DNA of 64,000 nt from Candidatus Latescibacterota bacterium (GCA_965208105.1 OZ242318.1:1664001-1728000); one strand, 5' to 3'. Counted from the stretch's first letter, positions 1-64,000 are shown. Numbers and translations are program-made. Notes: a model not told the origin generated them from the sequence alone.

Positions 1-103
1 CGGTCGGTCCAGGCAGCGGAACGTCAGGGGAAGCAGCCCGCACAAGGCAAAGGAAGGTTGGACCAGGTGATGTGAAGATACGGGAGCCGGCCCGGCTTCT
101 CCG

Positions 104-1177
104 TCAAGGCCCCCGCTGTTCCGGCGCCTGCAACTCCGGTTCCACCCCGATCTCGCGCAAAACGGCGGCGGCCTCCTCGAGATCCACCCCCTCCCTGGAG
201 TTCCTGATCGCGCGTCTCAGCATGAAGACGGCGTCCTCATCGCCGCTGCGGGCCAAATCCAGCGCCTCCGCCCAACCCTTGCGCCCATAGCTGAAGTCGC
301 GCCCGACCACCGGATTGCCGAATCCCTTCCAGTAGTACTTGAGTTCGTCCGACTTCCAGCCTGGATAGATTTCGTCCCAGGTGAGCTGGCTGGGGCCGTG
401 GGGCTCCAGCATGTGCTCGGCGATGGGTACGCCGACCGCCTGGTAGCGGTTGTCCAGCGAGAGGCGCAGGCGGTCCCCGCTGTGGTTGGGCAGGGCCCGA
501 TGGATGGTCAGCGCCGGGAAGAAGAGGGTGTCCCCGGCTTCGTAGTCGGTGGTATGCCAGACCGGGTCGACCTCTTCCTGGTCGTTCTCGTCGACCCTCA
601 GTCCGCCGGCGCCCAGCGAGAAGTGATGCTCCAGGACGCGGTTGACCTTGTGGGATCCCGGAACGACCGCCAGGCCGCCCAGCTCCACGGGGCAATCGCC
701 GATGGGGGCCCAGCAGGTCAGGTTGTCGAAGCTGCCCTGGAAGTGCACGAAATCCTGGTGTTTGGGGGTGGTGTGTTCTGCATACCGGGGGAACCAGATG
801 CGGGCGATCTTCTGCGGGTGCGGCATGGCGGGCGCGCCCAAAATCTTCTCCACCATGTCCGTGTACTCGGGCCAGTGCGCCGAGCGGTGGAAGCTTTCGA
901 TCTTGTAGACCTGGGCGTATCCGGCGCTGTACTCGTTATCGCCTTCGGTGCAGCGCTGGCCGGGGTCCGCGATGCCGTCCATGGGGTCGGTTCCCGCCTG
1001 CAGCCATCCCACCTGCCCGATCACCGACATCATCTCGCGGCGCAACCCGAGGACCTTCTCCGGACGCTGCAGCCCCCTGAAGAACAGATAGCCCTCCTCG
1101 GCGATGCGCCGGCGCAGCTCCTCCTGGTCAGTCATGGCGTCGTTGGAGACGCGCATCTCTTTCAGTTCGTCGGTCAT
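104..1177 (-). CDS. Phytanoyl-CoA dioxygenase (PhyH) family Fe(II)/2OG dioxygenase
   Basis: EEGYLFFRG N-terminus, HQD iron motif (KHQDFVH), WAPIGDCPVELGGLAVVPGSH, distal His (TIHRALPN) and RLSLD. Start moved from the track's 1255 to ATG 1177 (MTDELK), which has upstream GGAG/AGGA. Confidence 0.85.
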   Translation of the reverse strand: MTDELKEMRVSNDAMTDQEELRRRIAEEGYLFFRGLQRPEKVLGLRREMMSVIGQVGWLQAGTDPMDGIADPGQRCTEGDNEYSAGYAQVYKIESFHRSAHWPEYTDMVEKILGAPAMPHPQKIARIWFPRYAEHTTPKHQDFVHFQGSFDNLTCWAPIGDCPVELGGLAVVPGSHKVNRVLEHHFSLGAGGLRVDENDQEEVDPVWHTTDYEAGDTLFFPALTIHRALPNHSGDRLRLSLDNRYQAVGVPIAEHMLEPHGPSQLTWDEIYPGWKSDELKYYWKGFGNPVVGRDFSYGRKGWAEALDLARSGDEDAVFMLRRAIRNSREGVDLEEAAAVLREIGVEPELQAPEQRGP

Positions 1178-1238
1178 GGTATCCTGGTCTCCGGTCGGTT
1201 CGGTGCGCCGGTTTTCCCCGGGATAGATTGAGGAACTT

Positions 1239-3269
1239 TCATCCTTCCCTGTCAAGGTGCCGGGCCCCCGCTACTCTCGCCGCGATCTCGGCGTCGGGCA
1301 TTGCTTCGCTCTGCACCAGCAGTTGCCGTGCCGCTCCCATGCTCCGGTAGGCCGCTTCGATCCACCCGGTGTCGAATGCATCCCCGGTATTGTGGATGAT
1401 GAGGTTCCGGGGAGCGACGAGGGTCCCCGCGGTGCGGAAATCCCCGGCATTGCGCAGGCAGGGAATGGGCAAGGTCTCGAGATAGGCGTCATCGCTGTCG
1501 TTGTCGAACCGTGCCGCATCGACGACGACAATCTCCAGGCTGGCGAAACCCGCCGCCAGCAGTCCCCAGAGGCCGGCCTCTCCTATTCCGATCAGGCTGA
1601 CCTCGGAAGCGCCGCTGCCGCCGCCGAAGCAGAGCAGCGCGGTCAGAATATCCTGCACCCGCAGCGCCGCCGTCGTCCGGTTGTAGGTGGTGAATTTTTC
1701 CGCGTCATCCGGCCTCGAATATTTCCCATGTTCTCCTGTCGCGAAGACGTCGATGGCGAGGACCTGGCGGCGGCAACTCAGCAGATCGGCGACGAGCGGC
1801 AGGGGCTCCCCGGTCTCCGCGTCGATCAGCTTCTCCTTCCCCTGCGGATGCGCGATGACCACGACTTCGCCGCTCTCTGGCGGCGGGTCCGGGCTGAACA
1901 GGATGGCGGGGACGGCATCGCCCACCCCTCGCCTGCCGATGACCAGGTGGCGCGCCGAATAGCCTCTCCGGCGCGTAGTGGGATATGCGCCCTCGGGTTC
2001 GGCGAGGGTCACCTCCTCCCTTTCGGGAAGGTGCAGTCCCAGTGCATGCTGCAGCGCAGCGCCCATCTCCTCCCTGAACCTCCGGTGGCCGGCCTCGCTT
2101 GCAGGCTGCCGTCGCGCCGGCGCTTCGCGGGAACGATTCACCCATGTGGGCAGAATCTCCTCCTGCTTCAGTGCATGTGCAGGCAGACCGCGGCCCGAGA
2201 AGACCAGCACCGCTTCGTCCGCCTCGGCCTTGTACGGCTCCTCTTCGATCCCGCGAGGGTCCTCAGCACCCAGGAGCCATTTTGCGAACCAGGCGTAGAC
2301 CGCCTCGCGGCTCTCCCGGTTGTAGTTGTGCTCCGCGTCCACCTGGACATGGCGCAGCCTGTCCAGCGCATCGAAATGGGCGTAGATGGAGCGGATGGCG
2401 GGAAATTCGACCGCGGGCGTATTCGCCGTCCAGTCCCCGGTCGCCGAGACCAGCAGGAGAGGACGCGGCGCCATCAAGGCCCCGATTTCGAGGTTGCTCG
2501 CTTCCAGGCGCAGATTCGGGGCGTTCTCGCACAGACAGCCGCCCTGCATGGTGGCGGAGATCATGTTGACCGGGGCGGAGACCTTTATGCGCGGATCGAC
2601 CGCCGACAGGATGAAGGTCTGGGTGCCCCCTCCCGACGCGCCGGTGCAGCCGATGCGCTCCGGGTCGACATCGGGGAGGCTCTGCAGGAAATCGACGGCG
2701 CCGATGCCGTTGCGGAGCTGGAGCGCCATGGCGCTCAGGCCCCAGAGGCCTTCCCGCGCGCCGCCGTAGCGGTGCTCGATCTGCCTGGCGCTGTCGTTGT
2801 AGCCGATCATATCATAGGTGAAGACGACGTAACCCTGCCTGGCGAAGTTTATGCAGCGGGCGGGAATGGAGCCGACCTCATTATCCTCCAGGCGCCCCCG
2901 CTTCCAATGGCCGTGGGGACTGACGATCCCGGGGAACGGACCGGATTTCCCTCGGGGGCGGTAGAGATTCCCCGTGGTGAAAAAGCCCGGAAAGGGCTCG
3001 AAATGGACCTTCTCCACCGTATATCCTTCCCGCTCGATTCTGGCGAAGACCTCGGCGTTGAGGGGAGTCGGCTCATGCTCGGGCAGCAGACCGGTGGCGA
3101 CCCGGACCTGCAGGCGCAACGCCGCCGCTTTCTCGTTCCACTCGGCCCTGGTGTAGCCGGGAAAGGTGTACGGAGTTCCCACGCTCCGTGAAACGGCGCC
3201 CCGGGCATCCTCGACGGTCCGAGACGGCTGGGCGAATACGCGGCCGAGCTCCGGATGTGGTTCAGCCAT
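1239..3269 (-). CDS. Acetylxylan esterase-like alpha/beta hydrolase with two hydrolase modules
   Basis: PHGH, YDMIGY, DPERIGCTGASGGGTQT nucleophile elbow, APRPLLLVSATGDWT and EHNYN. A second degenerate module has GIGEAG in place of GxSxG. Confidence 0.8.
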   Translation of the reverse strand: MAEPHPELGRVFAQPSRTVEDARGAVSRSVGTPYTFPGYTRAEWNEKAAALRLQVRVATGLLPEHEPTPLNAEVFARIEREGYTVEKVHFEPFPGFFTTGNLYRPRGKSGPFPGIVSPHGHWKRGRLEDNEVGSIPARCINFARQGYVVFTYDMIGYNDSARQIEHRYGGAREGLWGLSAMALQLRNGIGAVDFLQSLPDVDPERIGCTGASGGGTQTFILSAVDPRIKVSAPVNMISATMQGGCLCENAPNLRLEASNLEIGALMAPRPLLLVSATGDWTANTPAVEFPAIRSIYAHFDALDRLRHVQVDAEHNYNRESREAVYAWFAKWLLGAEDPRGIEEEPYKAEADEAVLVFSGRGLPAHALKQEEILPTWVNRSREAPARRQPASEAGHRRFREEMGAALQHALGLHLPEREEVTLAEPEGAYPTTRRRGYSARHLVIGRRGVGDAVPAILFSPDPPPESGEVVVIAHPQGKEKLIDAETGEPLPLVADLLSCRRQVLAIDVFATGEHGKYSRPDDAEKFTTYNRTTAALRVQDILTALLCFGGGSGASEVSLIGIGEAGLWGLLAAGFASLEIVVVDAARFDNDSDDAYLETLPIPCLRNAGDFRTAGTLVAPRNLIIHNTGDAFDTGWIEAAYRSMGAARQLLVQSEAMPDAEIAARVAGARHLDREG

Positions 3270-3368
3270 GACAAGTCCTCGACGAAAATGGAATGATGAG
3301 GCCGCAGTCCCGGGACCACTCTGGGGACCAGAGCGGCCATAGGGCGAGGCTCTGAGGGACCGCCGTCG

Positions 3369-5198
3369 TCAATCGGCGGGACGCTGCCGCGCCAGCGCCT
3401 CCTCGTACTGCGCCCGCGCGGCTCGAACCTCCTCGCGCTCGGAGACCTCGGGGACGGCGATGTCCCACCAGTGCCCGCCCGCGCTGGTGCTCTCCATCGG
3501 ATCGGTGTCGATGACGATGCAGCAGGTGCGCGGGCACTCCCGCGCCCGCGTCAACGCCTGCTCCAGCGCCGCGATGGAGTCCACCTTCTCCGCCTCCGCT
3601 CCCAGTGACCGGGCGTGGGCGACGAAATCGATGCTCGCCGGCTCGGCGTGGCGCGCGTCGTCGAGCTGGTTGTTGAAGGGCGCCCCCCCGGCGGCCTCCT
3701 GCAGGCGGGTGATGCAGCCGAAGCCCCTGTTGTCCAGCAGCACCACGGTGAGCTTCTGTCCCAGCATCACCGCGGTCGCCAGCTCGGAGTTCATCATCAG
3801 GTAGCTGCCGTCGCCGACCATCACCACCACCTCCCGCTCGGGCAGCGCCATCTTGACACCGAGACCGCCGGCGATCTCGTAACCCATGCACGAGTAGCCG
3901 TACTCGAGGTGGTAGCCGTTGGGGCGCGCGGCGCGCCAGAGCTTGTGGAGCTCCCCCGGCAGACCTCCGGCGGCGCAGACCAGCACGGTGTCCGCACCGC
4001 TGCTGCGCTGGACCGCCCCGATCACCTGGGCGTCGCTGGGCAGCGCGCTGCCGCGGGGCGGGGCGGTGGCAGCGTCCACATGCTCGCGCCACCTGGCGCG
4101 GAGCCCGCAGTCCAGGTCGGGAGCGCGCCATCCCTGCAGAGCCTGGCTCAGGGCCTCGAGTCCGGTCAAGGCATCGCACACCAAGGGGATGGCCGCGTGC
4201 TTGGCCGCGTCGTAGGCGGCCGCGTTGACCTGCAGGACGCGGCGCCCCGGGTTGGCGAACAGGGCCCGGGACCCGGTGGTGAAGTCCTGCAGCCGCGTGC
4301 CTACGGCGATGATCAGGTCGGCGCCCGCAGCCACCGCGTTGGCCGCGCTCGACCCTGTGACCCCGATGGAGCCGAGGTTGAGGGCATGGTCCCAGGGCAG
4401 CGCGGACTTGCCGGCCTGGGTCTCGGCCGCCGGCAGGTTGTGAGTCTCGACGAAGTCCCGCAGCGCCTCCGTGGCCCGGGCGTAGTGCACCCCTCCCCCC
4501 GCGATGAGCAGGGGCCGCTTCGCCGCGCGGATGGCCTCGACCGCCCGGACCAGCTCGCGCGCATCGGGCGCCGGCCTCCTCACGCGCAGACGGCGCGGCT
4601 CGAAGAAGCTCTGGGGCCAGTCGCAGGCCTGCGCCTGCACGTCCTGGCACAGGGCCAGGGTAACCGGGCCGCACTCGGCCGGGTCTGTCATCACCGCGAA
4701 GGCGCGGGGCAGGGCGGAGAGCAGCTGCTCGGGACGCGTGATGCGGTCGAAGTAGCGGCTCACCGGCCGGAAGCAGTCGTTGGCGCTCACCGTGCCGTCC
4801 TGGAAGTCCTCGATCTGCTGCAGCACCGGGTCGGGGCCGCGGCCGGCGAATACGTCGCCGGGAAGCAGCAGGACGGGGAGCCGGTTGACGTGGGCTACCG
4901 CGGCCGCGGTGACCAGGTTGGTGGCCCCGGGCCCGATGGAGGTGGTCACCGCCATGGCGCGGCGGCGATTGCTCGCCTTGGCGAAGGCGATGGAGGCGAG
5001 CGCCATGCCCTGCTCGTTGTGGCCGCGCCAGGTCGGCAGGCGGTCCCCCGCCGCCTGCAGCGCCTCGCCCATGGCCGCCACGTTGCCATGGCCGAAAATT
5101 GCCCACACCCCGGCGATGAACGGCACGCCGGGCTCGATCTGCTGCGCTTCGACATAGCGGACCAGGGCCTGGGCGGCGGTCAGCCTGATACTCTTCAT
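3369..5198 (-). CDS. iolD: 3D-(3,5/4)-trihydroxycyclohexane-1,2-dione acylhydrolase (ThDP-dependent, myo-inositol catabolism)
   Basis: RLTAAQAL, AIFGHGNVA, HNEQGMA, TSIGPGATN, PDPVLQQIE, YHLEYGYSCMGYEIAG, GDGSYLM, and WWDIAVPEVS C-terminus: IolD signatures. Confidence 0.95.
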   Translation of the reverse strand: MKSIRLTAAQALVRYVEAQQIEPGVPFIAGVWAIFGHGNVAAMGEALQAAGDRLPTWRGHNEQGMALASIAFAKASNRRRAMAVTTSIGPGATNLVTAAAVAHVNRLPVLLLPGDVFAGRGPDPVLQQIEDFQDGTVSANDCFRPVSRYFDRITRPEQLLSALPRAFAVMTDPAECGPVTLALCQDVQAQACDWPQSFFEPRRLRVRRPAPDARELVRAVEAIRAAKRPLLIAGGGVHYARATEALRDFVETHNLPAAETQAGKSALPWDHALNLGSIGVTGSSAANAVAAGADLIIAVGTRLQDFTTGSRALFANPGRRVLQVNAAAYDAAKHAAIPLVCDALTGLEALSQALQGWRAPDLDCGLRARWREHVDAATAPPRGSALPSDAQVIGAVQRSSGADTVLVCAAGGLPGELHKLWRAARPNGYHLEYGYSCMGYEIAGGLGVKMALPEREVVVMVGDGSYLMMNSELATAVMLGQKLTVVLLDNRGFGCITRLQEAAGGAPFNNQLDDARHAEPASIDFVAHARSLGAEAEKVDSIAALEQALTRARECPRTCCIVIDTDPMESTSAGGHWWDIAVPEVSEREEVRAARAQYEEALARQRPAD

Positions 5199-5237
5199 TT
5201 TACACCTCTTCCTCGGGGGAAGGGATCGGAAGGCCGA

Positions 5238-6584
5238 CTATGCCCACGACGATTTCAGCTCGTGCACCTTCAACGATACGAGCCTCGCGGCGCCGCCTTC
5301 GGCGAAGATCCCGATGTCCGCGTTATCCTGGTCCGGGAGGAAATAGGAGGTCATCGATAGCTCCCCTGCGTTGCCGAAGGCCTCGATGGAGATGCGGTCC
5401 ACCAGAATCTGCAACTGGATCCTGCCGTCCCTCGGCGCCAGGGGACCGCTCCTGTCGAGGAATGTCAACAGCTTTGCAGCGGAATCGTAGCGGACCTCCT
5501 GCCCGCGGACGTCGAACCCGACGGCGGCGGCATCTCGAAGCTCTATCTCGGCGCGGATGTGGAACAACTCGCCGGTAAGACCGGCCAGCAGGTTCTCGCC
5601 GGGCCTGAGGGCGACATCGCTCCAGGCATGGGTGTATTCATGGATGTTCCCGATCTCCGCCACCGGCTCCCGGTGCAGCCGGATTCCAGCCGCCGTGGTC
5701 CGCAGGGTCAACTCGCAGGGGAAGCTCATCTGCTGATTGAAGGGCATCCCGGGCGGGTTGCTTCCCCTCATCCAGGCGATCTGGATGAGGCGTCCGTCCC
5801 GATCCGGCACGTCGCTCCAGGTCTGCGCGGCATAGAAGTTGGCGCCGTGGTCGGCCCGAAGGACCTCTTCTTCCGGTGTGAAGGTGGTTCCATCGAAGTC
5901 GCCGATGCAGTATCTCCCCGCCGCGCCCCAGAAAACCCATCTCGTGTCGTCCGGGTCGCCGTCGACCGCAAGCTCGAAGAAGTCAGGACACTCCGTGTCG
6001 GGAATCCGGACCTCTGAAAGCCGCGTCCACTCCTTGAGGTCGGCCGAGCCCAGCAGGGCGTAGTCGTTGTCGTCGAGGTAGAGCGCCATCACCCATTTCT
6101 GCGTCGGCTGGTGCCAGACCACCTTGGGGTCGCGGTTTCTTGCGGCGATATGCTCGACGACCGGGTTGCCTTCGAATTTCGTCCAGCTTCGCCCGCGGTC
6201 GTTGCTGCAGGCGATGCTCTGGGTAAAGGGGAGCTCCCTGGGAGCGTGGCTTCCCGCCGACGTGTAGAAAGCCACCAAAGCAGCCTCCGCGCCGGTGCGA
6301 AAACCGGCAGTATCGTTCCAGTCGACCACGGCTGAGCCGGAGTAGATCGTTCCGAGCTCGTCGGGATGAATCGCGTGCGGCAGTTGCTTCCAGTGGACCA
6401 GGTCCGGACTGACGGCGTGGCCCCAGGTCATGTTGCCCCAGTCGATGCCGGAGGGATTGTGTTGAAAGAAGAGGTGATACTCTCCCTTGTAGAATACCAA
6501 TCCGTTCGGATCGTTGGTCCAGTTGGCTTTGGGGGTAAAATGGAACTGGGGACGGTAGGCTTCCCTGTAAGCGGTCTGAATCAT
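5238..6584 (-). CDS. Glycoside hydrolase family 32 (levanase / beta-fructosidase-like)
   Basis: YRPQFHF, WTNDPNG, WGHAVS, YSGSAV, RDPKV, ECPDFF and YAAQTW motifs plus a C-terminal beta-sandwich. Start at ATG 6584 behind GGAGGAG. No signal peptide. Confidence 0.92.
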   Translation of the reverse strand: MIQTAYREAYRPQFHFTPKANWTNDPNGLVFYKGEYHLFFQHNPSGIDWGNMTWGHAVSPDLVHWKQLPHAIHPDELGTIYSGSAVVDWNDTAGFRTGAEAALVAFYTSAGSHAPRELPFTQSIACSNDRGRSWTKFEGNPVVEHIAARNRDPKVVWHQPTQKWVMALYLDDNDYALLGSADLKEWTRLSEVRIPDTECPDFFELAVDGDPDDTRWVFWGAAGRYCIGDFDGTTFTPEEEVLRADHGANFYAAQTWSDVPDRDGRLIQIAWMRGSNPPGMPFNQQMSFPCELTLRTTAAGIRLHREPVAEIGNIHEYTHAWSDVALRPGENLLAGLTGELFHIRAEIELRDAAAVGFDVRGQEVRYDSAAKLLTFLDRSGPLAPRDGRIQLQILVDRISIEAFGNAGELSMTSYFLPDQDNADIGIFAEGGAARLVSLKVHELKSSWA

Positions 6585-6663
6585 CTCTCCTCCTGCCCGT
6601 CGATAAATCAAAACGCCTTTTCGCGGCCGGGTCAATGTGGCGGAGTGAAGCGGGATGCTCCTC

Positions 6664-7935
6664 CTAACCTGCAAACTCCAGGCCTCCACTGGCCTCTAGC
6701 TCGGCGCAGCGCCGCTCGAAGGCCGGGCTGCCGTCGTCGTCGACCACCTCGAGGGTGGAGCCGGCCTCGAATATCGGCAGGCCCGCCTGGCTGTAGCGCC
6801 CGTGGAAGGCGCTGCGGCTGCAGGCGATCTCGACCGTCTCGCCGCCGGCGCGGATGTAGCGGTAGTAGTGCCGCGGCTCCCTCACCGTCCTGTAGTCGAC
6901 CGCGTATTTCTCGATCACTTTTTCGTCCACCTCGACGCCGAGACCCGGCCCCCGGGGAACCGGGTAAAAGCCCCCGCGCACCTGGAGCGGTGCGGCGAGC
7001 AACTGGCTCTCGTAGATGTTCATGCAGGTGATCGCCGGCCACCTCGCCTCTCTGCAGACCGCGCCCAGGTGGGCGGCCCAAACGGTTGTCAGGCCGGCGC
7101 CGACAAGCTGCAGCCAGAACGGCTTGTTGGCCGCCGCCGCCACCGCCTGCTGCTGCATGATCTGCGCCGCCCCGCCGCCGATGATGAGGCCGTCGGCGAT
7201 GTCGTCGCGCAGCATGGCCATGACCGGAGGGCGGTCGACGTGCATGGCCACGGGCCGGTCGATGCGCGCCCGCAGGTGGCGGTTCCCGGCGATGTCCTCC
7301 TGCGGGATGGGGGTCTCGATCATGGCCACCTGCTCGTAGCGCTCCAGGGATTTGAGCAGAGGCACCGCGTTAGCGCAGTTGACCAGGTGGCCGTTAAAGT
7401 CGAGGTCGAGACGGAACTGCTGCGGGACCACCCGGCGCACCGCCTCGATGCAGGCGTGCAGGTCCTGCCACGGCCTGGTCTTCAGCTTGGCCGAGGTGTA
7501 GCCCCGGGCAACGGCGGCCTCGCACTGCCGCGCCCAGTCCTCCGGTGGCATGTCGCAGGTCCACCAGGATATGGGACAGGAGTCGCGGACCTTTCGACCC
7601 AGCAGGGCGCTGACCGGCACCTTCTCGTTTTTCGCCACCGCGTCGAAAAGGGCCATCTGCACGCCGCAGCCGAGGCCGTCGTTCCACAGCAGCGAGGCGG
7701 CCTCCTTGCCCAAAATGAGGTCCTCGACGTCATCGGGGACCCCGGCGTGGGTGGCGGCGGGGATGGTCTCCCCCCAGCCCGTGACCCCGTTGTCCAGGGT
7801 CAGGCGGCAAAGCTGGACCATGCGCCAGGAGGAGATCCAGTACTTCAGATGCCGCCCGGCGGGGGGTTCGAAGGGCAGATCGAGGTGGATGAGCTCGACA
7901 CGGGAAACCTTCATCACGGTGCTCCTGTTGGCCAT
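6664..7935 (-). CDS. Mandelate racemase / muconate lactonizing (enolase superfamily) enzyme
   Basis: GVTGWGET, QMALFDAVAK...VPVSALLG, KLK motif, LDFN, IETPI, and PRGPGLGVEVDE. Confidence 0.85.
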   Translation of the reverse strand: MANRSTVMKVSRVELIHLDLPFEPPAGRHLKYWISSWRMVQLCRLTLDNGVTGWGETIPAATHAGVPDDVEDLILGKEAASLLWNDGLGCGVQMALFDAVAKNEKVPVSALLGRKVRDSCPISWWTCDMPPEDWARQCEAAVARGYTSAKLKTRPWQDLHACIEAVRRVVPQQFRLDLDFNGHLVNCANAVPLLKSLERYEQVAMIETPIPQEDIAGNRHLRARIDRPVAMHVDRPPVMAMLRDDIADGLIIGGGAAQIMQQQAVAAAANKPFWLQLVGAGLTTVWAAHLGAVCREARWPAITCMNIYESQLLAAPLQVRGGFYPVPRGPGLGVEVDEKVIEKYAVDYRTVREPRHYYRYIRAGGETVEIACSRSAFHGRYSQAGLPIFEAGSTLEVVDDDGSPAFERRCAELEASGGLEFAG

Positions 7936-7999
7936 CGGGTGAACTTCGCCGAATACATCGCGCCTCTGCTCGTCAATTGAGTTCGGTGATCATCATGGG

Positions 8000-8380
8000 G
8001 CGGACCACCTGGACGTCGTCCCGAGAGCGCGGTTTTCACCGCGGGACGGACCGAGCCGGTGATCGTCCCGCCGGTCTGGTGATGGTCCCGGCACGGGACG
8101 CGGCCACATGGTGGCCGGCTAGATTACGCCCGCCGGAAAACGGCTGATCGACCATGCGAAACGGACCGGCGTGTGGAGCCGTCGCCCGGACCCCGCGGCC
8201 GTGCCCGACATGCCCGGCGAACCAGCGGCGGTGATGGAGGGGAACCCGGACACCCACGATAACTTTAAGGCGTTAGCGCCCGCGTCCTAGCGTCGCCAGT
8301 TCATCGCCTGGGTTGCCGTCGCCAATCGGCCAGCGGCACGGCGAGATGCGTCGTGGCGAAAGGCTGGGATTGAGGATCCA
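8000..8380 (+). pseudogene. YdeI/OmpD-associated (bacteriocin-protection) family pseudogene
   Basis: One frame reads RFSPR..SR*..HMVAG*ITPAGKRLIDHAKRTGVW..PDMPGEPAAVMEGNPDTHDNFKALAPAS*RRQFIAWVAVANRP, with in-frame stops at 8060, 8120 and 8288. Boundaries are approximate. Confidence 0.7.
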
Positions 8381-8446
8381 AATTTTTGGGGGCGAATAGT
8401 CCGCCTTTGGGGGTCAGGACAGAGGCGACGGTTGGCCTTAGGATGC

Positions 8447-8719
8447 TTATTCCTGGAAAAGATCCGAATGAGTACCGGTGCGAACCAGGTGCAGTTCGTC
8501 CCCAGCTATGCGATACAACACCAACCAGTCCGGCTCGATATGTGCCTCCCGGTATCCTCGCAATTTCCCCCGCAGTGGATGGTCCCGATACCGTGCAGGT
8601 ATCCGTTTTTGCTGAATCAACAACACCAGCAAGGCATCCAACTTGTCCAGATCTTTGCCTTGCCTCTCGGCTTTTTTCGCGTCCCGCTTGAACCTGGAGG
8701 ATCGAACAGGGCTCAGCAT
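8447..8719 (-). CDS. yafQ: YafQ-family (RelE/ParE superfamily) mRNA interferase toxin
   Basis: SSRFKRD, YRDHPLRG, YREAHIEPDWLVLY and RTGTHSDLF. Abuts the antitoxin stop codon. Confidence 0.92.
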   Translation of the reverse strand: MLSPVRSSRFKRDAKKAERQGKDLDKLDALLVLLIQQKRIPARYRDHPLRGKLRGYREAHIEPDWLVLYRIAGDELHLVRTGTHSDLFQE

Positions 8720-8977
8720 TCAAGCTCTGAGATCGCGGGACAGCTCCTCTGCGGATTCGAAGCGCTTTCCCTTGCCCTCCTCCAGTTCCTTCATCGCCTT
8801 GGTGGTGGCGGCGTTGGGCACCTTGACCTCGAAGGGCAATCGCTTCTCGTCGGCCACGCGCAACAACAGCAGGCGAATCGCATCGGACACCGACAACCCC
8901 ATGGCCTGTAGCGCTTCTACCGCCCGTGCCTTGGTATCGCTATCGATCCGAGCGCGTACGATGGTATCGGTACTCAT
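8720..8977 (-). CDS. dinJ: RelB/DinJ-family antitoxin
   Basis: IVRARID..KARA...L..MGLSVSDAIRLLL..VA.EKRLPFEVKVPN.T, directly upstream of the toxin. Confidence 0.9.
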   Translation of the reverse strand: MSTDTIVRARIDSDTKARAVEALQAMGLSVSDAIRLLLLRVADEKRLPFEVKVPNAATTKAMKELEEGKGKRFESAEELSRDLRA

Positions 8978-8997
8978 TCAGGTAATTCCTTCCGTGA

Positions 8998-9024
8998 ATT
9001 GTAGCCTCAATGTAGCCATGCCAA
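8998..9024 (-). promoter_or_regulatory. Putative promoter / autorepression operator of the dinJ-yafQ operon
   Basis: TACAAT -10-like hexamer overlapped by a direct repeat TGTAGCC at 9000-9006 and 9011-9017 (11-bp spacing). The TTGGCA -35 candidate is only 15 bp away. Confidence 0.4.
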
Positions 9025-9357
9025 TCCGCCAGGTCAATGATTCCGGGCCGCTTGCCGGTGGTCTCTACAAGCAGGCCAAGGTTTTCCAGCAGGTCAATTC
9101 CCTGCGGAACCCCTCGCCAAATCTACGCAGCCGCCGGTCAGGGGCAATGCTACCGGGTGATGGTGTTTTGGTTCGCGCCGGGGAGATCGAGATTTCCAGT
9201 CCGCCCGAAGCCGGCTTGCGAGTGGATGGGCTGTGGAATTTGCGCCGACATGGTTATCTTTTGGCAACCAGGTTACTGCCAGGGAAAACGGAGTTTGGGA
9301 TATATGCTCTGGAAGAAATTTCCACCCCGCAACAACAACCTGTGGACGCGGTGGTGA

Positions 9358-9918
9358 TTGATTGTGATGATGGTGAAACGACATACCCTGATCTTGCTTT
9401 CCACAGTTTTTCTCGTTGCCTGCGGCGGCGACGAGAAGCCCGTTGATCCCGAGCCAGTTGCCCCTGACCAAAATCTGGTCGGCTCGTGGGCCCTGGAAAG
9501 AACCAACATGGTCGACGTCATGGCACAGGGGTTGGTGGACAACCTGCGCGTTGAAGGCTATGACCCGGACACCATAGATGGAATGATCATCGACTTTCGC
9601 GCCGAGATGGGGGAAGGTGTATCGGTAGTTCGGTCCGCCGTTCGATTCAATCCGGATGGGTCGTGGGTGGACGATATGGAGGGAAGCGGCACCTGGCGCG
9701 TTGATGGCAACACCTTGATAATGGTGGAAGAAGGCAAGGAGGAACGATTCAAGTATTTCGTCGGTGGCTACTATCTGACAATCATCTTCTCATCAGAGCT
9801 ATTGCTCGATGCCCTGCGCGCAGACGAGGACTTTTCAAATAAAGACATAGCCTTGTTCAGTGATATTTTGAATGTTGAAGGTGATACCCAGATTCGCTTC
9901 TTCTACAAACGCAAGTAG
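9358..9918 (+). CDS. Lipocalin-like lipoprotein, copy 1
   Basis: Signal peptide with lipobox FLVAC, LVGSWAL, RFNPDGSW and GTWRVDGNTL motifs. The real start may be GTG/ATG 2-4 codons later. Confidence 0.75.
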   Translation: MIVMMVKRHTLILLSTVFLVACGGDEKPVDPEPVAPDQNLVGSWALERTNMVDVMAQGLVDNLRVEGYDPDTIDGMIIDFRAEMGEGVSVVRSAVRFNPDGSWVDDMEGSGTWRVDGNTLIMVEEGKEERFKYFVGGYYLTIIFSSELLLDALRADEDFSNKDIALFSDILNVEGDTQIRFFYKRK

Positions 9919-10045
9919 GTGAGCAAGGCCGGTTCGACCACATGCTAAACCGAAATAGCGCGGACCAAATGGGGAGACCTGGACAATTCATTAATGCTCG
10001 CCATGCATCCCCCGCGCGCAGGGCTCTATCAGGCCGCGGAGGTAA

Positions 10046-10606
10046 TTGATTGTGATGATGGAAAAACGGCATGCCCTGGTCCTGCTTACCACCATTTTTC
10101 TCGTTTCCTGCGGCGGCGACGAGAAGCCCGTTGATCCCGAACCCGCTGCGCCTGACCACAATCTAGTCGGCTCCTGGGCTCTAGTCGGCACCGACATTAT
10201 CGACATCCTGGCACATGGGATGGCGGACTATTTGAGCGATGAAGGTGCCGACCAGGACGAAATAGATGAAATCATCAAAAACTTTCGCGCCGAGAATGAG
10301 AAAGGTGTAGAAGGATACCGGTCAACCATTCGCTTCAACTCGGATGCATCTTGGGTCGACGACATGGGAGGAAGCGGCACCTGGCGGGTTGATGGAAACA
10401 CCTTGATAATTGTTGAAGGAGGAAAAGAGGATCGAGTCAAGTATTTCGTCGATGGCGACGATCTCACCCTCATTATCCCCTTTGAGTTGGTTCATGATTA
10501 CCTACGTGAAGATGAGGACTTTTCTCAAGAAGATATCGCAGTTGTCAGTGAGATTTTTGGATTGGATGATGACACCCAATTTCGCCTCTTCTACAAGCGC
10601 CGGTAG
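10046..10606 (+). CDS. Lipocalin-like lipoprotein, copy 2
   Basis: Lipobox FLVSC, LVGSWAL and GTWRVDGNTL. GGAGGT RBS. Same length as copy 1. Confidence 0.75.
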   Translation: MIVMMEKRHALVLLTTIFLVSCGGDEKPVDPEPAAPDHNLVGSWALVGTDIIDILAHGMADYLSDEGADQDEIDEIIKNFRAENEKGVEGYRSTIRFNSDASWVDDMGGSGTWRVDGNTLIIVEGGKEDRVKYFVDGDDLTLIIPFELVHDYLREDEDFSQEDIAVVSEIFGLDDDTQFRLFYKRR

Positions 10607-10757
10607 GTATCCCTGGCCGGTTCGACCTCCAGCTTATCCGAAAAATAGCCCGGCCATTATGGGAGGTCTGGGCTATTCAATGATGCTCGCCACGCATTCC
10701 CCACACACGAGGCAATCAATTTGTTGGTAAGGACCGCTTCAGGAAGGATAAACCTCC

Positions 10758-11393
10758 ATGGCACCCGTTAGAATGCTGGTATTCGTCGGCAGCGAAGGCA
10801 TCTACCACGACCACCCGGGCCAGGGCCGATTTCTGACCGACCTGCTTAACCGGGATGACCGGCTCGAGGCCGACCTCTCGCGCGACTACGAGGTTTTGGC
10901 CGGCGGCCTCGCGGAGTACGACGCCACCCTCTTCTTCACCGATGTCGGCCATCTCTCAAAAGCGCAGGAACAGGGGCTGTTGCACTTCATTGAACACGGC
11001 GGCGGCTTTTTCGGCCTGCACACGGCGGACGCCTCCTTCCGCGACAACGCCGGCTACCACCGCATGCTCAACGGCTTCTTCGACGGACACAGCCCCTACA
11101 TGGATTTCACCGTCACCATCTCCGTCCCGGACCACCCCATTGCCGCCGGTCTGGAAGACTTCGCCGTGACCGACGAGTTGCACTACCTCAAGCACGACCC
11201 GGGGCGCTCGCATCACATCATGCACGCCTATGACCCCGGCCGCGACGAGACCCACGTCATGGCCTATCATCACACCTTCGGCAAGGGCCGGGTGTTCTTC
11301 TTCGCCCTCGGCCACGATATGGCGGTGATGGAAAACCCCTCCTTCCAAGAAGTGGTGCGCCGGGGTGCCCTTTGGGTGAGCAGAAGGTTGTGA
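10758..11393 (+). CDS. ThuA-like (class I glutamine amidotransferase-like) domain protein
   Basis: YHDH, GGGFFGLHTA, DHPI, TDELHY, GKGRVFFFALGHD, and RRGALW. Confidence 0.88.
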   Translation: MAPVRMLVFVGSEGIYHDHPGQGRFLTDLLNRDDRLEADLSRDYEVLAGGLAEYDATLFFTDVGHLSKAQEQGLLHFIEHGGGFFGLHTADASFRDNAGYHRMLNGFFDGHSPYMDFTVTISVPDHPIAAGLEDFAVTDELHYLKHDPGRSHHIMHAYDPGRDETHVMAYHHTFGKGRVFFFALGHDMAVMENPSFQEVVRRGALWVSRRL

Positions 11394-11647
11394 CAGTGCC
11401 GGGCTGGCACTATCTGGCTTTCGACTGAGGGGGAGCGGCCGGTTGGATTTCCTGCTCGTCGCCGGTCAGAACCTCGGGTTGCAGGGCAGAATCTCGAGCA
11501 ACTGAATGGCGGCTACGGTAGCCCATTCCGTCGAACCACCGCTGGGAAACGATAGTTTCTTTGTCAAAATATAATGAATTGATCGTTTCTCAAGGCGCCT
11601 GGACCTCCTTTGGGGCCATGACCGTCCTCGGGACATGGGAGATTCGC

Positions 11648-11689
11648 AAAAAAGAAGGGCGGCGCCGGTCCGTTCAACCGGCTCCGCCC
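11648..11689 (-). terminator. Rho-independent terminator of the Spy-like gene
   Basis: GC-rich hairpin GGGCGG.GCCGGT...ACCGGC.CCGCCC followed on the minus strand by TTCTTTTTT, about 25 bp after the stop codon. Confidence 0.65.
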
Positions 11690-11714
11690 GAAAGGCCGTA
11701 CTGCTTGGTCTGGC

Positions 11715-12161
11715 CTAGTGATGGGAACGGCCCCGACCGCGCTTGTGCTTGCCCTTGCTTTCGTGGCCGCCTTCGCCCTCGCTCATCTGGCGCTCTCCAC
11801 CTCGCCTGCCCCTGCGGTCCCAGCGCTCCTTTCTCAGCTCCTGCAGGCGCTCGAACTGCTCCTCGCTCAGCACCTCTCTCAATTCCCCCTCGGTCTCCTC
11901 GCGCAGCGCCATCATCTGTTTGCGCGCCTCACGCGGTTTCTCGCGGTGCTCGGCGAATAGCTTCTGGCGACTCTCCTTCTGGGCTTCCATGATCTCCTCG
12001 ACCTTCGACTTCTGCTCCTCGCTGAGGCCGAGCTCCTCGAAGAGGTGGGCGCTGGCTTTGCCGCCTTTGGTCTCCTTGCCCTCGGTCTCCGGGTCGGCTG
12101 CGGCCGGAAGGGTCCCCAGGATCAGGACGGCTGCGGCGGTCAGGGAGGTGATGGTCTTCAT
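11715..12161 (-). CDS. Spy/CpxP-like periplasmic protein (LTXXQ motifs)
   Basis: Signal peptide ending AAA-D, ELGLSEEQK and VLSEEQFERL motifs, charged helical body, GGAGG RBS. Confidence 0.8.
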   Translation of the reverse strand: MKTITSLTAAAVLILGTLPAAADPETEGKETKGGKASAHLFEELGLSEEQKSKVEEIMEAQKESRQKLFAEHREKPREARKQMMALREETEGELREVLSEEQFERLQELRKERWDRRGRRGGERQMSEGEGGHESKGKHKRGRGRSHH

Positions 12162-12317
12162 GGCGTTCCTCCGATCTTATGGGTTCCGGCGCGGCTGATT
12201 CCGGGCCGTTGTCCTGCTTTCACGAGATTGGACAACGCGGACACGCCGTTCATTCCACCATCCGTCGAAAGGGAGAGCCATACAGAAAGAAAATTCCCAA
12301 AAGTCCTATGTTCCACT

Positions 12318-13082
12318 CTACGGCTTCCTCGCCTCGAGGAAGAACTTCGCTGCGAAGTACCCGAGCTCTTCGCCGGCCTCGAGACGCTCCTGAAGCGCGA
12401 GCAGGTAGCGCAGGTGCGACTTCACCGTGAAGCCCGGAACTTCCCAGGGTATGGCCTTCAGGTAGTAGACGATCGCGCCCACGTCTTCGAACACGAGGCG
12501 GTCTTCCCACTTCTCGACGGTCACCATGCGGAGACCGGCCGCTTCCAGCATCGGCACGTAGCGCTCGACCGTGATGTCGGGGAACTCCGGTTCCGCGTCG
12601 AAGAGGGCCTTCAGGTCCCACAGCCACATTCCGTGCACCTGCTGGGTCAGGAAGGTGCCCCCCGGGGAAAGGACACGGGCGACCTCGCTCGAGTTGAACT
12701 CCGCGTGGCGGTTGAGTACTAGATCGAACTCGCCATCGGCAAAAGGCATGGGGCCGGTATCGGAGACGGCCGCCTTCACCACCTCCACTCCCAGAGGGGA
12801 AAGCCGCTCGCCCGCGAGCTCGAAATTCGGAGCGTAGTCCTCCGTGGCGACGACCCTTGCCGGCCAGTGTTCCCGCAGGCTCAACAGCTTCTCTCCCCCG
12901 CCGGTGTCCAGGTCGGTCACCGAGGACGAGCGCGCCATCAGTTCGGCCGCGCGGTCCAGGTAGGACCAGTGCTCCCGACCCGTCTTCATCCGGCCATCGA
13001 GATAGGAGAAGTCCCATCCGACGAAGGGCTGCCGCTCCTCCCGCAGCCAGGTCTCAACGAGTTCCGCCCGATCCTCTTTCAT
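12318..13082 (-). CDS. Class I SAM-dependent methyltransferase
   Basis: W..EE..PF.GWDFSYL, DLDTGGGE, MPFADGEFDLVLNRH and LSPGGTFLTQQV. Start is uncertain; the track's 13280 start overlaps the upstream gene. Confidence 0.85.
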   Translation of the reverse strand: MKEDRAELVETWLREERQPFVGWDFSYLDGRMKTGREHWSYLDRAAELMARSSSVTDLDTGGGEKLLSLREHWPARVVATEDYAPNFELAGERLSPLGVEVVKAAVSDTGPMPFADGEFDLVLNRHAEFNSSEVARVLSPGGTFLTQQVHGMWLWDLKALFDAEPEFPDITVERYVPMLEAAGLRMVTVEKWEDRLVFEDVGAIVYYLKAIPWEVPGFTVKSHLRYLLALQERLEAGEELGYFAAKFFLEARKP

Positions 13083-13155
13083 CACCTCGATGACTCCCTG
13101 GGCGACAACTCGCTCTCTTCTCTCCGTCTCAGCCTTACTGCCGGGACCGCCATGT

Positions 13156-14838
13156 CTAACAGAAATCCAAATCCGCCCCCAGGTTCGCCTGCAATACGCG
13201 CCTGGCGTAGAGCCGCCGCCATCCACGCGCCGGCGCATCGGGCGCCGTCCATTCCGCCCGCCGCCGTGCGAGGACATCATCGGGTACCAGCAGATCCAGG
13301 CGCCCGGCTTCCACGTCCAGCTCGATCAAGTCCCCGTCGCGGACGAGTGCCAGGGGCCCTCCCACCGCCGCCTCCGGGGCCACGTGCAAGGCTACCGTGC
13401 CATAGGCCGTGCCGCTCATCCGCCCGTCGGAGACGCGCACCATGTCCTCGACCCCCTGTGCCGCGAGGTACCTGGGCAAGGCCATGGAGCCGGCTTCGGG
13501 CATGCCGAGGGCAACCGGCCCGGCCCCGCGCAGCACCAGCACGTGCTCCGGGGTAATGCCCAACCCGGGGTCGTCCACGCGCTCGGCGTCCTCCGGACCG
13601 TCGAACACGACCGCCGGGCCTCGATGTTTGTGCAGGTGCGGGGACGAGGTGGCCTTCTTCAGGACCGCCCCGTCCGGCGCCAGCGAACCTTTCAGCACCA
13701 CGAGGGACGAGGCCGGACCCAGAGGCTCATCCAATGTACGGACCGCGGTCTGCCACGCGGCGGGCGCGGCCACCTTCTGCAGGAGCGCGCCAAGAGTTTG
13801 GCCGCTGACTCCCGTCGCATCGAGGTCGAGCATCGGCTCCAGCGCCTTGAGCAGGACGGGCACCCCTCCGGCCTTGTCGAAATCCTCCATGTACCCGGTT
13901 CCCGCCGGCTTGCAATCGACCAGCAGCGGCACCTGTCGGGCCACTGTGTGGAAGTCGTCCAGCGACAGGTCCACCCCCGCCCGGCGCGCTATGGCGAGCA
14001 GATGCACCACCGCGTTGGTCGAGCCGCTCAGCGCGGCCAGCACCTTGAGCGCGTTGGCAAAGGCCGCCGGCGTCAGTATTTCCCGCGCCGGGGTTCCCCC
14101 GGTGGCTAGGGCCACGGCGCGGCGGCCGGTGGCCACTCCAAGCCGCAAGCGCTGGCTTGAGACTGCGGGCGGAGTAGCCGCGCCCGGCAGCATCATCCCC
14201 AGGGCCTCGGCCACGCAGGCCATGGTCGAAGCCGTGCCCATGACCATGCAGGTCCCGGCGGTCGGGCACAGGCTCTGCCTGACGGCGGCGATCTCCTCGG
14301 CGTCGAGCGCGCCGGCCCGGTGCTGGGCCCAGTAGCGGCGGCAATCGGTGCATGCGCCCAGGCGCTCGCCGCGCCAGTCCCCGGTCAGCATCGGCCCGGT
14401 GACGAGGTGGATGGCGGGCACGGAGGAGGAGGCCGAGGCCATGAGCTGGGCCGGCAGGGTCTTGTCGCAGCCGCCGAGCAGCACGACCGCGTCCATGGGC
14501 TGGGCGGCGATCATTTCCTCGGTGGCCATGGCCATGAGGTTGCGAAAGAGCATGGCGGTGGGGGACAGGAGGAGCTCGCCCAGGGAAAGGGTCGGAAAGA
14601 CGAGAGGCAGCCCGCCCGCTTCCAGCACGCCCCGTTTGACCGCTTCCACGAGTTGGGGCATGTCGCGATGGCAGGTGGTGTAGTCGGACGAGGTGTCGGC
14701 GATGCCGACCACGGGCCGATCCAGGTCCGCCTCGTCGAAGCCGGCCGACGCGAGAAAAACGCGGCGCAGGTAGCGGCTGAAACCCGGGTCGCCGTAGTGG
14801 GTCAGGTTGCGATCGATGCCGGAGGGAGAAGTGGGCAT
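13156..14838 (-). CDS. IlvD/Edd-family dihydroxy-acid / sugar-acid dehydratase
   Basis: RPVVGI, CH, GGCDKT, GTCMVMGTASTM, GSTNAVVHL, GSLAPDGAVLK, DGRMSGTAYG and HVAPEAA. Start at ATG 14838 after AGGAG. Confidence 0.93.
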   Translation of the reverse strand: MPTSPSGIDRNLTHYGDPGFSRYLRRVFLASAGFDEADLDRPVVGIADTSSDYTTCHRDMPQLVEAVKRGVLEAGGLPLVFPTLSLGELLLSPTAMLFRNLMAMATEEMIAAQPMDAVVLLGGCDKTLPAQLMASASSSVPAIHLVTGPMLTGDWRGERLGACTDCRRYWAQHRAGALDAEEIAAVRQSLCPTAGTCMVMGTASTMACVAEALGMMLPGAATPPAVSSQRLRLGVATGRRAVALATGGTPAREILTPAAFANALKVLAALSGSTNAVVHLLAIARRAGVDLSLDDFHTVARQVPLLVDCKPAGTGYMEDFDKAGGVPVLLKALEPMLDLDATGVSGQTLGALLQKVAAPAAWQTAVRTLDEPLGPASSLVVLKGSLAPDGAVLKKATSSPHLHKHRGPAVVFDGPEDAERVDDPGLGITPEHVLVLRGAGPVALGMPEAGSMALPRYLAAQGVEDMVRVSDGRMSGTAYGTVALHVAPEAAVGGPLALVRDGDLIELDVEAGRLDLLVPDDVLARRRAEWTAPDAPARGWRRLYARRVLQANLGADLDFC

Positions 14839-14971
14839 GCGGCTCCTATTTGGCTTTGACTGGGCGGGTTGAGGTAGGGATTGGGTTGGGTGGGCTAAGA
14901 TATGGCTTGGGCAGGTGAGAATCAATGTGGATTGGGTTGGTCGGGACCGGAGGGGGTGCGCAAGGATGTGA

Positions 14972-15073
14972 TCACCGCAGCCTTAGTTCCAGGCGGCGGC
15001 CAAGAGCGTCGCTTACTTTCCGCAGCGTGGAAAGCTTGATGTCCTCGGCATGGTTCTCAAGGCGGGAAATAGC
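14972..15073 (-). pseudogene. C-terminal remnant of an XRE-family HTH regulator / antitoxin
   Basis: Translates AISRLENHAEDIKLSTLRKVSDALGRRLELRLR*. The N-terminal half and start codon are absent. Confidence 0.7.
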
Positions 15074-15116
15074 CCTACCGAGATATCCCCCCTCACCTAC
15101 CTCTCCACCCAGCCCC

Positions 15117-17090
15117 TCAATTTAGAAAGGTGCCGATCACGTTGCCCTGCATGCCCGTGAACAGGTCGATGATCAGCCAGCAGCCGGCGGGGAAGATCTC
15201 GCCCACGATCATGCCGAGGAAGAAGGGTACGGCCCTGCGATAGAGGTTGGGTCCGCCGTACTTGAGGATGACGCTTTTGAGGATCAGGGCGGCAAAGACG
15301 CTGAACCACATGGAGCCGAAGGCCGAGCTGATGGGGAAGCCGAGGGGGTGGAAGGGCCACCACAGGAACTTGTAGTGCAGCAGTTCCAGGACCGCCATGA
15401 TGCCGGCGCCCACCCCCACCTGGATCCAGCCGTCGATGTGGGGACCCAGCGGGGCCGATACCACTATGTCCATGAATTTGTAGGGGTACCAGGCTGAATT
15501 GGCGGCGTAGAACTGGTTGAGGTTGATGGCTCCGTGCTCGTAGGCGGTCTCCAGGCGGATCCACATGGCAATTACCAGGGTGATCAGCACCGTTCCCATG
15601 ATGGCCCAGAACAGGCGCCTCTTGTGGCGGCCGATGTGCTCGGCCAGCTTGAGCCCGTTGGTGCAGGCGCTCATCAACAGGATGAGCACGTCCGTGGCCC
15701 ACACGTAGGTGGTGGCCAGGGCGGCCCCCCCGCGGGAACCCACCAGCGCCGTGCCGAGCCCGGCCGAGACGAAGTCGGGCCCGGTGATGGGCGGGAACAT
15801 AACCGCGACCCCACCCTCCGCCACCACCCGGGTGATGGTCAGGAAGACGACGAAACAGGCGGCCAGCAGCAGGGGCACTATCCACAGGGGCAGGCCGGCG
15901 TGCCATAGCCAGACGCTCATGACCCCCAGACCCAGCAACCCGCCCAGGACGGCCTGGCGGTAGGACATTACCTCGCCGGCGTCGTCCGCCTCCCCGGCCC
16001 CCGAAAGGGCCTTGCGCCAGACCATGCGCAAATGGCCGCGGGCCTTCCACAAACCGAGGAGCACCAGGACGATCATGCCGCCCATGGCCTGGTACATGAC
16101 GATGGGGTGGGCGTAGTGGCCGAAAGCCCCCACCGGCCCCGGGTCGATCTCGATCCCGAGGAAGCGGAATAGCCCCTGCTCCACCACGTTGACGAGGTAG
16201 AAGAAACAGAGCCCGGCGGCGATGTTGCGGCTGATGAGGAAGGAGAATCCCACCAGGGTGAAGCTGAGGGTGAAGCCCACCGCGATGGAGCCGCGAAACA
16301 GGGGTATGGAGCCGAAGTTGGTGCTGATGGAGGGAAAGTAGTGGAAGTAGTTGTGCAGGGCGTTGAGATTGCCGATGGCGAAGGGGAGTAGGAAGCCCAG
16401 CCACATGACCCAGTTCTTGAAGAAGGGGGGGATCGCCGACGGCCGCCCTTCAGGGCTGCCGCCCCCCTCCTGGATCATGTGCAGCGGTAGCTGCATGGTG
16501 GGATAGACCAGGCGCTCGCGCTCCACCCACTGGCGGCGCAGCACCACCGAGACCGAGACCATGACCAGGAACAGGGCGAGGCCGAACAGGAGCCAGTAGA
16601 GCAGCGGCGCGGCCCAGGCGTCCCAGGGAACCCCGGCATGAGCCTGGTCGGCCCCTTCGTAGTACTGGCGCACCACCCGCTCGTCCTGGACGGTCGCCCA
16701 TTCGGGCAGAAAGGGCAAAAGCCGCTCGGACCAGCCGTTCTCGGGGGTGGCATAGTACTGCGCCCCGGTGGCAATGGGCATGACGTAGGCCGCGAAACCG
16801 CGGGCGGGCAGGGTATTGGCGATGAGCAGCAGGATGTAGACGACGGCCAGCTCGCTCTTGTCCAGGGCGAGGCCGCGGTGTGTCCGGCGCAGGACGGCGT
16901 TGACCAGGCCCACCAGCACGACGAAGAGAAAGATTGCCCCCGGGCTGGTGTTCCACACCCCCATCTGCGAGCCCTTGATGACCATGTCGCCGTAGGGGAT
17001 GGCCACGGCCATGAAAGCCGCCAGGGCCAGCCCCACGGCAATTGCCCGGAAGCTGCAGCCGCGGTAGGGACAGGGTGTTCTATGGTCCAC
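15117..17090 (-). CDS. Polytopic membrane protein, DUF6785/DUF6784-like putative transporter
   Basis: Many hydrophobic segments, ELAVVY, PWDAWAAPL, RRQWVERERLVYP, TRVVAEGG, WWPFHPLG and ILKYGG...PFFLG. Confidence 0.75.
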   Translation of the reverse strand: MDHRTPCPYRGCSFRAIAVGLALAAFMAVAIPYGDMVIKGSQMGVWNTSPGAIFLFVVLVGLVNAVLRRTHRGLALDKSELAVVYILLLIANTLPARGFAAYVMPIATGAQYYATPENGWSERLLPFLPEWATVQDERVVRQYYEGADQAHAGVPWDAWAAPLLYWLLFGLALFLVMVSVSVVLRRQWVERERLVYPTMQLPLHMIQEGGGSPEGRPSAIPPFFKNWVMWLGFLLPFAIGNLNALHNYFHYFPSISTNFGSIPLFRGSIAVGFTLSFTLVGFSFLISRNIAAGLCFFYLVNVVEQGLFRFLGIEIDPGPVGAFGHYAHPIVMYQAMGGMIVLVLLGLWKARGHLRMVWRKALSGAGEADDAGEVMSYRQAVLGGLLGLGVMSVWLWHAGLPLWIVPLLLAACFVVFLTITRVVAEGGVAVMFPPITGPDFVSAGLGTALVGSRGGAALATTYVWATDVLILLMSACTNGLKLAEHIGRHKRRLFWAIMGTVLITLVIAMWIRLETAYEHGAINLNQFYAANSAWYPYKFMDIVVSAPLGPHIDGWIQVGVGAGIMAVLELLHYKFLWWPFHPLGFPISSAFGSMWFSVFAALILKSVILKYGGPNLYRRAVPFFLGMIVGEIFPAGCWLIIDLFTGMQGNVIGTFLN

Positions 17091-17250
17091 GTCTATAATT
17101 CCTCAAAGGCGGAAATATGCGCCGATGGGATGGCTGAATGCTGGTTTGGGGAAGAGGGGAGTCTCGATCCTGAACACTCTGCATTTTGGTTCAGAATCGG
17201 GGGACCTCGTTGCGCGCAGGTGGGACTGGCCTGCTACCGGGGAGGGGTGA

Positions 17251-17631
17251 TCACCGCGCGGGTCCGCAGATGGTGATGAGGTAGCCGTCGGGGTCGCGGA
17301 GCTTGAATTCGTCCTGATGCGCCAGGGGATTGAAGCCCAGGTCGATTTCCATCTGGGCATCGGCCTCCCTTGCCCGCTGGTAAACGGATTCCAGGTCCGC
17401 CGTCCTGAAGTAGATTTCCACGCCTCGCCCCACCTGCCCTGCTTCGTCGGCGGCCATGGAAGGATGATCGTCGAGTCCCAGCTTGTGCAGCAGGATGACC
17501 ACCTCGCCTCCAGCGTTGACGATGCGGTCGAACTCGGACCCGCCGTGGTTGCTGCTGCAGCCCAGAAGGTGCTGGTACCACGCCGAGCTTTTCTCCACGT
17601 CGGCGACCCCGATCATGGTCTCGGTCTTCAT
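17251..17631 (-). CDS. VOC / glyoxalase family protein
   Basis: IGVADVEKSSAWYQHLLG and EFKLRDPDGYLITI. Confidence 0.88.
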   Translation of the reverse strand: MKTETMIGVADVEKSSAWYQHLLGCSSNHGGSEFDRIVNAGGEVVILLHKLGLDDHPSMAADEAGQVGRGVEIYFRTADLESVYQRAREADAQMEIDLGFNPLAHQDEFKLRDPDGYLITICGPAR

Positions 17632-17644
17632 GCAATCCTCCTTT

Positions 17645-18517
17645 TCACCCTTCGATGAACGCGATGATAGCCCGCGCCAGCTCCTTGGGCTTGTGATAGC
17701 CGATGTCGTGGATGGTTTCGGCTATCCAGTGGACGCGGCAGTTGGGGATGGCATCCGCCGCCAGGTCCACCAGGCGCCTGCGGGCGAGAGCGAACTGGCT
17801 TTCGGCCTCCCGCGGCGAGGCGCCGGCGGGGACGATCAGGGTGGGGCACTCGACCCGCGGCCAGGCCTCGGAGGAAGGGTCCTCCCACATGGCGCGAATG
17901 ACCTGGGCCTGGTTTTCAGGTCGCAGGATGTCGTAAATCTGCCCGTCGCGCTCATAGACCATGGTCTGCACGATGCGCTCGACTTCGTCGTTCCAGCTCT
18001 CCGCAAGCTGCCCGGCCATTCGCCGCAGGAACTCGGCGCGGGTGCCCGACACGTTGCGCGGGGCCAGCCTGCGGCTGAAGTCCTCCCAGGTGCCGCCCGG
18101 AATCATCTCGGGGCCGACGAAGCCGCCGTCTATCATCACCAGGGCGCTGACGCGATCGGGGTAGTGCGCCGCGGTGGCGACGGCCACGTTGCCGCCCCAC
18201 GAGTGCCCCAGAACGATGGCGCGCTCGATTCCCAGCACGTCCAGCAGCCCGACCGCGTCGGAGGCGACCGAACGCCAGTCGTAGCCGCCGGCGGCCTGCG
18301 TCGTCCTGCCGTGGCCGCGCTGGTCCGGGGCAACGATGCGGAACCGGCCGCACAAATAGGGAGCCAGGATGTCGTACCAGTGCGCCGAGGAGGCCAGTCC
18401 GTGCAGGGCCAGGACCGGAGGCCCGTCGCCGCCCCAGTCGAGATACCGCATGCGCAGGGAGCGCACCTCCGCCCACTCTTCGGCGGGTTTGGGCTTCCCG
18501 GGATCGGCTATGGGCAT
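17645..18517 (-). CDS. Alpha/beta fold hydrolase
   Basis: ALHGL, PDQRGHG, GHSWGG nucleophile, CPTLIV and HDI. Start estimated at ATG 18517. Confidence 0.88.
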   Translation of the reverse strand: MPIADPGKPKPAEEWAEVRSLRMRYLDWGGDGPPVLALHGLASSAHWYDILAPYLCGRFRIVAPDQRGHGRTTQAAGGYDWRSVASDAVGLLDVLGIERAIVLGHSWGGNVAVATAAHYPDRVSALVMIDGGFVGPEMIPGGTWEDFSRRLAPRNVSGTRAEFLRRMAGQLAESWNDEVERIVQTMVYERDGQIYDILRPENQAQVIRAMWEDPSSEAWPRVECPTLIVPAGASPREAESQFALARRRLVDLAADAIPNCRVHWIAETIHDIGYHKPKELARAIIAFIEG

Positions 18518-18588
18518 AGTTTTCTTCTCAATCGCCTCAATTGGAAGGCCTGGGCGGCTCGCCATGATGGTTGCACCCGCGTTTCCTC

Positions 18589-20196
18589 TCAATAGCGCAT
18601 GGAAAGCTGGACACAATCCAACACCAGCGGAGTCTGAGCGGCTTCGTTCCGGCGTTGCAGCATAAGCTCGACCTGGTTCTCGCCCCTCCTGACCTGCTCC
18701 GGCCGCAGCCGGCACTCCAGCCAGCTTCCGGTCGATCCGGCATGCTGCTCCTCACCCGGCGCCAGTTGCAGTGCGGCGCCGTTGAGTTCAACCGATAACC
18801 TTTCCTCCGCCGTCAACTCCCAGAGATGCAAGCGGAAACGCAGCTCCGCGATGCCGCGCGTGTTCGGGTCTTCACCTACCTGGAAGTGAAGGCCGAGGGG
18901 AACTCCTGCCTGTATTTCCACCTCGAACGCCTGCCCGAAGCTCGAGTCGCCCCCGAACCCGTCGATGCCGAACAGCTTGTCCTTGCCCGCCATGGTTGCC
19001 GGGTCGCCGATCTCCCGCCATACCTCGGGATCGCCCAACCCGGGATTGAAGATGTAGATGCCGTCGGCTCCGGCGTTGAACAGGTTCATGGCGGCGCCGC
19101 GCCATGCCGCCCTTGTTCCTTCCCAGTTGTTGAGTACCGGAATGTAGGACGGTTTGCCCAGGCGCTCGGGTTGGCCGCCATACAGGGTTTCCAGCCATTC
19201 TCCGCGGGTCCGGTGCCTGCCCCTGGAGAGGCCGAGGAAGACCCAGTGACACCAGAACGCCCAGTCGAGGCAGGGATATACCGGTACATGGTGCCGGTGA
19301 CCCAGCTCGATGATATCCGCAAACGACTCGCTCATGGACGACTCGCTGCCGCCGCCCGGAATCAGCAGGTCGAGCAGGTCTTCCTCGAGCCATTGCTCCA
19401 GGTCGACGCCGATGAAACGCGCATCTGCCGTATTGAACGGCGTGCGCGCCGCCAGCAGCAGCGGGCGTCCTCTCTGCTCACCCACCTCGTCAGCCAGATT
19501 GCGGACTCGGCGCACCAGACCACTCATCATGTCCAGGTGCTCCCGCTCCACCGGTTGCATCTCCAGGGTCGGACGGAAGTACGGGTAGTGGCGGAAAAAG
19601 TCCAGCTCCATGCCGTCCACGTCGTAGCTGCGCGCCACTTCCTCGATGATGGAGAAGACGTGGTCTCGAACCTCGGGGAAACCATAGTCGAGGGAAGTCC
19701 AGGCACCGCCGTCGCCGGGCTCGCCCATGAGGAACTGCGGGTGGTCGCGCTTGAACGGAGACAGGCCGTAGTCCCAGCGGCGCTCACCCTCGGCGTAGGA
19801 GTCGTGGACGTCGTTCATGCGCAGCGACCAGAACGACTCCATGCCGTGCTCGTGGCTGAAGTCGGTGTGAATCTGCAGGGTGTCGCGGCCGTATTTTTCC
19901 ACCAGTTGCAGCGGCATCTCCCTGCCATAGAAGCCGCCCAGTTTCGTCTGGTGCGAAAAGGTGAGTCCGGCCATGCAGCTGCAATACCAGTTGCTGTCCA
20001 CCTGCGATCCGATCAAGGGCGTGTTGCGCGCATTGAGGAAATCGTCGATGATCTCACCCTCTGTGCGCACGGTGAGGCCTTCGGCGGCGTCGTGTTCCAG
20101 TTCCGCACCCGTGCGCGCGTAGACGGCATCGTCCCCATCGTTGTTGTAGATGATGCGCCGTTTGCGCCGGCGCGCCTGTCTTCTCGCTTCGTCCAT
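18589..20196 (-). CDS. GHL10-like TIM-barrel putative glycoside hydrolase with C-terminal beta-sandwich
   Basis: RRIIYNNDG, SLRMNDVHD, LDYGFPEVR, YDVDGMELDFFR and GADGIYIFN. Confidence 0.7.
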   Translation of the reverse strand: MDEARRQARRRKRRIIYNNDGDDAVYARTGAELEHDAAEGLTVRTEGEIIDDFLNARNTPLIGSQVDSNWYCSCMAGLTFSHQTKLGGFYGREMPLQLVEKYGRDTLQIHTDFSHEHGMESFWSLRMNDVHDSYAEGERRWDYGLSPFKRDHPQFLMGEPGDGGAWTSLDYGFPEVRDHVFSIIEEVARSYDVDGMELDFFRHYPYFRPTLEMQPVEREHLDMMSGLVRRVRNLADEVGEQRGRPLLLAARTPFNTADARFIGVDLEQWLEEDLLDLLIPGGGSESSMSESFADIIELGHRHHVPVYPCLDWAFWCHWVFLGLSRGRHRTRGEWLETLYGGQPERLGKPSYIPVLNNWEGTRAAWRGAAMNLFNAGADGIYIFNPGLGDPEVWREIGDPATMAGKDKLFGIDGFGGDSSFGQAFEVEIQAGVPLGLHFQVGEDPNTRGIAELRFRLHLWELTAEERLSVELNGAALQLAPGEEQHAGSTGSWLECRLRPEQVRRGENQVELMLQRRNEAAQTPLVLDCVQLSMRY

Positions 20197-20231
20197 CAGG
20201 TTCCTCCGTCGACAGCGGGTTTATGGGAAAA

Positions 20232-21731
20232 TCACAACTTCCCCAGTATCTCGGCCACCTTCTCTTCGAACTGCGCCTGCCATTCCGGCGCCACCAGGCA
20301 GTCGGTGTCCTCCTGGGCTCTTCCCCTGTTCTTCAGCTGTTCGACCGTGGGCGTGTAGAAGATATATCCGTTGGTAACCCCGGCGACAAAGGTGAATTGG
20401 TGGGGAGACCGGCTCTTGATATTGAGCCCTATCTCTACGGGCAGCTCCCCCGGAAAGGTGACCAGGATGAAATCTCCGACCCTCAGCCCCGCCACCTCCA
20501 CCTCGATCGTTCCCGTGTCGGAGGCCGAGTTCGACGCCTGTTTCTGCTTCAGCATATCGATGTTTATCTGGATTTTCGTCAGTTCCTCCATGATGTAGAT
20601 ATTCTCGATATAGCGGTCCATGTTCCTCTTTTTCTGGGCATCGAGTCGGACCAGGTCGTCTCTCCCCATCATCTTTTCGTGCAAATACCGATAGGAGTAG
20701 TAGGATGGATACTCGGGGAAGAGGCGGTACTTCACGAACTGGGTAATGAAGCTCTTCAGGTTGAAATTGGTCCCCTTCAGAAAAATCTTACCCCTCGTGG
20801 TGGGGGACGTGAGGGAGAGGGTCAGGGACTTCAGCAAGCTTCGCTGCTCCTGCTCCATCTCGGCGATGAGATGCTCCAGGTCCGCCCGCGGCAGCTCGAG
20901 CGTCTCGTTGATCAGTTTCAGCGGACCCTCCCCTCGAGTCCGGATCTTCCTCAAGGCCCTCAAGGTGCTGAGACCGAGCAGGTTTCCCAGCGGCTCCGCG
21001 TCGCGGAGATAGTCTATATCGTTCCCCTTGTAAAAGCCGGGATTGACGTCCGCGCCACAGCCCTGGGTGAACAGGGCGATTGTGCCTTCGCTCAGATTCT
21101 CCTCGATCACGCCGGAGGCGAAGCCGGATATGTCGGCGGTGTTTCCGCCGCCGGGGACCTCCTGAATCGGATGGCAGGCGAAGTTGTAGACGACCGCCAG
21201 CGCGCGTCCGTCTTCCCGGTCGAGCCGCAGGATGCCGATTTCAGGATCGACCGGCCCGACCCCCACCACCTCTTCGTCGGGAGGAAGGCCGTAGAGTTGG
21301 CGGACATCCGCCTCCCTGCCGTTTCTCAGCTTGACTCTGCGGTTCTCCATGATCCTGTCTTCGTGGCCGCTGCCCGCGCCGACGGATACGGGCTCCATCT
21401 TCCCCCATGCTTCCCTCACGGCCTGGACCGTGCGTTGCTCGATATCGGCGCACACGTCTCCGTGACAGTGGGTGGCGCTGATCAGCAGATTCGCCGGCTC
21501 CAGGTTCAACTCTCTTTCGAGTTGCGAACGCACGTTGGCGAGGTAGTCGTCCTGAACGATGCCGAGTTCGGCGATGGTCACCACGTCGACGGAAACGAGA
21601 ACCGCCGTTGTAGTGCCATCCTCCAGTACCAGTGCTCTCGCATATAGAGGGTCGTTGACGGGGCGCGGGCCGCTTGCGCTTATTTCCACTTTTGCGGCCC
21701 CCGCGCGCAGCTGGCTGCCTGATGCACTCAT
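20232..21731 (-). CDS. Neutral/alkaline ceramidase N-terminal-like hydrolase, function unknown
   Basis: LRAGAAKVEI, DPLYARALVL, ISATHCH, YNFACHP, QGCGADVNP, FPGEL and NGYIFYTPT. Start at 21731 after GAGGAG. Confidence 0.7.
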   Translation of the reverse strand: MSASGSQLRAGAAKVEISASGPRPVNDPLYARALVLEDGTTTAVLVSVDVVTIAELGIVQDDYLANVRSQLERELNLEPANLLISATHCHGDVCADIEQRTVQAVREAWGKMEPVSVGAGSGHEDRIMENRRVKLRNGREADVRQLYGLPPDEEVVGVGPVDPEIGILRLDREDGRALAVVYNFACHPIQEVPGGGNTADISGFASGVIEENLSEGTIALFTQGCGADVNPGFYKGNDIDYLRDAEPLGNLLGLSTLRALRKIRTRGEGPLKLINETLELPRADLEHLIAEMEQEQRSLLKSLTLSLTSPTTRGKIFLKGTNFNLKSFITQFVKYRLFPEYPSYYSYRYLHEKMMGRDDLVRLDAQKKRNMDRYIENIYIMEELTKIQINIDMLKQKQASNSASDTGTIEVEVAGLRVGDFILVTFPGELPVEIGLNIKSRSPHQFTFVAGVTNGYIFYTPTVEQLKNRGRAQEDTDCLVAPEWQAQFEEKVAEILGKL

Positions 21732-21883
21732 TGTCGTCTCCTCACGTTGGTTTCCCCCCATGCAAATGAAGCGGATACACCAAAGCTGAAAGCTCTGCAG
21801 ATGAACGCCGTTTCGTCAAGGGAGCGGACTGGTGCGGCGGCGCACGGCCGGGCCTCGTGCCTGGACGAGCTCTCCCTCCGCTG

Positions 21884-22921
21884 TCAAAAGGCGAGAAACC
21901 GGGCCGGATTCGCCACCATTATGCCGTCGATATCCGCGGCGCTGAGTCCCTGGGCCCGGAGCCGCGGAACGATGTGCTCGAGGACGTGGGCGTAGCCGTA
22001 GCCTCCGAAGGCGGTGAGGTCCATCCGGTAACAGCAGTCCTGGCCGGCCATGATGGAATCGAGATAGCCGCGGCGCACCAGTTCGGCGATCGCATCCACC
22101 CGCAGATTGTCGCTGGGATGCTGGCGCCCCAGATGGGCGTAGTAGATTTCGCGGCCAAAGGTGTCGAAACTCAGCTTGCAGCCGGTATCCGCCAGATGGC
22201 GGTAGAGATCGAGATCGTCACGGAATCTCGCCCCCACGTGGCTCATGATCACCCGCTCGGGGTCGACTCCGTCGCGGCGCAACAGCTCCAGGACCTGAAT
22301 GGGAGAGTGCGGGCTTTGCCCTGGATGGATCGACATCGGCGCCCCCGTCTCCAGGTGCGCCCGGGCGGCAGCATGCAGGCACTTCTCCTCGTTGGGATGC
22401 AGGGGCCAGGAGGATCCGATCTCGCCGATGAGGCCGGAACGGACACCGGTATGGTCAATGCCGTCCCGAACGCAGCCGGCGATTTCGGCCGCGATGCCTT
22501 CGCCGGTTTTTTCGTCCATGTCCGGCGGATGGGATGGAAAGATGTAGTAGCCGCATCCTGCGACGATGTGCAGGCCGGTCGCCGCCGAGATCCGGCGCAG
22601 TCCCTCGGGCTGGGGGGAGATGCCGTTGATCGTCTGGTCGACGATGGCCCGTCCGCCGGCTGCCTGGAACAGGGAGGCCTCGGCGATGGCCAAGTCCTCC
22701 TCCAGCATATGCAGGTTGTGCCGCGAGCTCGTGGAGTTGCGCCGCACCCAGCCCAGATTGCTGAGCTGAACCGGCTCTTCGGCAAGCGCTTTGCCCCGCT
22801 CATCCTCCGGTTCTGCGAAGTAGCAGGAGAGGTCGAACAGCAGATGTTCGTGAATCAGGGTCGAGCCCAACTCCTCCGGGGCGAGCGGACCGCGCACCGT
22901 CATGATCTGCTGGTTTGCCAC
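21884..22921 (-). CDS. Phosphotriesterase-related amidohydrolase
   Basis: IMTVRG, LIHEHL, GLIGEIG, SIHP, MSHV, FDTFG, GQD, GGYGYAH and NPARFL. GTG start after GGAGGA. Confidence 0.9.
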   Translation of the reverse strand: MANQQIMTVRGPLAPEELGSTLIHEHLLFDLSCYFAEPEDERGKALAEEPVQLSNLGWVRRNSTSSRHNLHMLEEDLAIAEASLFQAAGGRAIVDQTINGISPQPEGLRRISAATGLHIVAGCGYYIFPSHPPDMDEKTGEGIAAEIAGCVRDGIDHTGVRSGLIGEIGSSWPLHPNEEKCLHAAARAHLETGAPMSIHPGQSPHSPIQVLELLRRDGVDPERVIMSHVGARFRDDLDLYRHLADTGCKLSFDTFGREIYYAHLGRQHPSDNLRVDAIAELVRRGYLDSIMAGQDCCYRMDLTAFGGYGYAHVLEHIVPRLRAQGLSAADIDGIMVANPARFLAF

Positions 22922-23002
22922 GGTGAGGACTCCTCCATGGAAAAGGGTCTTTAAGGTGTCCCGGCCGGGGCTGCCCGTCAAGAGCGGAGCACATCGCCAG
23001 GC

Positions 23003-23752
23003 CTAAACCTCAATGCGGGTCTTCTCCGGCTTTTCTCCGCTGGTCATCCATTGGATGATGTCGTCGGTGGTCATGACGTATCCCCAGATGCGGCCGAAGA
23101 GGATCTGGGTGGCTTCGGCGCTGCCGGGGTCCAGGGTGGCCACCGCATCCGAGGCGATGATGACGTTGAACCCGCGGTCGGCGGCATCGGTGGCCGTGGC
23201 CAGCACGCACATGTCGGCGGCTACCCCGGTCAGCACCATGGTCTCGATGCGCATGTTGCGCAGATACAGATCGATCGGCGTCGCGTGGAATGCGCTGCTG
23301 GTGTTCTTGTCCAGGACCAGTTCGTCCGCGCGGGGGGAGACCCGGGGGTCGATCTCATAGGCTGGATCGCCCTTGACCGCCATGTGGCCCGACTCTTCTT
23401 CGGTGGATGCCAGGGCGACTTCCTCGCGGCCGCGGCGGCGCGCGATCATGTCGTCGCCACTGCGGGTCTGGGCTCCGTGACGGGTGAAGAACACCCGCCG
23501 TTCGTCGTCGCGAAAGACGCCGAGGAGACGTTGGATATTCGCGATCATCGTTTCCGCCCGCTCGCGGAAGCCCGCCTGCAGCTCGGGGCTGTGGCGACGT
23601 ACCGTGTGCGCGAGATGTCCATCGCTGTCGAGAACATATCCCTGGACATCGATCACCCCCAGCGCCGTGGAAGGCGGACGAATCGGCAGCTCGAAGTGGA
23701 ACCCCGCCCGGGGCCACTCCGCATCGCTCAGGATCTCAATTTTCTTTGGCAC
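23003..23752 (-). CDS. Isochorismatase-like cysteine hydrolase
   Basis: VIDVQ, DKNTSSAF and GVAADMCV (D-K-C triad), DAADRGF. GTG start estimated. Confidence 0.88.
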   Translation of the reverse strand: MPKKIEILSDAEWPRAGFHFELPIRPPSTALGVIDVQGYVLDSDGHLAHTVRRHSPELQAGFRERAETMIANIQRLLGVFRDDERRVFFTRHGAQTRSGDDMIARRRGREEVALASTEEESGHMAVKGDPAYEIDPRVSPRADELVLDKNTSSAFHATPIDLYLRNMRIETMVLTGVAADMCVLATATDAADRGFNVIIASDAVATLDPGSAEATQILFGRIWGYVMTTDDIIQWMTSGEKPEKTRIEV

Positions 23753-23800
23753 GATTCGACCCCCGGCTGGAGAGTATAAGCCAAGACATCCCAATCCTGC

Positions 23801-25384
23801 CTACAGCCGGTAGGCGAACAGCTTCGCCTGGAACATCCTGATGCGCATGACCACCGACTCGCCCACGGCGGAGATGTCGCTGTTGCCGTTCCAGGTGACG
23901 GCGCGGTCGGTCTCGTCGCCGAGCAGGCGGTCGCAATCGGCAAAGGTGAATCCGGGGACCGGGTCGAGATCGGGCTGAAACATGGTGGGGTTGCGCTGCA
24001 GCAGCTCGACGGAGATCCAGCCTGCCGGGGCGCAGCGGTAGTTGAACCGCAGCTGATTCTCCTTGCGATAGATGGATGGGATGGTGAAGCGGCCCTCGAG
24101 CTCCGCTTCGATGCCACAGAAACGGTGGGGTTCCCAGATTGCATAGCGGATCTGTCCCGGGCGCTTCAGGGGCAGCAGCTTTTCAAGCAATTCATCGCGC
24201 ACATTGTGCAGCCTGGAGGTGCCGGTGTGGGGCACCGCCCACCTGCCGCCCGGCAACTCCACGAGTCCGCTGCGCCAGCAGTGGGTGCCGCATTCGTCGC
24301 CGCTGCCGGGTTCGCCCGTGGCGGCCGCCACCCGGCGGTCGGTCCGCGTCCAGAACAGGCCGTCCCTGCTGAAAGCGAGCTGCGAATCCATGTTGTCGCT
24401 GGCGCGATGGTAGACCGGCACGACCATGGCGTGCAGATCGGTGCGTCCCGGATAGGGGAAGTAGTTGGCGCCGTAGAAGTCGATGTCGTAGGGGTCCTGC
24501 GGGTCGGGCCGCAGAATCAGCTTTGGTGCCGGCCACTTGGAGAAATCGCTGGTGCAGGAGAAGGCGATGGTGCGCAGCTGCGTCTCCTCCTCGATGCTGG
24601 CGCTGCCGATCCCCTTCAAGGCCTCCGCCTCGTACCCCATGATCTGCTGATAGCAGATGTACTGTTCGGTGTCCTTGTCGTAGCGCGCCGATATACCGCC
24701 GTTTACCGGCCGGTTGCCCAGCATCTCCGGCATCGGGGTCCAGCGGTGCCCGTCGGCCGAGGTCCAGCCCAGCATTCGGCCCCAAATCACCGCCCTCGGT
24801 CCGGTGTAGGCATCCCCCTCGTATTCCTGGGCATCGAAGCGCTTCTGCGCCTCATCCCCGTCCAACGGCTCGAGGGTAGCCGGGTCGTACCAGGCCATAT
24901 CTCCACCCATCGCCTTGAAGCGCTCCTCCGGCGCGCAGTAGGGGTCGATGAAGACACCCGTGCACCCTTCGATGCCTTCGCCAAGCAGATTGTTTTCGGT
25001 GGAACCATCGTACTCCACCTCGTTCAATACCGGCCGCCTCCACTCGAAGGCGTCGTCGCTGGTTGCCAGACACGTTCCGTACCTCGCCGAGTACAGCATT
25101 TTGAACTGGTTGTCCGCCTTCCAGATGAACAGCGGCGAGACCGAGCCCTGCTCCCAGGGCTCGGTTCCTTCGAGCAATGGCGCGGAACGGCTGGCAAGCT
25201 CGACGCGCAGCTCAACTCCTATCGCTCCGTCGTAGAGATCGTAGTTGCCCTGGCGATCGACGCTGCGATTGCCGCAAAAGATGTCGGTGGTATCCACCAG
25301 TGGATTCCAGGTGCCAGCGTTGCGGCGGATCCGCGACGAGCGCAGCTGCGGCTCGGTGAAGGGTGAAGCTTTCTTCTTTGCCAT
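23801..25384 (-). CDS. Five-bladed beta-propeller glycoside hydrolase-like protein (GH32/GH43 clan-like) with C-terminal sandwich
   Basis: ATSDDAFEWRRPVLNEVEYDGSTENN, ERFKAM, SADGHRW, SRDGLFW and GFTFADCDRLLGD...VTW. Paralog of 42644 and 46223. Confidence 0.65.
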   Translation of the reverse strand: MAKKKASPFTEPQLRSSRIRRNAGTWNPLVDTTDIFCGNRSVDRQGNYDLYDGAIGVELRVELASRSAPLLEGTEPWEQGSVSPLFIWKADNQFKMLYSARYGTCLATSDDAFEWRRPVLNEVEYDGSTENNLLGEGIEGCTGVFIDPYCAPEERFKAMGGDMAWYDPATLEPLDGDEAQKRFDAQEYEGDAYTGPRAVIWGRMLGWTSADGHRWTPMPEMLGNRPVNGGISARYDKDTEQYICYQQIMGYEAEALKGIGSASIEEETQLRTIAFSCTSDFSKWPAPKLILRPDPQDPYDIDFYGANYFPYPGRTDLHAMVVPVYHRASDNMDSQLAFSRDGLFWTRTDRRVAAATGEPGSGDECGTHCWRSGLVELPGGRWAVPHTGTSRLHNVRDELLEKLLPLKRPGQIRYAIWEPHRFCGIEAELEGRFTIPSIYRKENQLRFNYRCAPAGWISVELLQRNPTMFQPDLDPVPGFTFADCDRLLGDETDRAVTWNGNSDISAVGESVVMRIRMFQAKLFAYRL

Positions 25385-25509
25385 GGAATTCCTTTCCAAG
25401 AGATTCAGGTTGCGCCCGAGCTTATCCGAGTCCCCTGATCAGGACAAGGCTCGATGCGAGATCAAGGTAGAACTAGGGCATCTTTCTGGCCCTCCGTCAA
25501 GGCGCCTGC

Positions 25510-26553
25510 TCAGGAGGAGTCGTGCTCCTTGGAACACCGCTTTACCAGGTCGCTCAATCTATCCACGTCCTCCATCGTGGTGTCGAATCCGGACATCCAG
25601 CGCACCTGCGCCTCGATCGGGTCGACGGTGGCGAAGAAAAACTCCTTTTCCAGGTCGTCCAGCCACTCGGGGGGAATCCTCGCGAAGACCGCGTTGATCT
25701 CCACCGGGTAGACGATCTCCACCCCGTCGACCCCGCGCACCCGGCTGGCCAGCTCCGCCGCCATCGCGTTCTCGTGAAGAGCGATCCGGCGCCAGAGGCC
25801 GTTCTCCAGCAGAGCTTCGAACTGGACCGAGAGAAAGCGCATCTTGGAAGCGAGCTGCAGGCCCTGCTTGCGCACGTAGGGAAAGTCGCGGCCCAGCTCG
25901 GGATTCAGAAAGACCACCGCCTCCCCGATCAGCAAACCGTTCTTGGTGCCGCCGAAGGACAGGACGTCCACTCCCACGTCGGTGGTAATCTCCCTGAAAC
26001 CGCAGTCCAGAAAGGCGGCGGCATTGGGCAGGCGCGAACCATCCATGTGCACCAGCAGGCCCGACCGGTGGGCGCGCTCGGCCAGGGCGGCGATTTCATC
26101 GGGACGATAGACGGTGCCAGCCTCGGTGGGCTGGGTAAGTGAAACGAGGCGGGGCTGGGCGACGTGCTGGTTGCCGACATGATCTATGTAGAGGTCGATG
26201 GCATCGGCGGAAATCTTGCCGTCGACCGCCGGCGCCGGCAGCAGTTTGGCGTGCTTGTCCGCCGCTCCGCATTCGTCGACGAAGATGTGGGAGGTCTCGG
26301 CGCATATCACGCCATCCGTCGAGCGGGTCGTCTCCGCCACGCTCATCACGTTGGCGGCGGAACCATTGAAGACGAAGTAGGCCCTCGCCTCGGGGGAGAA
26401 ATGCTCTCTGAACGCCGCGGCCGCCCGCTCGGTGAAGGGGTCGTCTCCGTAAGAGGGCACGTGCCCCTCGTTGGCAGCCAGGATGGCGGCCAGGATCTCG
26501 GGGTGCACCCCCGTCTGGTGGTCGCCGTAGAATCCTCTCATGCGGCCGATCAT
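25510..26553 (-). CDS. Low-specificity L-threonine aldolase (PLP-dependent)
   Basis: SYGDDP, GSAANV, HIFVDECGA, TQPTEAGTVY, HMDGSRL and SFGGTKNG (PLP Lys). Confidence 0.9.
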   Translation of the reverse strand: MIGRMRGFYGDHQTGVHPEILAAILAANEGHVPSYGDDPFTERAAAAFREHFSPEARAYFVFNGSAANVMSVAETTRSTDGVICAETSHIFVDECGAADKHAKLLPAPAVDGKISADAIDLYIDHVGNQHVAQPRLVSLTQPTEAGTVYRPDEIAALAERAHRSGLLVHMDGSRLPNAAAFLDCGFREITTDVGVDVLSFGGTKNGLLIGEAVVFLNPELGRDFPYVRKQGLQLASKMRFLSVQFEALLENGLWRRIALHENAMAAELASRVRGVDGVEIVYPVEINAVFARIPPEWLDDLEKEFFFATVDPIEAQVRWMSGFDTTMEDVDRLSDLVKRCSKEHDSS

Positions 26554-28274
26554 GGATCACGATCCCGGCTGTGGTGGACGATGATCAACTCCAGGTTGGT
26601 AAGCGCGAGGACGTCAGGCCGCCGGGGATCGTCCGGCGGCAGGGTCATGCCATCCGGGTCGGGCACGTGGCGCTCCACCTTCACCTTGAACTCATTCACC
26701 CCCTGCTTCACCGCGAAACGGGTGAGCAGGACCTCCAGGCGGCCGACCCGGTACCAGATGGCCGGATAGTCCGGCTCCACGAAGTCCTGCCGCGAGATCT
26801 CCTCCCCGTTGAGGAAGAAGCGGACCTGGTCTTCCCGGGTGAAATGGCGCAGGCCGATCACCAGGACCACCTTCTCCAGGCGTCCGCTCTCGGCTGCCGC
26901 CGGAAGGTCGTCGGCCACCCTCAGTTGAAGGGCGTAGTCGCGGCCCTCCTCGAGACCCAGGGGCAGCTGATCGCACAGGAGGTAATGCTTGTCGCAGCGG
27001 GCACTGGCGGCGGCTGATTTCAGCTCTCTGAGCAGGGAGAAATCCTGCGGCCGCTGGAAGTCGCGCCCGGCGCTCTGTTGCCGGGGCCACCAGACGTGCA
27101 GGCCCGAAGCCCCCGCTTGCCGGTAGAGCAGATTCGCCGCCTGCAGCATCTCGGTGCTGGGGCGGATCTGGGTGAACTGGTCGCTCATGATCTCGCTTAT
27201 GCATCCCAGCACCTGGCAATCGGTGCCCCGTGCCGCTCGCACGCAATCTTCCACGGCGGCAACGTGCTCGTTGGCCGCGATGGACCCCACCGGAGCCACC
27301 AGGTCCGCCGAGCCTTCCCGGATCCAGCGCGCCACGTCCAGCCCGACCTGGTCGCGCAGCATCTCCAGCCCCTGGTGCGCAAAGAACCTGTACAGGAGGC
27401 GGATGGGGCGGCCTCTATTTTCCCCTATTCTGCGCGTTTCCGCCTTCAGGTCGGCGGCGAACCGGGTCATCAGCTCGCGCCCGGCGTCGACCTCGTCCCG
27501 TTTGAAGAAGTGGGGATCGGCACAGAGGTTGATCTGCAGACCGTCCAGTTCGTAGCGCGCGCACAACTCCTGCGCCACCGCCAACCGGTAGCGGCGCACC
27601 TCGTCGCGGCCGAAGTCCAACCGGGCGCAGAAAGCCGTCTCCGGCTTGGAATGGGTGTCGCCGTCCGGCGCCGGGGCCTGGTAGACCGGTCTGTAGGCCT
27701 CGGCACCGGGGTTCAGATCGGTGCGGTGACACTCGTAACCGAGGAGATACTCGGGGTGCTCCAGCAGAAAGCGGCCGGCGGGCAGCCCGGAACCGTCCAG
27801 ATGGTGGATCGCCGCGTCCGACTGATTGATCTGGAGCTCCATAAAGACCTGGAACCCCTTCCGGTGCGCCGCCTCGATTATGGCCGCCCACGGATCGAAC
27901 CCGTGTGCCTCGAACCGCTTGAAGTTCTCGGCGAGGCGCCACCAGCCCAGGGCGTGGAGAAAGGAAACGTACTCGCCGCCTCCGGCGGTGCGCGGAGTGA
28001 GACCGTATTCCCTTTCCAGGCGGGGCTGAATCGCGGTGACCGGCTCCCCTGCCTCGGTGTCGTAGCACAAGAACTGGTTGCCCGCGTCGACGCGGAACAC
28101 CAGCGCGTCGACCCCGGTCCCCACGAAGGGAAAGACGAAGTCGTCGAGGATGCGGTCCCTGGCCTGCTCGACCCTGAGATCGGCCGGCGCCCCGGTGGAG
28201 AGATAGCAGGGTCCCAGCCAGTGGGTCCCGCTGTCGGCGACGAAAAGCTGATAGGAGGCGTCGGACCCGTTCAC
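26550..28274 (-). CDS. GHL10-like TIM-barrel protein, unknown function
   Basis: FLLEHPEY, LDFGRDEVR, YELDGLQINL, DVARWIREG and DKHY, plus a C-terminal FFLNG sandwich. Overlaps both neighbours by 4 bp. Confidence 0.65.
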   Translation of the reverse strand: MNGSDASYQLFVADSGTHWLGPCYLSTGAPADLRVEQARDRILDDFVFPFVGTGVDALVFRVDAGNQFLCYDTEAGEPVTAIQPRLEREYGLTPRTAGGGEYVSFLHALGWWRLAENFKRFEAHGFDPWAAIIEAAHRKGFQVFMELQINQSDAAIHHLDGSGLPAGRFLLEHPEYLLGYECHRTDLNPGAEAYRPVYQAPAPDGDTHSKPETAFCARLDFGRDEVRRYRLAVAQELCARYELDGLQINLCADPHFFKRDEVDAGRELMTRFAADLKAETRRIGENRGRPIRLLYRFFAHQGLEMLRDQVGLDVARWIREGSADLVAPVGSIAANEHVAAVEDCVRAARGTDCQVLGCISEIMSDQFTQIRPSTEMLQAANLLYRQAGASGLHVWWPRQQSAGRDFQRPQDFSLLRELKSAAASARCDKHYLLCDQLPLGLEEGRDYALQLRVADDLPAAAESGRLEKVVLVIGLRHFTREDQVRFFLNGEEISRQDFVEPDYPAIWYRVGRLEVLLTRFAVKQGVNEFKVKVERHVPDPDGMTLPPDDPRRPDVLALTNLELIIVHHSRDRDP

Positions 28275-29902
28275 GAATCAGCCCCCTCCCCGGATTTGTA
28301 GCGCACCGTCACCTCCAGGTTGCGCAGGATCAGATCGCCCAGTTGCCTCGGGTCGTCCGCCTGCGCCGCGAACTTTTCCCGCCCATCGCGTTTCACCACC
28401 ACCGTCAGCAGGTTCTCGTCCTGCGCGGGCAGGGTATCGCCCTCGAGCCTGGCGTCGATTCGTCCGAAGATCCAGGTGGCCGCGGGGCTGGCCGGCTCCA
28501 GGACCGCCTCCTCCGGCACCGGCACTCCGTTGATCTCGAAGCGCAGGCTGTCGTCCGGCCGCAGGTGCAGAATGCGCACCCTCAGGCGCACTTCCCGCAG
28601 CCATCCTCGCCCTGCGGCGGTCTGGAGATCATCCGCCACCAGGAACGCAACCTCGTTTTCGCCCTCCGCCAACACCAGCGGCAGGTCCTTCGAGGCGATG
28701 AAATGCTTGTCCCCGCGGGCAAGCCGGCCGGGATGGCCGATCTCCTGCAGCATGCTCCAGTTGGCGTGTCCCGGGTCGATGCGCGGCCACCAGTAATAGA
28801 CCCCGTCGACACCCGCCCTTGCGTAGGAGCAGATCTGCGCCCGCAGGATCTCCTGGGTGATCGGGCGCAGGCTCATATCGTCGTGGTTCGGGTTGCGCGT
28901 GCCGGCGAAGACCACACAGGGACAGTCCCGGGCGGCGTCCACGTACTTCCCCATGAAACGGGCCCCTTCGATCGCCGCTACCGGTACGGTGGGCACCACC
29001 ATGTCCACCAGCTCCTCCTTCATCCACCGCACGATATCGGCGCCGTCGGCATACTCGAAGTCCTGGTAGTGCCTGGCGCCGAGGGCGACGTGGAAACGGA
29101 CGATCGCCTCGAGCCTGCGGCCGCGCTCGCGGCCGAAGCGGTCGAGGATGCCGCGGACCTGCCGCATGAAGTCGGTGAGCAACTCCCTTCCCCTGTCGAT
29201 CTCCATCTCTCTGAACAGGTGATAGCTGCGGCAGAAGTTGATCTCCAATCCGTCCAGATCGTAGCGCCCGCAGATCTCCTCGATCTCCGCCAAGCGGTGA
29301 TTGCGCACCTTTTCATGGGCGAAGTCGTTGACCACGACCGGCCCGCGGTCCCGGCGCTTCTGGTCGTGATAACCCAGCATCAGCTCCGGCTGCGACAGCA
29401 GAAAACGGCTTGCCCGGGAGCGCGACCCGCCGTAGTCGAACCACAGGCGGGGGGCGGCGACGTGGGCGTCGTTTATGCGGGTCTTGATGTAGAATTTCTT
29501 GCCGGCGGCATGGACCCTTTCGAGGATCGCCTGGTGCGGATCGAAGCCCACCTCGCGGAAGCGCCGGAAGTTCTCCGCCAGGTTCCACAACCCGCGCGTC
29601 CCCTCCGCCGAAAAGATCTGCTTGTTGCGGTGTGGGAGCGGAAAGCGGTCCAGGACCTCGACGGTATCGGCGATGCACTCCCCCACCCTGGTGTCGTAGA
29701 ACATGAAGTGGGTGCCCTGGCAGATGCGATAGACCAGCGCTTCCACCTCGGTGGACAGCAATGGCTCCACGAAGGTGTCGAGTACGCGCTTTCTGGCCTC
29801 ATCGACGCGGATGTTGGGAGGGCCATCTGCGGAAATGTAGAGCTGGTGAAACCACTGCGCCGCATCTTCCAGGAAGATGTGACGCAATCTGCCGTCGTTC
29901 AC
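28271..29902 (-). CDS. GHL10-like TIM-barrel protein, unknown function
   Basis: RINDAH, DFAHEKVR, YDLDGLEINF, GVDGVYYWWP and DKHF. Paralog of the adjacent gene. Confidence 0.65.
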   Translation of the reverse strand: MNDGRLRHIFLEDAAQWFHQLYISADGPPNIRVDEARKRVLDTFVEPLLSTEVEALVYRICQGTHFMFYDTRVGECIADTVEVLDRFPLPHRNKQIFSAEGTRGLWNLAENFRRFREVGFDPHQAILERVHAAGKKFYIKTRINDAHVAAPRLWFDYGGSRSRASRFLLSQPELMLGYHDQKRRDRGPVVVNDFAHEKVRNHRLAEIEEICGRYDLDGLEINFCRSYHLFREMEIDRGRELLTDFMRQVRGILDRFGRERGRRLEAIVRFHVALGARHYQDFEYADGADIVRWMKEELVDMVVPTVPVAAIEGARFMGKYVDAARDCPCVVFAGTRNPNHDDMSLRPITQEILRAQICSYARAGVDGVYYWWPRIDPGHANWSMLQEIGHPGRLARGDKHFIASKDLPLVLAEGENEVAFLVADDLQTAAGRGWLREVRLRVRILHLRPDDSLRFEINGVPVPEEAVLEPASPAATWIFGRIDARLEGDTLPAQDENLLTVVVKRDGREKFAAQADDPRQLGDLILRNLEVTVRYKSGEGADS

Positions 29903-30115
29903 TCCTCTGCTCTCCTTTGCATCGCGATCAGGGTTGCGGGGGTAGCGGTAGCGCCCGCCTCCGCCCGCTCACCTTGCGAGGACCATACCGCCACCGCATT
30001 TCGAGACAACCACTGCTGCTCCTTGCTCCTTCAAAGCACTCCCGTTAGAATGAGTCGAAGCGGAATCCAGCGCATCCATCGCAAAGATGTATCGCCTGCC
30101 CACGCCGGTCAACTG

Positions 30116-30254
30116 CGCAGTTGTCGGTCTCCGTTTCCCGGTACCCGCCGATGCGAAGCTGCACCTTCTCCAGCGCCGGTCCTTCCTTGCCGCAGGCCAA
30201 GAGGAAGCCCGGGACCTGGTAGGAGGCCATGGCCCAGCCGTAGAAATTGTCCGA
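30116..30254 (-). pseudogene. Decayed 139-bp internal fragment of the NAD-dependent epimerase gene (copy of 35753-35891)
   Basis: Ungapped alignment with 15 mismatches in 139 nt by hand count. Catalytic YGWAK has become YGWAM. Confidence 0.85.
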
Positions 30255-30269
30255 TTGAGAGGTGCAGCG

Positions 30270-32285
30270 CTACCGGCTTTTGAGGGCGTCGATGCGGAGG
30301 GAGGCTGCGCTCGCGTAGCCGGATTCGAGGAATCCATCCGCCTTGAATTGAATGACACCGCTTCGGTCCAGGTACAGGGTCGTCGGATAGCCGCGGATCT
30401 CGAAGTCCAGCGCAAGTCCCTTTTCATCGAGAAGGACGGGAAATGTGTATCCGTGCTCCTCCAGCAGCTCCGCCACCTCCTCCCGGGGAGACCCCGCTGT
30501 GGCGACGGTGAGGAACACCACGTCTTCGTCGTCCTCGTAAGTCTTGAGCAACTCGACGAAGTGGGGAAACTCCGCCAGGCAGGGACCGCACCAGGTCGCC
30601 CAGAACTTGAGCACGACGATTCTTCCGGCCAGGTCGTTCAGACGCCATTCGAAGCCACTCTGATCTTCGATGGCGAATTCCGGAGCCTCGCGTTGGAGAC
30701 GGCCGCCGAGTTCCTTGCGCTCCATCTCCTTCTTCACCGCAGGGCGGCGGTGGGCGAGCCGTTCATCGATGGATTCGAGGGGCAATCCGGCGGCCTCGGC
30801 AGCTTCCTCCGCGAGGGGACGGAACCCGGACCCGCCAAAGGAGATGGCCTCCACCAAGGCCTCCAGAGCCTCCGCGGGCCGGTCCAGGCGGAGGAGGTGG
30901 CGTCCATATTCCCCCAGCGTCGCGCTTCCTCTCGATTGGTTGGCAAGCTCCTCGAAGAGCCTTCCCGCCGCTTCGGATTCACCCATCTGGGTGAGCGCAC
31001 GAGCCTGGGAGATGCGGGCCAGGTCGACGGCCTTCTGCCGCTCTTTGTCGCGCTTGTCGCCGCGGTAGGCGGCGAACAGATAGCCCGGACGATCCTCCCT
31101 CAGGGCCTTCTCCACAGCGATGGCTTTCTCGAGCACGGCGCGGGGCCGAATCCCGAAATAGAGGAGGCTGTTGAGCGCGGAGACCTGGCGCCCGTTCTGC
31201 CAGCGGATCACCTCCATCGCGGCATCGAACAACGGAACGGCGATTTCCCCATCGAGGGCTGGACCGGGCGGCTCGGCGGCCACTCGAACGGGTCCGTCCA
31301 GCGCCTGCCTGAACGAACGGTCGGGGGCCAACGGGGCCAGCGCCTGCTCCAGGATCGCCATGTAGCGTCTCTTCACCCAGACGCCGCGGCGACCCAGGTC
31401 CGCCGTCTTCAAGCCTTCGTCCACGATCTGGAGCGCCGCCTGCGGCGAAGCGTCTGCGGCTGAGCCGAACAGCCTGTTCCCAAATTTCATGGAGAGATTC
31501 CAGTGGCGCAGTTCGTCGGCCAGAATCCCGCGGTCAGGAGCAGCCTCCAGGCGCCCGAGCCAGCTGTCCGCCTCCTTCTTCCGGCCAAGCATCTCATAGC
31601 CGGCCGCCAGTCGATACAGCAACGTCGCCTCAATGGCGGAGTCTCCCTGTTGCAGCATCGCGAGGCCGTCAAGGGCCGTCCCTATGGAATCCCGCATGGT
31701 TTGGCTTCGGTCCCCTGCTTCCAGGTTGGCGAGCCTGACCCGCAACGACTCCATGTGATGGAGCAGCACGTGGTCGCCTGGCCGCGACCTCTCCAATTCG
31801 ACAAGGATGGCGCCGTAGGCCTCAAGTTCTCCGAGGTCCACCGCCACCGCTTCCGCGTTGCTGTAAATCCCGGGAAGCCGGCTCCCCTTGCGCAGCGCCT
31901 CGGGAAGGACGCGCAGCAGCTCCTCCCCATATCTCCGGTTGCTCTCGACGGAGCAAGCCCACCGCAATGCCATGATGTATCCATCCCACGCGACGGGATC
32001 TTCGGGTTCCAGTTGGAGGACGCGCTCCCAGGCGCGGACGGACTTCGCATACAGACTGAAGTAAGCAGATAGGGTTGCCAAACGGCGATGGGCCTCGGCG
32101 ACCGCAGGATTCAGGCTGCGAGCAGTGTCGTAGCGGGCCATGGCGCGCTCAAACCGCACGGCCTCCACGTCCGCAGCTGCGTCCGCCATCAGTTCGAGGT
32201 GCGGGCGCCCGGGGTCGCAGCCTGCAACAACCGCCATGCCTGCCCATGAAACAGCCATGAACCTTTTCTTCGCACAAAAGACCAT
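30270..32285 (-). CDS. TPR-repeat lipoprotein with C-terminal TlpA/redoxin domain
   Basis: Lipobox VVAGC, TPR-like helices, APEF, VVLKFWATWCGPCLAEFP and GYPTTLYLDRSG. Confidence 0.85.
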   Translation of the reverse strand: MVFCAKKRFMAVSWAGMAVVAGCDPGRPHLELMADAAADVEAVRFERAMARYDTARSLNPAVAEAHRRLATLSAYFSLYAKSVRAWERVLQLEPEDPVAWDGYIMALRWACSVESNRRYGEELLRVLPEALRKGSRLPGIYSNAEAVAVDLGELEAYGAILVELERSRPGDHVLLHHMESLRVRLANLEAGDRSQTMRDSIGTALDGLAMLQQGDSAIEATLLYRLAAGYEMLGRKKEADSWLGRLEAAPDRGILADELRHWNLSMKFGNRLFGSAADASPQAALQIVDEGLKTADLGRRGVWVKRRYMAILEQALAPLAPDRSFRQALDGPVRVAAEPPGPALDGEIAVPLFDAAMEVIRWQNGRQVSALNSLLYFGIRPRAVLEKAIAVEKALREDRPGYLFAAYRGDKRDKERQKAVDLARISQARALTQMGESEAAGRLFEELANQSRGSATLGEYGRHLLRLDRPAEALEALVEAISFGGSGFRPLAEEAAEAAGLPLESIDERLAHRRPAVKKEMERKELGGRLQREAPEFAIEDQSGFEWRLNDLAGRIVVLKFWATWCGPCLAEFPHFVELLKTYEDDEDVVFLTVATAGSPREEVAELLEEHGYTFPVLLDEKGLALDFEIRGYPTTLYLDRSGVIQFKADGFLESGYASAASLRIDALKSR

Positions 32286-32306
32286 TTGGCTCCCGGGTAA
32301 AAACCT

Positions 32307-35261
32307 TTATAACAACGGTCCGAACTCGGTAAACCCGGTCAAGACCCGCACAAAGAACGACCAGGTATCATACTCCTCCCCCTGCCGCAACCGATCGTCG
32401 TAGTCCAGGCTGTCCCCTTTGAGACCTATGATGGTGTGAAGATCGTATCCGCGGTAGGCGGAGCGGTTGGCAAGGGTGGCAAAGGCGGTGCGGCGCTCGA
32501 GATTGTCGCGGTTCCGTACCCGGTCATGTCTTCTGTAGGGCAGTGCACCCAAACCTTGCAAGCCAACCCTCAAGGTGGTGCGTCGGAAAATGGGATACTT
32601 GATGCGCAGGATGGGGATCAGACTGAGCTCCGAGCGCAGGGCCCGGGGTGCATAGGTACCGGTAACCAGGCGGTCCGCATCCTGGTCCACGTGATGCAGG
32701 AGCAGGACTTTGCACTGCGGCCGAACCGTGAGGTTTCCCCAAATGACAGTGTACTCGGCCCGTTGAACCAAAGTCCAGTAGTCCAGCCTTCTGGCGCGCT
32801 GATCCTCTTGACCCTGTTGCCAGTTGACCCGAAGCCTCCACTTGTTCACCCACCGCAGGGCGGACCACGGCTGCAGCTCCGCTTCGAGATAGATCTCGTT
32901 GACGTAGCTATCCCGATAGGACAGGGGATCTGCCTGAATCTGACTAATGAAGGTTCGAGGGGTATTGTCATCTGGTAAAGTGGGATTCTGCGGTTGCTCA
33001 ACCAGAATAGCGAACTCATCGGCAATATCGTCCTCAACTCGCCGCATATAGTTTTCAAGGAGGAGACGCCAGCGCTCCCTGGTGTCCCGGCCGCGGAAGG
33101 TCAGCAGGGCATAGCTGGAGCGATTGCGCCCGTCACCGGCGACCTCCTCCACCGCAAAACGGCCGGCAGTTGCTGACCACCCGGATCTCGGTCCGACCTG
33201 CAGGAAGAGATGATACCCCCGCTGGCCGGGGAAATAGGGGTAGTCTGGACGGAGATCGTCTTCGCGGAAATCCGGCTCGTCGTTGTGGTTGCGATCCAAC
33301 CCGTAGACATACTCGTTCGGTTCCACCTCGAACATGAGAAATGGCTCTTCGTAGTCGGGTATGCGGTTGAAGTTGCGATTGGTGTCGGGAATACCGTCGC
33401 GGTCCTCGTCGCGGCCGGGGAAAACCCCGTCCGGATCGGTCGCTTCAAAATCAGGCACATGGCCAAGGGGCTGACCCATGCGCGTATCGGTGAAGCGGTC
33501 GCCGTCGTCGTTGTCCTGCACAAGCTGCCAGTACAGGGTGCGATTTCTCACTCCCTGTAGATGAATTGGAAAAAAGTCGGCCCCGGTGGGAAGATGGTGG
33601 CGGAGCTCGGTAGTGAAATCCGGCTGAATCGAGAAGTACTCCAGCCCCACGCGGCCGCGGTCCAACCTGCGAGCAGCATTTACGAAGTAGGCAGCCCCCG
33701 TTTCTCTGGAGCGGGATCCCTTTTCAAAAAAAGGCTTCTGCTCGACTTCGGCCGGATAGCGGGAGTAGCGCCGCGAGCGGGCCACCTCTCCGTGCACTTC
33801 CATACCCACAAGGCTCAGGTGGGCATCGGCGCTGTAGGTAAACAGGGCGGTATTTTCGCCCACCTCCAGTCGCACCCGTTGCAAATTGGAGCGGTCCTGC
33901 ACATTGCCCTTTGCCCGCAGCGCCGTGTGGTAATAGGTGGTATTGAACTGGGCGTAGCGCTTGCGGGCGCGAGGGTCCTCGTCGATCAAGGTGGCCACGT
34001 CCACCTTGTAGTCGTTGGACAGGACGACCTCCAGCTCCACCGATTCGACGAAGGGCTCCCGGGAAATGTCGAAGAGGTAGACGAGCTGGTCGTTTCCGTC
34101 GGCCTGCAGAACCTCGTCGGATGACTCAACTCGAAACAACTCGATCAAACTCTCCAGGTTCGTATCCGCGCTCACGTTTTCACCGTGCAGGTGGTCGATG
34201 CGGTAGAGATAGTCGGCGTACAAAGGCACTTCCCGGTTACGGTAGAAAAGGGAGGACTCAGTTTCACCCACGCTGCGAAACTGGTGGTAGGGAAAGGCGC
34301 GGAATTCACCAGTAGCTTGAGACACGGTTCCAACCTGGGAAGGGACGCCTGCCCGATGGCGAATCACCCGAGCCTGGAGGTCGGACCGCGGAACGCCGTT
34401 GACGATTAGCACGGGTTCCTGGACGACGGCTCCGCCGCGGCCGTCATCAGGGGAGTCGTCGGTAAATCGAAAGAGGACCCATCCGATGAGAGGCTGGCTG
34501 GGCCGTAACACGCCTTTCAAGGTGTTGCCGCTCGCGGTGCTGCGGAACATGTGCAGGTTGACGCCGGTAATTCCCAGTTGCAGTCTGCCCAGGTTTCCCT
34601 GCAAACGGCCTCCCAACAGCAGCGGGGAGGCGTCCGCAAACTCGGTGTTTTCGATGTACCAATTGGCACGTGCTACGCTATACCCCGGACGCTCCGGCCG
34701 GGAACCCAGCAAGGTGGCTTGGAGGGAGGGTGTGGCCAGGTCCACGCGCACCCCATCGAAATCGACCTTGGACAGGGTCAGCGGGGAGAAACGCGCAATT
34801 AGTGCATCTCCCAAAATTGCACTATAACCCCACGAACCCCGACTGTCCCGGGCAACAACAAGGTCGCCAAAAGCGTGCAAAAATACCCGGTAGTGTTTGA
34901 AGATCGAGCTGCCGTAGATATTGCCTCCGGCGGATGCTGCTTCTGGACCGCGCCGCTCGGTCCAGGCATAGAGATCATACCCGGTGGTGAGATAATCTCC
35001 CATGGAACTGTAAATGACTCGCGGCGCGTCGGAGTAGATCGTCCCGTCGGATCGGAACGCGGTGTGTCCCGGGTAGTTGGTGTAGGGCTGAAAGGCGAAG
35101 TTGCGATAGGAGGGAAGGGATGCCCTCAGGTAGAATTGCCGCGGCATTACCTCTGACAGGTGCACTTGTTGAGGTGGAGAAGCCCCGACCAGGATTGGAA
35201 AACAGACGAGGATGAGGAGGAATTGCCCAGCTGGGAGCAGTTTCGAGTTTTTTTCAATCAT
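32307..35261 (-). CDS. Large exported protein, uncharacterised ~1000-aa family, paralog A (most diverged)
   Basis: Signal-like N-terminus, shared blocks RFSPLTLSK, DNDDGDRF, DRNHNDEPD and YRDSYVNE, C-terminus FFVRVLTGFTEFGPLL. Confidence 0.85.
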   Translation of the reverse strand: MIEKNSKLLPAGQFLLILVCFPILVGASPPQQVHLSEVMPRQFYLRASLPSYRNFAFQPYTNYPGHTAFRSDGTIYSDAPRVIYSSMGDYLTTGYDLYAWTERRGPEAASAGGNIYGSSIFKHYRVFLHAFGDLVVARDSRGSWGYSAILGDALIARFSPLTLSKVDFDGVRVDLATPSLQATLLGSRPERPGYSVARANWYIENTEFADASPLLLGGRLQGNLGRLQLGITGVNLHMFRSTASGNTLKGVLRPSQPLIGWVLFRFTDDSPDDGRGGAVVQEPVLIVNGVPRSDLQARVIRHRAGVPSQVGTVSQATGEFRAFPYHQFRSVGETESSLFYRNREVPLYADYLYRIDHLHGENVSADTNLESLIELFRVESSDEVLQADGNDQLVYLFDISREPFVESVELEVVLSNDYKVDVATLIDEDPRARKRYAQFNTTYYHTALRAKGNVQDRSNLQRVRLEVGENTALFTYSADAHLSLVGMEVHGEVARSRRYSRYPAEVEQKPFFEKGSRSRETGAAYFVNAARRLDRGRVGLEYFSIQPDFTTELRHHLPTGADFFPIHLQGVRNRTLYWQLVQDNDDGDRFTDTRMGQPLGHVPDFEATDPDGVFPGRDEDRDGIPDTNRNFNRIPDYEEPFLMFEVEPNEYVYGLDRNHNDEPDFREDDLRPDYPYFPGQRGYHLFLQVGPRSGWSATAGRFAVEEVAGDGRNRSSYALLTFRGRDTRERWRLLLENYMRRVEDDIADEFAILVEQPQNPTLPDDNTPRTFISQIQADPLSYRDSYVNEIYLEAELQPWSALRWVNKWRLRVNWQQGQEDQRARRLDYWTLVQRAEYTVIWGNLTVRPQCKVLLLHHVDQDADRLVTGTYAPRALRSELSLIPILRIKYPIFRRTTLRVGLQGLGALPYRRHDRVRNRDNLERRTAFATLANRSAYRGYDLHTIIGLKGDSLDYDDRLRQGEEYDTWSFFVRVLTGFTEFGPLL

Positions 35262-35355
35262 CAGGAGTGCCGGCCTTTACCCCGGATGCCAAGAAGCAAC
35301 TCAGTGCAAAACCCCAGGAGCCTAACTTCCTGCCGCGGAAAAAATAGCAATTGTC

Positions 35356-35384
35356 AAAATAATTTTAAACTGTTCCCATGTCAA
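35356..35384 (-). promoter_or_regulatory. Sigma70-type promoter upstream of paralog A
   Basis: TTGACA-N17-TATTTT in an AT-rich intergenic patch about 95 bp upstream of the start. Confidence 0.6.
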
Positions 35385-35480
35385 TAAAAACGGAACTTGC
35401 CCCTGGTGTGTTGCGATCCCCTTCAAAATTCACTCCAAACTATAACATCTTCTCGGAGGCAGCTGATTCCCGAACCCTGT

Positions 35481-36314
35481 TCATCCCCCCGCCGCCCGGA
35501 TGATCTCCGCGACCCTGTCGGCGAAGCGCAGCTGGCTGTCGTCCTCCGGCGCGTAGCCGATCACGCGGCGGGCATTGGCCAGGCTCCAGAAGTTGTGGGC
35601 GTTGCCGCTGATGCCGTAGAAGATCTGGAAGGGCACGCCGTCGGGGTCGCGGATGTCCTCGGTCTCAATGCTCCTGACCACCAGTTGCACCTGGTCGCGC
35701 ACGCTGAGGTAGGCCCCCAGGCCGCGGTGCATCTTCTGCAGATCCCCGGGGTCGCAGTTGTCCATGTCCGTTTCCCGGGGACCGCCGATGCGCAGCTGCA
35801 CGTTCTCCAGCGCCGGCCCTTCCTTGCCGCAGGCAAAGAGGAAGCCCAGGAGCTCGTAGGAGGCCTTGGCCCAGCCGTAGAAGTTGTCCGACCGGGGCAG
35901 CATGCCGGGGGTGACGAAGTCCAGCCGCCCCGACCAGATCAGGTTCTCGTAGTAGTCGGCGGCGTGGTTGGAGCTGATGATCACCGCCCGCCGCACGCCC
36001 TCCTCCTGGCACACCCGGTAGACGTTGTGGGCCATGGTGATATTGTCGGACTCGGTCCAGAAGCGCTGCTTACCTTCGGCGCTGCGGACGAAGCCGCAGT
36101 GGACCACGGCGTCGGCTCCGCTGAAGTAGCGGCGGTAGGCGTCGCGGTCGCGCTCCAGCAGGTCGACGGTCTGAATTCTCCTCACTTCCCGTCCTTCGCG
36201 GTCGGTCCTTTTCACGTCCAGAAGCACGGTATCGTAGCGCTCCTGCAGTGCCGGCAGCATGCGTCCGGCGACGTAGCCCGCGGCTCCGGTGACGACGATT
36301 GTGCGCTTTTTCAT
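35481..36314 (-). CDS. NAD-dependent epimerase/dehydratase (uronate dehydrogenase-like SDR)
   Basis: VVTGAAGYVA, SSNHA, YGWAK (YxxxK), LRIG, YLSVRD and IGYAPEDDS. Start at ATG 36314. Confidence 0.88.
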   Translation of the reverse strand: MKKRTIVVTGAAGYVAGRMLPALQERYDTVLLDVKRTDREGREVRRIQTVDLLERDRDAYRRYFSGADAVVHCGFVRSAEGKQRFWTESDNITMAHNVYRVCQEEGVRRAVIISSNHAADYYENLIWSGRLDFVTPGMLPRSDNFYGWAKASYELLGFLFACGKEGPALENVQLRIGGPRETDMDNCDPGDLQKMHRGLGAYLSVRDQVQLVVRSIETEDIRDPDGVPFQIFYGISGNAHNFWSLANARRVIGYAPEDDSQLRFADRVAEIIRAAGG

Positions 36315-36527
36315 GGTCTCCACCTCGATTGGGGGTTTGAGTTGAAGGTTGCGATGCGCCGGCGTCCCTGCCGGCAGGGACGCAGCCCTTTCAGCCAGCC
36401 GCATGTCCGTACGCCCCGGAAAACAGAGGCCTGCGGTGCGTCGCCGGCCCTGGCGCCCCAGCTTTCCAACACCGCCCAGGCGCCTTATCATTCAGATATT
36501 GAAGAATATACCAATCAGGGGAGCCCC

Positions 36528-37949
36528 TTGAACATCCGCCTCAAAAGATCCCACCTTCTGGTTCTGCTTTTGGCGGCTGCCTGCGCCGCCGCCCTCGTCC
36601 TGCTCAGGCCCTCCCCGCCGGCAACTCCCCCCGAGCTGCCCCAGGTCCTGCTGGGGAAGGACCCCGGCGTGGTCGCCCTGGTCGAAAAGGTCCTGGCCGA
36701 GGTGGCCGCCGATCCCAGCAACCCGGAGCTGCGCATGCGCCTGGGCTACGCCTACGAGGCCAATTTCCTCGACTCCCTCGCCCTGCTGAGCTATGAGCAG
36801 GCCCTTGCCTCCGATGCCGCCAGGCCCCGCTGGTGGTACCGCCTGGCCAGGGTCAAGACCCGGCTGGGGGACCGTTCCGGGGCCGTTGCCGCCGCCGAGC
36901 GCGCCGCCGCCTTGCATGCCGATCACGCGCCCCTGCACTGGCGCCTGGGATTCTGGTACCTGGACCAGGGCCAGCTCGAGAAGGCCCGAAGCTCCTTCGA
37001 CCGCGCCAGTGCCCTGAAGCCCGACGCCGCCCCCGGGCACTGGGGGCTCGCCCGGGTCATGCTGCAGAGCCGCCGCCCCGAGCGCGCCGCGGCCATCCTA
37101 GAAGCCCTTTTGGAGCGAAGGCCCGACGACGCCTACGCCCGCCTGCTCCTGGGGACCGCCTACCGCCAAATGGGGCGGCCGGGGGATGCCAGGCTCGAGC
37201 TCGAGCGCGGCGCCGGCGCATCCCCCAGGTGGCGCGACGCCTGGGACGAGGAGATGGACAGCTACCGGCAGGGGCTGGTGGTGGAGCTGGGCAAGGCAAC
37301 CCGCCTCGCCGACGAAGGCCGGCCCGACGCGGCCATCCCCATTATGGAGGAGCTGTGCAGGAAGTACCCCCAGGACCCGCGCCTCTTCGACAGGCTCGGC
37401 GGCCTCTACCTCGAAACGCAGCGCTACAAGCAGGCCCTGTCCACCTTCGAGGAGGGGCTTAGACACCATCCAGACAATGCCTGGTTCCACCTGAAATCGG
37501 GAGCCCTGCAGGCGGAGATGGGCAATCATGCCGAGGCCCTGGGGAGCCTGGACCGGGCGGTCGCCCTCGACTCCACCCTGGGTGCGGCGCACCAGAGACG
37601 GGGCCGGGTTCTGATGGAGACGCGGCGCCACGCCGAAGCCGCCGAAGCCTTCGCCCGGGCCCTGCGCCAAGATCCCCGCAACGCCACCCTCCACCTGGAG
37701 CTGGGCCTGGCCCGCTACGAGCTCGGGCAGTTCGCCGCCGGGCTGGTCAATTTGCGCCGCGCGGTGGAGCTCGACTCGACCCGCGCCCGGACCTTCGTCG
37801 CCCTGGGCCTGACCCAGGCGAGGCTGGGCGCCCTCGACGGCGCCCAGCGGTCGCTGCGGCGCGCCGCCGCCCTCGAACCCCATTTCCCCCGGTTGGGAGC
37901 CTACCAGGACCAGGTGCGGGAGATGCGAAGCCAGGGGAGCGATCCGTGA
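36528..37949 (+). CDS. Tetratricopeptide repeat protein with N-terminal membrane anchor
   Basis: TTG start after GGGGAG, hydrophobic N-terminus, many TPR units (e.g. LHWRLGFWYLDQGQLEKARSSF). The track's 35397 start is an antisense overlap of the epimerase. Confidence 0.85.
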   Translation: MNIRLKRSHLLVLLLAAACAAALVLLRPSPPATPPELPQVLLGKDPGVVALVEKVLAEVAADPSNPELRMRLGYAYEANFLDSLALLSYEQALASDAARPRWWYRLARVKTRLGDRSGAVAAAERAAALHADHAPLHWRLGFWYLDQGQLEKARSSFDRASALKPDAAPGHWGLARVMLQSRRPERAAAILEALLERRPDDAYARLLLGTAYRQMGRPGDARLELERGAGASPRWRDAWDEEMDSYRQGLVVELGKATRLADEGRPDAAIPIMEELCRKYPQDPRLFDRLGGLYLETQRYKQALSTFEEGLRHHPDNAWFHLKSGALQAEMGNHAEALGSLDRAVALDSTLGAAHQRRGRVLMETRRHAEAAEAFARALRQDPRNATLHLELGLARYELGQFAAGLVNLRRAVELDSTRARTFVALGLTQARLGALDGAQRSLRRAAALEPHFPRLGAYQDQVREMRSQGSDP

Positions 37950-39697
37950 AGTTCCCGGCCGATGTAGGCTATGTGGCCCTGCTCGTTTCCTCTCTCCTCG
38001 CCAGCGGCTGCGGCTCCATTGGGGAGGACCGGGAGCCGGCGGGAGAAGAAGGCAAGCCGGACCCCGCGCCCTGGTTCGATGAGGTGGCCGCAGCGCGCGG
38101 GATCGATTTCGTCTTCGAGTCCGGACACCGGGAGCGCCACTACATGCCCGAGAGCATGGCCGGCGGCGGAGCCCTCTTCGACATGGACGGGGACGGGGAC
38201 CTGGACGCCTACCTGGTGCAGGGGGGAAGGCTGGACGCCCTCCCCCGGGAGCGCCCCGGCAACCGGCTCTACCGCAACCTGGGTGGAGGCCGCTTCGCCG
38301 ACGTCACCGCAGGCAGCGGCGCCGACGACCGCGGCTACGGCATGGGGGCGGCCACCGGCGACTACGACAACGACGGCGACATGGACCTCTACGTCACCAA
38401 CGTGGGCGCCAACGTGCTGCTGCAGAACCAGGGCGGGGGACGCTTCGCCGACGTCACCGCATCCGCCGCCGTCGGCGATACCGCGTGGGGGGCGAGCGCC
38501 ATGTTCCTCGACTACGACAACGACGGCGACCTCGACCTCTTCGCCACCAACTACGTCACCTGGTCCATCCACCGCGACAAGGTCTGCCTGGGGCCGCTGG
38601 GGGCCCCCACCTACTGTCCCCCGGGACGCTCCAGGTGGAGCAATCCCACTCCCGACGTTCTCTATCGCAACAACGGCGACGGCACCTTCTCCGACGTTTC
38701 CGCGGAGTCGGGCATAGCCTCGGCCAAAGGCAACGGTCTCGGGGTGGTCAGCGGCGACTTTGACAACGACGGCCGCACCGATATCTTTGTCGCCAACGAC
38801 GGCACCGTGAACCACCTCTGGCTCAACCAGGGAGACGGCAGCTTCGTCGAGGACGCCATGCTGCGCGGCTGCGCCCGCGACGAGAGCGGCCAGGTCAAGG
38901 CCGGCATGGGGGTGGCCTCCGAGGACGTGGACGGCGACCTCAACTTCGACCTGCTGGTGGTCAACCTGCGCCAGCAAACGGATTCATTCTACCGCAACCG
39001 GGGAGCGTTCTTCAGCGACGAGACCGCGGCCGCGGGACTGGTCCTGGACAGCTTCGCCCTGACCCGCTTCGGGGTCGGGTTCACCGACTTCGACAACGAC
39101 GGGCTGCTGGACCTGTACATCGCCAACGGCCGCATCGACAACAGCAACAAAGTGATGTTCTCCTCCGATATCTTCGCCGAGCCCAACCTGCTGCTGCGCG
39201 GCCGACCGGGACTGCGCTTCCAGAAGGTGGAGCCCATGGGCGGGACCCGCGAGCTCCTGGTGCACACCAGCCGCGCCGCGGCCTTCGGCGACGTGGACGA
39301 CGACGGCGGCGTCGACGTGCTGGTGGTAAACCGCGACGGCCCCACCTACCTGCTGCGCAACGCGGTGGGAGGCAGGGGCGCCTGGATTGCCTTCGAGGTG
39401 CTCGATGCCGGGGGCAGCCCCTCCCTGGGCGCCAGACTCACCTTCAAGGTGGAAGAAAGGAAACTGATCAGGGAGGTGCGCACCGCCTACAGCTACCTGG
39501 CCGCCAGCGACCCCCGCGTTCACGTGGGCCTGGGCGGCGCCGGCGGGGTGTCGGAGGTGGAGGTGCGCTGGCCCGAGGGGCAAAGGGAATGGTTCGGCGA
39601 TTACGAGGCCGGCCAACGGGTGGTGCTGCGCCGCGGCCTCGGGCGAACCGGGCACCAGGCCGGCGCGAATGCAGCCAGCGTCCCGTCGCAGAGATAG
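37946..39697 (+). CDS. CRTAC1 / ASPIC-UnbV family FG-GAP repeat lipoprotein
   Basis: Lipobox LASGC, repeated D(Y/F)DNDG.xDL and LYRNxGxG.F.DV motifs, C-terminal SYLAASDPRVHVGLG...VRWP. Confidence 0.92.
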   Translation: MKFPADVGYVALLVSSLLASGCGSIGEDREPAGEEGKPDPAPWFDEVAAARGIDFVFESGHRERHYMPESMAGGGALFDMDGDGDLDAYLVQGGRLDALPRERPGNRLYRNLGGGRFADVTAGSGADDRGYGMGAATGDYDNDGDMDLYVTNVGANVLLQNQGGGRFADVTASAAVGDTAWGASAMFLDYDNDGDLDLFATNYVTWSIHRDKVCLGPLGAPTYCPPGRSRWSNPTPDVLYRNNGDGTFSDVSAESGIASAKGNGLGVVSGDFDNDGRTDIFVANDGTVNHLWLNQGDGSFVEDAMLRGCARDESGQVKAGMGVASEDVDGDLNFDLLVVNLRQQTDSFYRNRGAFFSDETAAAGLVLDSFALTRFGVGFTDFDNDGLLDLYIANGRIDNSNKVMFSSDIFAEPNLLLRGRPGLRFQKVEPMGGTRELLVHTSRAAAFGDVDDDGGVDVLVVNRDGPTYLLRNAVGGRGAWIAFEVLDAGGSPSLGARLTFKVEERKLIREVRTAYSYLAASDPRVHVGLGGAGGVSEVEVRWPEGQREWFGDYEAGQRVVLRRGLGRTGHQAGANAASVPSQR

Positions 39698-39754
39698 GTT
39701 GACGAAATTGGGCCGCCGAGGGGCCCGGCTCACAAACGCAACAGGAGAGACGCC

Positions 39755-40576
39755 ATGAAGACCGAACTGAGGCAGGAGCAGATCGATTCCTACCAGCGCG
39801 AAGGCTGGATCATCGTCGAGGACTTCCTCGACGCCGCAGAGCTGCAGGAGCTCTGCGACGGGGTGGAGGAATCGGTGCGGCAGATGGGCAACAGAAAGAT
39901 CACCGGCAAGGGCAACGAGATGATCGTCGACGGCAGGGACGAGTACTACGATCGGGTCTTCCTGCAGCGCCTGAACATGTGGAGGATCAACCCCACGGTC
40001 AGGAAGTACATGCTCGACCCCGGGCTCGGGGAGATGCTCTGCAAGCTCTCCGGAAACGACGGCATCCGCGTGTGGCACGACCAGACTCTGCAAAAGCGTC
40101 CCTGGGACAACCCCACCTCGTGGCACATAGACGTTCCCAACTGGTCATTCCACTCGCCCAACGCCATCTCCATCTGGATCGCCATGGACGACGCCACCGT
40201 CCAGAACGGCTGTCTCTACTACATTCCCGGCTCGCACAAGATCGCCAAATACGAAAAGAAGGGTCACTTTCGCCACCAGATCGACTTCCTCTTCGAGGAG
40301 TACCCCGAGTTCCGCCGCATCGAGCCGGTGGCCGCCGCCATGAAAGCCGGCTCGGCGGGCATCCACAACGGCCTCATGGCGCACGCGGCCGGACCGAACA
40401 TGACTCATTCCCCGCGCCGCGCCATGACCTGCGCCTACATGCCCGACGGTGCGGTCTTCAACGGCATTCCGAACATCCTCACCGACGAGCAGGTGGCCTC
40501 TCTCAACCCCGGCGACCCGCTCGACGACGAGAGCCAGACCCCCCTGGTGTGGTCGCGCCACAAGGCCCCGGCCTGA
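39755..40576 (+). CDS. PhyH-family dioxygenase
   Basis: YQREGW, WHID, WIAMDDATVQNGCLYYIPGSH, HAAGPN and RRA. Confidence 0.9.
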   Translation: MKTELRQEQIDSYQREGWIIVEDFLDAAELQELCDGVEESVRQMGNRKITGKGNEMIVDGRDEYYDRVFLQRLNMWRINPTVRKYMLDPGLGEMLCKLSGNDGIRVWHDQTLQKRPWDNPTSWHIDVPNWSFHSPNAISIWIAMDDATVQNGCLYYIPGSHKIAKYEKKGHFRHQIDFLFEEYPEFRRIEPVAAAMKAGSAGIHNGLMAHAAGPNMTHSPRRAMTCAYMPDGAVFNGIPNILTDEQVASLNPGDPLDDESQTPLVWSRHKAPA

Positions 40577-40705
40577 TGGCTCTCGCCCGGTCCGGGAATG
40601 GCAGCCGACGACCGGGATTCCCGGGAAGTTTCAGCTTGGCCGCCGGTCCGCGGCGGCGGAGCGGAATGCCTGCCGGATCCCTGACAACCAGGAGGTGATC
40701 GACCC

Positions 40706-41494
40706 ATGCTCAGCCTTTCGGCGGACGACATCCGCTTCTTCAAAAGGGAAGGTTACCTGGTAAAGCGCGGCGTCCTCGATCCCGCGCTCATGGAGCGGGC
40801 GCGGGAGGCCATGTGGGAGGCGGCTCCTCCCGAGCTCGACCGCGACGATCCGGACACCTGGATCGGACCTCTGCCCAAGCGCAGCGACGAACACCGGAAC
40901 TACATCAGCGGCTACTACTGGAAATACCGCCAGATCGGCGCCGAGGACTGGATGGTGCGGCTGCTGGCCACCGACCCTTCGGTCTGGTGCGCCGCCGAGC
41001 GCCTGCTGGGCAAGAGCACCCTGCAGCAGCCCGAGCGCGTGCGCGGCATCTACTGCAACCTGCCAGAGGGCGGCGCTCCGGACAGCCCCCGCACCTGCCA
41101 CCTCGACGGCCACCCATTCCACCTCGGAGTGGTGGGCTATATCGACCGGGTTCCACCCCTGGGCGGCGGTTTCAAAGTCTGGGCCGGCAGCCACCGGCGC
41201 TTCTACTTCGACTATCACTGCCGCTACGGCAACCGCCCCACGGCGGACCTGGAGGAGGACCTGGCCTTCTACAACCGCCGCCCCTGCGTCGACATCGACG
41301 GCGAGGCCGGTGACGTCGTGTTCTGGCACCACCGCCTCGGACACGGATCGGGCCACAACCGCTCGCGCCGGATCCGCCTGGCGGTGTTCCACGACTACCT
41401 CAAGAAGGACCTGGACGAGAAGGTGGAGGCTCCCCTGCCCGAGGACATGTGGGAGGACTGGTCGGAGGAAGTCCGGAACGCTGACGCCTATTGA
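40706..41494 (+). CDS. PhyH-family dioxygenase
   Basis: FFKREGYLV, HLDG, GGGFKVWAGSH, GEAGDVVFWHHRLGH and RIR. Confidence 0.85.
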   Translation: MLSLSADDIRFFKREGYLVKRGVLDPALMERAREAMWEAAPPELDRDDPDTWIGPLPKRSDEHRNYISGYYWKYRQIGAEDWMVRLLATDPSVWCAAERLLGKSTLQQPERVRGIYCNLPEGGAPDSPRTCHLDGHPFHLGVVGYIDRVPPLGGGFKVWAGSHRRFYFDYHCRYGNRPTADLEEDLAFYNRRPCVDIDGEAGDVVFWHHRLGHGSGHNRSRRIRLAVFHDYLKKDLDEKVEAPLPEDMWEDWSEEVRNADAY

Positions 41495-42627
41495 CCGGAC
41501 CCGGCCTGACCGGCGTCTTCGCTCTGCTCGAGCCCCATGAAGCGGGCCATATTTCCCCCGAGGATGAGATCCATGTCGGCGGCGCCGATGAAGTCGCAGT
41601 AGCTGCGGATGTAGTCCAGGCTCTGGCGGTAGGTCCAGTGCAGCAGCACGATGGGTATGTCGGTTCCCCACATGATGCGCTCGGCGCCGATGCGCTCCAC
41701 CATGGTCTCCAGGGTCGGCCGCATCTGCGGCATGGGATAGTCCCAGCGCGACTGCAGGAAGACGGCGAAGAGGATCTGGATGTGGAAGCTGGGATGGTCG
41801 AGAGGGACCTCCTCGTAGACCGCGTCGGGCACCTCCAGCTTCTCCTCGTCGGCGAAGAGGCGCCAGGGGAAGCCGTGGGTAAGGACCACCGGCACGTCGG
41901 GATAGCGCTCCATCCAGCGCCGCAGAGCCCGCAGCTCGTCGAGATAGGCCTCGGGGAATGCGCCGCCGCCGACGGTGAAGAATACCGGGATATTCAGCGC
42001 CTCCACCGCCTCCCAGTAAGGCTCGAAGCCCCCGCCCTCCCAGGACTCGGCCTGGCCGTAGAGGGGACGGTGAAAGGCCATGAACTGCAGCCCCGCCAGC
42101 CCCAGCTCCCCGATCGCCCGCTCCAGCTTGCGGATGCAGGCGTCGGTCTCCGACTCGATCTTCCACTCCTCCACGTAGGCCAGCCCTTGAATTCGCTGCG
42201 GATAGCGGCGCGCGCAGGCGGCGATGAACTCGTTGGAAAGCCCCATGTAGGGCGTGCGGTGGAGCAGGGCGCGGTCGACCCCGGCGTAGTCCATCTCGGC
42301 CACCAGGCTCTCGGCGGGGTAGGCGAAATCCACGATCCACGGCGGCAGGGCCTGCTTGACGTAGTCCTCGCCGGCGGCGGTCCACTGCACCAGACCGTGG
42401 GGCCCGGTGCGGAAGCCGGCCTCCTTGAGGGCGTCGAAGCTCCATCCCCGCTGCAGGTCGACGAGGCCGCTGACGTCGGCCGGGGCGCGGTCGCGGCGGC
42501 GCCAGCACGGCTGCTGCCGCGCCAGGGCCATGAACAACTGCAGGTGGCGGTGGAATTCCGCCGGGTCCTCGAATCCCCCGTGCTCCCGCGGCGGCGGAAA
42601 GCAGTAGGCGTGCCCGTCGTAGATCAT
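41488..42627 (-). CDS. Amidohydrolase_2 family metallohydrolase
   Basis: YDGHAY, EMDYAGVDRA, VLTHG, RIMWGTDIP and ILGGN. Confidence 0.85.
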   Translation of the reverse strand: MIYDGHAYCFPPPREHGGFEDPAEFHRHLQLFMALARQQPCWRRRDRAPADVSGLVDLQRGWSFDALKEAGFRTGPHGLVQWTAAGEDYVKQALPPWIVDFAYPAESLVAEMDYAGVDRALLHRTPYMGLSNEFIAACARRYPQRIQGLAYVEEWKIESETDACIRKLERAIGELGLAGLQFMAFHRPLYGQAESWEGGGFEPYWEAVEALNIPVFFTVGGGAFPEAYLDELRALRRWMERYPDVPVVLTHGFPWRLFADEEKLEVPDAVYEEVPLDHPSFHIQILFAVFLQSRWDYPMPQMRPTLETMVERIGAERIMWGTDIPIVLLHWTYRQSLDYIRSYCDFIGAADMDLILGGNMARFMGLEQSEDAGQAGSGQ

Positions 42628-42643
42628 TGCCTCGTTCCTTTCG

Positions 42644-44098
42644 CTATTGCCTGTGGGAGCCGACCCGGTAGGAGTACAGGCTGGCGGCGTTGTCCGCCTG
42701 CATGTGCAGCCGGATCCTCCTGCCGATGAAGGGAGTCAGGTCGCGGCGCTCCTTCCCCCAGGTGATCTCGAAGTCGGTGGAGTCGCCCCGCACCAGCCCG
42801 TTGCACTCATCCAGCGAGTAGCCCCCGGGCACCTCCATGTCGTCGACGACCCGCAGGCGCAGTTGGCCGAAGAGCACCAGGGCGTTGACCGAGAGCCGCG
42901 GTCCGCCGACGAGAATGGGCTCGGTCATCAGCTCGCCTCCGCCGATGCCGCAGCGCATCGCGGCGAAGGCGTCCCTGCGCAGGGTCAGCATTCCGATGGA
43001 ACTGTGGAAGTTGCCCCCGGTTCCGTGTCCCTGGGGTTTGCCAGAGTAGCCCATGTAGAGGGTGTCCCCTTTCAGGGCGGGCGCGCTCAGGCCGCAGGCC
43101 GCCCAGCCGCCGTCCCATGATCCGGGAGGACCCACCGAAAAAAACTCCTCGCGGCGGCCGACCCGCTGCCAGTGCTCGACCTCGCGCGCCGAGGCCAGCT
43201 CCATGGCGCTCAGCTCGGTGGGATGCCAGACCCACAGTACGCCCAGGTACTGGTTGCCGTAGACGAAGGGCACCATCTGGTAGAGCTGGATGTCGGGGGG
43301 GTCCATGTCGTCCGGTTTGAGCACGGTCTTCAGTGGGGTCCAGTGGACGAAGTCGGCGCTGGTGGACAGGGCGATTACGCGGCGGTACTTCTTCCACTCC
43401 AGGACGAAGTGGTCCATGAGGGAGTTGTAGCGCCGCGAGGCGGAGATGTAGCCCTGCCCGATGGGATCGCAGGCCAGCACCCCGGCGTCGCCGGCGCGCG
43501 GGACCAGGAGCCCCTCCTCCGGGTTCCAGTGGATCCCGTCGGCGGAGCAGCAGGCGAACATGCCGTGGCTGTCGGCCACCGACTTCATGAAAAGGCCCCG
43601 GGCCTGGGGGTCCTCCGGACCCGGGCTTCCCCCGGGCTGAATGTACAGACCCAGCTTGTAGCGCCGCGCCGGGTCCTCTTCCAGGGGGTCCACCACAACC
43701 CCCCAGGGGTCGCCCCTGGTGGCCAGCACGATGTTGTTGTCCTTGGACCCACGGAACTCGACCAGGCCCAGCTCGGGCCGCTCCCAGCGGACGCCGTCGC
43801 TGGAGGTGGCGTAGCAGAGGAAGGTGGGAGCGCCGGCGTGCATCTCCTCGATGCTGCAGGACCAGGTCCAGTACCACATCTTGAAGAGGTTTTCCTCCGC
43901 CTCGTAGTGCAGGCCGCCCTTGATCTGCACGGTGCGGCCCTCCCATGGCCGTTCCGGCCTCAGCACCGGCTCCGTCTGCACCCTCGCGGGTCGCTGCACC
44001 TTGCGCAGAAAGCCGGGATGGTCCTGCACCTCGGCGTCGTCGACGAAGAGGTGCAATCCGGGGTCGTAGAGACCGCTCCCGTTTCCGTCCTCTGTCAT
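42644..44098 (-). CDS. Beta-propeller glycoside hydrolase-like protein
   Basis: HLFVDD, PERPWE, YATSSDGVRWERPELGLVEFRGSKDNN, SADGIHW, LRRDAF and LYSY. Confidence 0.7.
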   Translation of the reverse strand: MTEDGNGSGLYDPGLHLFVDDAEVQDHPGFLRKVQRPARVQTEPVLRPERPWEGRTVQIKGGLHYEAEENLFKMWYWTWSCSIEEMHAGAPTFLCYATSSDGVRWERPELGLVEFRGSKDNNIVLATRGDPWGVVVDPLEEDPARRYKLGLYIQPGGSPGPEDPQARGLFMKSVADSHGMFACCSADGIHWNPEEGLLVPRAGDAGVLACDPIGQGYISASRRYNSLMDHFVLEWKKYRRVIALSTSADFVHWTPLKTVLKPDDMDPPDIQLYQMVPFVYGNQYLGVLWVWHPTELSAMELASAREVEHWQRVGRREEFFSVGPPGSWDGGWAACGLSAPALKGDTLYMGYSGKPQGHGTGGNFHSSIGMLTLRRDAFAAMRCGIGGGELMTEPILVGGPRLSVNALVLFGQLRLRVVDDMEVPGGYSLDECNGLVRGDSTDFEITWGKERRDLTPFIGRRIRLHMQADNAASLYSYRVGSHRQ

Positions 44099-44174
44099 TC
44101 CCTTCCTTTCACCAAGTCGAGGCCGCGGCCGCTGGGCGGCCTGCGGTTCCTCGTCTTCCTCCGAAGGCCCGTTC

Positions 44175-44924
44175 TCACTCGGGACCTTCCTCCTCCATCC
44201 GCATGAGGGTGGACTCGTCGCGCCAGCGCGGACTGGTCTTCTCCATCTCCCTGGTGCGCCGGGCCAGGCACGAGCAGTTCTGCGCCAGCACCTCGAAGAT
44301 CCGGTTGGCGACGATGCGGTGCCCCAGGTCGTTGGCGTGCACCCCGTCGTAGTGGATCATCCAGTCGGTCTCGGCGTATGCGTCGAGCAGGTCGACGAAG
44401 AGACAGTCCTCCTCCGCCGCCACCGCGGCTATTCCCCGGCTGTAGTCCCTGAAAATTTCCAGGTTGGCATGGCCGTATCCTCCCTCCCTGCCCACCTCGA
44501 AATCCCACATGTAGTAGGGCCCGGGCAACACGATCACCGGGTCCAGCCTGGCGCGCACCCGCCGCACCAGGCTCACCATCACCTCCCGGAACAGGGACCA
44601 CGACGTGCCGCCGCGGGCGTCGTTGAGCCCGTAGGAGATGACCAGCAGATCGGGGGCCTGGTCGATGACGTGGCGCTGCAGGCGCTCGTCCGCCGCCGGC
44701 TTGCCGCTGGTGGCGTAGGCGGGCGACCTGCTCGAGATCAGGTTGGCCCCGATTCCGGCGTTGAAGACCTCCAGGGGCCGCTCCTGGAAATCGTCGATCA
44801 GGGCCGCCAGCCTGGGCACCCAGCAGCGCTCCGGCGAGGTGGACCATCCTCCCGCCGTCGTGCTCTCCCCCAGGGCGACGAACCTGTTGAACTCCCCGGA
44901 GCGGTAGTCCCTTTTCGCGACCAT
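44175..44924 (-). CDS. SGNH/GDSL hydrolase
   Basis: ALGESTT, NAGIG, YGLND and DGVHANDLGH blocks. Confidence 0.9.
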   Translation of the reverse strand: MVAKRDYRSGEFNRFVALGESTTAGGWSTSPERCWVPRLAALIDDFQERPLEVFNAGIGANLISSRSPAYATSGKPAADERLQRHVIDQAPDLLVISYGLNDARGGTSWSLFREVMVSLVRRVRARLDPVIVLPGPYYMWDFEVGREGGYGHANLEIFRDYSRGIAAVAAEEDCLFVDLLDAYAETDWMIHYDGVHANDLGHRIVANRIFEVLAQNCSCLARRTREMEKTSPRWRDESTLMRMEEEGPE

Positions 44925-44925
44925 C

Positions 44926-46197
44926 CTAGTCCTCCTTCAGGCGCCAGAACTCGACGCCGTTGTCGTGCAGAATGCGGCGGGCGACCAGCAGGGCCAGCTC
45001 CACGTCGAAGTAGCCGCGCCGCACCAGGTCCGCCAGCACGTCGGCCACCAGCCCGCGGGCTACCACCAGGGAGCCGTAGCTCTGCTCCAGCATGGTGTGA
45101 TCGCCGCCCCAGGCGAAGATCTTGTTCATGGGCGCGTTCTCTATCCAGGAGGTCAGGGCTTCGCGGTAGCCGGCGTAGGAGATCCCGTGCAGCCAGCATC
45201 CGTCCACGAAGACGTTCTCGTGGTTTTGGGCCATGAGGCCGGCCTGAGTACTCCAGGGATAGCCTCCGTGGAAGAGGTCGACGCGCAGGTCCGGGTGGTT
45301 GTAGAAAAACTCGGTGAGGTGGACCGGGCTGCTGTCGCCGACATGGCTGGTCATGCCGGTGTGAATCTGCAGCGGCACGTCGGCTTCGACGCAGAGTTCG
45401 GCGAGGCGGTTCATCATGTAGTCCTGAAAGACCTTCTTCTCCTGCGGGGAAGCCTCCAGGACGCCGCGGTCGAAGATGCGCGCCGCCTCCTGCCGCGGCG
45501 GACTGTCGAAATCGAGCCGGCGGTTGTAGGCCAGGCCGCACTTGAACCCGGCCGCCCCGTTCTTCAGGCTGCGCGCGAACATCTCCTCGAAGAGCTCCAC
45601 CCACTGCTCGAAATTTCTTCCGGGGAAGTCCTCGAGGAATTTGTCGAGCCGGCGCCCTTCGTGGATGAATCCGTCGAGGCGAATGACATTGATCAGGATG
45701 TGGTCGCTGGGCTCGGTGTTGGGCAGGATGGCGAGACCGGCCTTGGCGTCGAGCACGGTGGCGGTGGTCCCCATGCGCGCGGAAAGCTCGGCGCCCCGGC
45801 CTTTGCGCTCGCGGCTGTACTCGCGAATGCGCTGCGATGCCCGGCGCCAGCCATCGCAGTAGAGATCCTTCTCCTCCACGTCGAAGAGATCGCGCAGTGA
45901 GACCAGCAGGTAGCGGTAATAAACAGTGTTGCGCACCAGCTCCAGGTAGGGAGAAATCAGGCTCCAGGCGCGCTCGGAGCCGTCCTCGAGCTGCGGATCG
46001 CCGAGGTAGTCGAAGTCCGGCGTCCGGGCCAGTCCCGCCGCCCTCAGATTGCTGCTCAGGTAGCCGTAGGAGAGGAAATAGGGCAGATCCATCTCCTGCT
46101 CGTGGTCGGTGCTGAAAGATTTCCAGCAGTGCTCGTGGTAGTTGAACACGGGCATGGCGGCGATCTCGTCGCCCAGTCGTTGGCGAATCTTGTCCAT
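44926..46197 (-). CDS. Amidohydrolase superfamily protein
   Basis: NYHEH, GFKCGLAY, QIHTG, LFHGGYP, DGCW and WGGD. Confidence 0.82.
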   Translation of the reverse strand: MDKIRQRLGDEIAAMPVFNYHEHCWKSFSTDHEQEMDLPYFLSYGYLSSNLRAAGLARTPDFDYLGDPQLEDGSERAWSLISPYLELVRNTVYYRYLLVSLRDLFDVEEKDLYCDGWRRASQRIREYSRERKGRGAELSARMGTTATVLDAKAGLAILPNTEPSDHILINVIRLDGFIHEGRRLDKFLEDFPGRNFEQWVELFEEMFARSLKNGAAGFKCGLAYNRRLDFDSPPRQEAARIFDRGVLEASPQEKKVFQDYMMNRLAELCVEADVPLQIHTGMTSHVGDSSPVHLTEFFYNHPDLRVDLFHGGYPWSTQAGLMAQNHENVFVDGCWLHGISYAGYREALTSWIENAPMNKIFAWGGDHTMLEQSYGSLVVARGLVADVLADLVRRGYFDVELALLVARRILHDNGVEFWRLKED

Positions 46198-46222
46198 TTT
46201 GACTCCTTGTCGTTTCCCGAGG

Positions 46223-47722
46223 TCAGCCGCCTTCGTCCACGTAAACGGCGTAAACCCGGGCGTCTTCAGCCCTGATTCCCTCCCACTTGACCCGGATGCG
46301 CACCGGGTGGTCGAATCCCTCCAACTCCTCCCGGCGGCGCCAGGTTACCGGGAGACGCATACCCTCCCCTCCGATGGGAACGCAGTCCTCCCCCGAGTAG
46401 CCGGGCATCGGCTCGAACTCGCGATTGAGGACCTCTACCCTCAGGCTGCTGTGGGGGGAGCAGGCCGCGTTCAGGTAGACCCGGGCCCCGGCCCGGGTAA
46501 GCTCGATGGGGCACGAAATGCAGTGGGGCGGCTCGATGTCTTCGGCCTCTCCGGGCGGAACGGACCCGGGCGAAGGGGCGAGAAACCCCATGCGGTCCCG
46601 GGGCCAGGTGGCCAGGCGCACCCCGGTGCGGCGCGGCGGATCGTAGCGCCAGACTCCGTACCAGAACAGGGTGCGCTCGCCCTCGTTGGCGAACCCCTGG
46701 CCCTGCAGCAGCCGCGGGGGACCATCGTCGAGCTCCTCGTAGTACGGAACGAACTTGAAATCGGGCACGGGCTCCCTGAAGTGCATGGCGTCGTTGCTGG
46801 TCACCATGCCCAGATCGCAGGTGCCGTAGCGCCGGTCGTTGGTCTCGTTGTGGTACTGCCCGTAGATGCCGACGAGCACGTTGCCCCTGTTCCACAGAGA
46901 GGCGCCCATGTGCACCTGCTCGCCGCGGTGGAGCTCGAAATCGGTGGGCGGATGGGGCGGCACCGGGTCGCGCCGGAATCCCGGGACCACGGCCTGGGTC
47001 CAGTGATCGAAGTCATAGGAAGCGTAGGTGGCCAGGGTGCGCTTGCGGGCTCCCCTGATGGGATGGGCCACGCTGCCCCCCTGTCCATTCAGGTAGTAGC
47101 AGCCGCCGAAGCTGACGAGGCCGCCGGGCTCCAGCGAGTTGCCCCTCAGTATGGGGTTGTGGGGCGATTGCTCCCAGCGCAGTCCGTCAGCGCTGAAGGC
47201 GGCGCGGATGTCGCTGGGGTCAACCTCGTAGACCATCTTGAAGCGCCGTCCGGGATTGGGGTCTTCCGGCTCGTGGATGACCAGAACGAAGTTGGCCATT
47301 TGATCCAGGGGCTGCCCGGCCTCGGCGAACCTCACCAAGTTGTTGGCCTTGTGTCCGTCGTAGTCCACCAGGCCGAGCTCGGTTTTCTCCCACTCCATGC
47401 CGTCCCTGGACCGGGCATGGCACACCCGCCGGACCTCGTCTTCGCCGCGGCCCAGGTACCACATCCTGAATTCGCCGTCGACCCGCAGCACGCTGCCGTA
47501 GTAGCACACCTCGCGGCAGTCGGGATCGCCGGGTCCGCCCTCGGGCACCACCACCTTGCCCGGGTGGTCCGGATCGAATCCGTGTCCCGAATTGAAATTG
47601 CTCTTGTGTCCGGGAACGAGCTCCAGCAGCAGCCCCTTGTTGAAGGGCAGGGAATAGGTGTCGAAGGAAAACAGGACCGCCTCGTCGATGGACTGCGCCG
47701 GTCCGCCATTGTGAAGTATCAC
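46223..47722 (-). CDS. Beta-propeller glycoside hydrolase-like protein
   Basis: YYGSV..GEFRMWY, SRDGMEWEKTELGLVDYDG..ANN, SADGLRW, RDRMG and GYSGEDC...VTW. Confidence 0.7.
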   Translation of the reverse strand: MILHNGGPAQSIDEAVLFSFDTYSLPFNKGLLLELVPGHKSNFNSGHGFDPDHPGKVVVPEGGPGDPDCREVCYYGSVLRVDGEFRMWYLGRGEDEVRRVCHARSRDGMEWEKTELGLVDYDGHKANNLVRFAEAGQPLDQMANFVLVIHEPEDPNPGRRFKMVYEVDPSDIRAAFSADGLRWEQSPHNPILRGNSLEPGGLVSFGGCYYLNGQGGSVAHPIRGARKRTLATYASYDFDHWTQAVVPGFRRDPVPPHPPTDFELHRGEQVHMGASLWNRGNVLVGIYGQYHNETNDRRYGTCDLGMVTSNDAMHFREPVPDFKFVPYYEELDDGPPRLLQGQGFANEGERTLFWYGVWRYDPPRRTGVRLATWPRDRMGFLAPSPGSVPPGEAEDIEPPHCISCPIELTRAGARVYLNAACSPHSSLRVEVLNREFEPMPGYSGEDCVPIGGEGMRLPVTWRRREELEGFDHPVRIRVKWEGIRAEDARVYAVYVDEGG

Positions 47723-47840
47723 AAACTGCCTCCTTTTCTGTTTCGGGAGCCGGAACCGCCGGCTGGGCGGCCGCCTGCCCCCGAGCCGTGAGCCGGGATG
47801 GATCGGCGGAATAATGGCGACATATCTCTGCGACGGGACA

Positions 47841-50831
47841 CTATATGGGTCTTCCGAACTCGGTGAATCCCACCAGGCACCGCACGAAGAAGCTCCAGCC
47901 GTCGAATCCCTGGAAGTTCTGGAATGCCAGGTCGTACTCCTTCCCGTCCTTGTTGAGCCCGACGATGGTGTACAACTCGTAGCCGAAGTAGCGCGAGCTG
48001 TTGGTCAGGGTGAGGAAGGCGGTGCGCTGCTCGAAGCTGAAGCGGCCTGCCACCCGGTCGTGGCGCCGGTAGGGCATGGGTCCCCATCCCTGCGCTCCCG
48101 CCCGCAGGGTCGTGCGCAGCAGGAGCGGGTACTCGAGGCGAAGGATGGGGATGGAACGCAACTCGTCGCGCACCGCCCGGCCGCGCTCCCGGTCCATCAA
48201 ACGCAGGAGCATGAGTTTGTACTGCGGGGTCACCTTCAGCCGGCCCCATCGCAGGGTGTAGCCCGCGCGGCTGACCAAGGTGAAGAAATCCAGGCGGCGC
48301 TCCTTCTGGAAGAGGCCGTTGTGGAGACGGCCGCCCTGCTGCCAGTTGAAGCGCAGGCGCAGCTTCTGCACCAGGTCGAGGGCGGGCAACGGCCGCAGCC
48401 TGGCCTCGAGGTAGCTCTCGTTGACGTAGCTGTCCTGGTAGAAGAGCAGGTCGGGGACGAAGCGGCTGCTGAAAACCGGCGGATAGTCGTGGATGAAGGC
48501 GTCGATCACGTTGCCCCTGCCGAGGCCGCGAAAGCTGAAGTTGCGCGTCCGGTCCCCCCTGTCGTCCGTGGCCACGTACTCGTCGGCGATGTCGTCCTGC
48601 ACACGGCGCAGGCTGTTCTCGAAAAACACCTGTCTCAGCCGGCCGATGCCCTTGCGCCGGTAAGTCAGCAGGGCGTAAGCCGAGCGGTTGCGGCCCCCCC
48701 CGGCGATCTGCGCGGAGGCGAAACCGCCCAGGGACAGGGACCAGTGGCGGCTCAGGTTGAGTTGCCCGAAGAGGTGGTAGCCGCGCTGGTCGTGGTCGTA
48801 GGGATAGTCCACCTCGCCGTCGTCCTCGCGCGGATCGGGCTCGTCGTTGTGGTTGCGGTCGAGACCGTAGGCGTAGGCGTTGGGCTCCACGTCGTACATG
48901 AGGAATGGCTCGTCCGAATCGGGAATGAGGTCCCCGTCGCGGTTGGTCTCGGGCCAGCCGTCGTTGTCCTCGTCCTGCCCCAGAAATACGCCGTCGAGAT
49001 CATATCCCTGGCTGTCGTTGCCATAGCCCACGAGATTGCCGATGCGCCGGTCGGGAAAGCGGTCGCCGTCGTCGTTGTCCTCCACCAGCTCCCAGTAGAG
49101 GGTAGAGTTGGTGATCCCCATGATATTGGAGTGAAACAGGGCGTCTTCCCAGTGGATATAGGTGCGCATCTCGGTCTGGAAGCCGGGATTGATGGCGAAG
49201 TACTCGGCCCCCGCCCGCCCTCTCTCGAACCAGCGGGTGGCGTTGAGAAAATAGGCCGAACCCCGCTGCGCCGAGGCCGGGCTCTCGTCGAACAGAGGGG
49301 CTCCAACCTGGTGGCCGGGATAGCGCGAGTAGAGGGCCGAGCGCGCGTACTCTCCCGACACCTCGAGGCCGGGAAGGGCCAGCTTCACATCCGCGCTGTA
49401 GGTGAAGATTCCCGTGTTCTCTCCCACGTCGATGCGCCGGCGCCTGAAGTTGCTGAGGTCGCGCACGTTCCCTGCGGCGCGCCGCACCGTCTGGAAGTAG
49501 GTCGCCAGGTACTGGGCGTTGTAGGTCTTTCCGCGTGGATTCTGATTGCTCAAAAGGGCCACCTCGACGAGGAAGTCATTGCCCAGGAACGCCTCCAACT
49601 GCACCGACTCCACCCGCGGCTCCTGCGACAGGTCGAAGACGAATACCAACTGCTCCTCGCCGTCGGCGCGCAAAATCTCCCCGGGAGATTCAACATGGAT
49701 GTTTCCCACCAGCCCCTCGAGGTTGGTGGCCCCGCCCACGTCGATTCCGGCCTCGTGGTCCAGCCGGTAGAGATAGTCCGCGTAGAGGGGAATTTCCCGG
49801 CCGCGAAAAACCGCCGTGTTGGGGATCCGGGTTCTCGGAGAGGTGTAGTTGGTGGGCCGGAAGCTGCCGGTCGCCTGGGAAACGGACCCCACCTGGGGCG
49901 TGATCCCCTGCCAGTGCCGCACGACCCGGGGGCGGATGTCGGTGCGCACCTCGCCGTTGATCACCAGGCTCACCTCCTGCACCACCGCTCCGCCCACGCC
50001 GTCGGCCGGCGAATCGTCGGAAAAGCGCACCAGAATATAGTCCATCAGCGGCTGATCGGGGCGCAGCACTCCCCTGAGGGTATTGCCCTCCCGGATGCTG
50101 TTGTACAGGTGCATGTTGGCCCAGTTCAGGCCCAGGCGCAGGCGCCCCAGGTCCGCCTCGGTGCGGCCGCCCAGAAGCAGAATGGAATCTTCGGCGTAGT
50201 GGGTCTTCTCGATGTTCCAAATCGCCGCCACCTCCTGGTAGGCGTGGGGGCGCTCGATGCGCGAGGCCATGCCGGTGAAACTCAGGCGGGGAATGGCCAG
50301 ATCGAAACGCGCCCCGTTGAAATTCACCTTCGACAGGGTCAGGGGGGTGAAGTGCGCCAGCAGTCCGTCTCCGACCAGCAGGCTGTAGCCCCAACCGCCG
50401 TAGCCGTCCTTGGCCATCACCAGGCTGTCGAAGGACTGAATCCAGGACCCACCACCTTCCTCCACTTCGTTGTCCTTGAAGATGGAGCTGCCGTACTCCT
50501 GACCCGGCTGGCGCCTCTCGTGCCAGTTGTAGAGATCGTAGCCGGTGATCAGGTAGTCGCCCATGGGCCCGTAATATGCCTGCGGCGCCTCTACGAAGGG
50601 CCGGCGGCCCGACCAGGAGTGGTAGGGTGGATAGGAGAAATGCTCGAGGGCGTAGTTGCGGTAGGTCTGGCGGTCCCAGCGCAGGTACGGCCGCGCCGAG
50701 GTCAGATCGGGACTCCCCTGGGTGCGAACCGGAGGGTCCTCTCCACTTGCCGCAGTGCCCACCAGGGTCAGCGACAGGGACACGATCAGGCCGAATGCAG
50801 GCTGGAAACGGGACATGACCTTCTCTCTCAT
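47841..50831 (-). CDS. Large exported protein, uncharacterised ~1000-aa family, paralog B
   Basis: Signal peptide, all family blocks present, C-terminus FFVRCLVGFTEFGRPI. Alternative start at 50816. Confidence 0.88.
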   Translation of the reverse strand: MREKVMSRFQPAFGLIVSLSLTLVGTAASGEDPPVRTQGSPDLTSARPYLRWDRQTYRNYALEHFSYPPYHSWSGRRPFVEAPQAYYGPMGDYLITGYDLYNWHERRQPGQEYGSSIFKDNEVEEGGGSWIQSFDSLVMAKDGYGGWGYSLLVGDGLLAHFTPLTLSKVNFNGARFDLAIPRLSFTGMASRIERPHAYQEVAAIWNIEKTHYAEDSILLLGGRTEADLGRLRLGLNWANMHLYNSIREGNTLRGVLRPDQPLMDYILVRFSDDSPADGVGGAVVQEVSLVINGEVRTDIRPRVVRHWQGITPQVGSVSQATGSFRPTNYTSPRTRIPNTAVFRGREIPLYADYLYRLDHEAGIDVGGATNLEGLVGNIHVESPGEILRADGEEQLVFVFDLSQEPRVESVQLEAFLGNDFLVEVALLSNQNPRGKTYNAQYLATYFQTVRRAAGNVRDLSNFRRRRIDVGENTGIFTYSADVKLALPGLEVSGEYARSALYSRYPGHQVGAPLFDESPASAQRGSAYFLNATRWFERGRAGAEYFAINPGFQTEMRTYIHWEDALFHSNIMGITNSTLYWELVEDNDDGDRFPDRRIGNLVGYGNDSQGYDLDGVFLGQDEDNDGWPETNRDGDLIPDSDEPFLMYDVEPNAYAYGLDRNHNDEPDPREDDGEVDYPYDHDQRGYHLFGQLNLSRHWSLSLGGFASAQIAGGGRNRSAYALLTYRRKGIGRLRQVFFENSLRRVQDDIADEYVATDDRGDRTRNFSFRGLGRGNVIDAFIHDYPPVFSSRFVPDLLFYQDSYVNESYLEARLRPLPALDLVQKLRLRFNWQQGGRLHNGLFQKERRLDFFTLVSRAGYTLRWGRLKVTPQYKLMLLRLMDRERGRAVRDELRSIPILRLEYPLLLRTTLRAGAQGWGPMPYRRHDRVAGRFSFEQRTAFLTLTNSSRYFGYELYTIVGLNKDGKEYDLAFQNFQGFDGWSFFVRCLVGFTEFGRPI

Positions 50832-50917
50832 CTTGCCTCAATCCGGGAAAAACCGCCTGGCGAAAATTTACTGCAATGCATCAATGCGGAACCTTCAGGC
50901 GGCCCCCGGTGCAGGCC

Positions 50918-53900
50918 CTAAATCGCCCTGCCGAACTCGGTGAACCCCACCACACCCCGCACGAAGAGGGACCAGGAATCGAACTCCCTGAAGCGCTGGA
51001 AGTCCTCGTCGAAGTCGGCCTCGTCCCTGCTGATCCCGACGACGGTCGTCAGGTCGTAGCCGAAATAGCGCGACCGGTTGGTCAAGGTCGCGAAAGCAGT
51101 GCGCTGCTCGAAGCTGAAGCGGCTGGCCACCCTGTCCTTGCGCCGGTAGGGAAGCGGACCCCAGCCCTGCAATCCCATCTGCAGCGCGGTGCGGCTGAGG
51201 AGCGCATAGCGCAGGCGCAGAATGGGGATCGATCGGATCTCGTCCTGCAGCTCCAGGTCCCGCTCCCTGTCGCTCAGGCGCAACAGCATGAACTTGAACT
51301 GCGGCGTCGCGCTCAGCTTGCCCCAGCTCCAGGTGTACTCGGCGCGGCTGACCCAGGTCCAGTAGTCCAGCCGGCGCCTCTGCTGGTATAGGCCGCTGTG
51401 GAGCCGCCCGCCCTGCTGCCAGTTGAAGCGAACCCGGAATTTCTGCACCAGATTGAAGGTGGACCAGGGGTTGAGCCTGCCCTCCAGGTAGGTCTCGTTG
51501 ACATAGCTGTCCTGGTAGCGCAGCAGGTCGCTCACGAAGCGGTTGAAGTAGATGGGAGGTCCGTCGCCGAAATAGACCCCCCTGCTGCCTTCATAGAAGA
51601 TGCCGCGGCCGGCGAAATTGTGGATCCGCGGTCCTGGGTCGTCGTCGGTCACCATGTACTCGTCGGCGATGTCGTCCCGGACGCGGCGAAAGTGGTTCTC
51701 GAAAAACAGCCGCCGCAGGCGTTCGACACCCTGCCGCCGGTAGTTGAGCAGGGCATAGGTCGAGCGGTTGCGGCCGTGCCCGGCGATCTGACTTGTGGAA
51801 TAGTGGCCCGCGGCCAGGGACCAGCCCCGGGTGAGGTCCCACTGCCCGAAGAGGTGGTAGCCGCACTGGTCGTAGTCGTAGGGATAGTCCACCTCGCCGT
51901 CGTCCTCGCGCGGGTCCGGCTCGTCGTTGTTGTTGCGGTCGAAGCCGTAGGCGTAGGCGTTGGGCTCCACGTCGTACATCAGGAAGGGCTCGTCGTAGTC
52001 GGGTATCCGGTTGAGATTGCGGTTGGTCTCCGGGATGCCGTCGTTGTCCTCGTCCTGCGCCAGGAACACCCCGTCGGTGTCGAAGCCCAGACCGTCATTG
52101 ATTACGCCGGGAAGATTGCCGAGGCGCCGGTCTGGGTAGCGGTCCCCGTCGTCGTTGTCCTCCACCGTCTGCCAGTAGATGGTCTCGTTGGCCATGCCGA
52201 AAATATTGGTGAAGTACAGGTTAGCCTCCCAGTCCAGGTAGGTGCGCATCTCGGTCTGGAATTCCGGGTTGATGGCGAAATACTCGGCGCCGGCGCGGCC
52301 ACGCTCGAACCAGCGCGTGGCATTGACGAAATAGGCCGCTCCGCGGTCGGCGAAGCGCTCTCCGTCCTCGAAGGAGGGCAGCCCCGCCTCCTGCGCCGGG
52401 TAGCGCGAGTAGAGGCTGGAGCGCGCGTACTCCCCGGTGATCTCCATCCCCGCCAGACGCAGGTTGGCATCGGCGCTGTAGACGAAGTGACCCGTATTCT
52501 CACCGATGTCGATGCGCCTGCGCTTCAGGTTGGAGCCGTCGCGGACGTTGCCTCGGGCGCGCAGAACGGTGCGGTAGAATGTGCTCAGCATGCGCGCTAC
52601 GTAGGTTTTGCCGCTCGGGCTCTGGGTGGACAACAGCGCCACGTCGACCCGGTAGTCGTTGGCCAGGATCGCCTCCACCTGGATTGACTCGACCCGCGGC
52701 TCTCCGGCCACGTTGAAGAGGAAAACCAGTTGCTCCTCGCCGTCTGCATGGAGAGTGGTCCGGGGGGAATCCACCGCCATGTTGTCGAGCAGGACCTCCA
52801 GGTTGGTATCGCCGCTCACGTCGATGCCGGCCTCGTGGTCCAGGTGGTAGAGGTAGTCGGCGTAGAGGGGAATCTCGCGGTCGCGATAGAAGTTGCTGCC
52901 CCACCAACTGCGCCGCGCATTGTAGACGTTGTAGTTGGTGGGGCGAAACTCGCCGGTAGCCTGGGAGAACCTGCCCACCTGGGGACTGATTCCGGCTCGG
53001 TGGCGCACCACATGGGGCACCAGGTCCGGGCGCGCTTCACCGTCGACGACCAGCTGCACCTCCTGCACCACCGCTCCCCCGGTCCCGTCCAGTGGCGAGT
53101 CGTCGGCGAAGCGCACCATGATCCATTCCACCAGCGGCTGGTCCGGACGCAGCCGTCCCTTGAGGCCGTTTCCCGGCCGGGTGCTCTGAAACACGTGCTG
53201 ATTCACCCAGTTCAGGCCCAGTTGCATCCTCCCCAGGTCCGCCTGCAGCCTGCTGCCCAGCAGCAGCACCGAGTCGTCGGCGAAGTGCACGTTTTCCACC
53301 GCCCACACGGGCTTCTCCTCCACGTAGGACTTGGGGCGCTCGACCCGCGACCCCATGGCGGTGAACTGCAGATAGGGGGTCGAGGCATCCAGCCGGACTC
53401 CGTTGAAGTTCACCTTGGACAGGGTCAGAGGCGTGAAGCGGCCCATGAGAGCATCGCCGACGATCAGGCTGTAGCCCCAGTTGCCGTAGCCTTCGCGACC
53501 GATCAACATGCTGTCGAAAAGGGGGATCCACGGTCCCCCCGAGCCCAGTCCCCCGCCCGAATCCTTGAAGATGGCGCTGCCCCACTCCTGGCCGGGGATG
53601 CGGGTCTCCTCCCAAGCGTAGATGGGATAGCCGCTGATCAGATAGTTGCCCATGGGTCCGTAGTAAGCCCGGGGCGCGTCGGCGTAGGGGATGGTGTGGT
53701 CGGGATAGTTAGCGTAGTTGTTCAGGGCGAAGTTGCGGTATGCCGGACGTTCCCAGCGCAGGAAGGGACGGGGCGCCACGGTCTGCTCCAGGGGCAGTTT
53801 CTGCCCTTCGACCGCGAGGGCCCCAAAGACCGCCGCCACGAGCCAGCCTCCCCACCTGAGGGCGCCTCCATCCGTCCCTGTCCTCGGCGGCGGAAATAGT

Positions 53901-53920
53901 CGCATAACCTCTATATACAA
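50918..53920 (-). CDS. Large exported protein, uncharacterised ~1000-aa family, paralog C
   Basis: Hydrophobic leader, all family blocks present, C-terminus LFVRGVVGFTEFGRAI. Alternative start at 53905. Confidence 0.88.
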   Translation of the reverse strand: MYIEVMRLFPPPRTGTDGGALRWGGWLVAAVFGALAVEGQKLPLEQTVAPRPFLRWERPAYRNFALNNYANYPDHTIPYADAPRAYYGPMGNYLISGYPIYAWEETRIPGQEWGSAIFKDSGGGLGSGGPWIPLFDSMLIGREGYGNWGYSLIVGDALMGRFTPLTLSKVNFNGVRLDASTPYLQFTAMGSRVERPKSYVEEKPVWAVENVHFADDSVLLLGSRLQADLGRMQLGLNWVNQHVFQSTRPGNGLKGRLRPDQPLVEWIMVRFADDSPLDGTGGAVVQEVQLVVDGEARPDLVPHVVRHRAGISPQVGRFSQATGEFRPTNYNVYNARRSWWGSNFYRDREIPLYADYLYHLDHEAGIDVSGDTNLEVLLDNMAVDSPRTTLHADGEEQLVFLFNVAGEPRVESIQVEAILANDYRVDVALLSTQSPSGKTYVARMLSTFYRTVLRARGNVRDGSNLKRRRIDIGENTGHFVYSADANLRLAGMEITGEYARSSLYSRYPAQEAGLPSFEDGERFADRGAAYFVNATRWFERGRAGAEYFAINPEFQTEMRTYLDWEANLYFTNIFGMANETIYWQTVEDNDDGDRYPDRRLGNLPGVINDGLGFDTDGVFLAQDEDNDGIPETNRNLNRIPDYDEPFLMYDVEPNAYAYGFDRNNNDEPDPREDDGEVDYPYDYDQCGYHLFGQWDLTRGWSLAAGHYSTSQIAGHGRNRSTYALLNYRRQGVERLRRLFFENHFRRVRDDIADEYMVTDDDPGPRIHNFAGRGIFYEGSRGVYFGDGPPIYFNRFVSDLLRYQDSYVNETYLEGRLNPWSTFNLVQKFRVRFNWQQGGRLHSGLYQQRRRLDYWTWVSRAEYTWSWGKLSATPQFKFMLLRLSDRERDLELQDEIRSIPILRLRYALLSRTALQMGLQGWGPLPYRRKDRVASRFSFEQRTAFATLTNRSRYFGYDLTTVVGISRDEADFDEDFQRFREFDSWSLFVRGVVGFTEFGRAI

Positions 53921-54103
53921 AATGCAGATGGATAATCCAACAGAAAAGGCGGCGGCTCGCGGTTCGAGGTGCGGAGGGTGTCACGGGCAGGCCTGAACGG
54001 GCGCCCCGCCAACTCCTGGCCCCAAAGGAATGCGCAGACCGAGGGCAGCCCCGGATGAGGGAATTCCCCGTTGGGAGGATCCGCGCGGGATGGTGCCCGG
54101 GGC

Positions 54104-57028
54104 CTAGAGGGGCCGGCCGAACTCGCTGAAACCCACGATGCTGCGCACGAAGAAGGTCCAGGAATCGAACTCTCTGAAGCGCTGGATTTCCGCCTCGAAG
54201 TCCTTCTCGTCCCTCTTCGCCCCCACCGTGGTCATCAACTCGTAGCCGAAGTACCTGGTGTAGTTGGTGAGGGTCGCGAAGACGGTGCGCTGGTCGAAAC
54301 TGTTGCGCACGGCGACCCGGTCCCTGCGCTGGTAGGGCAGCGGTCCCGCACCCTGCACCCCGAATTTCAGGATCGTCCGCGGCAACAGGGCGTAGTCCAG
54401 ACGCAGAATGGGGATCGAGCGCATCTCGTCCAGGAAGTCGCGGCCCAGGTCGCGGTCGGTGGAGCGCAGGAGCATGAATTTGTACTGTGGGGTCAGGCTC
54501 AATCTTCCCCAGTTCCAGGTGTAGTCGGTGCGGCTCACCCAGGCCCAGAAGTCGAGCCGGCTGCGGCGCTGAAAAATTCCGGGACGCAGCTCCCCTCCCC
54601 GCTGCCAGTTGAAGCGCAGGCGGAATTTCTCCACCACGTTGAGCCCGGGCCAGAGCCTGAATCTCCCCTCGAGGTAGGTCTCGTTGACGTAGCTGTCCTG
54701 GTAGGGCATCAGGTCGGCGACGATGGTGCTGCTGAAGATGGGAGGCCTGTCCTGTCCGAAGAATTCCACCGTATTGGGGGCGCTGAGTCCGCGGAATGAG
54801 AACAGGTTCGACCGATCCGGGAGTTCGTCCAGGACCACGTAATCGTCCGGGATGTCGTCTTCGACCCGGCGCAGTCCGGTCTCGAAGAAGAGCCGCTGCA
54901 GGCGCTCTATTCCCCGGCGCTGGTAGGTCAGCAGGGCATAGGTGGAGCGGGTGCGCCCGTGTCCGGCGGTCTGCGCCGTGGCGTAATGGCCCGCCGCCAG
55001 GGACCAGTGCCCTCCCAGATCCACCTGTCCGAAGAGGTGATAGCCGCGCTGGTCGGGATCGTAGGGATAATCGTCCTGGGTATCGTCCTCGCGCTGGTCA
55101 GGCTCGTCGTTGTGGTTGCGGTCGAGACCGTAGACGTAGACGTTGGGCTCCACGTCGTACATCAGGAATGGCTCCTCGAAGTCGGGGAGGAAGTCGCCGT
55201 CGCGGTTGACCTCCGGCAGGCCGTCGTTGTCCTCGTCCTGGGCCAGGGTCACCCCATCCAGGTCATAGTCCTGGCTGTCGTTGGTGAATCCCACCAGGTT
55301 GCCGACGCGGCGGTCGGGGAAGCGGTCGCCGTCGTCGTTGTCCTGCACCAGGTCCCAGTAGACCATGTCGTTGTACAGGCCCATGAACGGGCCATTCCAT
55401 AAACTGACCTCCCGGAGCATGTAGGTCCGCATGGTGGTGCTGAAGTCCGGGTTGATCGAAAACCACTCGGCCCCCGCCCGTCCGCGCCCGAACCAGTGCA
55501 GGGCATTGATGTACCAGGCCGAGCCATGCTGCGAGAAAGGTGGGGCTTCATCGAATAGAGGCTGGCCCTCCTGCTGGCCCGGGTAGCGCGAGTAGAGGGC
55601 GGAGCGCCCGTATTCTCCCGTGATCTCGAGGCCGGGCAGCGCCAGCTTCACATCGGCGCTGTAGGTGAAGATGCCGGTATTTTCCCCCACCTTGAAGCGC
55701 ACCCGCCGCAAATTGGACATATCGCGCACGTTGCCCTCCGCGCGCAGCGCGGTCCGGTAGAAGGTGGTCAGATAGCGGGCATGGTAGGTTCTGCCCCGGG
55801 GGTCCTGATCGTTCAGCATGGCCACCTCCACCCGGTAGTCGTCGGCCAGAAGGGCCTCCACTTCCACCGACTCGACCCGCCTTTCGGCGCTGACGTCGAA
55901 AAGGAAGACCAGGTTGTCTTCGCCGTCGGCGCGCAGCAGTCCCCCTGGCGATTCCACCTGGATATTCTCCACCAGGCTTTTCAGGTTGGTGGCCTTGCTC
56001 ACGTCGATGCCGGCCTCGTGGTCCAGGCGGTAGAAATAGTCCGAGTAGAGGGGAATCTCGTCACGGTCCCGGTAGAAGAGCCTGGCGCCGCGAAAGGCCG
56101 TATAGTTCTGGGCGCGGAAGCGGCCGGTGGCCTGCAGCACCGATCCCACCTGGGGGGTGAGGCCGCCCCGGTGGCGCACCACCTGCGGAACCAGGTCCGG
56201 GCGCAGCTCGCCGTTGACCACCAGCCGCACCTCCTGCACTGCGGCTCCCCCCAGGCCGTCCCGCGGCGAATCGTCCGAGAAACGCACCACGATCCAGTCC
56301 ATCAGGGGCTGGTCCGGACGCAGCCGCCCCTTGAGGCTGTTTCCGGGCTGGGTGCTCTGGTAGATATGGGAGTTCGCCCCGTTCAACCCCATTCGAAGGA
56401 TCCCCAGGTCGAACTGCAGGCGGCTGCCCAGAAGCAGAACCGAGTCGTCGGCATAGTGGGTCTTTTCGATGGCCCAGGGAGCCGGCACCTCCTGGTAGTT
56501 GTGCGGGCGCTCGATGCGCGAGGCCATTCCGGTCAACTGCAGCCTGGGAGTGGAAAGGTCCATCCGCATGCCGTTGAAATTCGTCCTCGACAAGGTCAGG
56601 GGAGAGAGGCGAGCGACCATTCCATCCCCCACCATCAGGCTGTAGCCCCAATTGCCGTAGCCGTCCCGTCCCACCACCAGGGCGTCGTAGACTTTTTCCC
56701 AGATGAGCTGGTACATCTCGTTGGGCTTGTAGATGGAGCTGCCGAATTCCTGTCCGGGGAAGCGGGTCTCCTTCCAGCTGTAGAGGTCGTAGCCGGAGAT
56801 GAGGAAGTCGCCCATGGGCCCGTAGTAGGCGCGCGGCGAGTCTTCGTAGGGAATGGTATGGTTGGGATAGTTGACGTAGGGGCGCAGGGCGAAATTGCGG
56901 TAGTCCGGCCGCTCCCAGCGCAGGAAGGGGCGCGCCGTGGGTATCTCCTCGGCTCCCCCGGTGCGCGACTCTTCGGCATGGGAGCCGGCCCCCGAAAGCA
57001 GCAGGGCAAGGGCCAATCTCCAGCGCAT
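54104..57028 (-). CDS. Large exported protein, uncharacterised ~1000-aa family, paralog D
   Basis: Start at ATG 57028 gives the signal peptide MRWRLALALLLSGAGSHA. Family blocks present. C-terminus FFVRSIVGFSEFGRPL. Confidence 0.88.
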   Translation of the reverse strand: MRWRLALALLLSGAGSHAEESRTGGAEEIPTARPFLRWERPDYRNFALRPYVNYPNHTIPYEDSPRAYYGPMGDFLISGYDLYSWKETRFPGQEFGSSIYKPNEMYQLIWEKVYDALVVGRDGYGNWGYSLMVGDGMVARLSPLTLSRTNFNGMRMDLSTPRLQLTGMASRIERPHNYQEVPAPWAIEKTHYADDSVLLLGSRLQFDLGILRMGLNGANSHIYQSTQPGNSLKGRLRPDQPLMDWIVVRFSDDSPRDGLGGAAVQEVRLVVNGELRPDLVPQVVRHRGGLTPQVGSVLQATGRFRAQNYTAFRGARLFYRDRDEIPLYSDYFYRLDHEAGIDVSKATNLKSLVENIQVESPGGLLRADGEDNLVFLFDVSAERRVESVEVEALLADDYRVEVAMLNDQDPRGRTYHARYLTTFYRTALRAEGNVRDMSNLRRVRFKVGENTGIFTYSADVKLALPGLEITGEYGRSALYSRYPGQQEGQPLFDEAPPFSQHGSAWYINALHWFGRGRAGAEWFSINPDFSTTMRTYMLREVSLWNGPFMGLYNDMVYWDLVQDNDDGDRFPDRRVGNLVGFTNDSQDYDLDGVTLAQDEDNDGLPEVNRDGDFLPDFEEPFLMYDVEPNVYVYGLDRNHNDEPDQREDDTQDDYPYDPDQRGYHLFGQVDLGGHWSLAAGHYATAQTAGHGRTRSTYALLTYQRRGIERLQRLFFETGLRRVEDDIPDDYVVLDELPDRSNLFSFRGLSAPNTVEFFGQDRPPIFSSTIVADLMPYQDSYVNETYLEGRFRLWPGLNVVEKFRLRFNWQRGGELRPGIFQRRSRLDFWAWVSRTDYTWNWGRLSLTPQYKFMLLRSTDRDLGRDFLDEMRSIPILRLDYALLPRTILKFGVQGAGPLPYQRRDRVAVRNSFDQRTVFATLTNYTRYFGYELMTTVGAKRDEKDFEAEIQRFREFDSWTFFVRSIVGFSEFGRPL

Positions 57029-57419
57029 GAACCTGGACAGAAAGGACGCGATCGCGAAATTTCCGGTTATGTGCTCAGAATTACGTGCCAAACCCGTTCT
57101 TTTCGAAATCTGGCTTCCGAGGCAGGGTCTTCCGTCAGATATACAGGAACAGGCATCGGGCAACCCCGCGATTCCGGGAACCTTAATTCCGAGGAATCGA
57201 TCAGAAAGGGTAAATTTAGAAAAACCCGGGGGAAGCGACAATTCCTCCCAGGCAACTCCTTCCCGAATGAACGGGGATCGAGTCAGGCCCTTTCCCGCTT
57301 GCACCTGCCAGCAAGCGAGCCTATAATGTCTGCAGAGGCACGGTCGGACCGCTTCGGCGCACGGTTTTCCGGCCGGAAAAGGCAAGTGAGACCGAAACCT
57401 ACCGTGAGGAAAATTTGAA

Positions 57420-59084
57420 ATGACCAGGGCCGCAGCTCAGGCAGACTCCACCGAAGCCATGGTGGCCGGCGATGTCGCGCGCGCCCTCAGGCGCAATCGC
57501 GTCCCCTACCTCTTCGGCATGCCGGGAGGGGGCAGCTCCATCGATCTCATCGAGGCCTGCCGCCTACAGCAAATTCCCTTTGTCCTGGTTCAGCACGAAA
57601 CTTCGGCGGCGATGATGGGGGTGGTGTGCGGCGAACTCACCCGGTCCTGCGGGGTATGCGTCTCCATCATGGCAACGGGCGCAATCAATCTGGCCGGCGG
57701 TGCCGTATACGCCTACCTGGAGCGGCATCCCCTGCTCTGCATCGCCGAGACCTATGGGGCGGAAGAGGCTCCCTTGATGTCGATCCAGAAGATCGACCAC
57801 GCCCGCACCTTCTCGTCCTACAGCAAGGACACCATCGCGTTGCACCAGGAGCAGCCGGGTGGCCAGATCGACGCGGCCATCGAACTGGCCAAACTGGAGA
57901 GACCGGGCCCCGTCTTCGTCGACTACCCGCAGACCATGAACTCCGCCCCCGGGGCAGGGACTACCGCCGCGGTGAGAGAGGCAGCCTCGCCCCCATTACC
58001 CGTAGAAGGCGACCTGGAGGGCGACCCCGAGGCCATGGCCGCCGCCATCGCCAGGGCGGAGAAGCCCCTGATCATAGCCGGGCCGGTGGTCGCGCGCCAG
58101 CAGGCCTCAGACCAGTTGCTGGCCCTGGCCGAGAAGCTGCAATGCGGCGTCATGGTGACATCCAAGGCCAGGGGAGTGGTTCCCGAGGACCACCCCCTCT
58201 ATGCCGGGGTCATGTCCGGAGTCTACCGCGAGGAGACCCTCGAGGGCCGCATGGTGGGCCAATGCGACCTGGTGCTTGCGGTCGGGCTGGACCGCATGGA
58301 GCTGCTGTCGCCCTGGAAGTACCGCCAGACCCTCCTGGCCCTCGACGCCATCCGGGTTACCGACGAGACCGTGGGCGAACCCGACCTGGTGGCCGCGGGG
58401 CCGCTCGCTCAACTGCTGGAAGCACTGGCGCGATCAACACCTGCGCGCACCGCCTGGTCGACGGAAGAGATCCGCGACTACTGGGCCGAGGCCATGCGCG
58501 ACCTGGGGGCCCAGCAGGCGGGGCTCACCGCCACCGCGGTGTTGCAGCGGGCCCGGCAGATGGCGCCGCGCGACGCCATCCTCACCACCGAGGCGGGCAT
58601 CTACGGGCGGGTGAACCTGTACGCCTGGAAGGTCTACGAGCCGGGCACCTGCTTCGACTCCAGCGGCGCCAACACCATGGGATTCTCGGTTCCGGCGGCC
58701 CTGGCCGCGGCCCTGGTGCGGCCGCAACAGAAGGTTATCGCCCTGGTGGGAGACGGCGGGTTTCTCATGCGCGCCGGCGAGCTCGAAACGGCTGCGCGCC
58801 TCAAGGTCGCACCGGTGATCGTCATCTTCGACGACGGCACCATGGGCATGATCCGCATCAAGCAGCGCGCCCGGGGCTACGCCCGCGAGGGGGTGGACAT
58901 GGAGCAGACCGATTTCGTCCGCCTGGCGGAAAGCTTCGGGGGGGTCGGGTGCATGGTCCGCAGCCTGGAGGAATTCGAGACCGCCTTCGGCCGGGCGCTG
59001 CAGTCGGACCGGCTCCACGTCATAGACGTCCGCGTCGACGCCGACCTCTACGCCTCCCACATCAAGCCCATCCGGGGATTGTAG
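57420..59084 (+). CDS. ThDP-binding protein, acetolactate synthase large subunit-like
   Basis: LFGMPGG, QHETSAAMM, ERPGPV, NTMGFSVPAA and GDGGF motifs. Confidence 0.88.
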   Translation: MTRAAAQADSTEAMVAGDVARALRRNRVPYLFGMPGGGSSIDLIEACRLQQIPFVLVQHETSAAMMGVVCGELTRSCGVCVSIMATGAINLAGGAVYAYLERHPLLCIAETYGAEEAPLMSIQKIDHARTFSSYSKDTIALHQEQPGGQIDAAIELAKLERPGPVFVDYPQTMNSAPGAGTTAAVREAASPPLPVEGDLEGDPEAMAAAIARAEKPLIIAGPVVARQQASDQLLALAEKLQCGVMVTSKARGVVPEDHPLYAGVMSGVYREETLEGRMVGQCDLVLAVGLDRMELLSPWKYRQTLLALDAIRVTDETVGEPDLVAAGPLAQLLEALARSTPARTAWSTEEIRDYWAEAMRDLGAQQAGLTATAVLQRARQMAPRDAILTTEAGIYGRVNLYAWKVYEPGTCFDSSGANTMGFSVPAALAAALVRPQQKVIALVGDGGFLMRAGELETAARLKVAPVIVIFDDGTMGMIRIKQRARGYAREGVDMEQTDFVRLAESFGGVGCMVRSLEEFETAFGRALQSDRLHVIDVRVDADLYASHIKPIRGL

Positions 59085-59096
59085 ACGGAATCCAAC

Positions 59097-61937
59097 CTAC
59101 CACAGATAGGCCGCTCGACGGGCGCGATCCGCCGCCTGGCGGCGCTCCAGGGCGGCCTCCACCGACCGCACCAGGGGCGATCCCCGCGCAAGCCGGGGAA
59201 GCCCATCGATCCATTGCCGCAGCTCCGGGGCGCGCAGATGGACGTGGTAGTCCGCCCACCTTTCGATCCAGGCCGACCCGGCCGATCCATGATGGGGGTC
59301 TGCGTCGATCGCCCGGCGCAGATAGGCCAGACTGGACTCGAAGTCGGGGCCGTGCAACTGGGCGACGCGCAGTGCCGACTCGGCCCGCTCCGACCTGAAG
59401 CGGGAGCGGTCATGCGCATCCTCGGCCGCGGCGAGGGCTGCCGGTGAGGGCACGTGGTAGCGGGAGAGGGCGCGGGCGCGCTCCTCGTCGAGCTCGGCCG
59501 CGTCCAGGGGCTCGAGGAAGTAACGCTGCAGCTCCCCGAACGGAGTGCGCGGCAGCACCGCGAAGGAGATTTCCGCCAGACGTCCTCCCCGGTAGCGCCG
59601 CAACAACTGGCGGTCGCCGCTGGAGTAGCTCAGGCGTTGGTCGTCGTCCCGGTAGACATAGGGCGCCTGCATGCGGGCGATATCGTCGGGCCCGGTGGTG
59701 ATCAGCGCCAGGATTCCCTCCACAGAGGCTGTCCCGTGGCGGCAGTCCCCGGTCCAGCGCTTGCTGGCAATATGGGGCTCCCGGGCCAGCACCCGGGCGC
59801 GCTCCTCGATCCAGGCGGTGCTGAACCGCGGCGGGTCCACGCCCTTGAAGCTCAGGGTGACGAAGTCCATCGGCCCCATGCGAACGATGAAGGTGTGGGA
59901 GAACACCGCCGCCTGGGTCTTCACCAGGCAGCGGGTCTCGTTGGGGGTGAGGTGGTAGAGCGGGACCCACTGCACCAGCACCCCGTCGCGGCGCAGCACC
60001 CGGTCCACCGCGCGGTAGAACTCCAGGGAGTAGAGCGGGTGGACTCCTTCCGCGGTTGGAGGCGGAGGCTCCATGGAAACCACGTCGTAGGAGCCCGGCG
60101 CGGCGCGCTCGACGAAATGGCGGCCGTCGTCCAGGTGGATGGACACCCGCGGATCGTCCCCCAGGCCCGCGTTGAACTCGGCGAAGTGATCGAGGGCCAT
60201 GGAGATCATCTCCGCGGAGATGTCGACCACGTCCATGTGTTCGACGGGATAGCGCAACAGGGCCCCGAAGGACTGTCCCGAGCCCATGGCTATGCCCAGG
60301 ACGCGGCGCGGCGTCCCTTCCTGCGGGTAGAATAGCGCCGGCAGGTGCCCCTCGATCACCTGGACGGGAAGCTCTCCCCGGCGCACCACCGCCAGAATCT
60401 GGTTGCCCGCGGCGATGTAGCGGTTCTTCGGCCCGGCAAAGACCGACGCGGTGGTCAGGGGTCCCTCGACCAGATCGACGAGCCCGGCGTCGTCCACCTG
60501 CCTGCCCACTCCCTCGGTGCTCACCACCTCCCGGCTGAGATCGCCTTGCATGAAGTATATCCCCACCGCCAGCGCCAGGGCGCCCAGAGCGTGACCCCAG
60601 CCGATGTTCCAGCGCCCGCCGCGTCCGCTTTCGAGACTCAACCTGCTCTCGGCCGCCGCGCCCAGCGCCAGGGTCACCAGGGTCAATGCGAACAGCGCCC
60701 CTGCGAGACCGAATGCAGGTATCAGCACATAACCGGCGGCGAATCCCCCGGCGCTGGCCCCCACCGTGTTCCAGAACACCAGGCGCCCGGAGGCGCGCCG
60801 CAACCCGGCGCTGTGCCTGGTTGAGGCGGCGATGAGGCCGGGCAGGGCCGTTCCCAGCAGCAGCACGGGAAGGAATATCACCAGTCCCACCTGGAAAAGG
60901 GGGGCGAAGAAGGTGTAGTCGGCGGCCTCGCTGGCGAAGTACCAGCTGGGTTCCACCGCGAACCCTTTGCCGGTAATGCCGTAGTCGGCCAGGATCCACC
61001 AGTCCAGGCTGAAGAGCACGAGCAGGGCGGCGATGGGCTGCAGCAGGGCCACCACCCGCAGAGGGCGGACCCCAGTGGCCAGCAAACGCCCCATCGCAAT
61101 GCTTCCCAGGGCGAGGGCGGCGAGGAACACCGCCAGCAGAATGGCGGTGAGATAGACGCTTGCGGTTTTGAACAGGGAGAAGTAGCGCGCCCAGGCCACC
61201 TGGTAGCCGATGGCCGCAAACCCGGAAAGGAGAGCCAGGACGCAGAAGAACGCGCCCGGGCCCGGCGCGCGCGCGCCGGCCGTTGCCGGCAGGTGCAGCG
61301 GCGGGGTGCGCCGGAAGGCGAGGAGCGCCATGGCGGCGATGGCGAGATTTCCCGCGCCGGCGGCCATGCTGGTGCCGTTCATCCCGAGGGAAGGGATGGC
61401 CAGGTAACCGGTGAGGAGGACGCCGAACACCGCGCCGGCGATGTTGAGTCCGTAGAGAACGCTGGTATGGGACCCCACCGAGGCGTCGCGCTCCACCAGG
61501 CCGTCGAGGAGCAGGGGCAGGGTCCCGCCCATGAAGAACGTGGGCAGGAGGAAGAGGAAGAAAAGCAGTCCGAAGCGCAGCAGGAAGAGGGCGGCGGCGC
61601 TGCCGGCGGCCACCCCGTAGAGCGAGGCGTAGGCGCTCTCCACGCAGGCGTAGAGCAGCGGAAAGGCGAAGGCGTAGATACCTATGCCGGCTTCGAAGAG
61701 CCCGTAGACGAAGAGCGGCGAGTAGCGGCGGCTGCGCCAGTACTTCCCCACGACCAGACTGCCGAGGGCAAGTCCGAGAAAGAAGCTGGTGAGCACTGTC
61801 GACAGGGCGATCTGGCTCGCTCCCACCACCAGGGCGGCCTTGCGGATCCACACCAGCTGGTAGCCCAGGCCGAGGGCCCCCGAGAGAAAGAACAGGATGG
61901 CGGCGAGCAGAATCGGGCCCCGGAGCGCCGCGCTCAT
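59097..61937 (-). CDS. Fused MFS-like membrane domain / spermidine synthase-like methyltransferase
   Basis: FFLSG..LGYQLVW, PTFFMGGTLP, YGLNIAGA, then GMG-like GSG, VDISAE, DDGRHFV, YDVVSMEPPPP and LYSLEFY. Confidence 0.88.
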   Translation of the reverse strand: MSAALRGPILLAAILFFLSGALGLGYQLVWIRKAALVVGASQIALSTVLTSFFLGLALGSLVVGKYWRSRRYSPLFVYGLFEAGIGIYAFAFPLLYACVESAYASLYGVAAGSAAALFLLRFGLLFFLFLLPTFFMGGTLPLLLDGLVERDASVGSHTSVLYGLNIAGAVFGVLLTGYLAIPSLGMNGTSMAAGAGNLAIAAMALLAFRRTPPLHLPATAGARAPGPGAFFCVLALLSGFAAIGYQVAWARYFSLFKTASVYLTAILLAVFLAALALGSIAMGRLLATGVRPLRVVALLQPIAALLVLFSLDWWILADYGITGKGFAVEPSWYFASEAADYTFFAPLFQVGLVIFLPVLLLGTALPGLIAASTRHSAGLRRASGRLVFWNTVGASAGGFAAGYVLIPAFGLAGALFALTLVTLALGAAAESRLSLESGRGGRWNIGWGHALGALALAVGIYFMQGDLSREVVSTEGVGRQVDDAGLVDLVEGPLTTASVFAGPKNRYIAAGNQILAVVRRGELPVQVIEGHLPALFYPQEGTPRRVLGIAMGSGQSFGALLRYPVEHMDVVDISAEMISMALDHFAEFNAGLGDDPRVSIHLDDGRHFVERAAPGSYDVVSMEPPPPTAEGVHPLYSLEFYRAVDRVLRRDGVLVQWVPLYHLTPNETRCLVKTQAAVFSHTFIVRMGPMDFVTLSFKGVDPPRFSTAWIEERARVLAREPHIASKRWTGDCRHGTASVEGILALITTGPDDIARMQAPYVYRDDDQRLSYSSGDRQLLRRYRGGRLAEISFAVLPRTPFGELQRYFLEPLDAAELDEERARALSRYHVPSPAALAAAEDAHDRSRFRSERAESALRVAQLHGPDFESSLAYLRRAIDADPHHGSAGSAWIERWADYHVHLRAPELRQWIDGLPRLARGSPLVRSVEAALERRQAADRARRAAYLW

Positions 61938-61989
61938 GGAAGCTCCGCAGGGATGAGACCGGGAACGAGCGTGGCCATCATGAACCGCT

Positions 61990-62865
61990 TCACCCCACCC
62001 TGTCCCCCGCTGCCAGGTTCCGGAAGAACTGCTCCGCCTCCCGGGCGACGCGCAGCGGGCTGAGGGGAATTATCTCCAGGACCATCTCGCCCCGAAAATC
62101 GATCTCCTCGAGGGCCTGGAGCAGGTGGAGCCAGTCTTCGGCGGGGATAATGCCCTTCCCCGGGGAGGTGTGCATGCGGGAGAAAGGATCGTCCGCCGCG
62201 AATGCGTCGCTGACGTGCAGGTGGCACAGCCGGTCCTTCAGCGCATCGACGTAGGCGCGCATGGGAAAGCGGGCGAACTTCTGGACATGGGTGGTATCGA
62301 GACATATCCCGAGGTCGGGGAACTCCCTCGTTGCCCGCTGCAGAATGGGGAGATTCCACAAACCAGGGTCCTCCTCGGTTTCTCCGTCCGAGGCGTTCTC
62401 GAGGGCGATGGTCACCCCTTTCTCCCGGGCGTAGTCCAGCACCCGGGCGGCGAACCCGAAGTCAGGGTCGGGACCGTCGAGGAAGAGATTGCAGGCGTGC
62501 ACCACGAGAATTTCGGACCCCACGCAGGAGACCGTGTCGATCTGTCTCCGGTACTCGTCCATGGTGTCCTCGTTTCCGGTGTGCCAGCTGGCGCGCACAT
62601 CCTTGAGCATGGTCTTCAGCCTCTCCCTGTGTACCTCGTCGAAGAGGTCCGCCACATTTGCCTCCATGGCCCCGCGCGCCGGCGAAAGCCACTCCCAGCT
62701 GCACCAGCTGGGCCACAGCTCGATACCGAAACCGTTCGCCGACACCTCGGCGACCACCTCTTCGAGACTGTCGAGACCCCGGTCGAACGCAAAGTTGGTG
62801 CCCCCCTTCTTCAGGGGAAAGTAGTGGATGTAGTTCCACAAGCTGATGCTGATTCTCAACTCCAT
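61990..62865 (-). CDS. Sugar phosphate isomerase/epimerase (xylose isomerase-like TIM barrel)
   Basis: GIELW, VVH, IALEN, CLDTTH, HLHVSD, H..PGKG and VLEI metal ligands. Confidence 0.88.
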   Translation of the reverse strand: MELRISISLWNYIHYFPLKKGGTNFAFDRGLDSLEEVVAEVSANGFGIELWPSWCSWEWLSPARGAMEANVADLFDEVHRERLKTMLKDVRASWHTGNEDTMDEYRRQIDTVSCVGSEILVVHACNLFLDGPDPDFGFAARVLDYAREKGVTIALENASDGETEEDPGLWNLPILQRATREFPDLGICLDTTHVQKFARFPMRAYVDALKDRLCHLHVSDAFAADDPFSRMHTSPGKGIIPAEDWLHLLQALEEIDFRGEMVLEIIPLSPLRVAREAEQFFRNLAAGDRVG

Positions 62866-63039
62866 ATTTTCCTTTCCCTCCTATTTTCTTATTTTGGAAC
62901 CTCAAAGATAGGACCTTTGCGAGGGCAGGCCAATTCGGGGACAGACGGACCCCAGGATAGCCGCAGGGACAACCGGGACCGCCGGGATAATCCCGGAATC
63001 ACCTTACCTCCATCTGCTGCGCAACAGCGAGATCTGACC

Positions 63040-64000
63040 ATGGCAGTTCTATCCAGGACGATGCGCTGCGCCTGCCGCGGCCTTTTTCTGGCACTCGGAG
63101 TCTGGAGTGCCGTCTCAGGGTCCCCGCGCCTGAACAGCGACCAGATCCTGGAATCCCGGCCCTTCCTGCGCTGGGAGCGCCCTGCCTACCACAACTACGC
63201 CCTGCGGACCTACGCAAACTACCCCGATCACACCTTTCCCTATGCCGATTCGCCCCGGACCTACTACGGCCCGCTGGGGGACTACCTGACCAGCGGATTC
63301 GACCTCTACAGCTGGAATGAGACGCGCATGCCGGGGCAGGAATTCGGAAGCACCATTTTCAAACCCAACGACTCCGGCACCCTGGTGTGGAACAAAGTCT
63401 ACGACGCGGTGGTGATAGGGCGCGACGGCTACGGCGACTGGGGCTACAGTCTCATCGTGGCCGACGGGCTCATCGCCCGCTTCTCGCCGCTGACCTTGTC
63501 TATGACCGACTTCAACGGAGTCCGCCTCGACGTTTCCACCCCCCGCCTCCAGCTCACCGGACTGGCCTCCCGCAGCGAGCGCCCCCACACCTACATCTCG
63601 CGCTCCATCTTCGTCCTCGGCCAGACCCACATCGCCGACGACTCGACCCTTCTCCTGGGGGGCCGCGCCCAGACCGACCTGGGGCTTCTGCGCCTGGGAT
63701 TGAACTGGGCAAACACCCACGTCTACCAGAGCACGCGGCCGGGCAACAGCCTCAAAGGCGTGCTGCGGCCGGACCAGCCGCTGATGGACTGGATCCTCGT
63801 GCGCTTCTCCGACGACTCTCCGGCCGACGGCAGCGGCGGCGCCGTGGTGCAGGAGGTCCGCCTCGTGATCGACGGCGACCCTCGGCCGGACCTGGAGCCC
63901 CGGGTCATCCGCCAGCGGGCGGGCGTCGGACCCCAGGTGGGCACCGTGTCCCAGGCCACCGGGCGCTTCCGGGCGACGGACTACACCTCCTTCAGAGGGC
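63040..64000 (+). CDS. Large exported protein, uncharacterised family, paralog E (truncated by the window end)
   Basis: Manual translation: MAVLSRTMRC...SRPFLRWERPAYHNYALRTYANYPDH...YYGPLGDYL...PGQEFGSTIFKP...RFSPLTLS...NSLKGVLRPDQP...QATGRFR. No stop before 64000, so it is absent from the track. Confidence 0.88.
   Translation, partial: MAVLSRTMRCACRGLFLALGVWSAVSGSPRLNSDQILESRPFLRWERPAYHNYALRTYANYPDHTFPYADSPRTYYGPLGDYLTSGFDLYSWNETRMPGQEFGSTIFKPNDSGTLVWNKVYDAVVIGRDGYGDWGYSLIVADGLIARFSPLTLSMTDFNGVRLDVSTPRLQLTGLASRSERPHTYISRSIFVLGQTHIADDSTLLLGGRAQTDLGLLRLGLNWANTHVYQSTRPGNSLKGVLRPDQPLMDWILVRFSDDSPADGSGGAVVQEVRLVIDGDPRPDLEPRVIRQRAGVGPQVGTVSQATGRFRATDYTSFRG

Follow-up and report, generated by a model that had tools for sequence, protein, structure and literature searches.

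An expanded family of predicted outer-membrane beta-barrels in a Candidatus Latescibacterota genome and its catabolic and ExbB–ExbD gene neighborhoods

What does a bacterium use several closely spaced copies of a large, exported, and nameless protein for? Members of the Latescibacterota are uncultured, widespread, and thought to degrade complex glycans. For import across the outer membrane, the available text of a genomic survey of the phylum mentions only "non-specific porins" and, for B12 and iron, uptake by TonB (PMC4454575). The stretch of DNA considered here (the window; 64,000 nucleotides, GCA_965208105.1 OZ242318.1:1664001-1728000) raises this question because its second half carries five paralogs, which an original prediction had taken for a new family of outer-membrane receptors or transporters. 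Roughly 2.5% of the genome is filled by this family (~40 genes, each of 3 kb, in 4.85 Mb), a plain gap in our understanding of these cells.

Five copies of an unnamed family

The five copies, referred to as A to E, are located as follows.

32307-35261, minus strand: copy A, 984 aa, 1418 bits against the family profile
47841-50831, minus strand: copy B, 996 aa, the protein used for the AlphaFold2 model
50918-53920, minus strand: copy C, 1000 aa from TTG 53920 or 995 aa from ATG 53905
54104-57028, minus strand: copy D, 974 aa from Met 57028, in an open frame extending to 57385
63040-64000, plus strand: copy E, N-terminal 320 aa, the rest lying beyond the window end

All five paralogs, of about 975–1000 aa, were found where they had been predicted, and copies B, C, and D adjoin each other in the anticipated tandem array (gaps of 86 and 183 nt). 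For copy D, the Met at 57028, which precedes a signal-like leader, was chosen over the longer open frame to 57385, while copy E runs on in the genome to G000 1729979. The predicted collinear motif blocks occur in the same order throughout: B, C, and D have all 11, A has eight, and the truncated E has five of the first six. Copy A is 52–54% identical to the others, and B to E are mutually 61–67% identical (288–971 aligned residues). With a profile built from relatives, every window copy scores above 1400 bits. Judged by these similarities, the five copies are homologs and chance likeness is excluded. Copy A has a GC3 of 0.70 versus 0.83–0.87 in B–D, and its closest in-genome paralogs are 77–78% identical to it.

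Each window copy carries the signal-like leader that had been noted. Judged by a crude Kyte-Doolittle threshold, a hydrophobic stretch lies 25–35 residues ahead of the first conserved motif in 33 of 34 close paralogs, and the remaining one falls slightly below this threshold. No lipobox Cys is evident. We propose that the proteins are exported by Sec. Family-wide conservation also extends to a short box near the N terminus, a beta-rich insertion domain, and a strongly acidic segment that probably binds Ca2+. The close paralogs are alike over their full length (median identity 51%, with only five short variable stretches); being unusually alike, they have diverged less than would be expected for substrate-specific receptors.

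The supposed lineage expansion is borne out by a genome total of 44 family ORFs, 34 of which fall in one clade with a support of 100 (FastTree). Relatives occur in Candidatus Latescibacterota records: a sample of 151 genomes of the phylum yielded family members in 94, and hits were obtained in every genome (63/63) of the host's own taxonomic family. Moreover, 18 of the 34 clade copies have a counterpart elsewhere at 86–100% identity versus 57–82% for the nearest in-genome paralog. On these identities, the barrels (as we refer to the family below) are a stable multigene family.

Sequence relationships and predicted fold

That the family is unnamed, as predicted, agrees with searches of Pfam, NCBIfam, and PDB sequences, in which nothing reached threshold. 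The PDB searches, with one protein and two profiles, returned only GAPDH, restriction-enzyme, and nanobody matches (E 0.015–1.6), which are not meaningful. Literature on the Latescibacteria outer membrane, TonB, and polysaccharide utilization loci does not describe it at title and abstract level, and the family is previously undescribed. None of the 30 nearest ESM Atlas clusters has a name; the closest named cluster, the DUF6029 "TBDR-like barrel" (0.89), is a lead only.

The sole sequence-level link to a known family is a sub-threshold match to SlpA_C (PF21620), in which barrel residues ~437–554 align with profile positions 192–304 (best E 5.3e-8). Such matches at E ≤0.01 occur in 27 of 35 members, all below the Pfam cut-off of 35 bits and covering ~110 of 656 profile positions. 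The absence of a TonB plug, POTRA, and autotransporter signature had also been claimed, and it holds in Pfam: neither POTRA nor autotransporter signatures were found in the family, and Plug (PF07715) matched none of four window proteins at E up to 1 and none of 35 members at E ≤0.01, while the same model detected 23 receptors elsewhere in the genome. Aligned by hhalign with these 23 TonB-dependent transporters (TBDTs), the family alignments A1 and A2 gave a probability of 0.5%, equal to that of unrelated controls. Replacement of TBDTs by the barrel family was considered and set aside, being only weakly hinted at: nine genomes of taxonomic family f1, which has the barrel, show a median of 17 first-look Plug candidates versus 35 in 19 genomes of taxonomic family f2, which lacks it, all of them unconfirmed candidates in related genomes at a very strict E-value.

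The AlphaFold2 model of copy B is of medium confidence (pLDDT 69.5, pTM 0.69), with pLDDT below 50 in the N-terminal residues 21–136 and in the acidic residues 584–675. Its best matches by Foldseek and VIA-align are all outer-membrane beta-barrels, as the original prediction would have it, and include SlpA, TBDT, and SusC structures. The TM-scores against known barrels are only 0.1–0.3; those against TBDT/SusC structures (0.15–0.19) amount to generic barrel likeness. The C-terminal third is strand-rich, as had been noted, but the strands are not confined to it: in the model they span from about residue 138 to 989, and apart from the leader (residues 2–25) the model contains no long helix. Collectively, these results suggest that the family consists of large outer-membrane beta-barrels. 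The secondary structure of the model, counted irrespective of its coordinates, would give a barrel of roughly 26–28 strands.

Catabolic neighborhoods and a deep-branch operon

The genes in the window that recur near family members, or that adjoin its copies, are the following.

15117-17090, minus strand: DUF6785 plus DUF6784 multi-pass membrane protein with 11 hydrophobic segments, in the same-strand run of copy A
23801-25399: further GH130-like copy of family C0
30270-32285, minus strand: TPR plus thioredoxin-like (AhpC/TSA, ResA-like) protein, 22 nt downstream of copy A
35397-39697, plus strand: TPR protein (850 aa) and FG-GAP/ASPIC protein (583 aa), divergent from copy A
42644-44098: further GH130-like copy of family C0
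46223-47722, minus strand: GH130-like protein of family C0, without leader, directly downstream of copy B

Copy A heads an extended series of same-strand catabolic genes that reaches down to ~12318, and the TPR and FG-GAP/ASPIC pair recurs close to other family members. Genome-wide, a family member is present within 3 kb of 12 of 72 GH130-like C0 genes, versus 6.3% of the genome, and within 3 kb of 9 of 28 DUF6785 genes. A DUF6785/6784 gene is located ~3 kb downstream of the end of copy E. Among 66 loci from other genomes, C0 genes are present in 30, C5 genes in 22, and DUF6785 genes in 14. DUF6785 was considered as an obligate inner-membrane partner and rejected on phyletic grounds, since it is present in 30/30 f2 and 19/19 f3 genomes without the barrel and in 0/13 f10 genomes despite the barrel. 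The papers searched do not mention DUF6785, and DUF4159 is mentioned only in the Pfam database paper.

Members from the deep branches of the family are found in another setting. Here the conserved operon order is barrel, a TPR protein of ~1100 aa with an N-terminal hydrophobic segment, and ExbB-ExbD-ExbD. All three deep-branch clusters of the genome follow this arrangement; three of the five MotA/ExbB genes in the genome lie within them, each with ExbD genes or an ExbD remnant. In other genomes, the order barrel(s)-TPR-ExbB-ExbD-ExbD was found at 12 of 14 loci (12 genomes from five taxonomic families), the remaining two being ended by contig ends; the 14 loci were picked by similarity to the linked ExbB, and the fraction applies to ExbB rows above 43% identity. 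The operon-linked barrels are scattered across the deep tree, such that at least seven changes are needed. One deep-branch barrel is followed by C0 and DUF6785, and one window-type copy (G000 1772248) is located inside a motor cluster. No ExbB, ExbD, or T9SS-cargo gene lies beside any of the five window copies, and the 850-aa TPR protein divergent from copy A was rejected as a specific homolog of the operon TPR protein (E 0.02). No TonB is recognizable in the operon, the one TonB_C of the genome being elsewhere. Small genes follow ExbB (244, 206, and 184 aa; 190 and 145 aa in other genomes), which are lipoprotein-like or exported, have no Pfam or PDB match, and are unlike TonB.

A comparable set is described for Fibrobacter succinogenes in the available text of PMC6851124, where FSU_2396-FSU_2403 encodes an OmpA-family protein, two TPR proteins, ExbB, ExbD, ExbD, and TonB. 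According to that text, the cluster is up-regulated on cellulose, and its proposed role is to power the import of cellodextrins through a barrel yet to be identified. Compared by gene content as given there, the two share an FCB-group logic (outer-membrane protein, TPR protein(s), ExbB, and two ExbD), although the Fibrobacter outer-membrane protein is annotated as OmpA family and its cluster includes TonB.

Models of barrel function

From the family, its export signal, predicted barrel fold, expansion, neighborhoods, and operon linkage, all established here, we infer the transport direction and substrate of the barrels. The reading that we prefer, with a probability of about 50%, is that they form a new importer family of the outer membrane, gated and probably coupled to a motor. 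The case for solute or glycan uptake, as originally predicted, comes from the neighborhoods; it is strengthened, short of proof, by the ExbB-ExbD-ExbD/TPR operon of the deeper members. As the older branches share this operon, the family would have arisen as the outer-membrane end of a proton-motive-force machine. In the window lineage, one branch would then have expanded to ~34 copies, dispersed among catabolic gene clusters, each copy serving as a substrate-dedicated gate through which products of glycan or other organic breakdown enter the periplasm. Candidate substrates would be beta-mannosides, in view of the GH130-like neighbors, and fructans, in view of a GH32 gene at 5238-6689. At a minority of loci, the gate would be fed by an adjacently encoded T9SS-anchored surface protein. 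Many TonB-dependent receptors share one TonB, and the window-type gates might likewise be opened in trans by shared ExbBD/TPR motors. Energization of the window branch would in this case be an extrapolation from relatives at ~30% identity.

Like TBDTs and SusC, such importers would be large outer-membrane barrels encoded in many copies per genome within catabolic loci, some of them with a surface-exposed binding protein as partner, and with a genetic link to ExbB-ExbD; TBDT and SusC structures are among the fold matches noted above. In contrast to these transporters, the new family has neither a Plug nor a TonB_dep_Rec domain, lacks profile similarity to the genome's own 23 TBDTs, and has a higher predicted strand count. 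Its operon carries the ~1100-aa TPR protein in place of TonB. Moreover, the surface partners are T9SS-sorted and not lipoproteins as for SusC, and the host genome is without SusD, no SusD-like (PF07980) match being present in the whole genome (93.9% complete).

An unlikely but serious alternative is that the barrels are passive, substrate-selective diffusion channels in catabolic loci, comparable to large porins such as CymA and maltoporin. The deep-branch ExbBD operon would then be a separate specialization that does not serve the window copies. Yet the motor-linked and the window branches have both retained the N-terminal box and the acidic segment, the window-type copy at G000 1772248 sits in a motor cluster, and a barrel with more than 24 strands would require a gate.

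We regard it as rather improbable that the barrels are docking platforms for T9SS-secreted surface proteins or a surface complex, similar to PorP/SprF anchors or the Fibrobacter cellulose complex, with the ExbBD/TPR motor acting in assembly or surface movement and not in import. The set of ExbB, two ExbD, TPR protein, and barrel does resemble the Myxococcus Agl-Glt gliding machinery, which counts for this model. So does the observation that a protein with a T9SS sorting domain directly adjoins 8 of 40 family members (8 of the genome's 56 T9SS-sorted proteins) versus <1% expected by chance, an arrangement shared with PorP/SprF, where the outer-membrane barrel is encoded next to a T9SS-sorted surface protein. 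Proteins with Discoidin and CTD domains precede deep-branch barrels, and SprA is present in the genome. A precedent is provided by PorP-like anchors, known for type B CTD cargo in the available text of PMC9143113. The sorting domains beside the barrels, however, match type A (TIGR04183), for which a PorP-like anchor is not needed, and 32 of the 40 members, all five window copies included, have no adjoining CTD protein. In addition, Pfam gives no PorP/SprF match in the family, and the new barrel is about three times larger than those anchors.

It is very improbable that the barrels are structural proteins of the SlpA/OmpM type that tether or organize the envelope. SlpA of Deinococcus and Thermus is a very large barrel with pore insertions that are stabilized by acidic metal sites (PMC9388160), and both the partial SlpA_C similarity in 27 of 35 members and the SlpA structures among the top Foldseek matches point in this direction. 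The new family nevertheless always scores below 35 bits, has no SLH domain match in Pfam, and has no coiled coil or long helix besides the leader; ~40 differentiated copies in catabolic clusters are ill-suited to a structural role. It is hardly to be expected either that the barrels export polysaccharide or protein as usher-, PgaA-, or PelB-like pores, as the barrel neighbors are hydrolases, dehydratases, and oxidoreductases and not glycosyltransferases or chaperones, and the copy number far exceeds that of any known exporter.

Returning to gated import, we raise tentatively, and with more doubt than belief, a third kind of energized outer-membrane importer beside TonB-dependent receptors and SusCD. 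It would consist of a plug-less giant barrel gated by the N-terminal box and a Ca2+-stabilized acidic insert, and of a TonB-less motor made up of ExbB, two ExbD, and a membrane-anchored, periplasm-spanning TPR protein of ~1100 aa. Fed by T9SS-anchored lectin-like proteins, this importer might have radiated into ~34 substrate-specific gates, the phylum's own polysaccharide utilization loci. If the motor link holds, the family would add to the means by which diderm bacteria are known to energize transport across a membrane without its own energy source, indicate where the barrel lacking from the Fibrobacter cellodextrin system might be sought (as a candidate relation only), and serve as a marker with which to annotate catabolic loci of the phylum.

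As for the window itself, Rfam and tRNA scans found nothing, and a promoter/terminator scan of 46000-58000 gave no more sites than shuffled sequence. One metatranscriptome run contains contigs of 205–313 nt on copies B, C, and D, with 6–12 differences each; these are compatible with transcription of a close relative, noting that RNA libraries can carry DNA and that the contigs give no level. The window stretch is present in sponge and marine metagenome runs from nine studies.

The predicted barrel family and its five copies in the window

The window is GC-rich (0.58–0.69) and, as the original prediction had it, holds five homologous ORFs, three of which (copies B, C and D) form a tandem array. 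Pairwise identity among the five is 52–67%.

Copies of the barrel family in the window
32307-35261, - strand: copy A, 984 aa
47841-50831, - strand: copy B, 996 aa
50918-53920, - strand: copy C, with an ATG at 53905
54104-57028, - strand: copy D, within an open frame extending to 57385
63040-window end, + strand: copy E, 320 aa in the window, the rest further on in the genome

The 11 motifs described for these copies are indeed collinear, the full set being present in B, C and D (11/11), with 8/11 in A and 5 of the first 6 in E. A crude hydrophobicity test places a signal-like leader 25–35 residues ahead of the first conserved motif in 33 of the genome's 34 close paralogs, in agreement with the original prediction. 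GC3 is 0.70 in copy A vs 0.83–0.87 in B–D, and the 4-kb bin of copy A (32001-36000) has a GC content of 0.597; this atypical composition may stem from a difference in expression or from a later arrival. At position 54103, in the gap separating copies C and D, contigs of a single DNA run have 21 nt inserted relative to the window, which looks like an intergenic strain-level variant.

The original prediction took the family to be unnamed and recognised no TonB plug, and the database searches agree. The single Pfam match is a sub-threshold SlpA_C (18–26 bits vs a cut-off of 35), seen at E up to 0.01 in 27 of 35 family members and below the cut-off in each of them; SlpA_C is the domain that forms the barrel of SlpA from Deinococcus. 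Plug is absent from the Pfam results, NCBIfam returned zero matches, and sequence and profile searches of the PDB gave nothing meaningful. A collection of 5.8 billion proteins yielded at least 264 matches (E up to 1e-3) out of 8000 candidates that were scored, with "hypothetical protein" the sole name among the 120 listed; 537 matches at the same threshold were found among 1.84 billion cluster representatives, and none of the nearest 30 clusters in the ESM Atlas is named.

The predicted beta-barrel is supported by an AlphaFold2 model of copy B, built from an alignment of 35 sequences and of medium confidence (pLDDT 69.5, pTM 0.69; low-confidence stretches at residues 21-136, 584-626 and 655-675). 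Residues 138-989 are nearly all beta, with an estimated 26–28 strands as counted from the secondary-structure string alone. Strong structural matches are outer-membrane barrels without exception, and Foldseek retrieved MtrB (E 1.3e-7), SlpA, TonB-dependent receptors, SprA and LptD. Since TM-scores against known barrels are low (0.1–0.3), no known barrel is close to the family. An unnamed, exported family of predicted barrels is established.

Two known systems were considered and rejected. Membership of the TonB-dependent transporter (TBDT)/SusC group fails because the family has no Plug, hhalign gives a probability of 0.5% vs the genome's own TBDTs, and the genome has no SusD. An SlpA-type connector, with the SLH domain and coiled coil of SlpA (PMC9388160), is likewise dismissed because both are absent.

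Expansion and distribution

The lineage expansion foreseen from five copies is confirmed genome-wide. A family profile matched 44 ORFs in the source genome, a single 4.85-Mb contig containing the window; of these, 40 exceed 800 aa and 34 have scores over 1000 bits. The latter group in a single clade (the window-type copies, including A–E; SH-like support 100, FastTree) with pairwise identities of 44–96% (median 51%). External counterparts at 86–100% identity exist for 18 of the 34, and the nearest in-genome paralogs of these same copies are at 57–82%; hence, most copies are older than the strain or species splits and have been retained individually.

Named records holding relatives nearly all bear the title Candidatus Latescibacterota, and some Gemmatimonadaceae, Gemmatimonadetes or "uncultured bacterium". 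The family occurs in 94 of 151 sampled genomes of the phylum: 63/63 in the source genome's own taxonomic family (f1), 13/13 in f10, 0/30 in f2 and 0/19 in f3. The highest first-look count in one genome is 195 unconfirmed candidates.

The ExbB-ExbD-ExbD/TPR operon of the deep branches

Seven ORFs of the source genome fall in deep branches of the family, at ~30% identity to the window copies, and are grouped in three clusters. In these, a repeated module emerges from Pfam and BLAST, in the order DUF4159, discoidin (F5/8 type C) with a FlgD_ig/CTD tail, one or two barrels, a TPR protein (1046–1101 aa, one N-terminal hydrophobic segment) and MotA/ExbB.

Module clusters (loci L081-L084; positions in the source contig, G000), each DUF4159-discoidin/CTD-barrel(s)-TPR-ExbB-ExbD(s)-lipoproteins
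3850583-3882000
4581110-4599145
1772248-1793475

Three of the five MotA/ExbB matches genome-wide fall within these clusters. A 141-aa ORF beside one cluster ExbB matches the solved ExbD 7ajq_F (E 7.8e-6), and tblastn with this ORF places two ExbD after ExbB in two clusters, a truncated remnant in the remaining one and another pair beside the canonical ExbB, which the sole TonB_C above cut-off in the genome adjoins. ExbB and a 244-aa lipoprotein are 95–99% identical between the first two clusters listed, pointing to a partial duplication of recent date as the source of the truncated ExbD. The cluster at 1772248-1793475 (GC 51–56%) holds one window-type copy; it is a 20-kb low-GC island in a genome of ~65% GC. 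Another deep-branch barrel is followed by C0, a GH130-like protein family, and by DUF6785.

Up to 20 kb was fetched around each of the 14 ExbB matches closest to the linked ExbB (44–58% identity; 12 other genomes, five taxonomic families). In this set, which leaves out matches at 43% identity or below and with them all listed barrel-lacking f2, f3 and f8 genomes and several barrel-bearing ones, ExbB-ExbD-ExbD is found in 14/14 loci and a ~1100-aa TPR protein in 13/14. One or two barrels stand directly upstream of the TPR protein in 12/14; the two loci lacking a barrel are interrupted by contig ends. The TPR proteins are collinear end to end (E 2e-54), and two small genes, for an exported ~190-aa protein and a ~145-aa lipoprotein, separate TPR and ExbB. 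In a FastTree phylogeny (no bootstrap, midpoint root, long branches flagged), the 12 operon-linked barrels require no fewer than 7 label changes and occur to either side of the root, with the window-type clade nested among them. Common to all branches are the N-terminal box, in which Y57 and N59 each reach 90% or more across 89 sequences, an acidic segment with many D/N-x-D-G motifs, and the terminal strand. Collectively, an ancient link of the family to this operon is established, as is its radiation in one lineage into catabolic clusters.

Catabolic neighbourhood and a possible role in import

Judged by gene content, the window is a catabolic region: it encodes GH32, GHL10-like proteins, esterases, amidohydrolases, four PhyH dioxygenases, an ILVD/EDD dehydratase, an enolase-superfamily protein, ThuA and TPP enzymes, with a Gfo/Idh/MocA oxidoreductase just past its end. 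Copy A heads a same-strand run reaching ~12318, one member of which is a DUF6785/6784 protein that has 11 hydrophobic segments, and a 499-aa C0 protein follows copies B-C-D. The genome has 72 C0 copies of ~500 aa, three in the window.

C0 copies in the window
46223-47722, - strand
42644-44098, - strand
23801-25399, - strand

C0 lacks a leader, and neither Pfam nor NCBIfam matches it at threshold. It shows weak similarity to GH130 in the PDB (9fj8, E 1.5e-3; 7fip, E 3.3e-3; 4onz, E 4.4e-3) and to the NCBIfam beta-1,2-mannobiose phosphorylase (E 1e-3), and may represent a new glycoside phosphorylase or hydrolase branch. Of the 72 C0 copies, 12 lie at most 3 kb and 24 at most 10 kb from a family member, as do 9 and 14, respectively, of the 28 DUF6785 copies; these distances take in 6.3% and 13.8% of the genome.

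We infer that the barrels import substrates. Shared motors would act in trans to open the window copies, and the acidic segment, a putative Ca2+ binder, would gate the lumen with the N-terminal box. The closest published gene logic is that of Fibrobacter succinogenes FSU_2396-2403, which PMC6851124 describes as an OmpA-family protein, two TPR proteins, ExbB, ExbD, ExbD and TonB, up-regulated on cellulose, its importing barrel not yet identified. Several observations count against this reading: TonB is absent from the ExbBD/TPR operon, no motor or type IX secretion (T9SS) cargo gene adjoins any of the five window copies, some taxonomic families have DUF6785 but no barrel and others the reverse, the uniformity of the paralogs exceeds what would be expected of substrate-specific receptors, and the copy B model is of medium confidence.

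A functional rival is that the barrels would be PorP-like anchors of T9SS cargo (PMC9143113). A ~650-aa exported family has a T9SS type A sorting domain (TIGR04183 above cut-off in 3/3), and an iterated profile of that domain puts the genome's total of such proteins at 56; seven are direct same-strand neighbours of a family member, an eighth overlaps one by 67 nt, and the translocon protein SprA is present. Raw counts at 66 full-flank loci of other genomes are 30 for C0, 22 for the T9SS-sorted family, 21 for a second barrel and 14 for DUF6785. Family status and the operon partnership with ExbBD are well supported; with import as the preferred reading, the family would add, at family level, a new form of energised or gated transport across the outer membrane.

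DUF6785+DUF6784 multi-pass membrane proteins (15117-17090, - strand; also G000 1733098-1735038, L080:5098-7038) are in themselves a large family whose function is not stated, with ~25 full-length copies in the genome; they occur in 137/151 genomes of the phylum and 0/14 control genomes, and the name DUF6785 is absent from the literature searched. PhyH (phytanoyl-CoA dioxygenase-like) paralogs (104-1255, 39755-40576, 40706-41494; L080:3543-5024), one with a HEAT repeat fusion, are scattered among catabolic genes and recur near barrel members genome-wide (families C4 and C7). A 946-aa protein with a spermidine-synthase domain (59097-61937, - strand) matches the NCBIfam fused MFS/spermidine synthase subfamily (43 bits vs a 40-bit cut-off). 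The segment 8301-10757 has a low GC content (0.49–0.59) and lacks the long ORFs typical of the genome; it includes a 267-aa ORF with no match, and tandem 186-aa ORFs at 9358-9918 and 10046-10606 are mutually 63% identical, with sub-threshold Lipocalin_4 matches.
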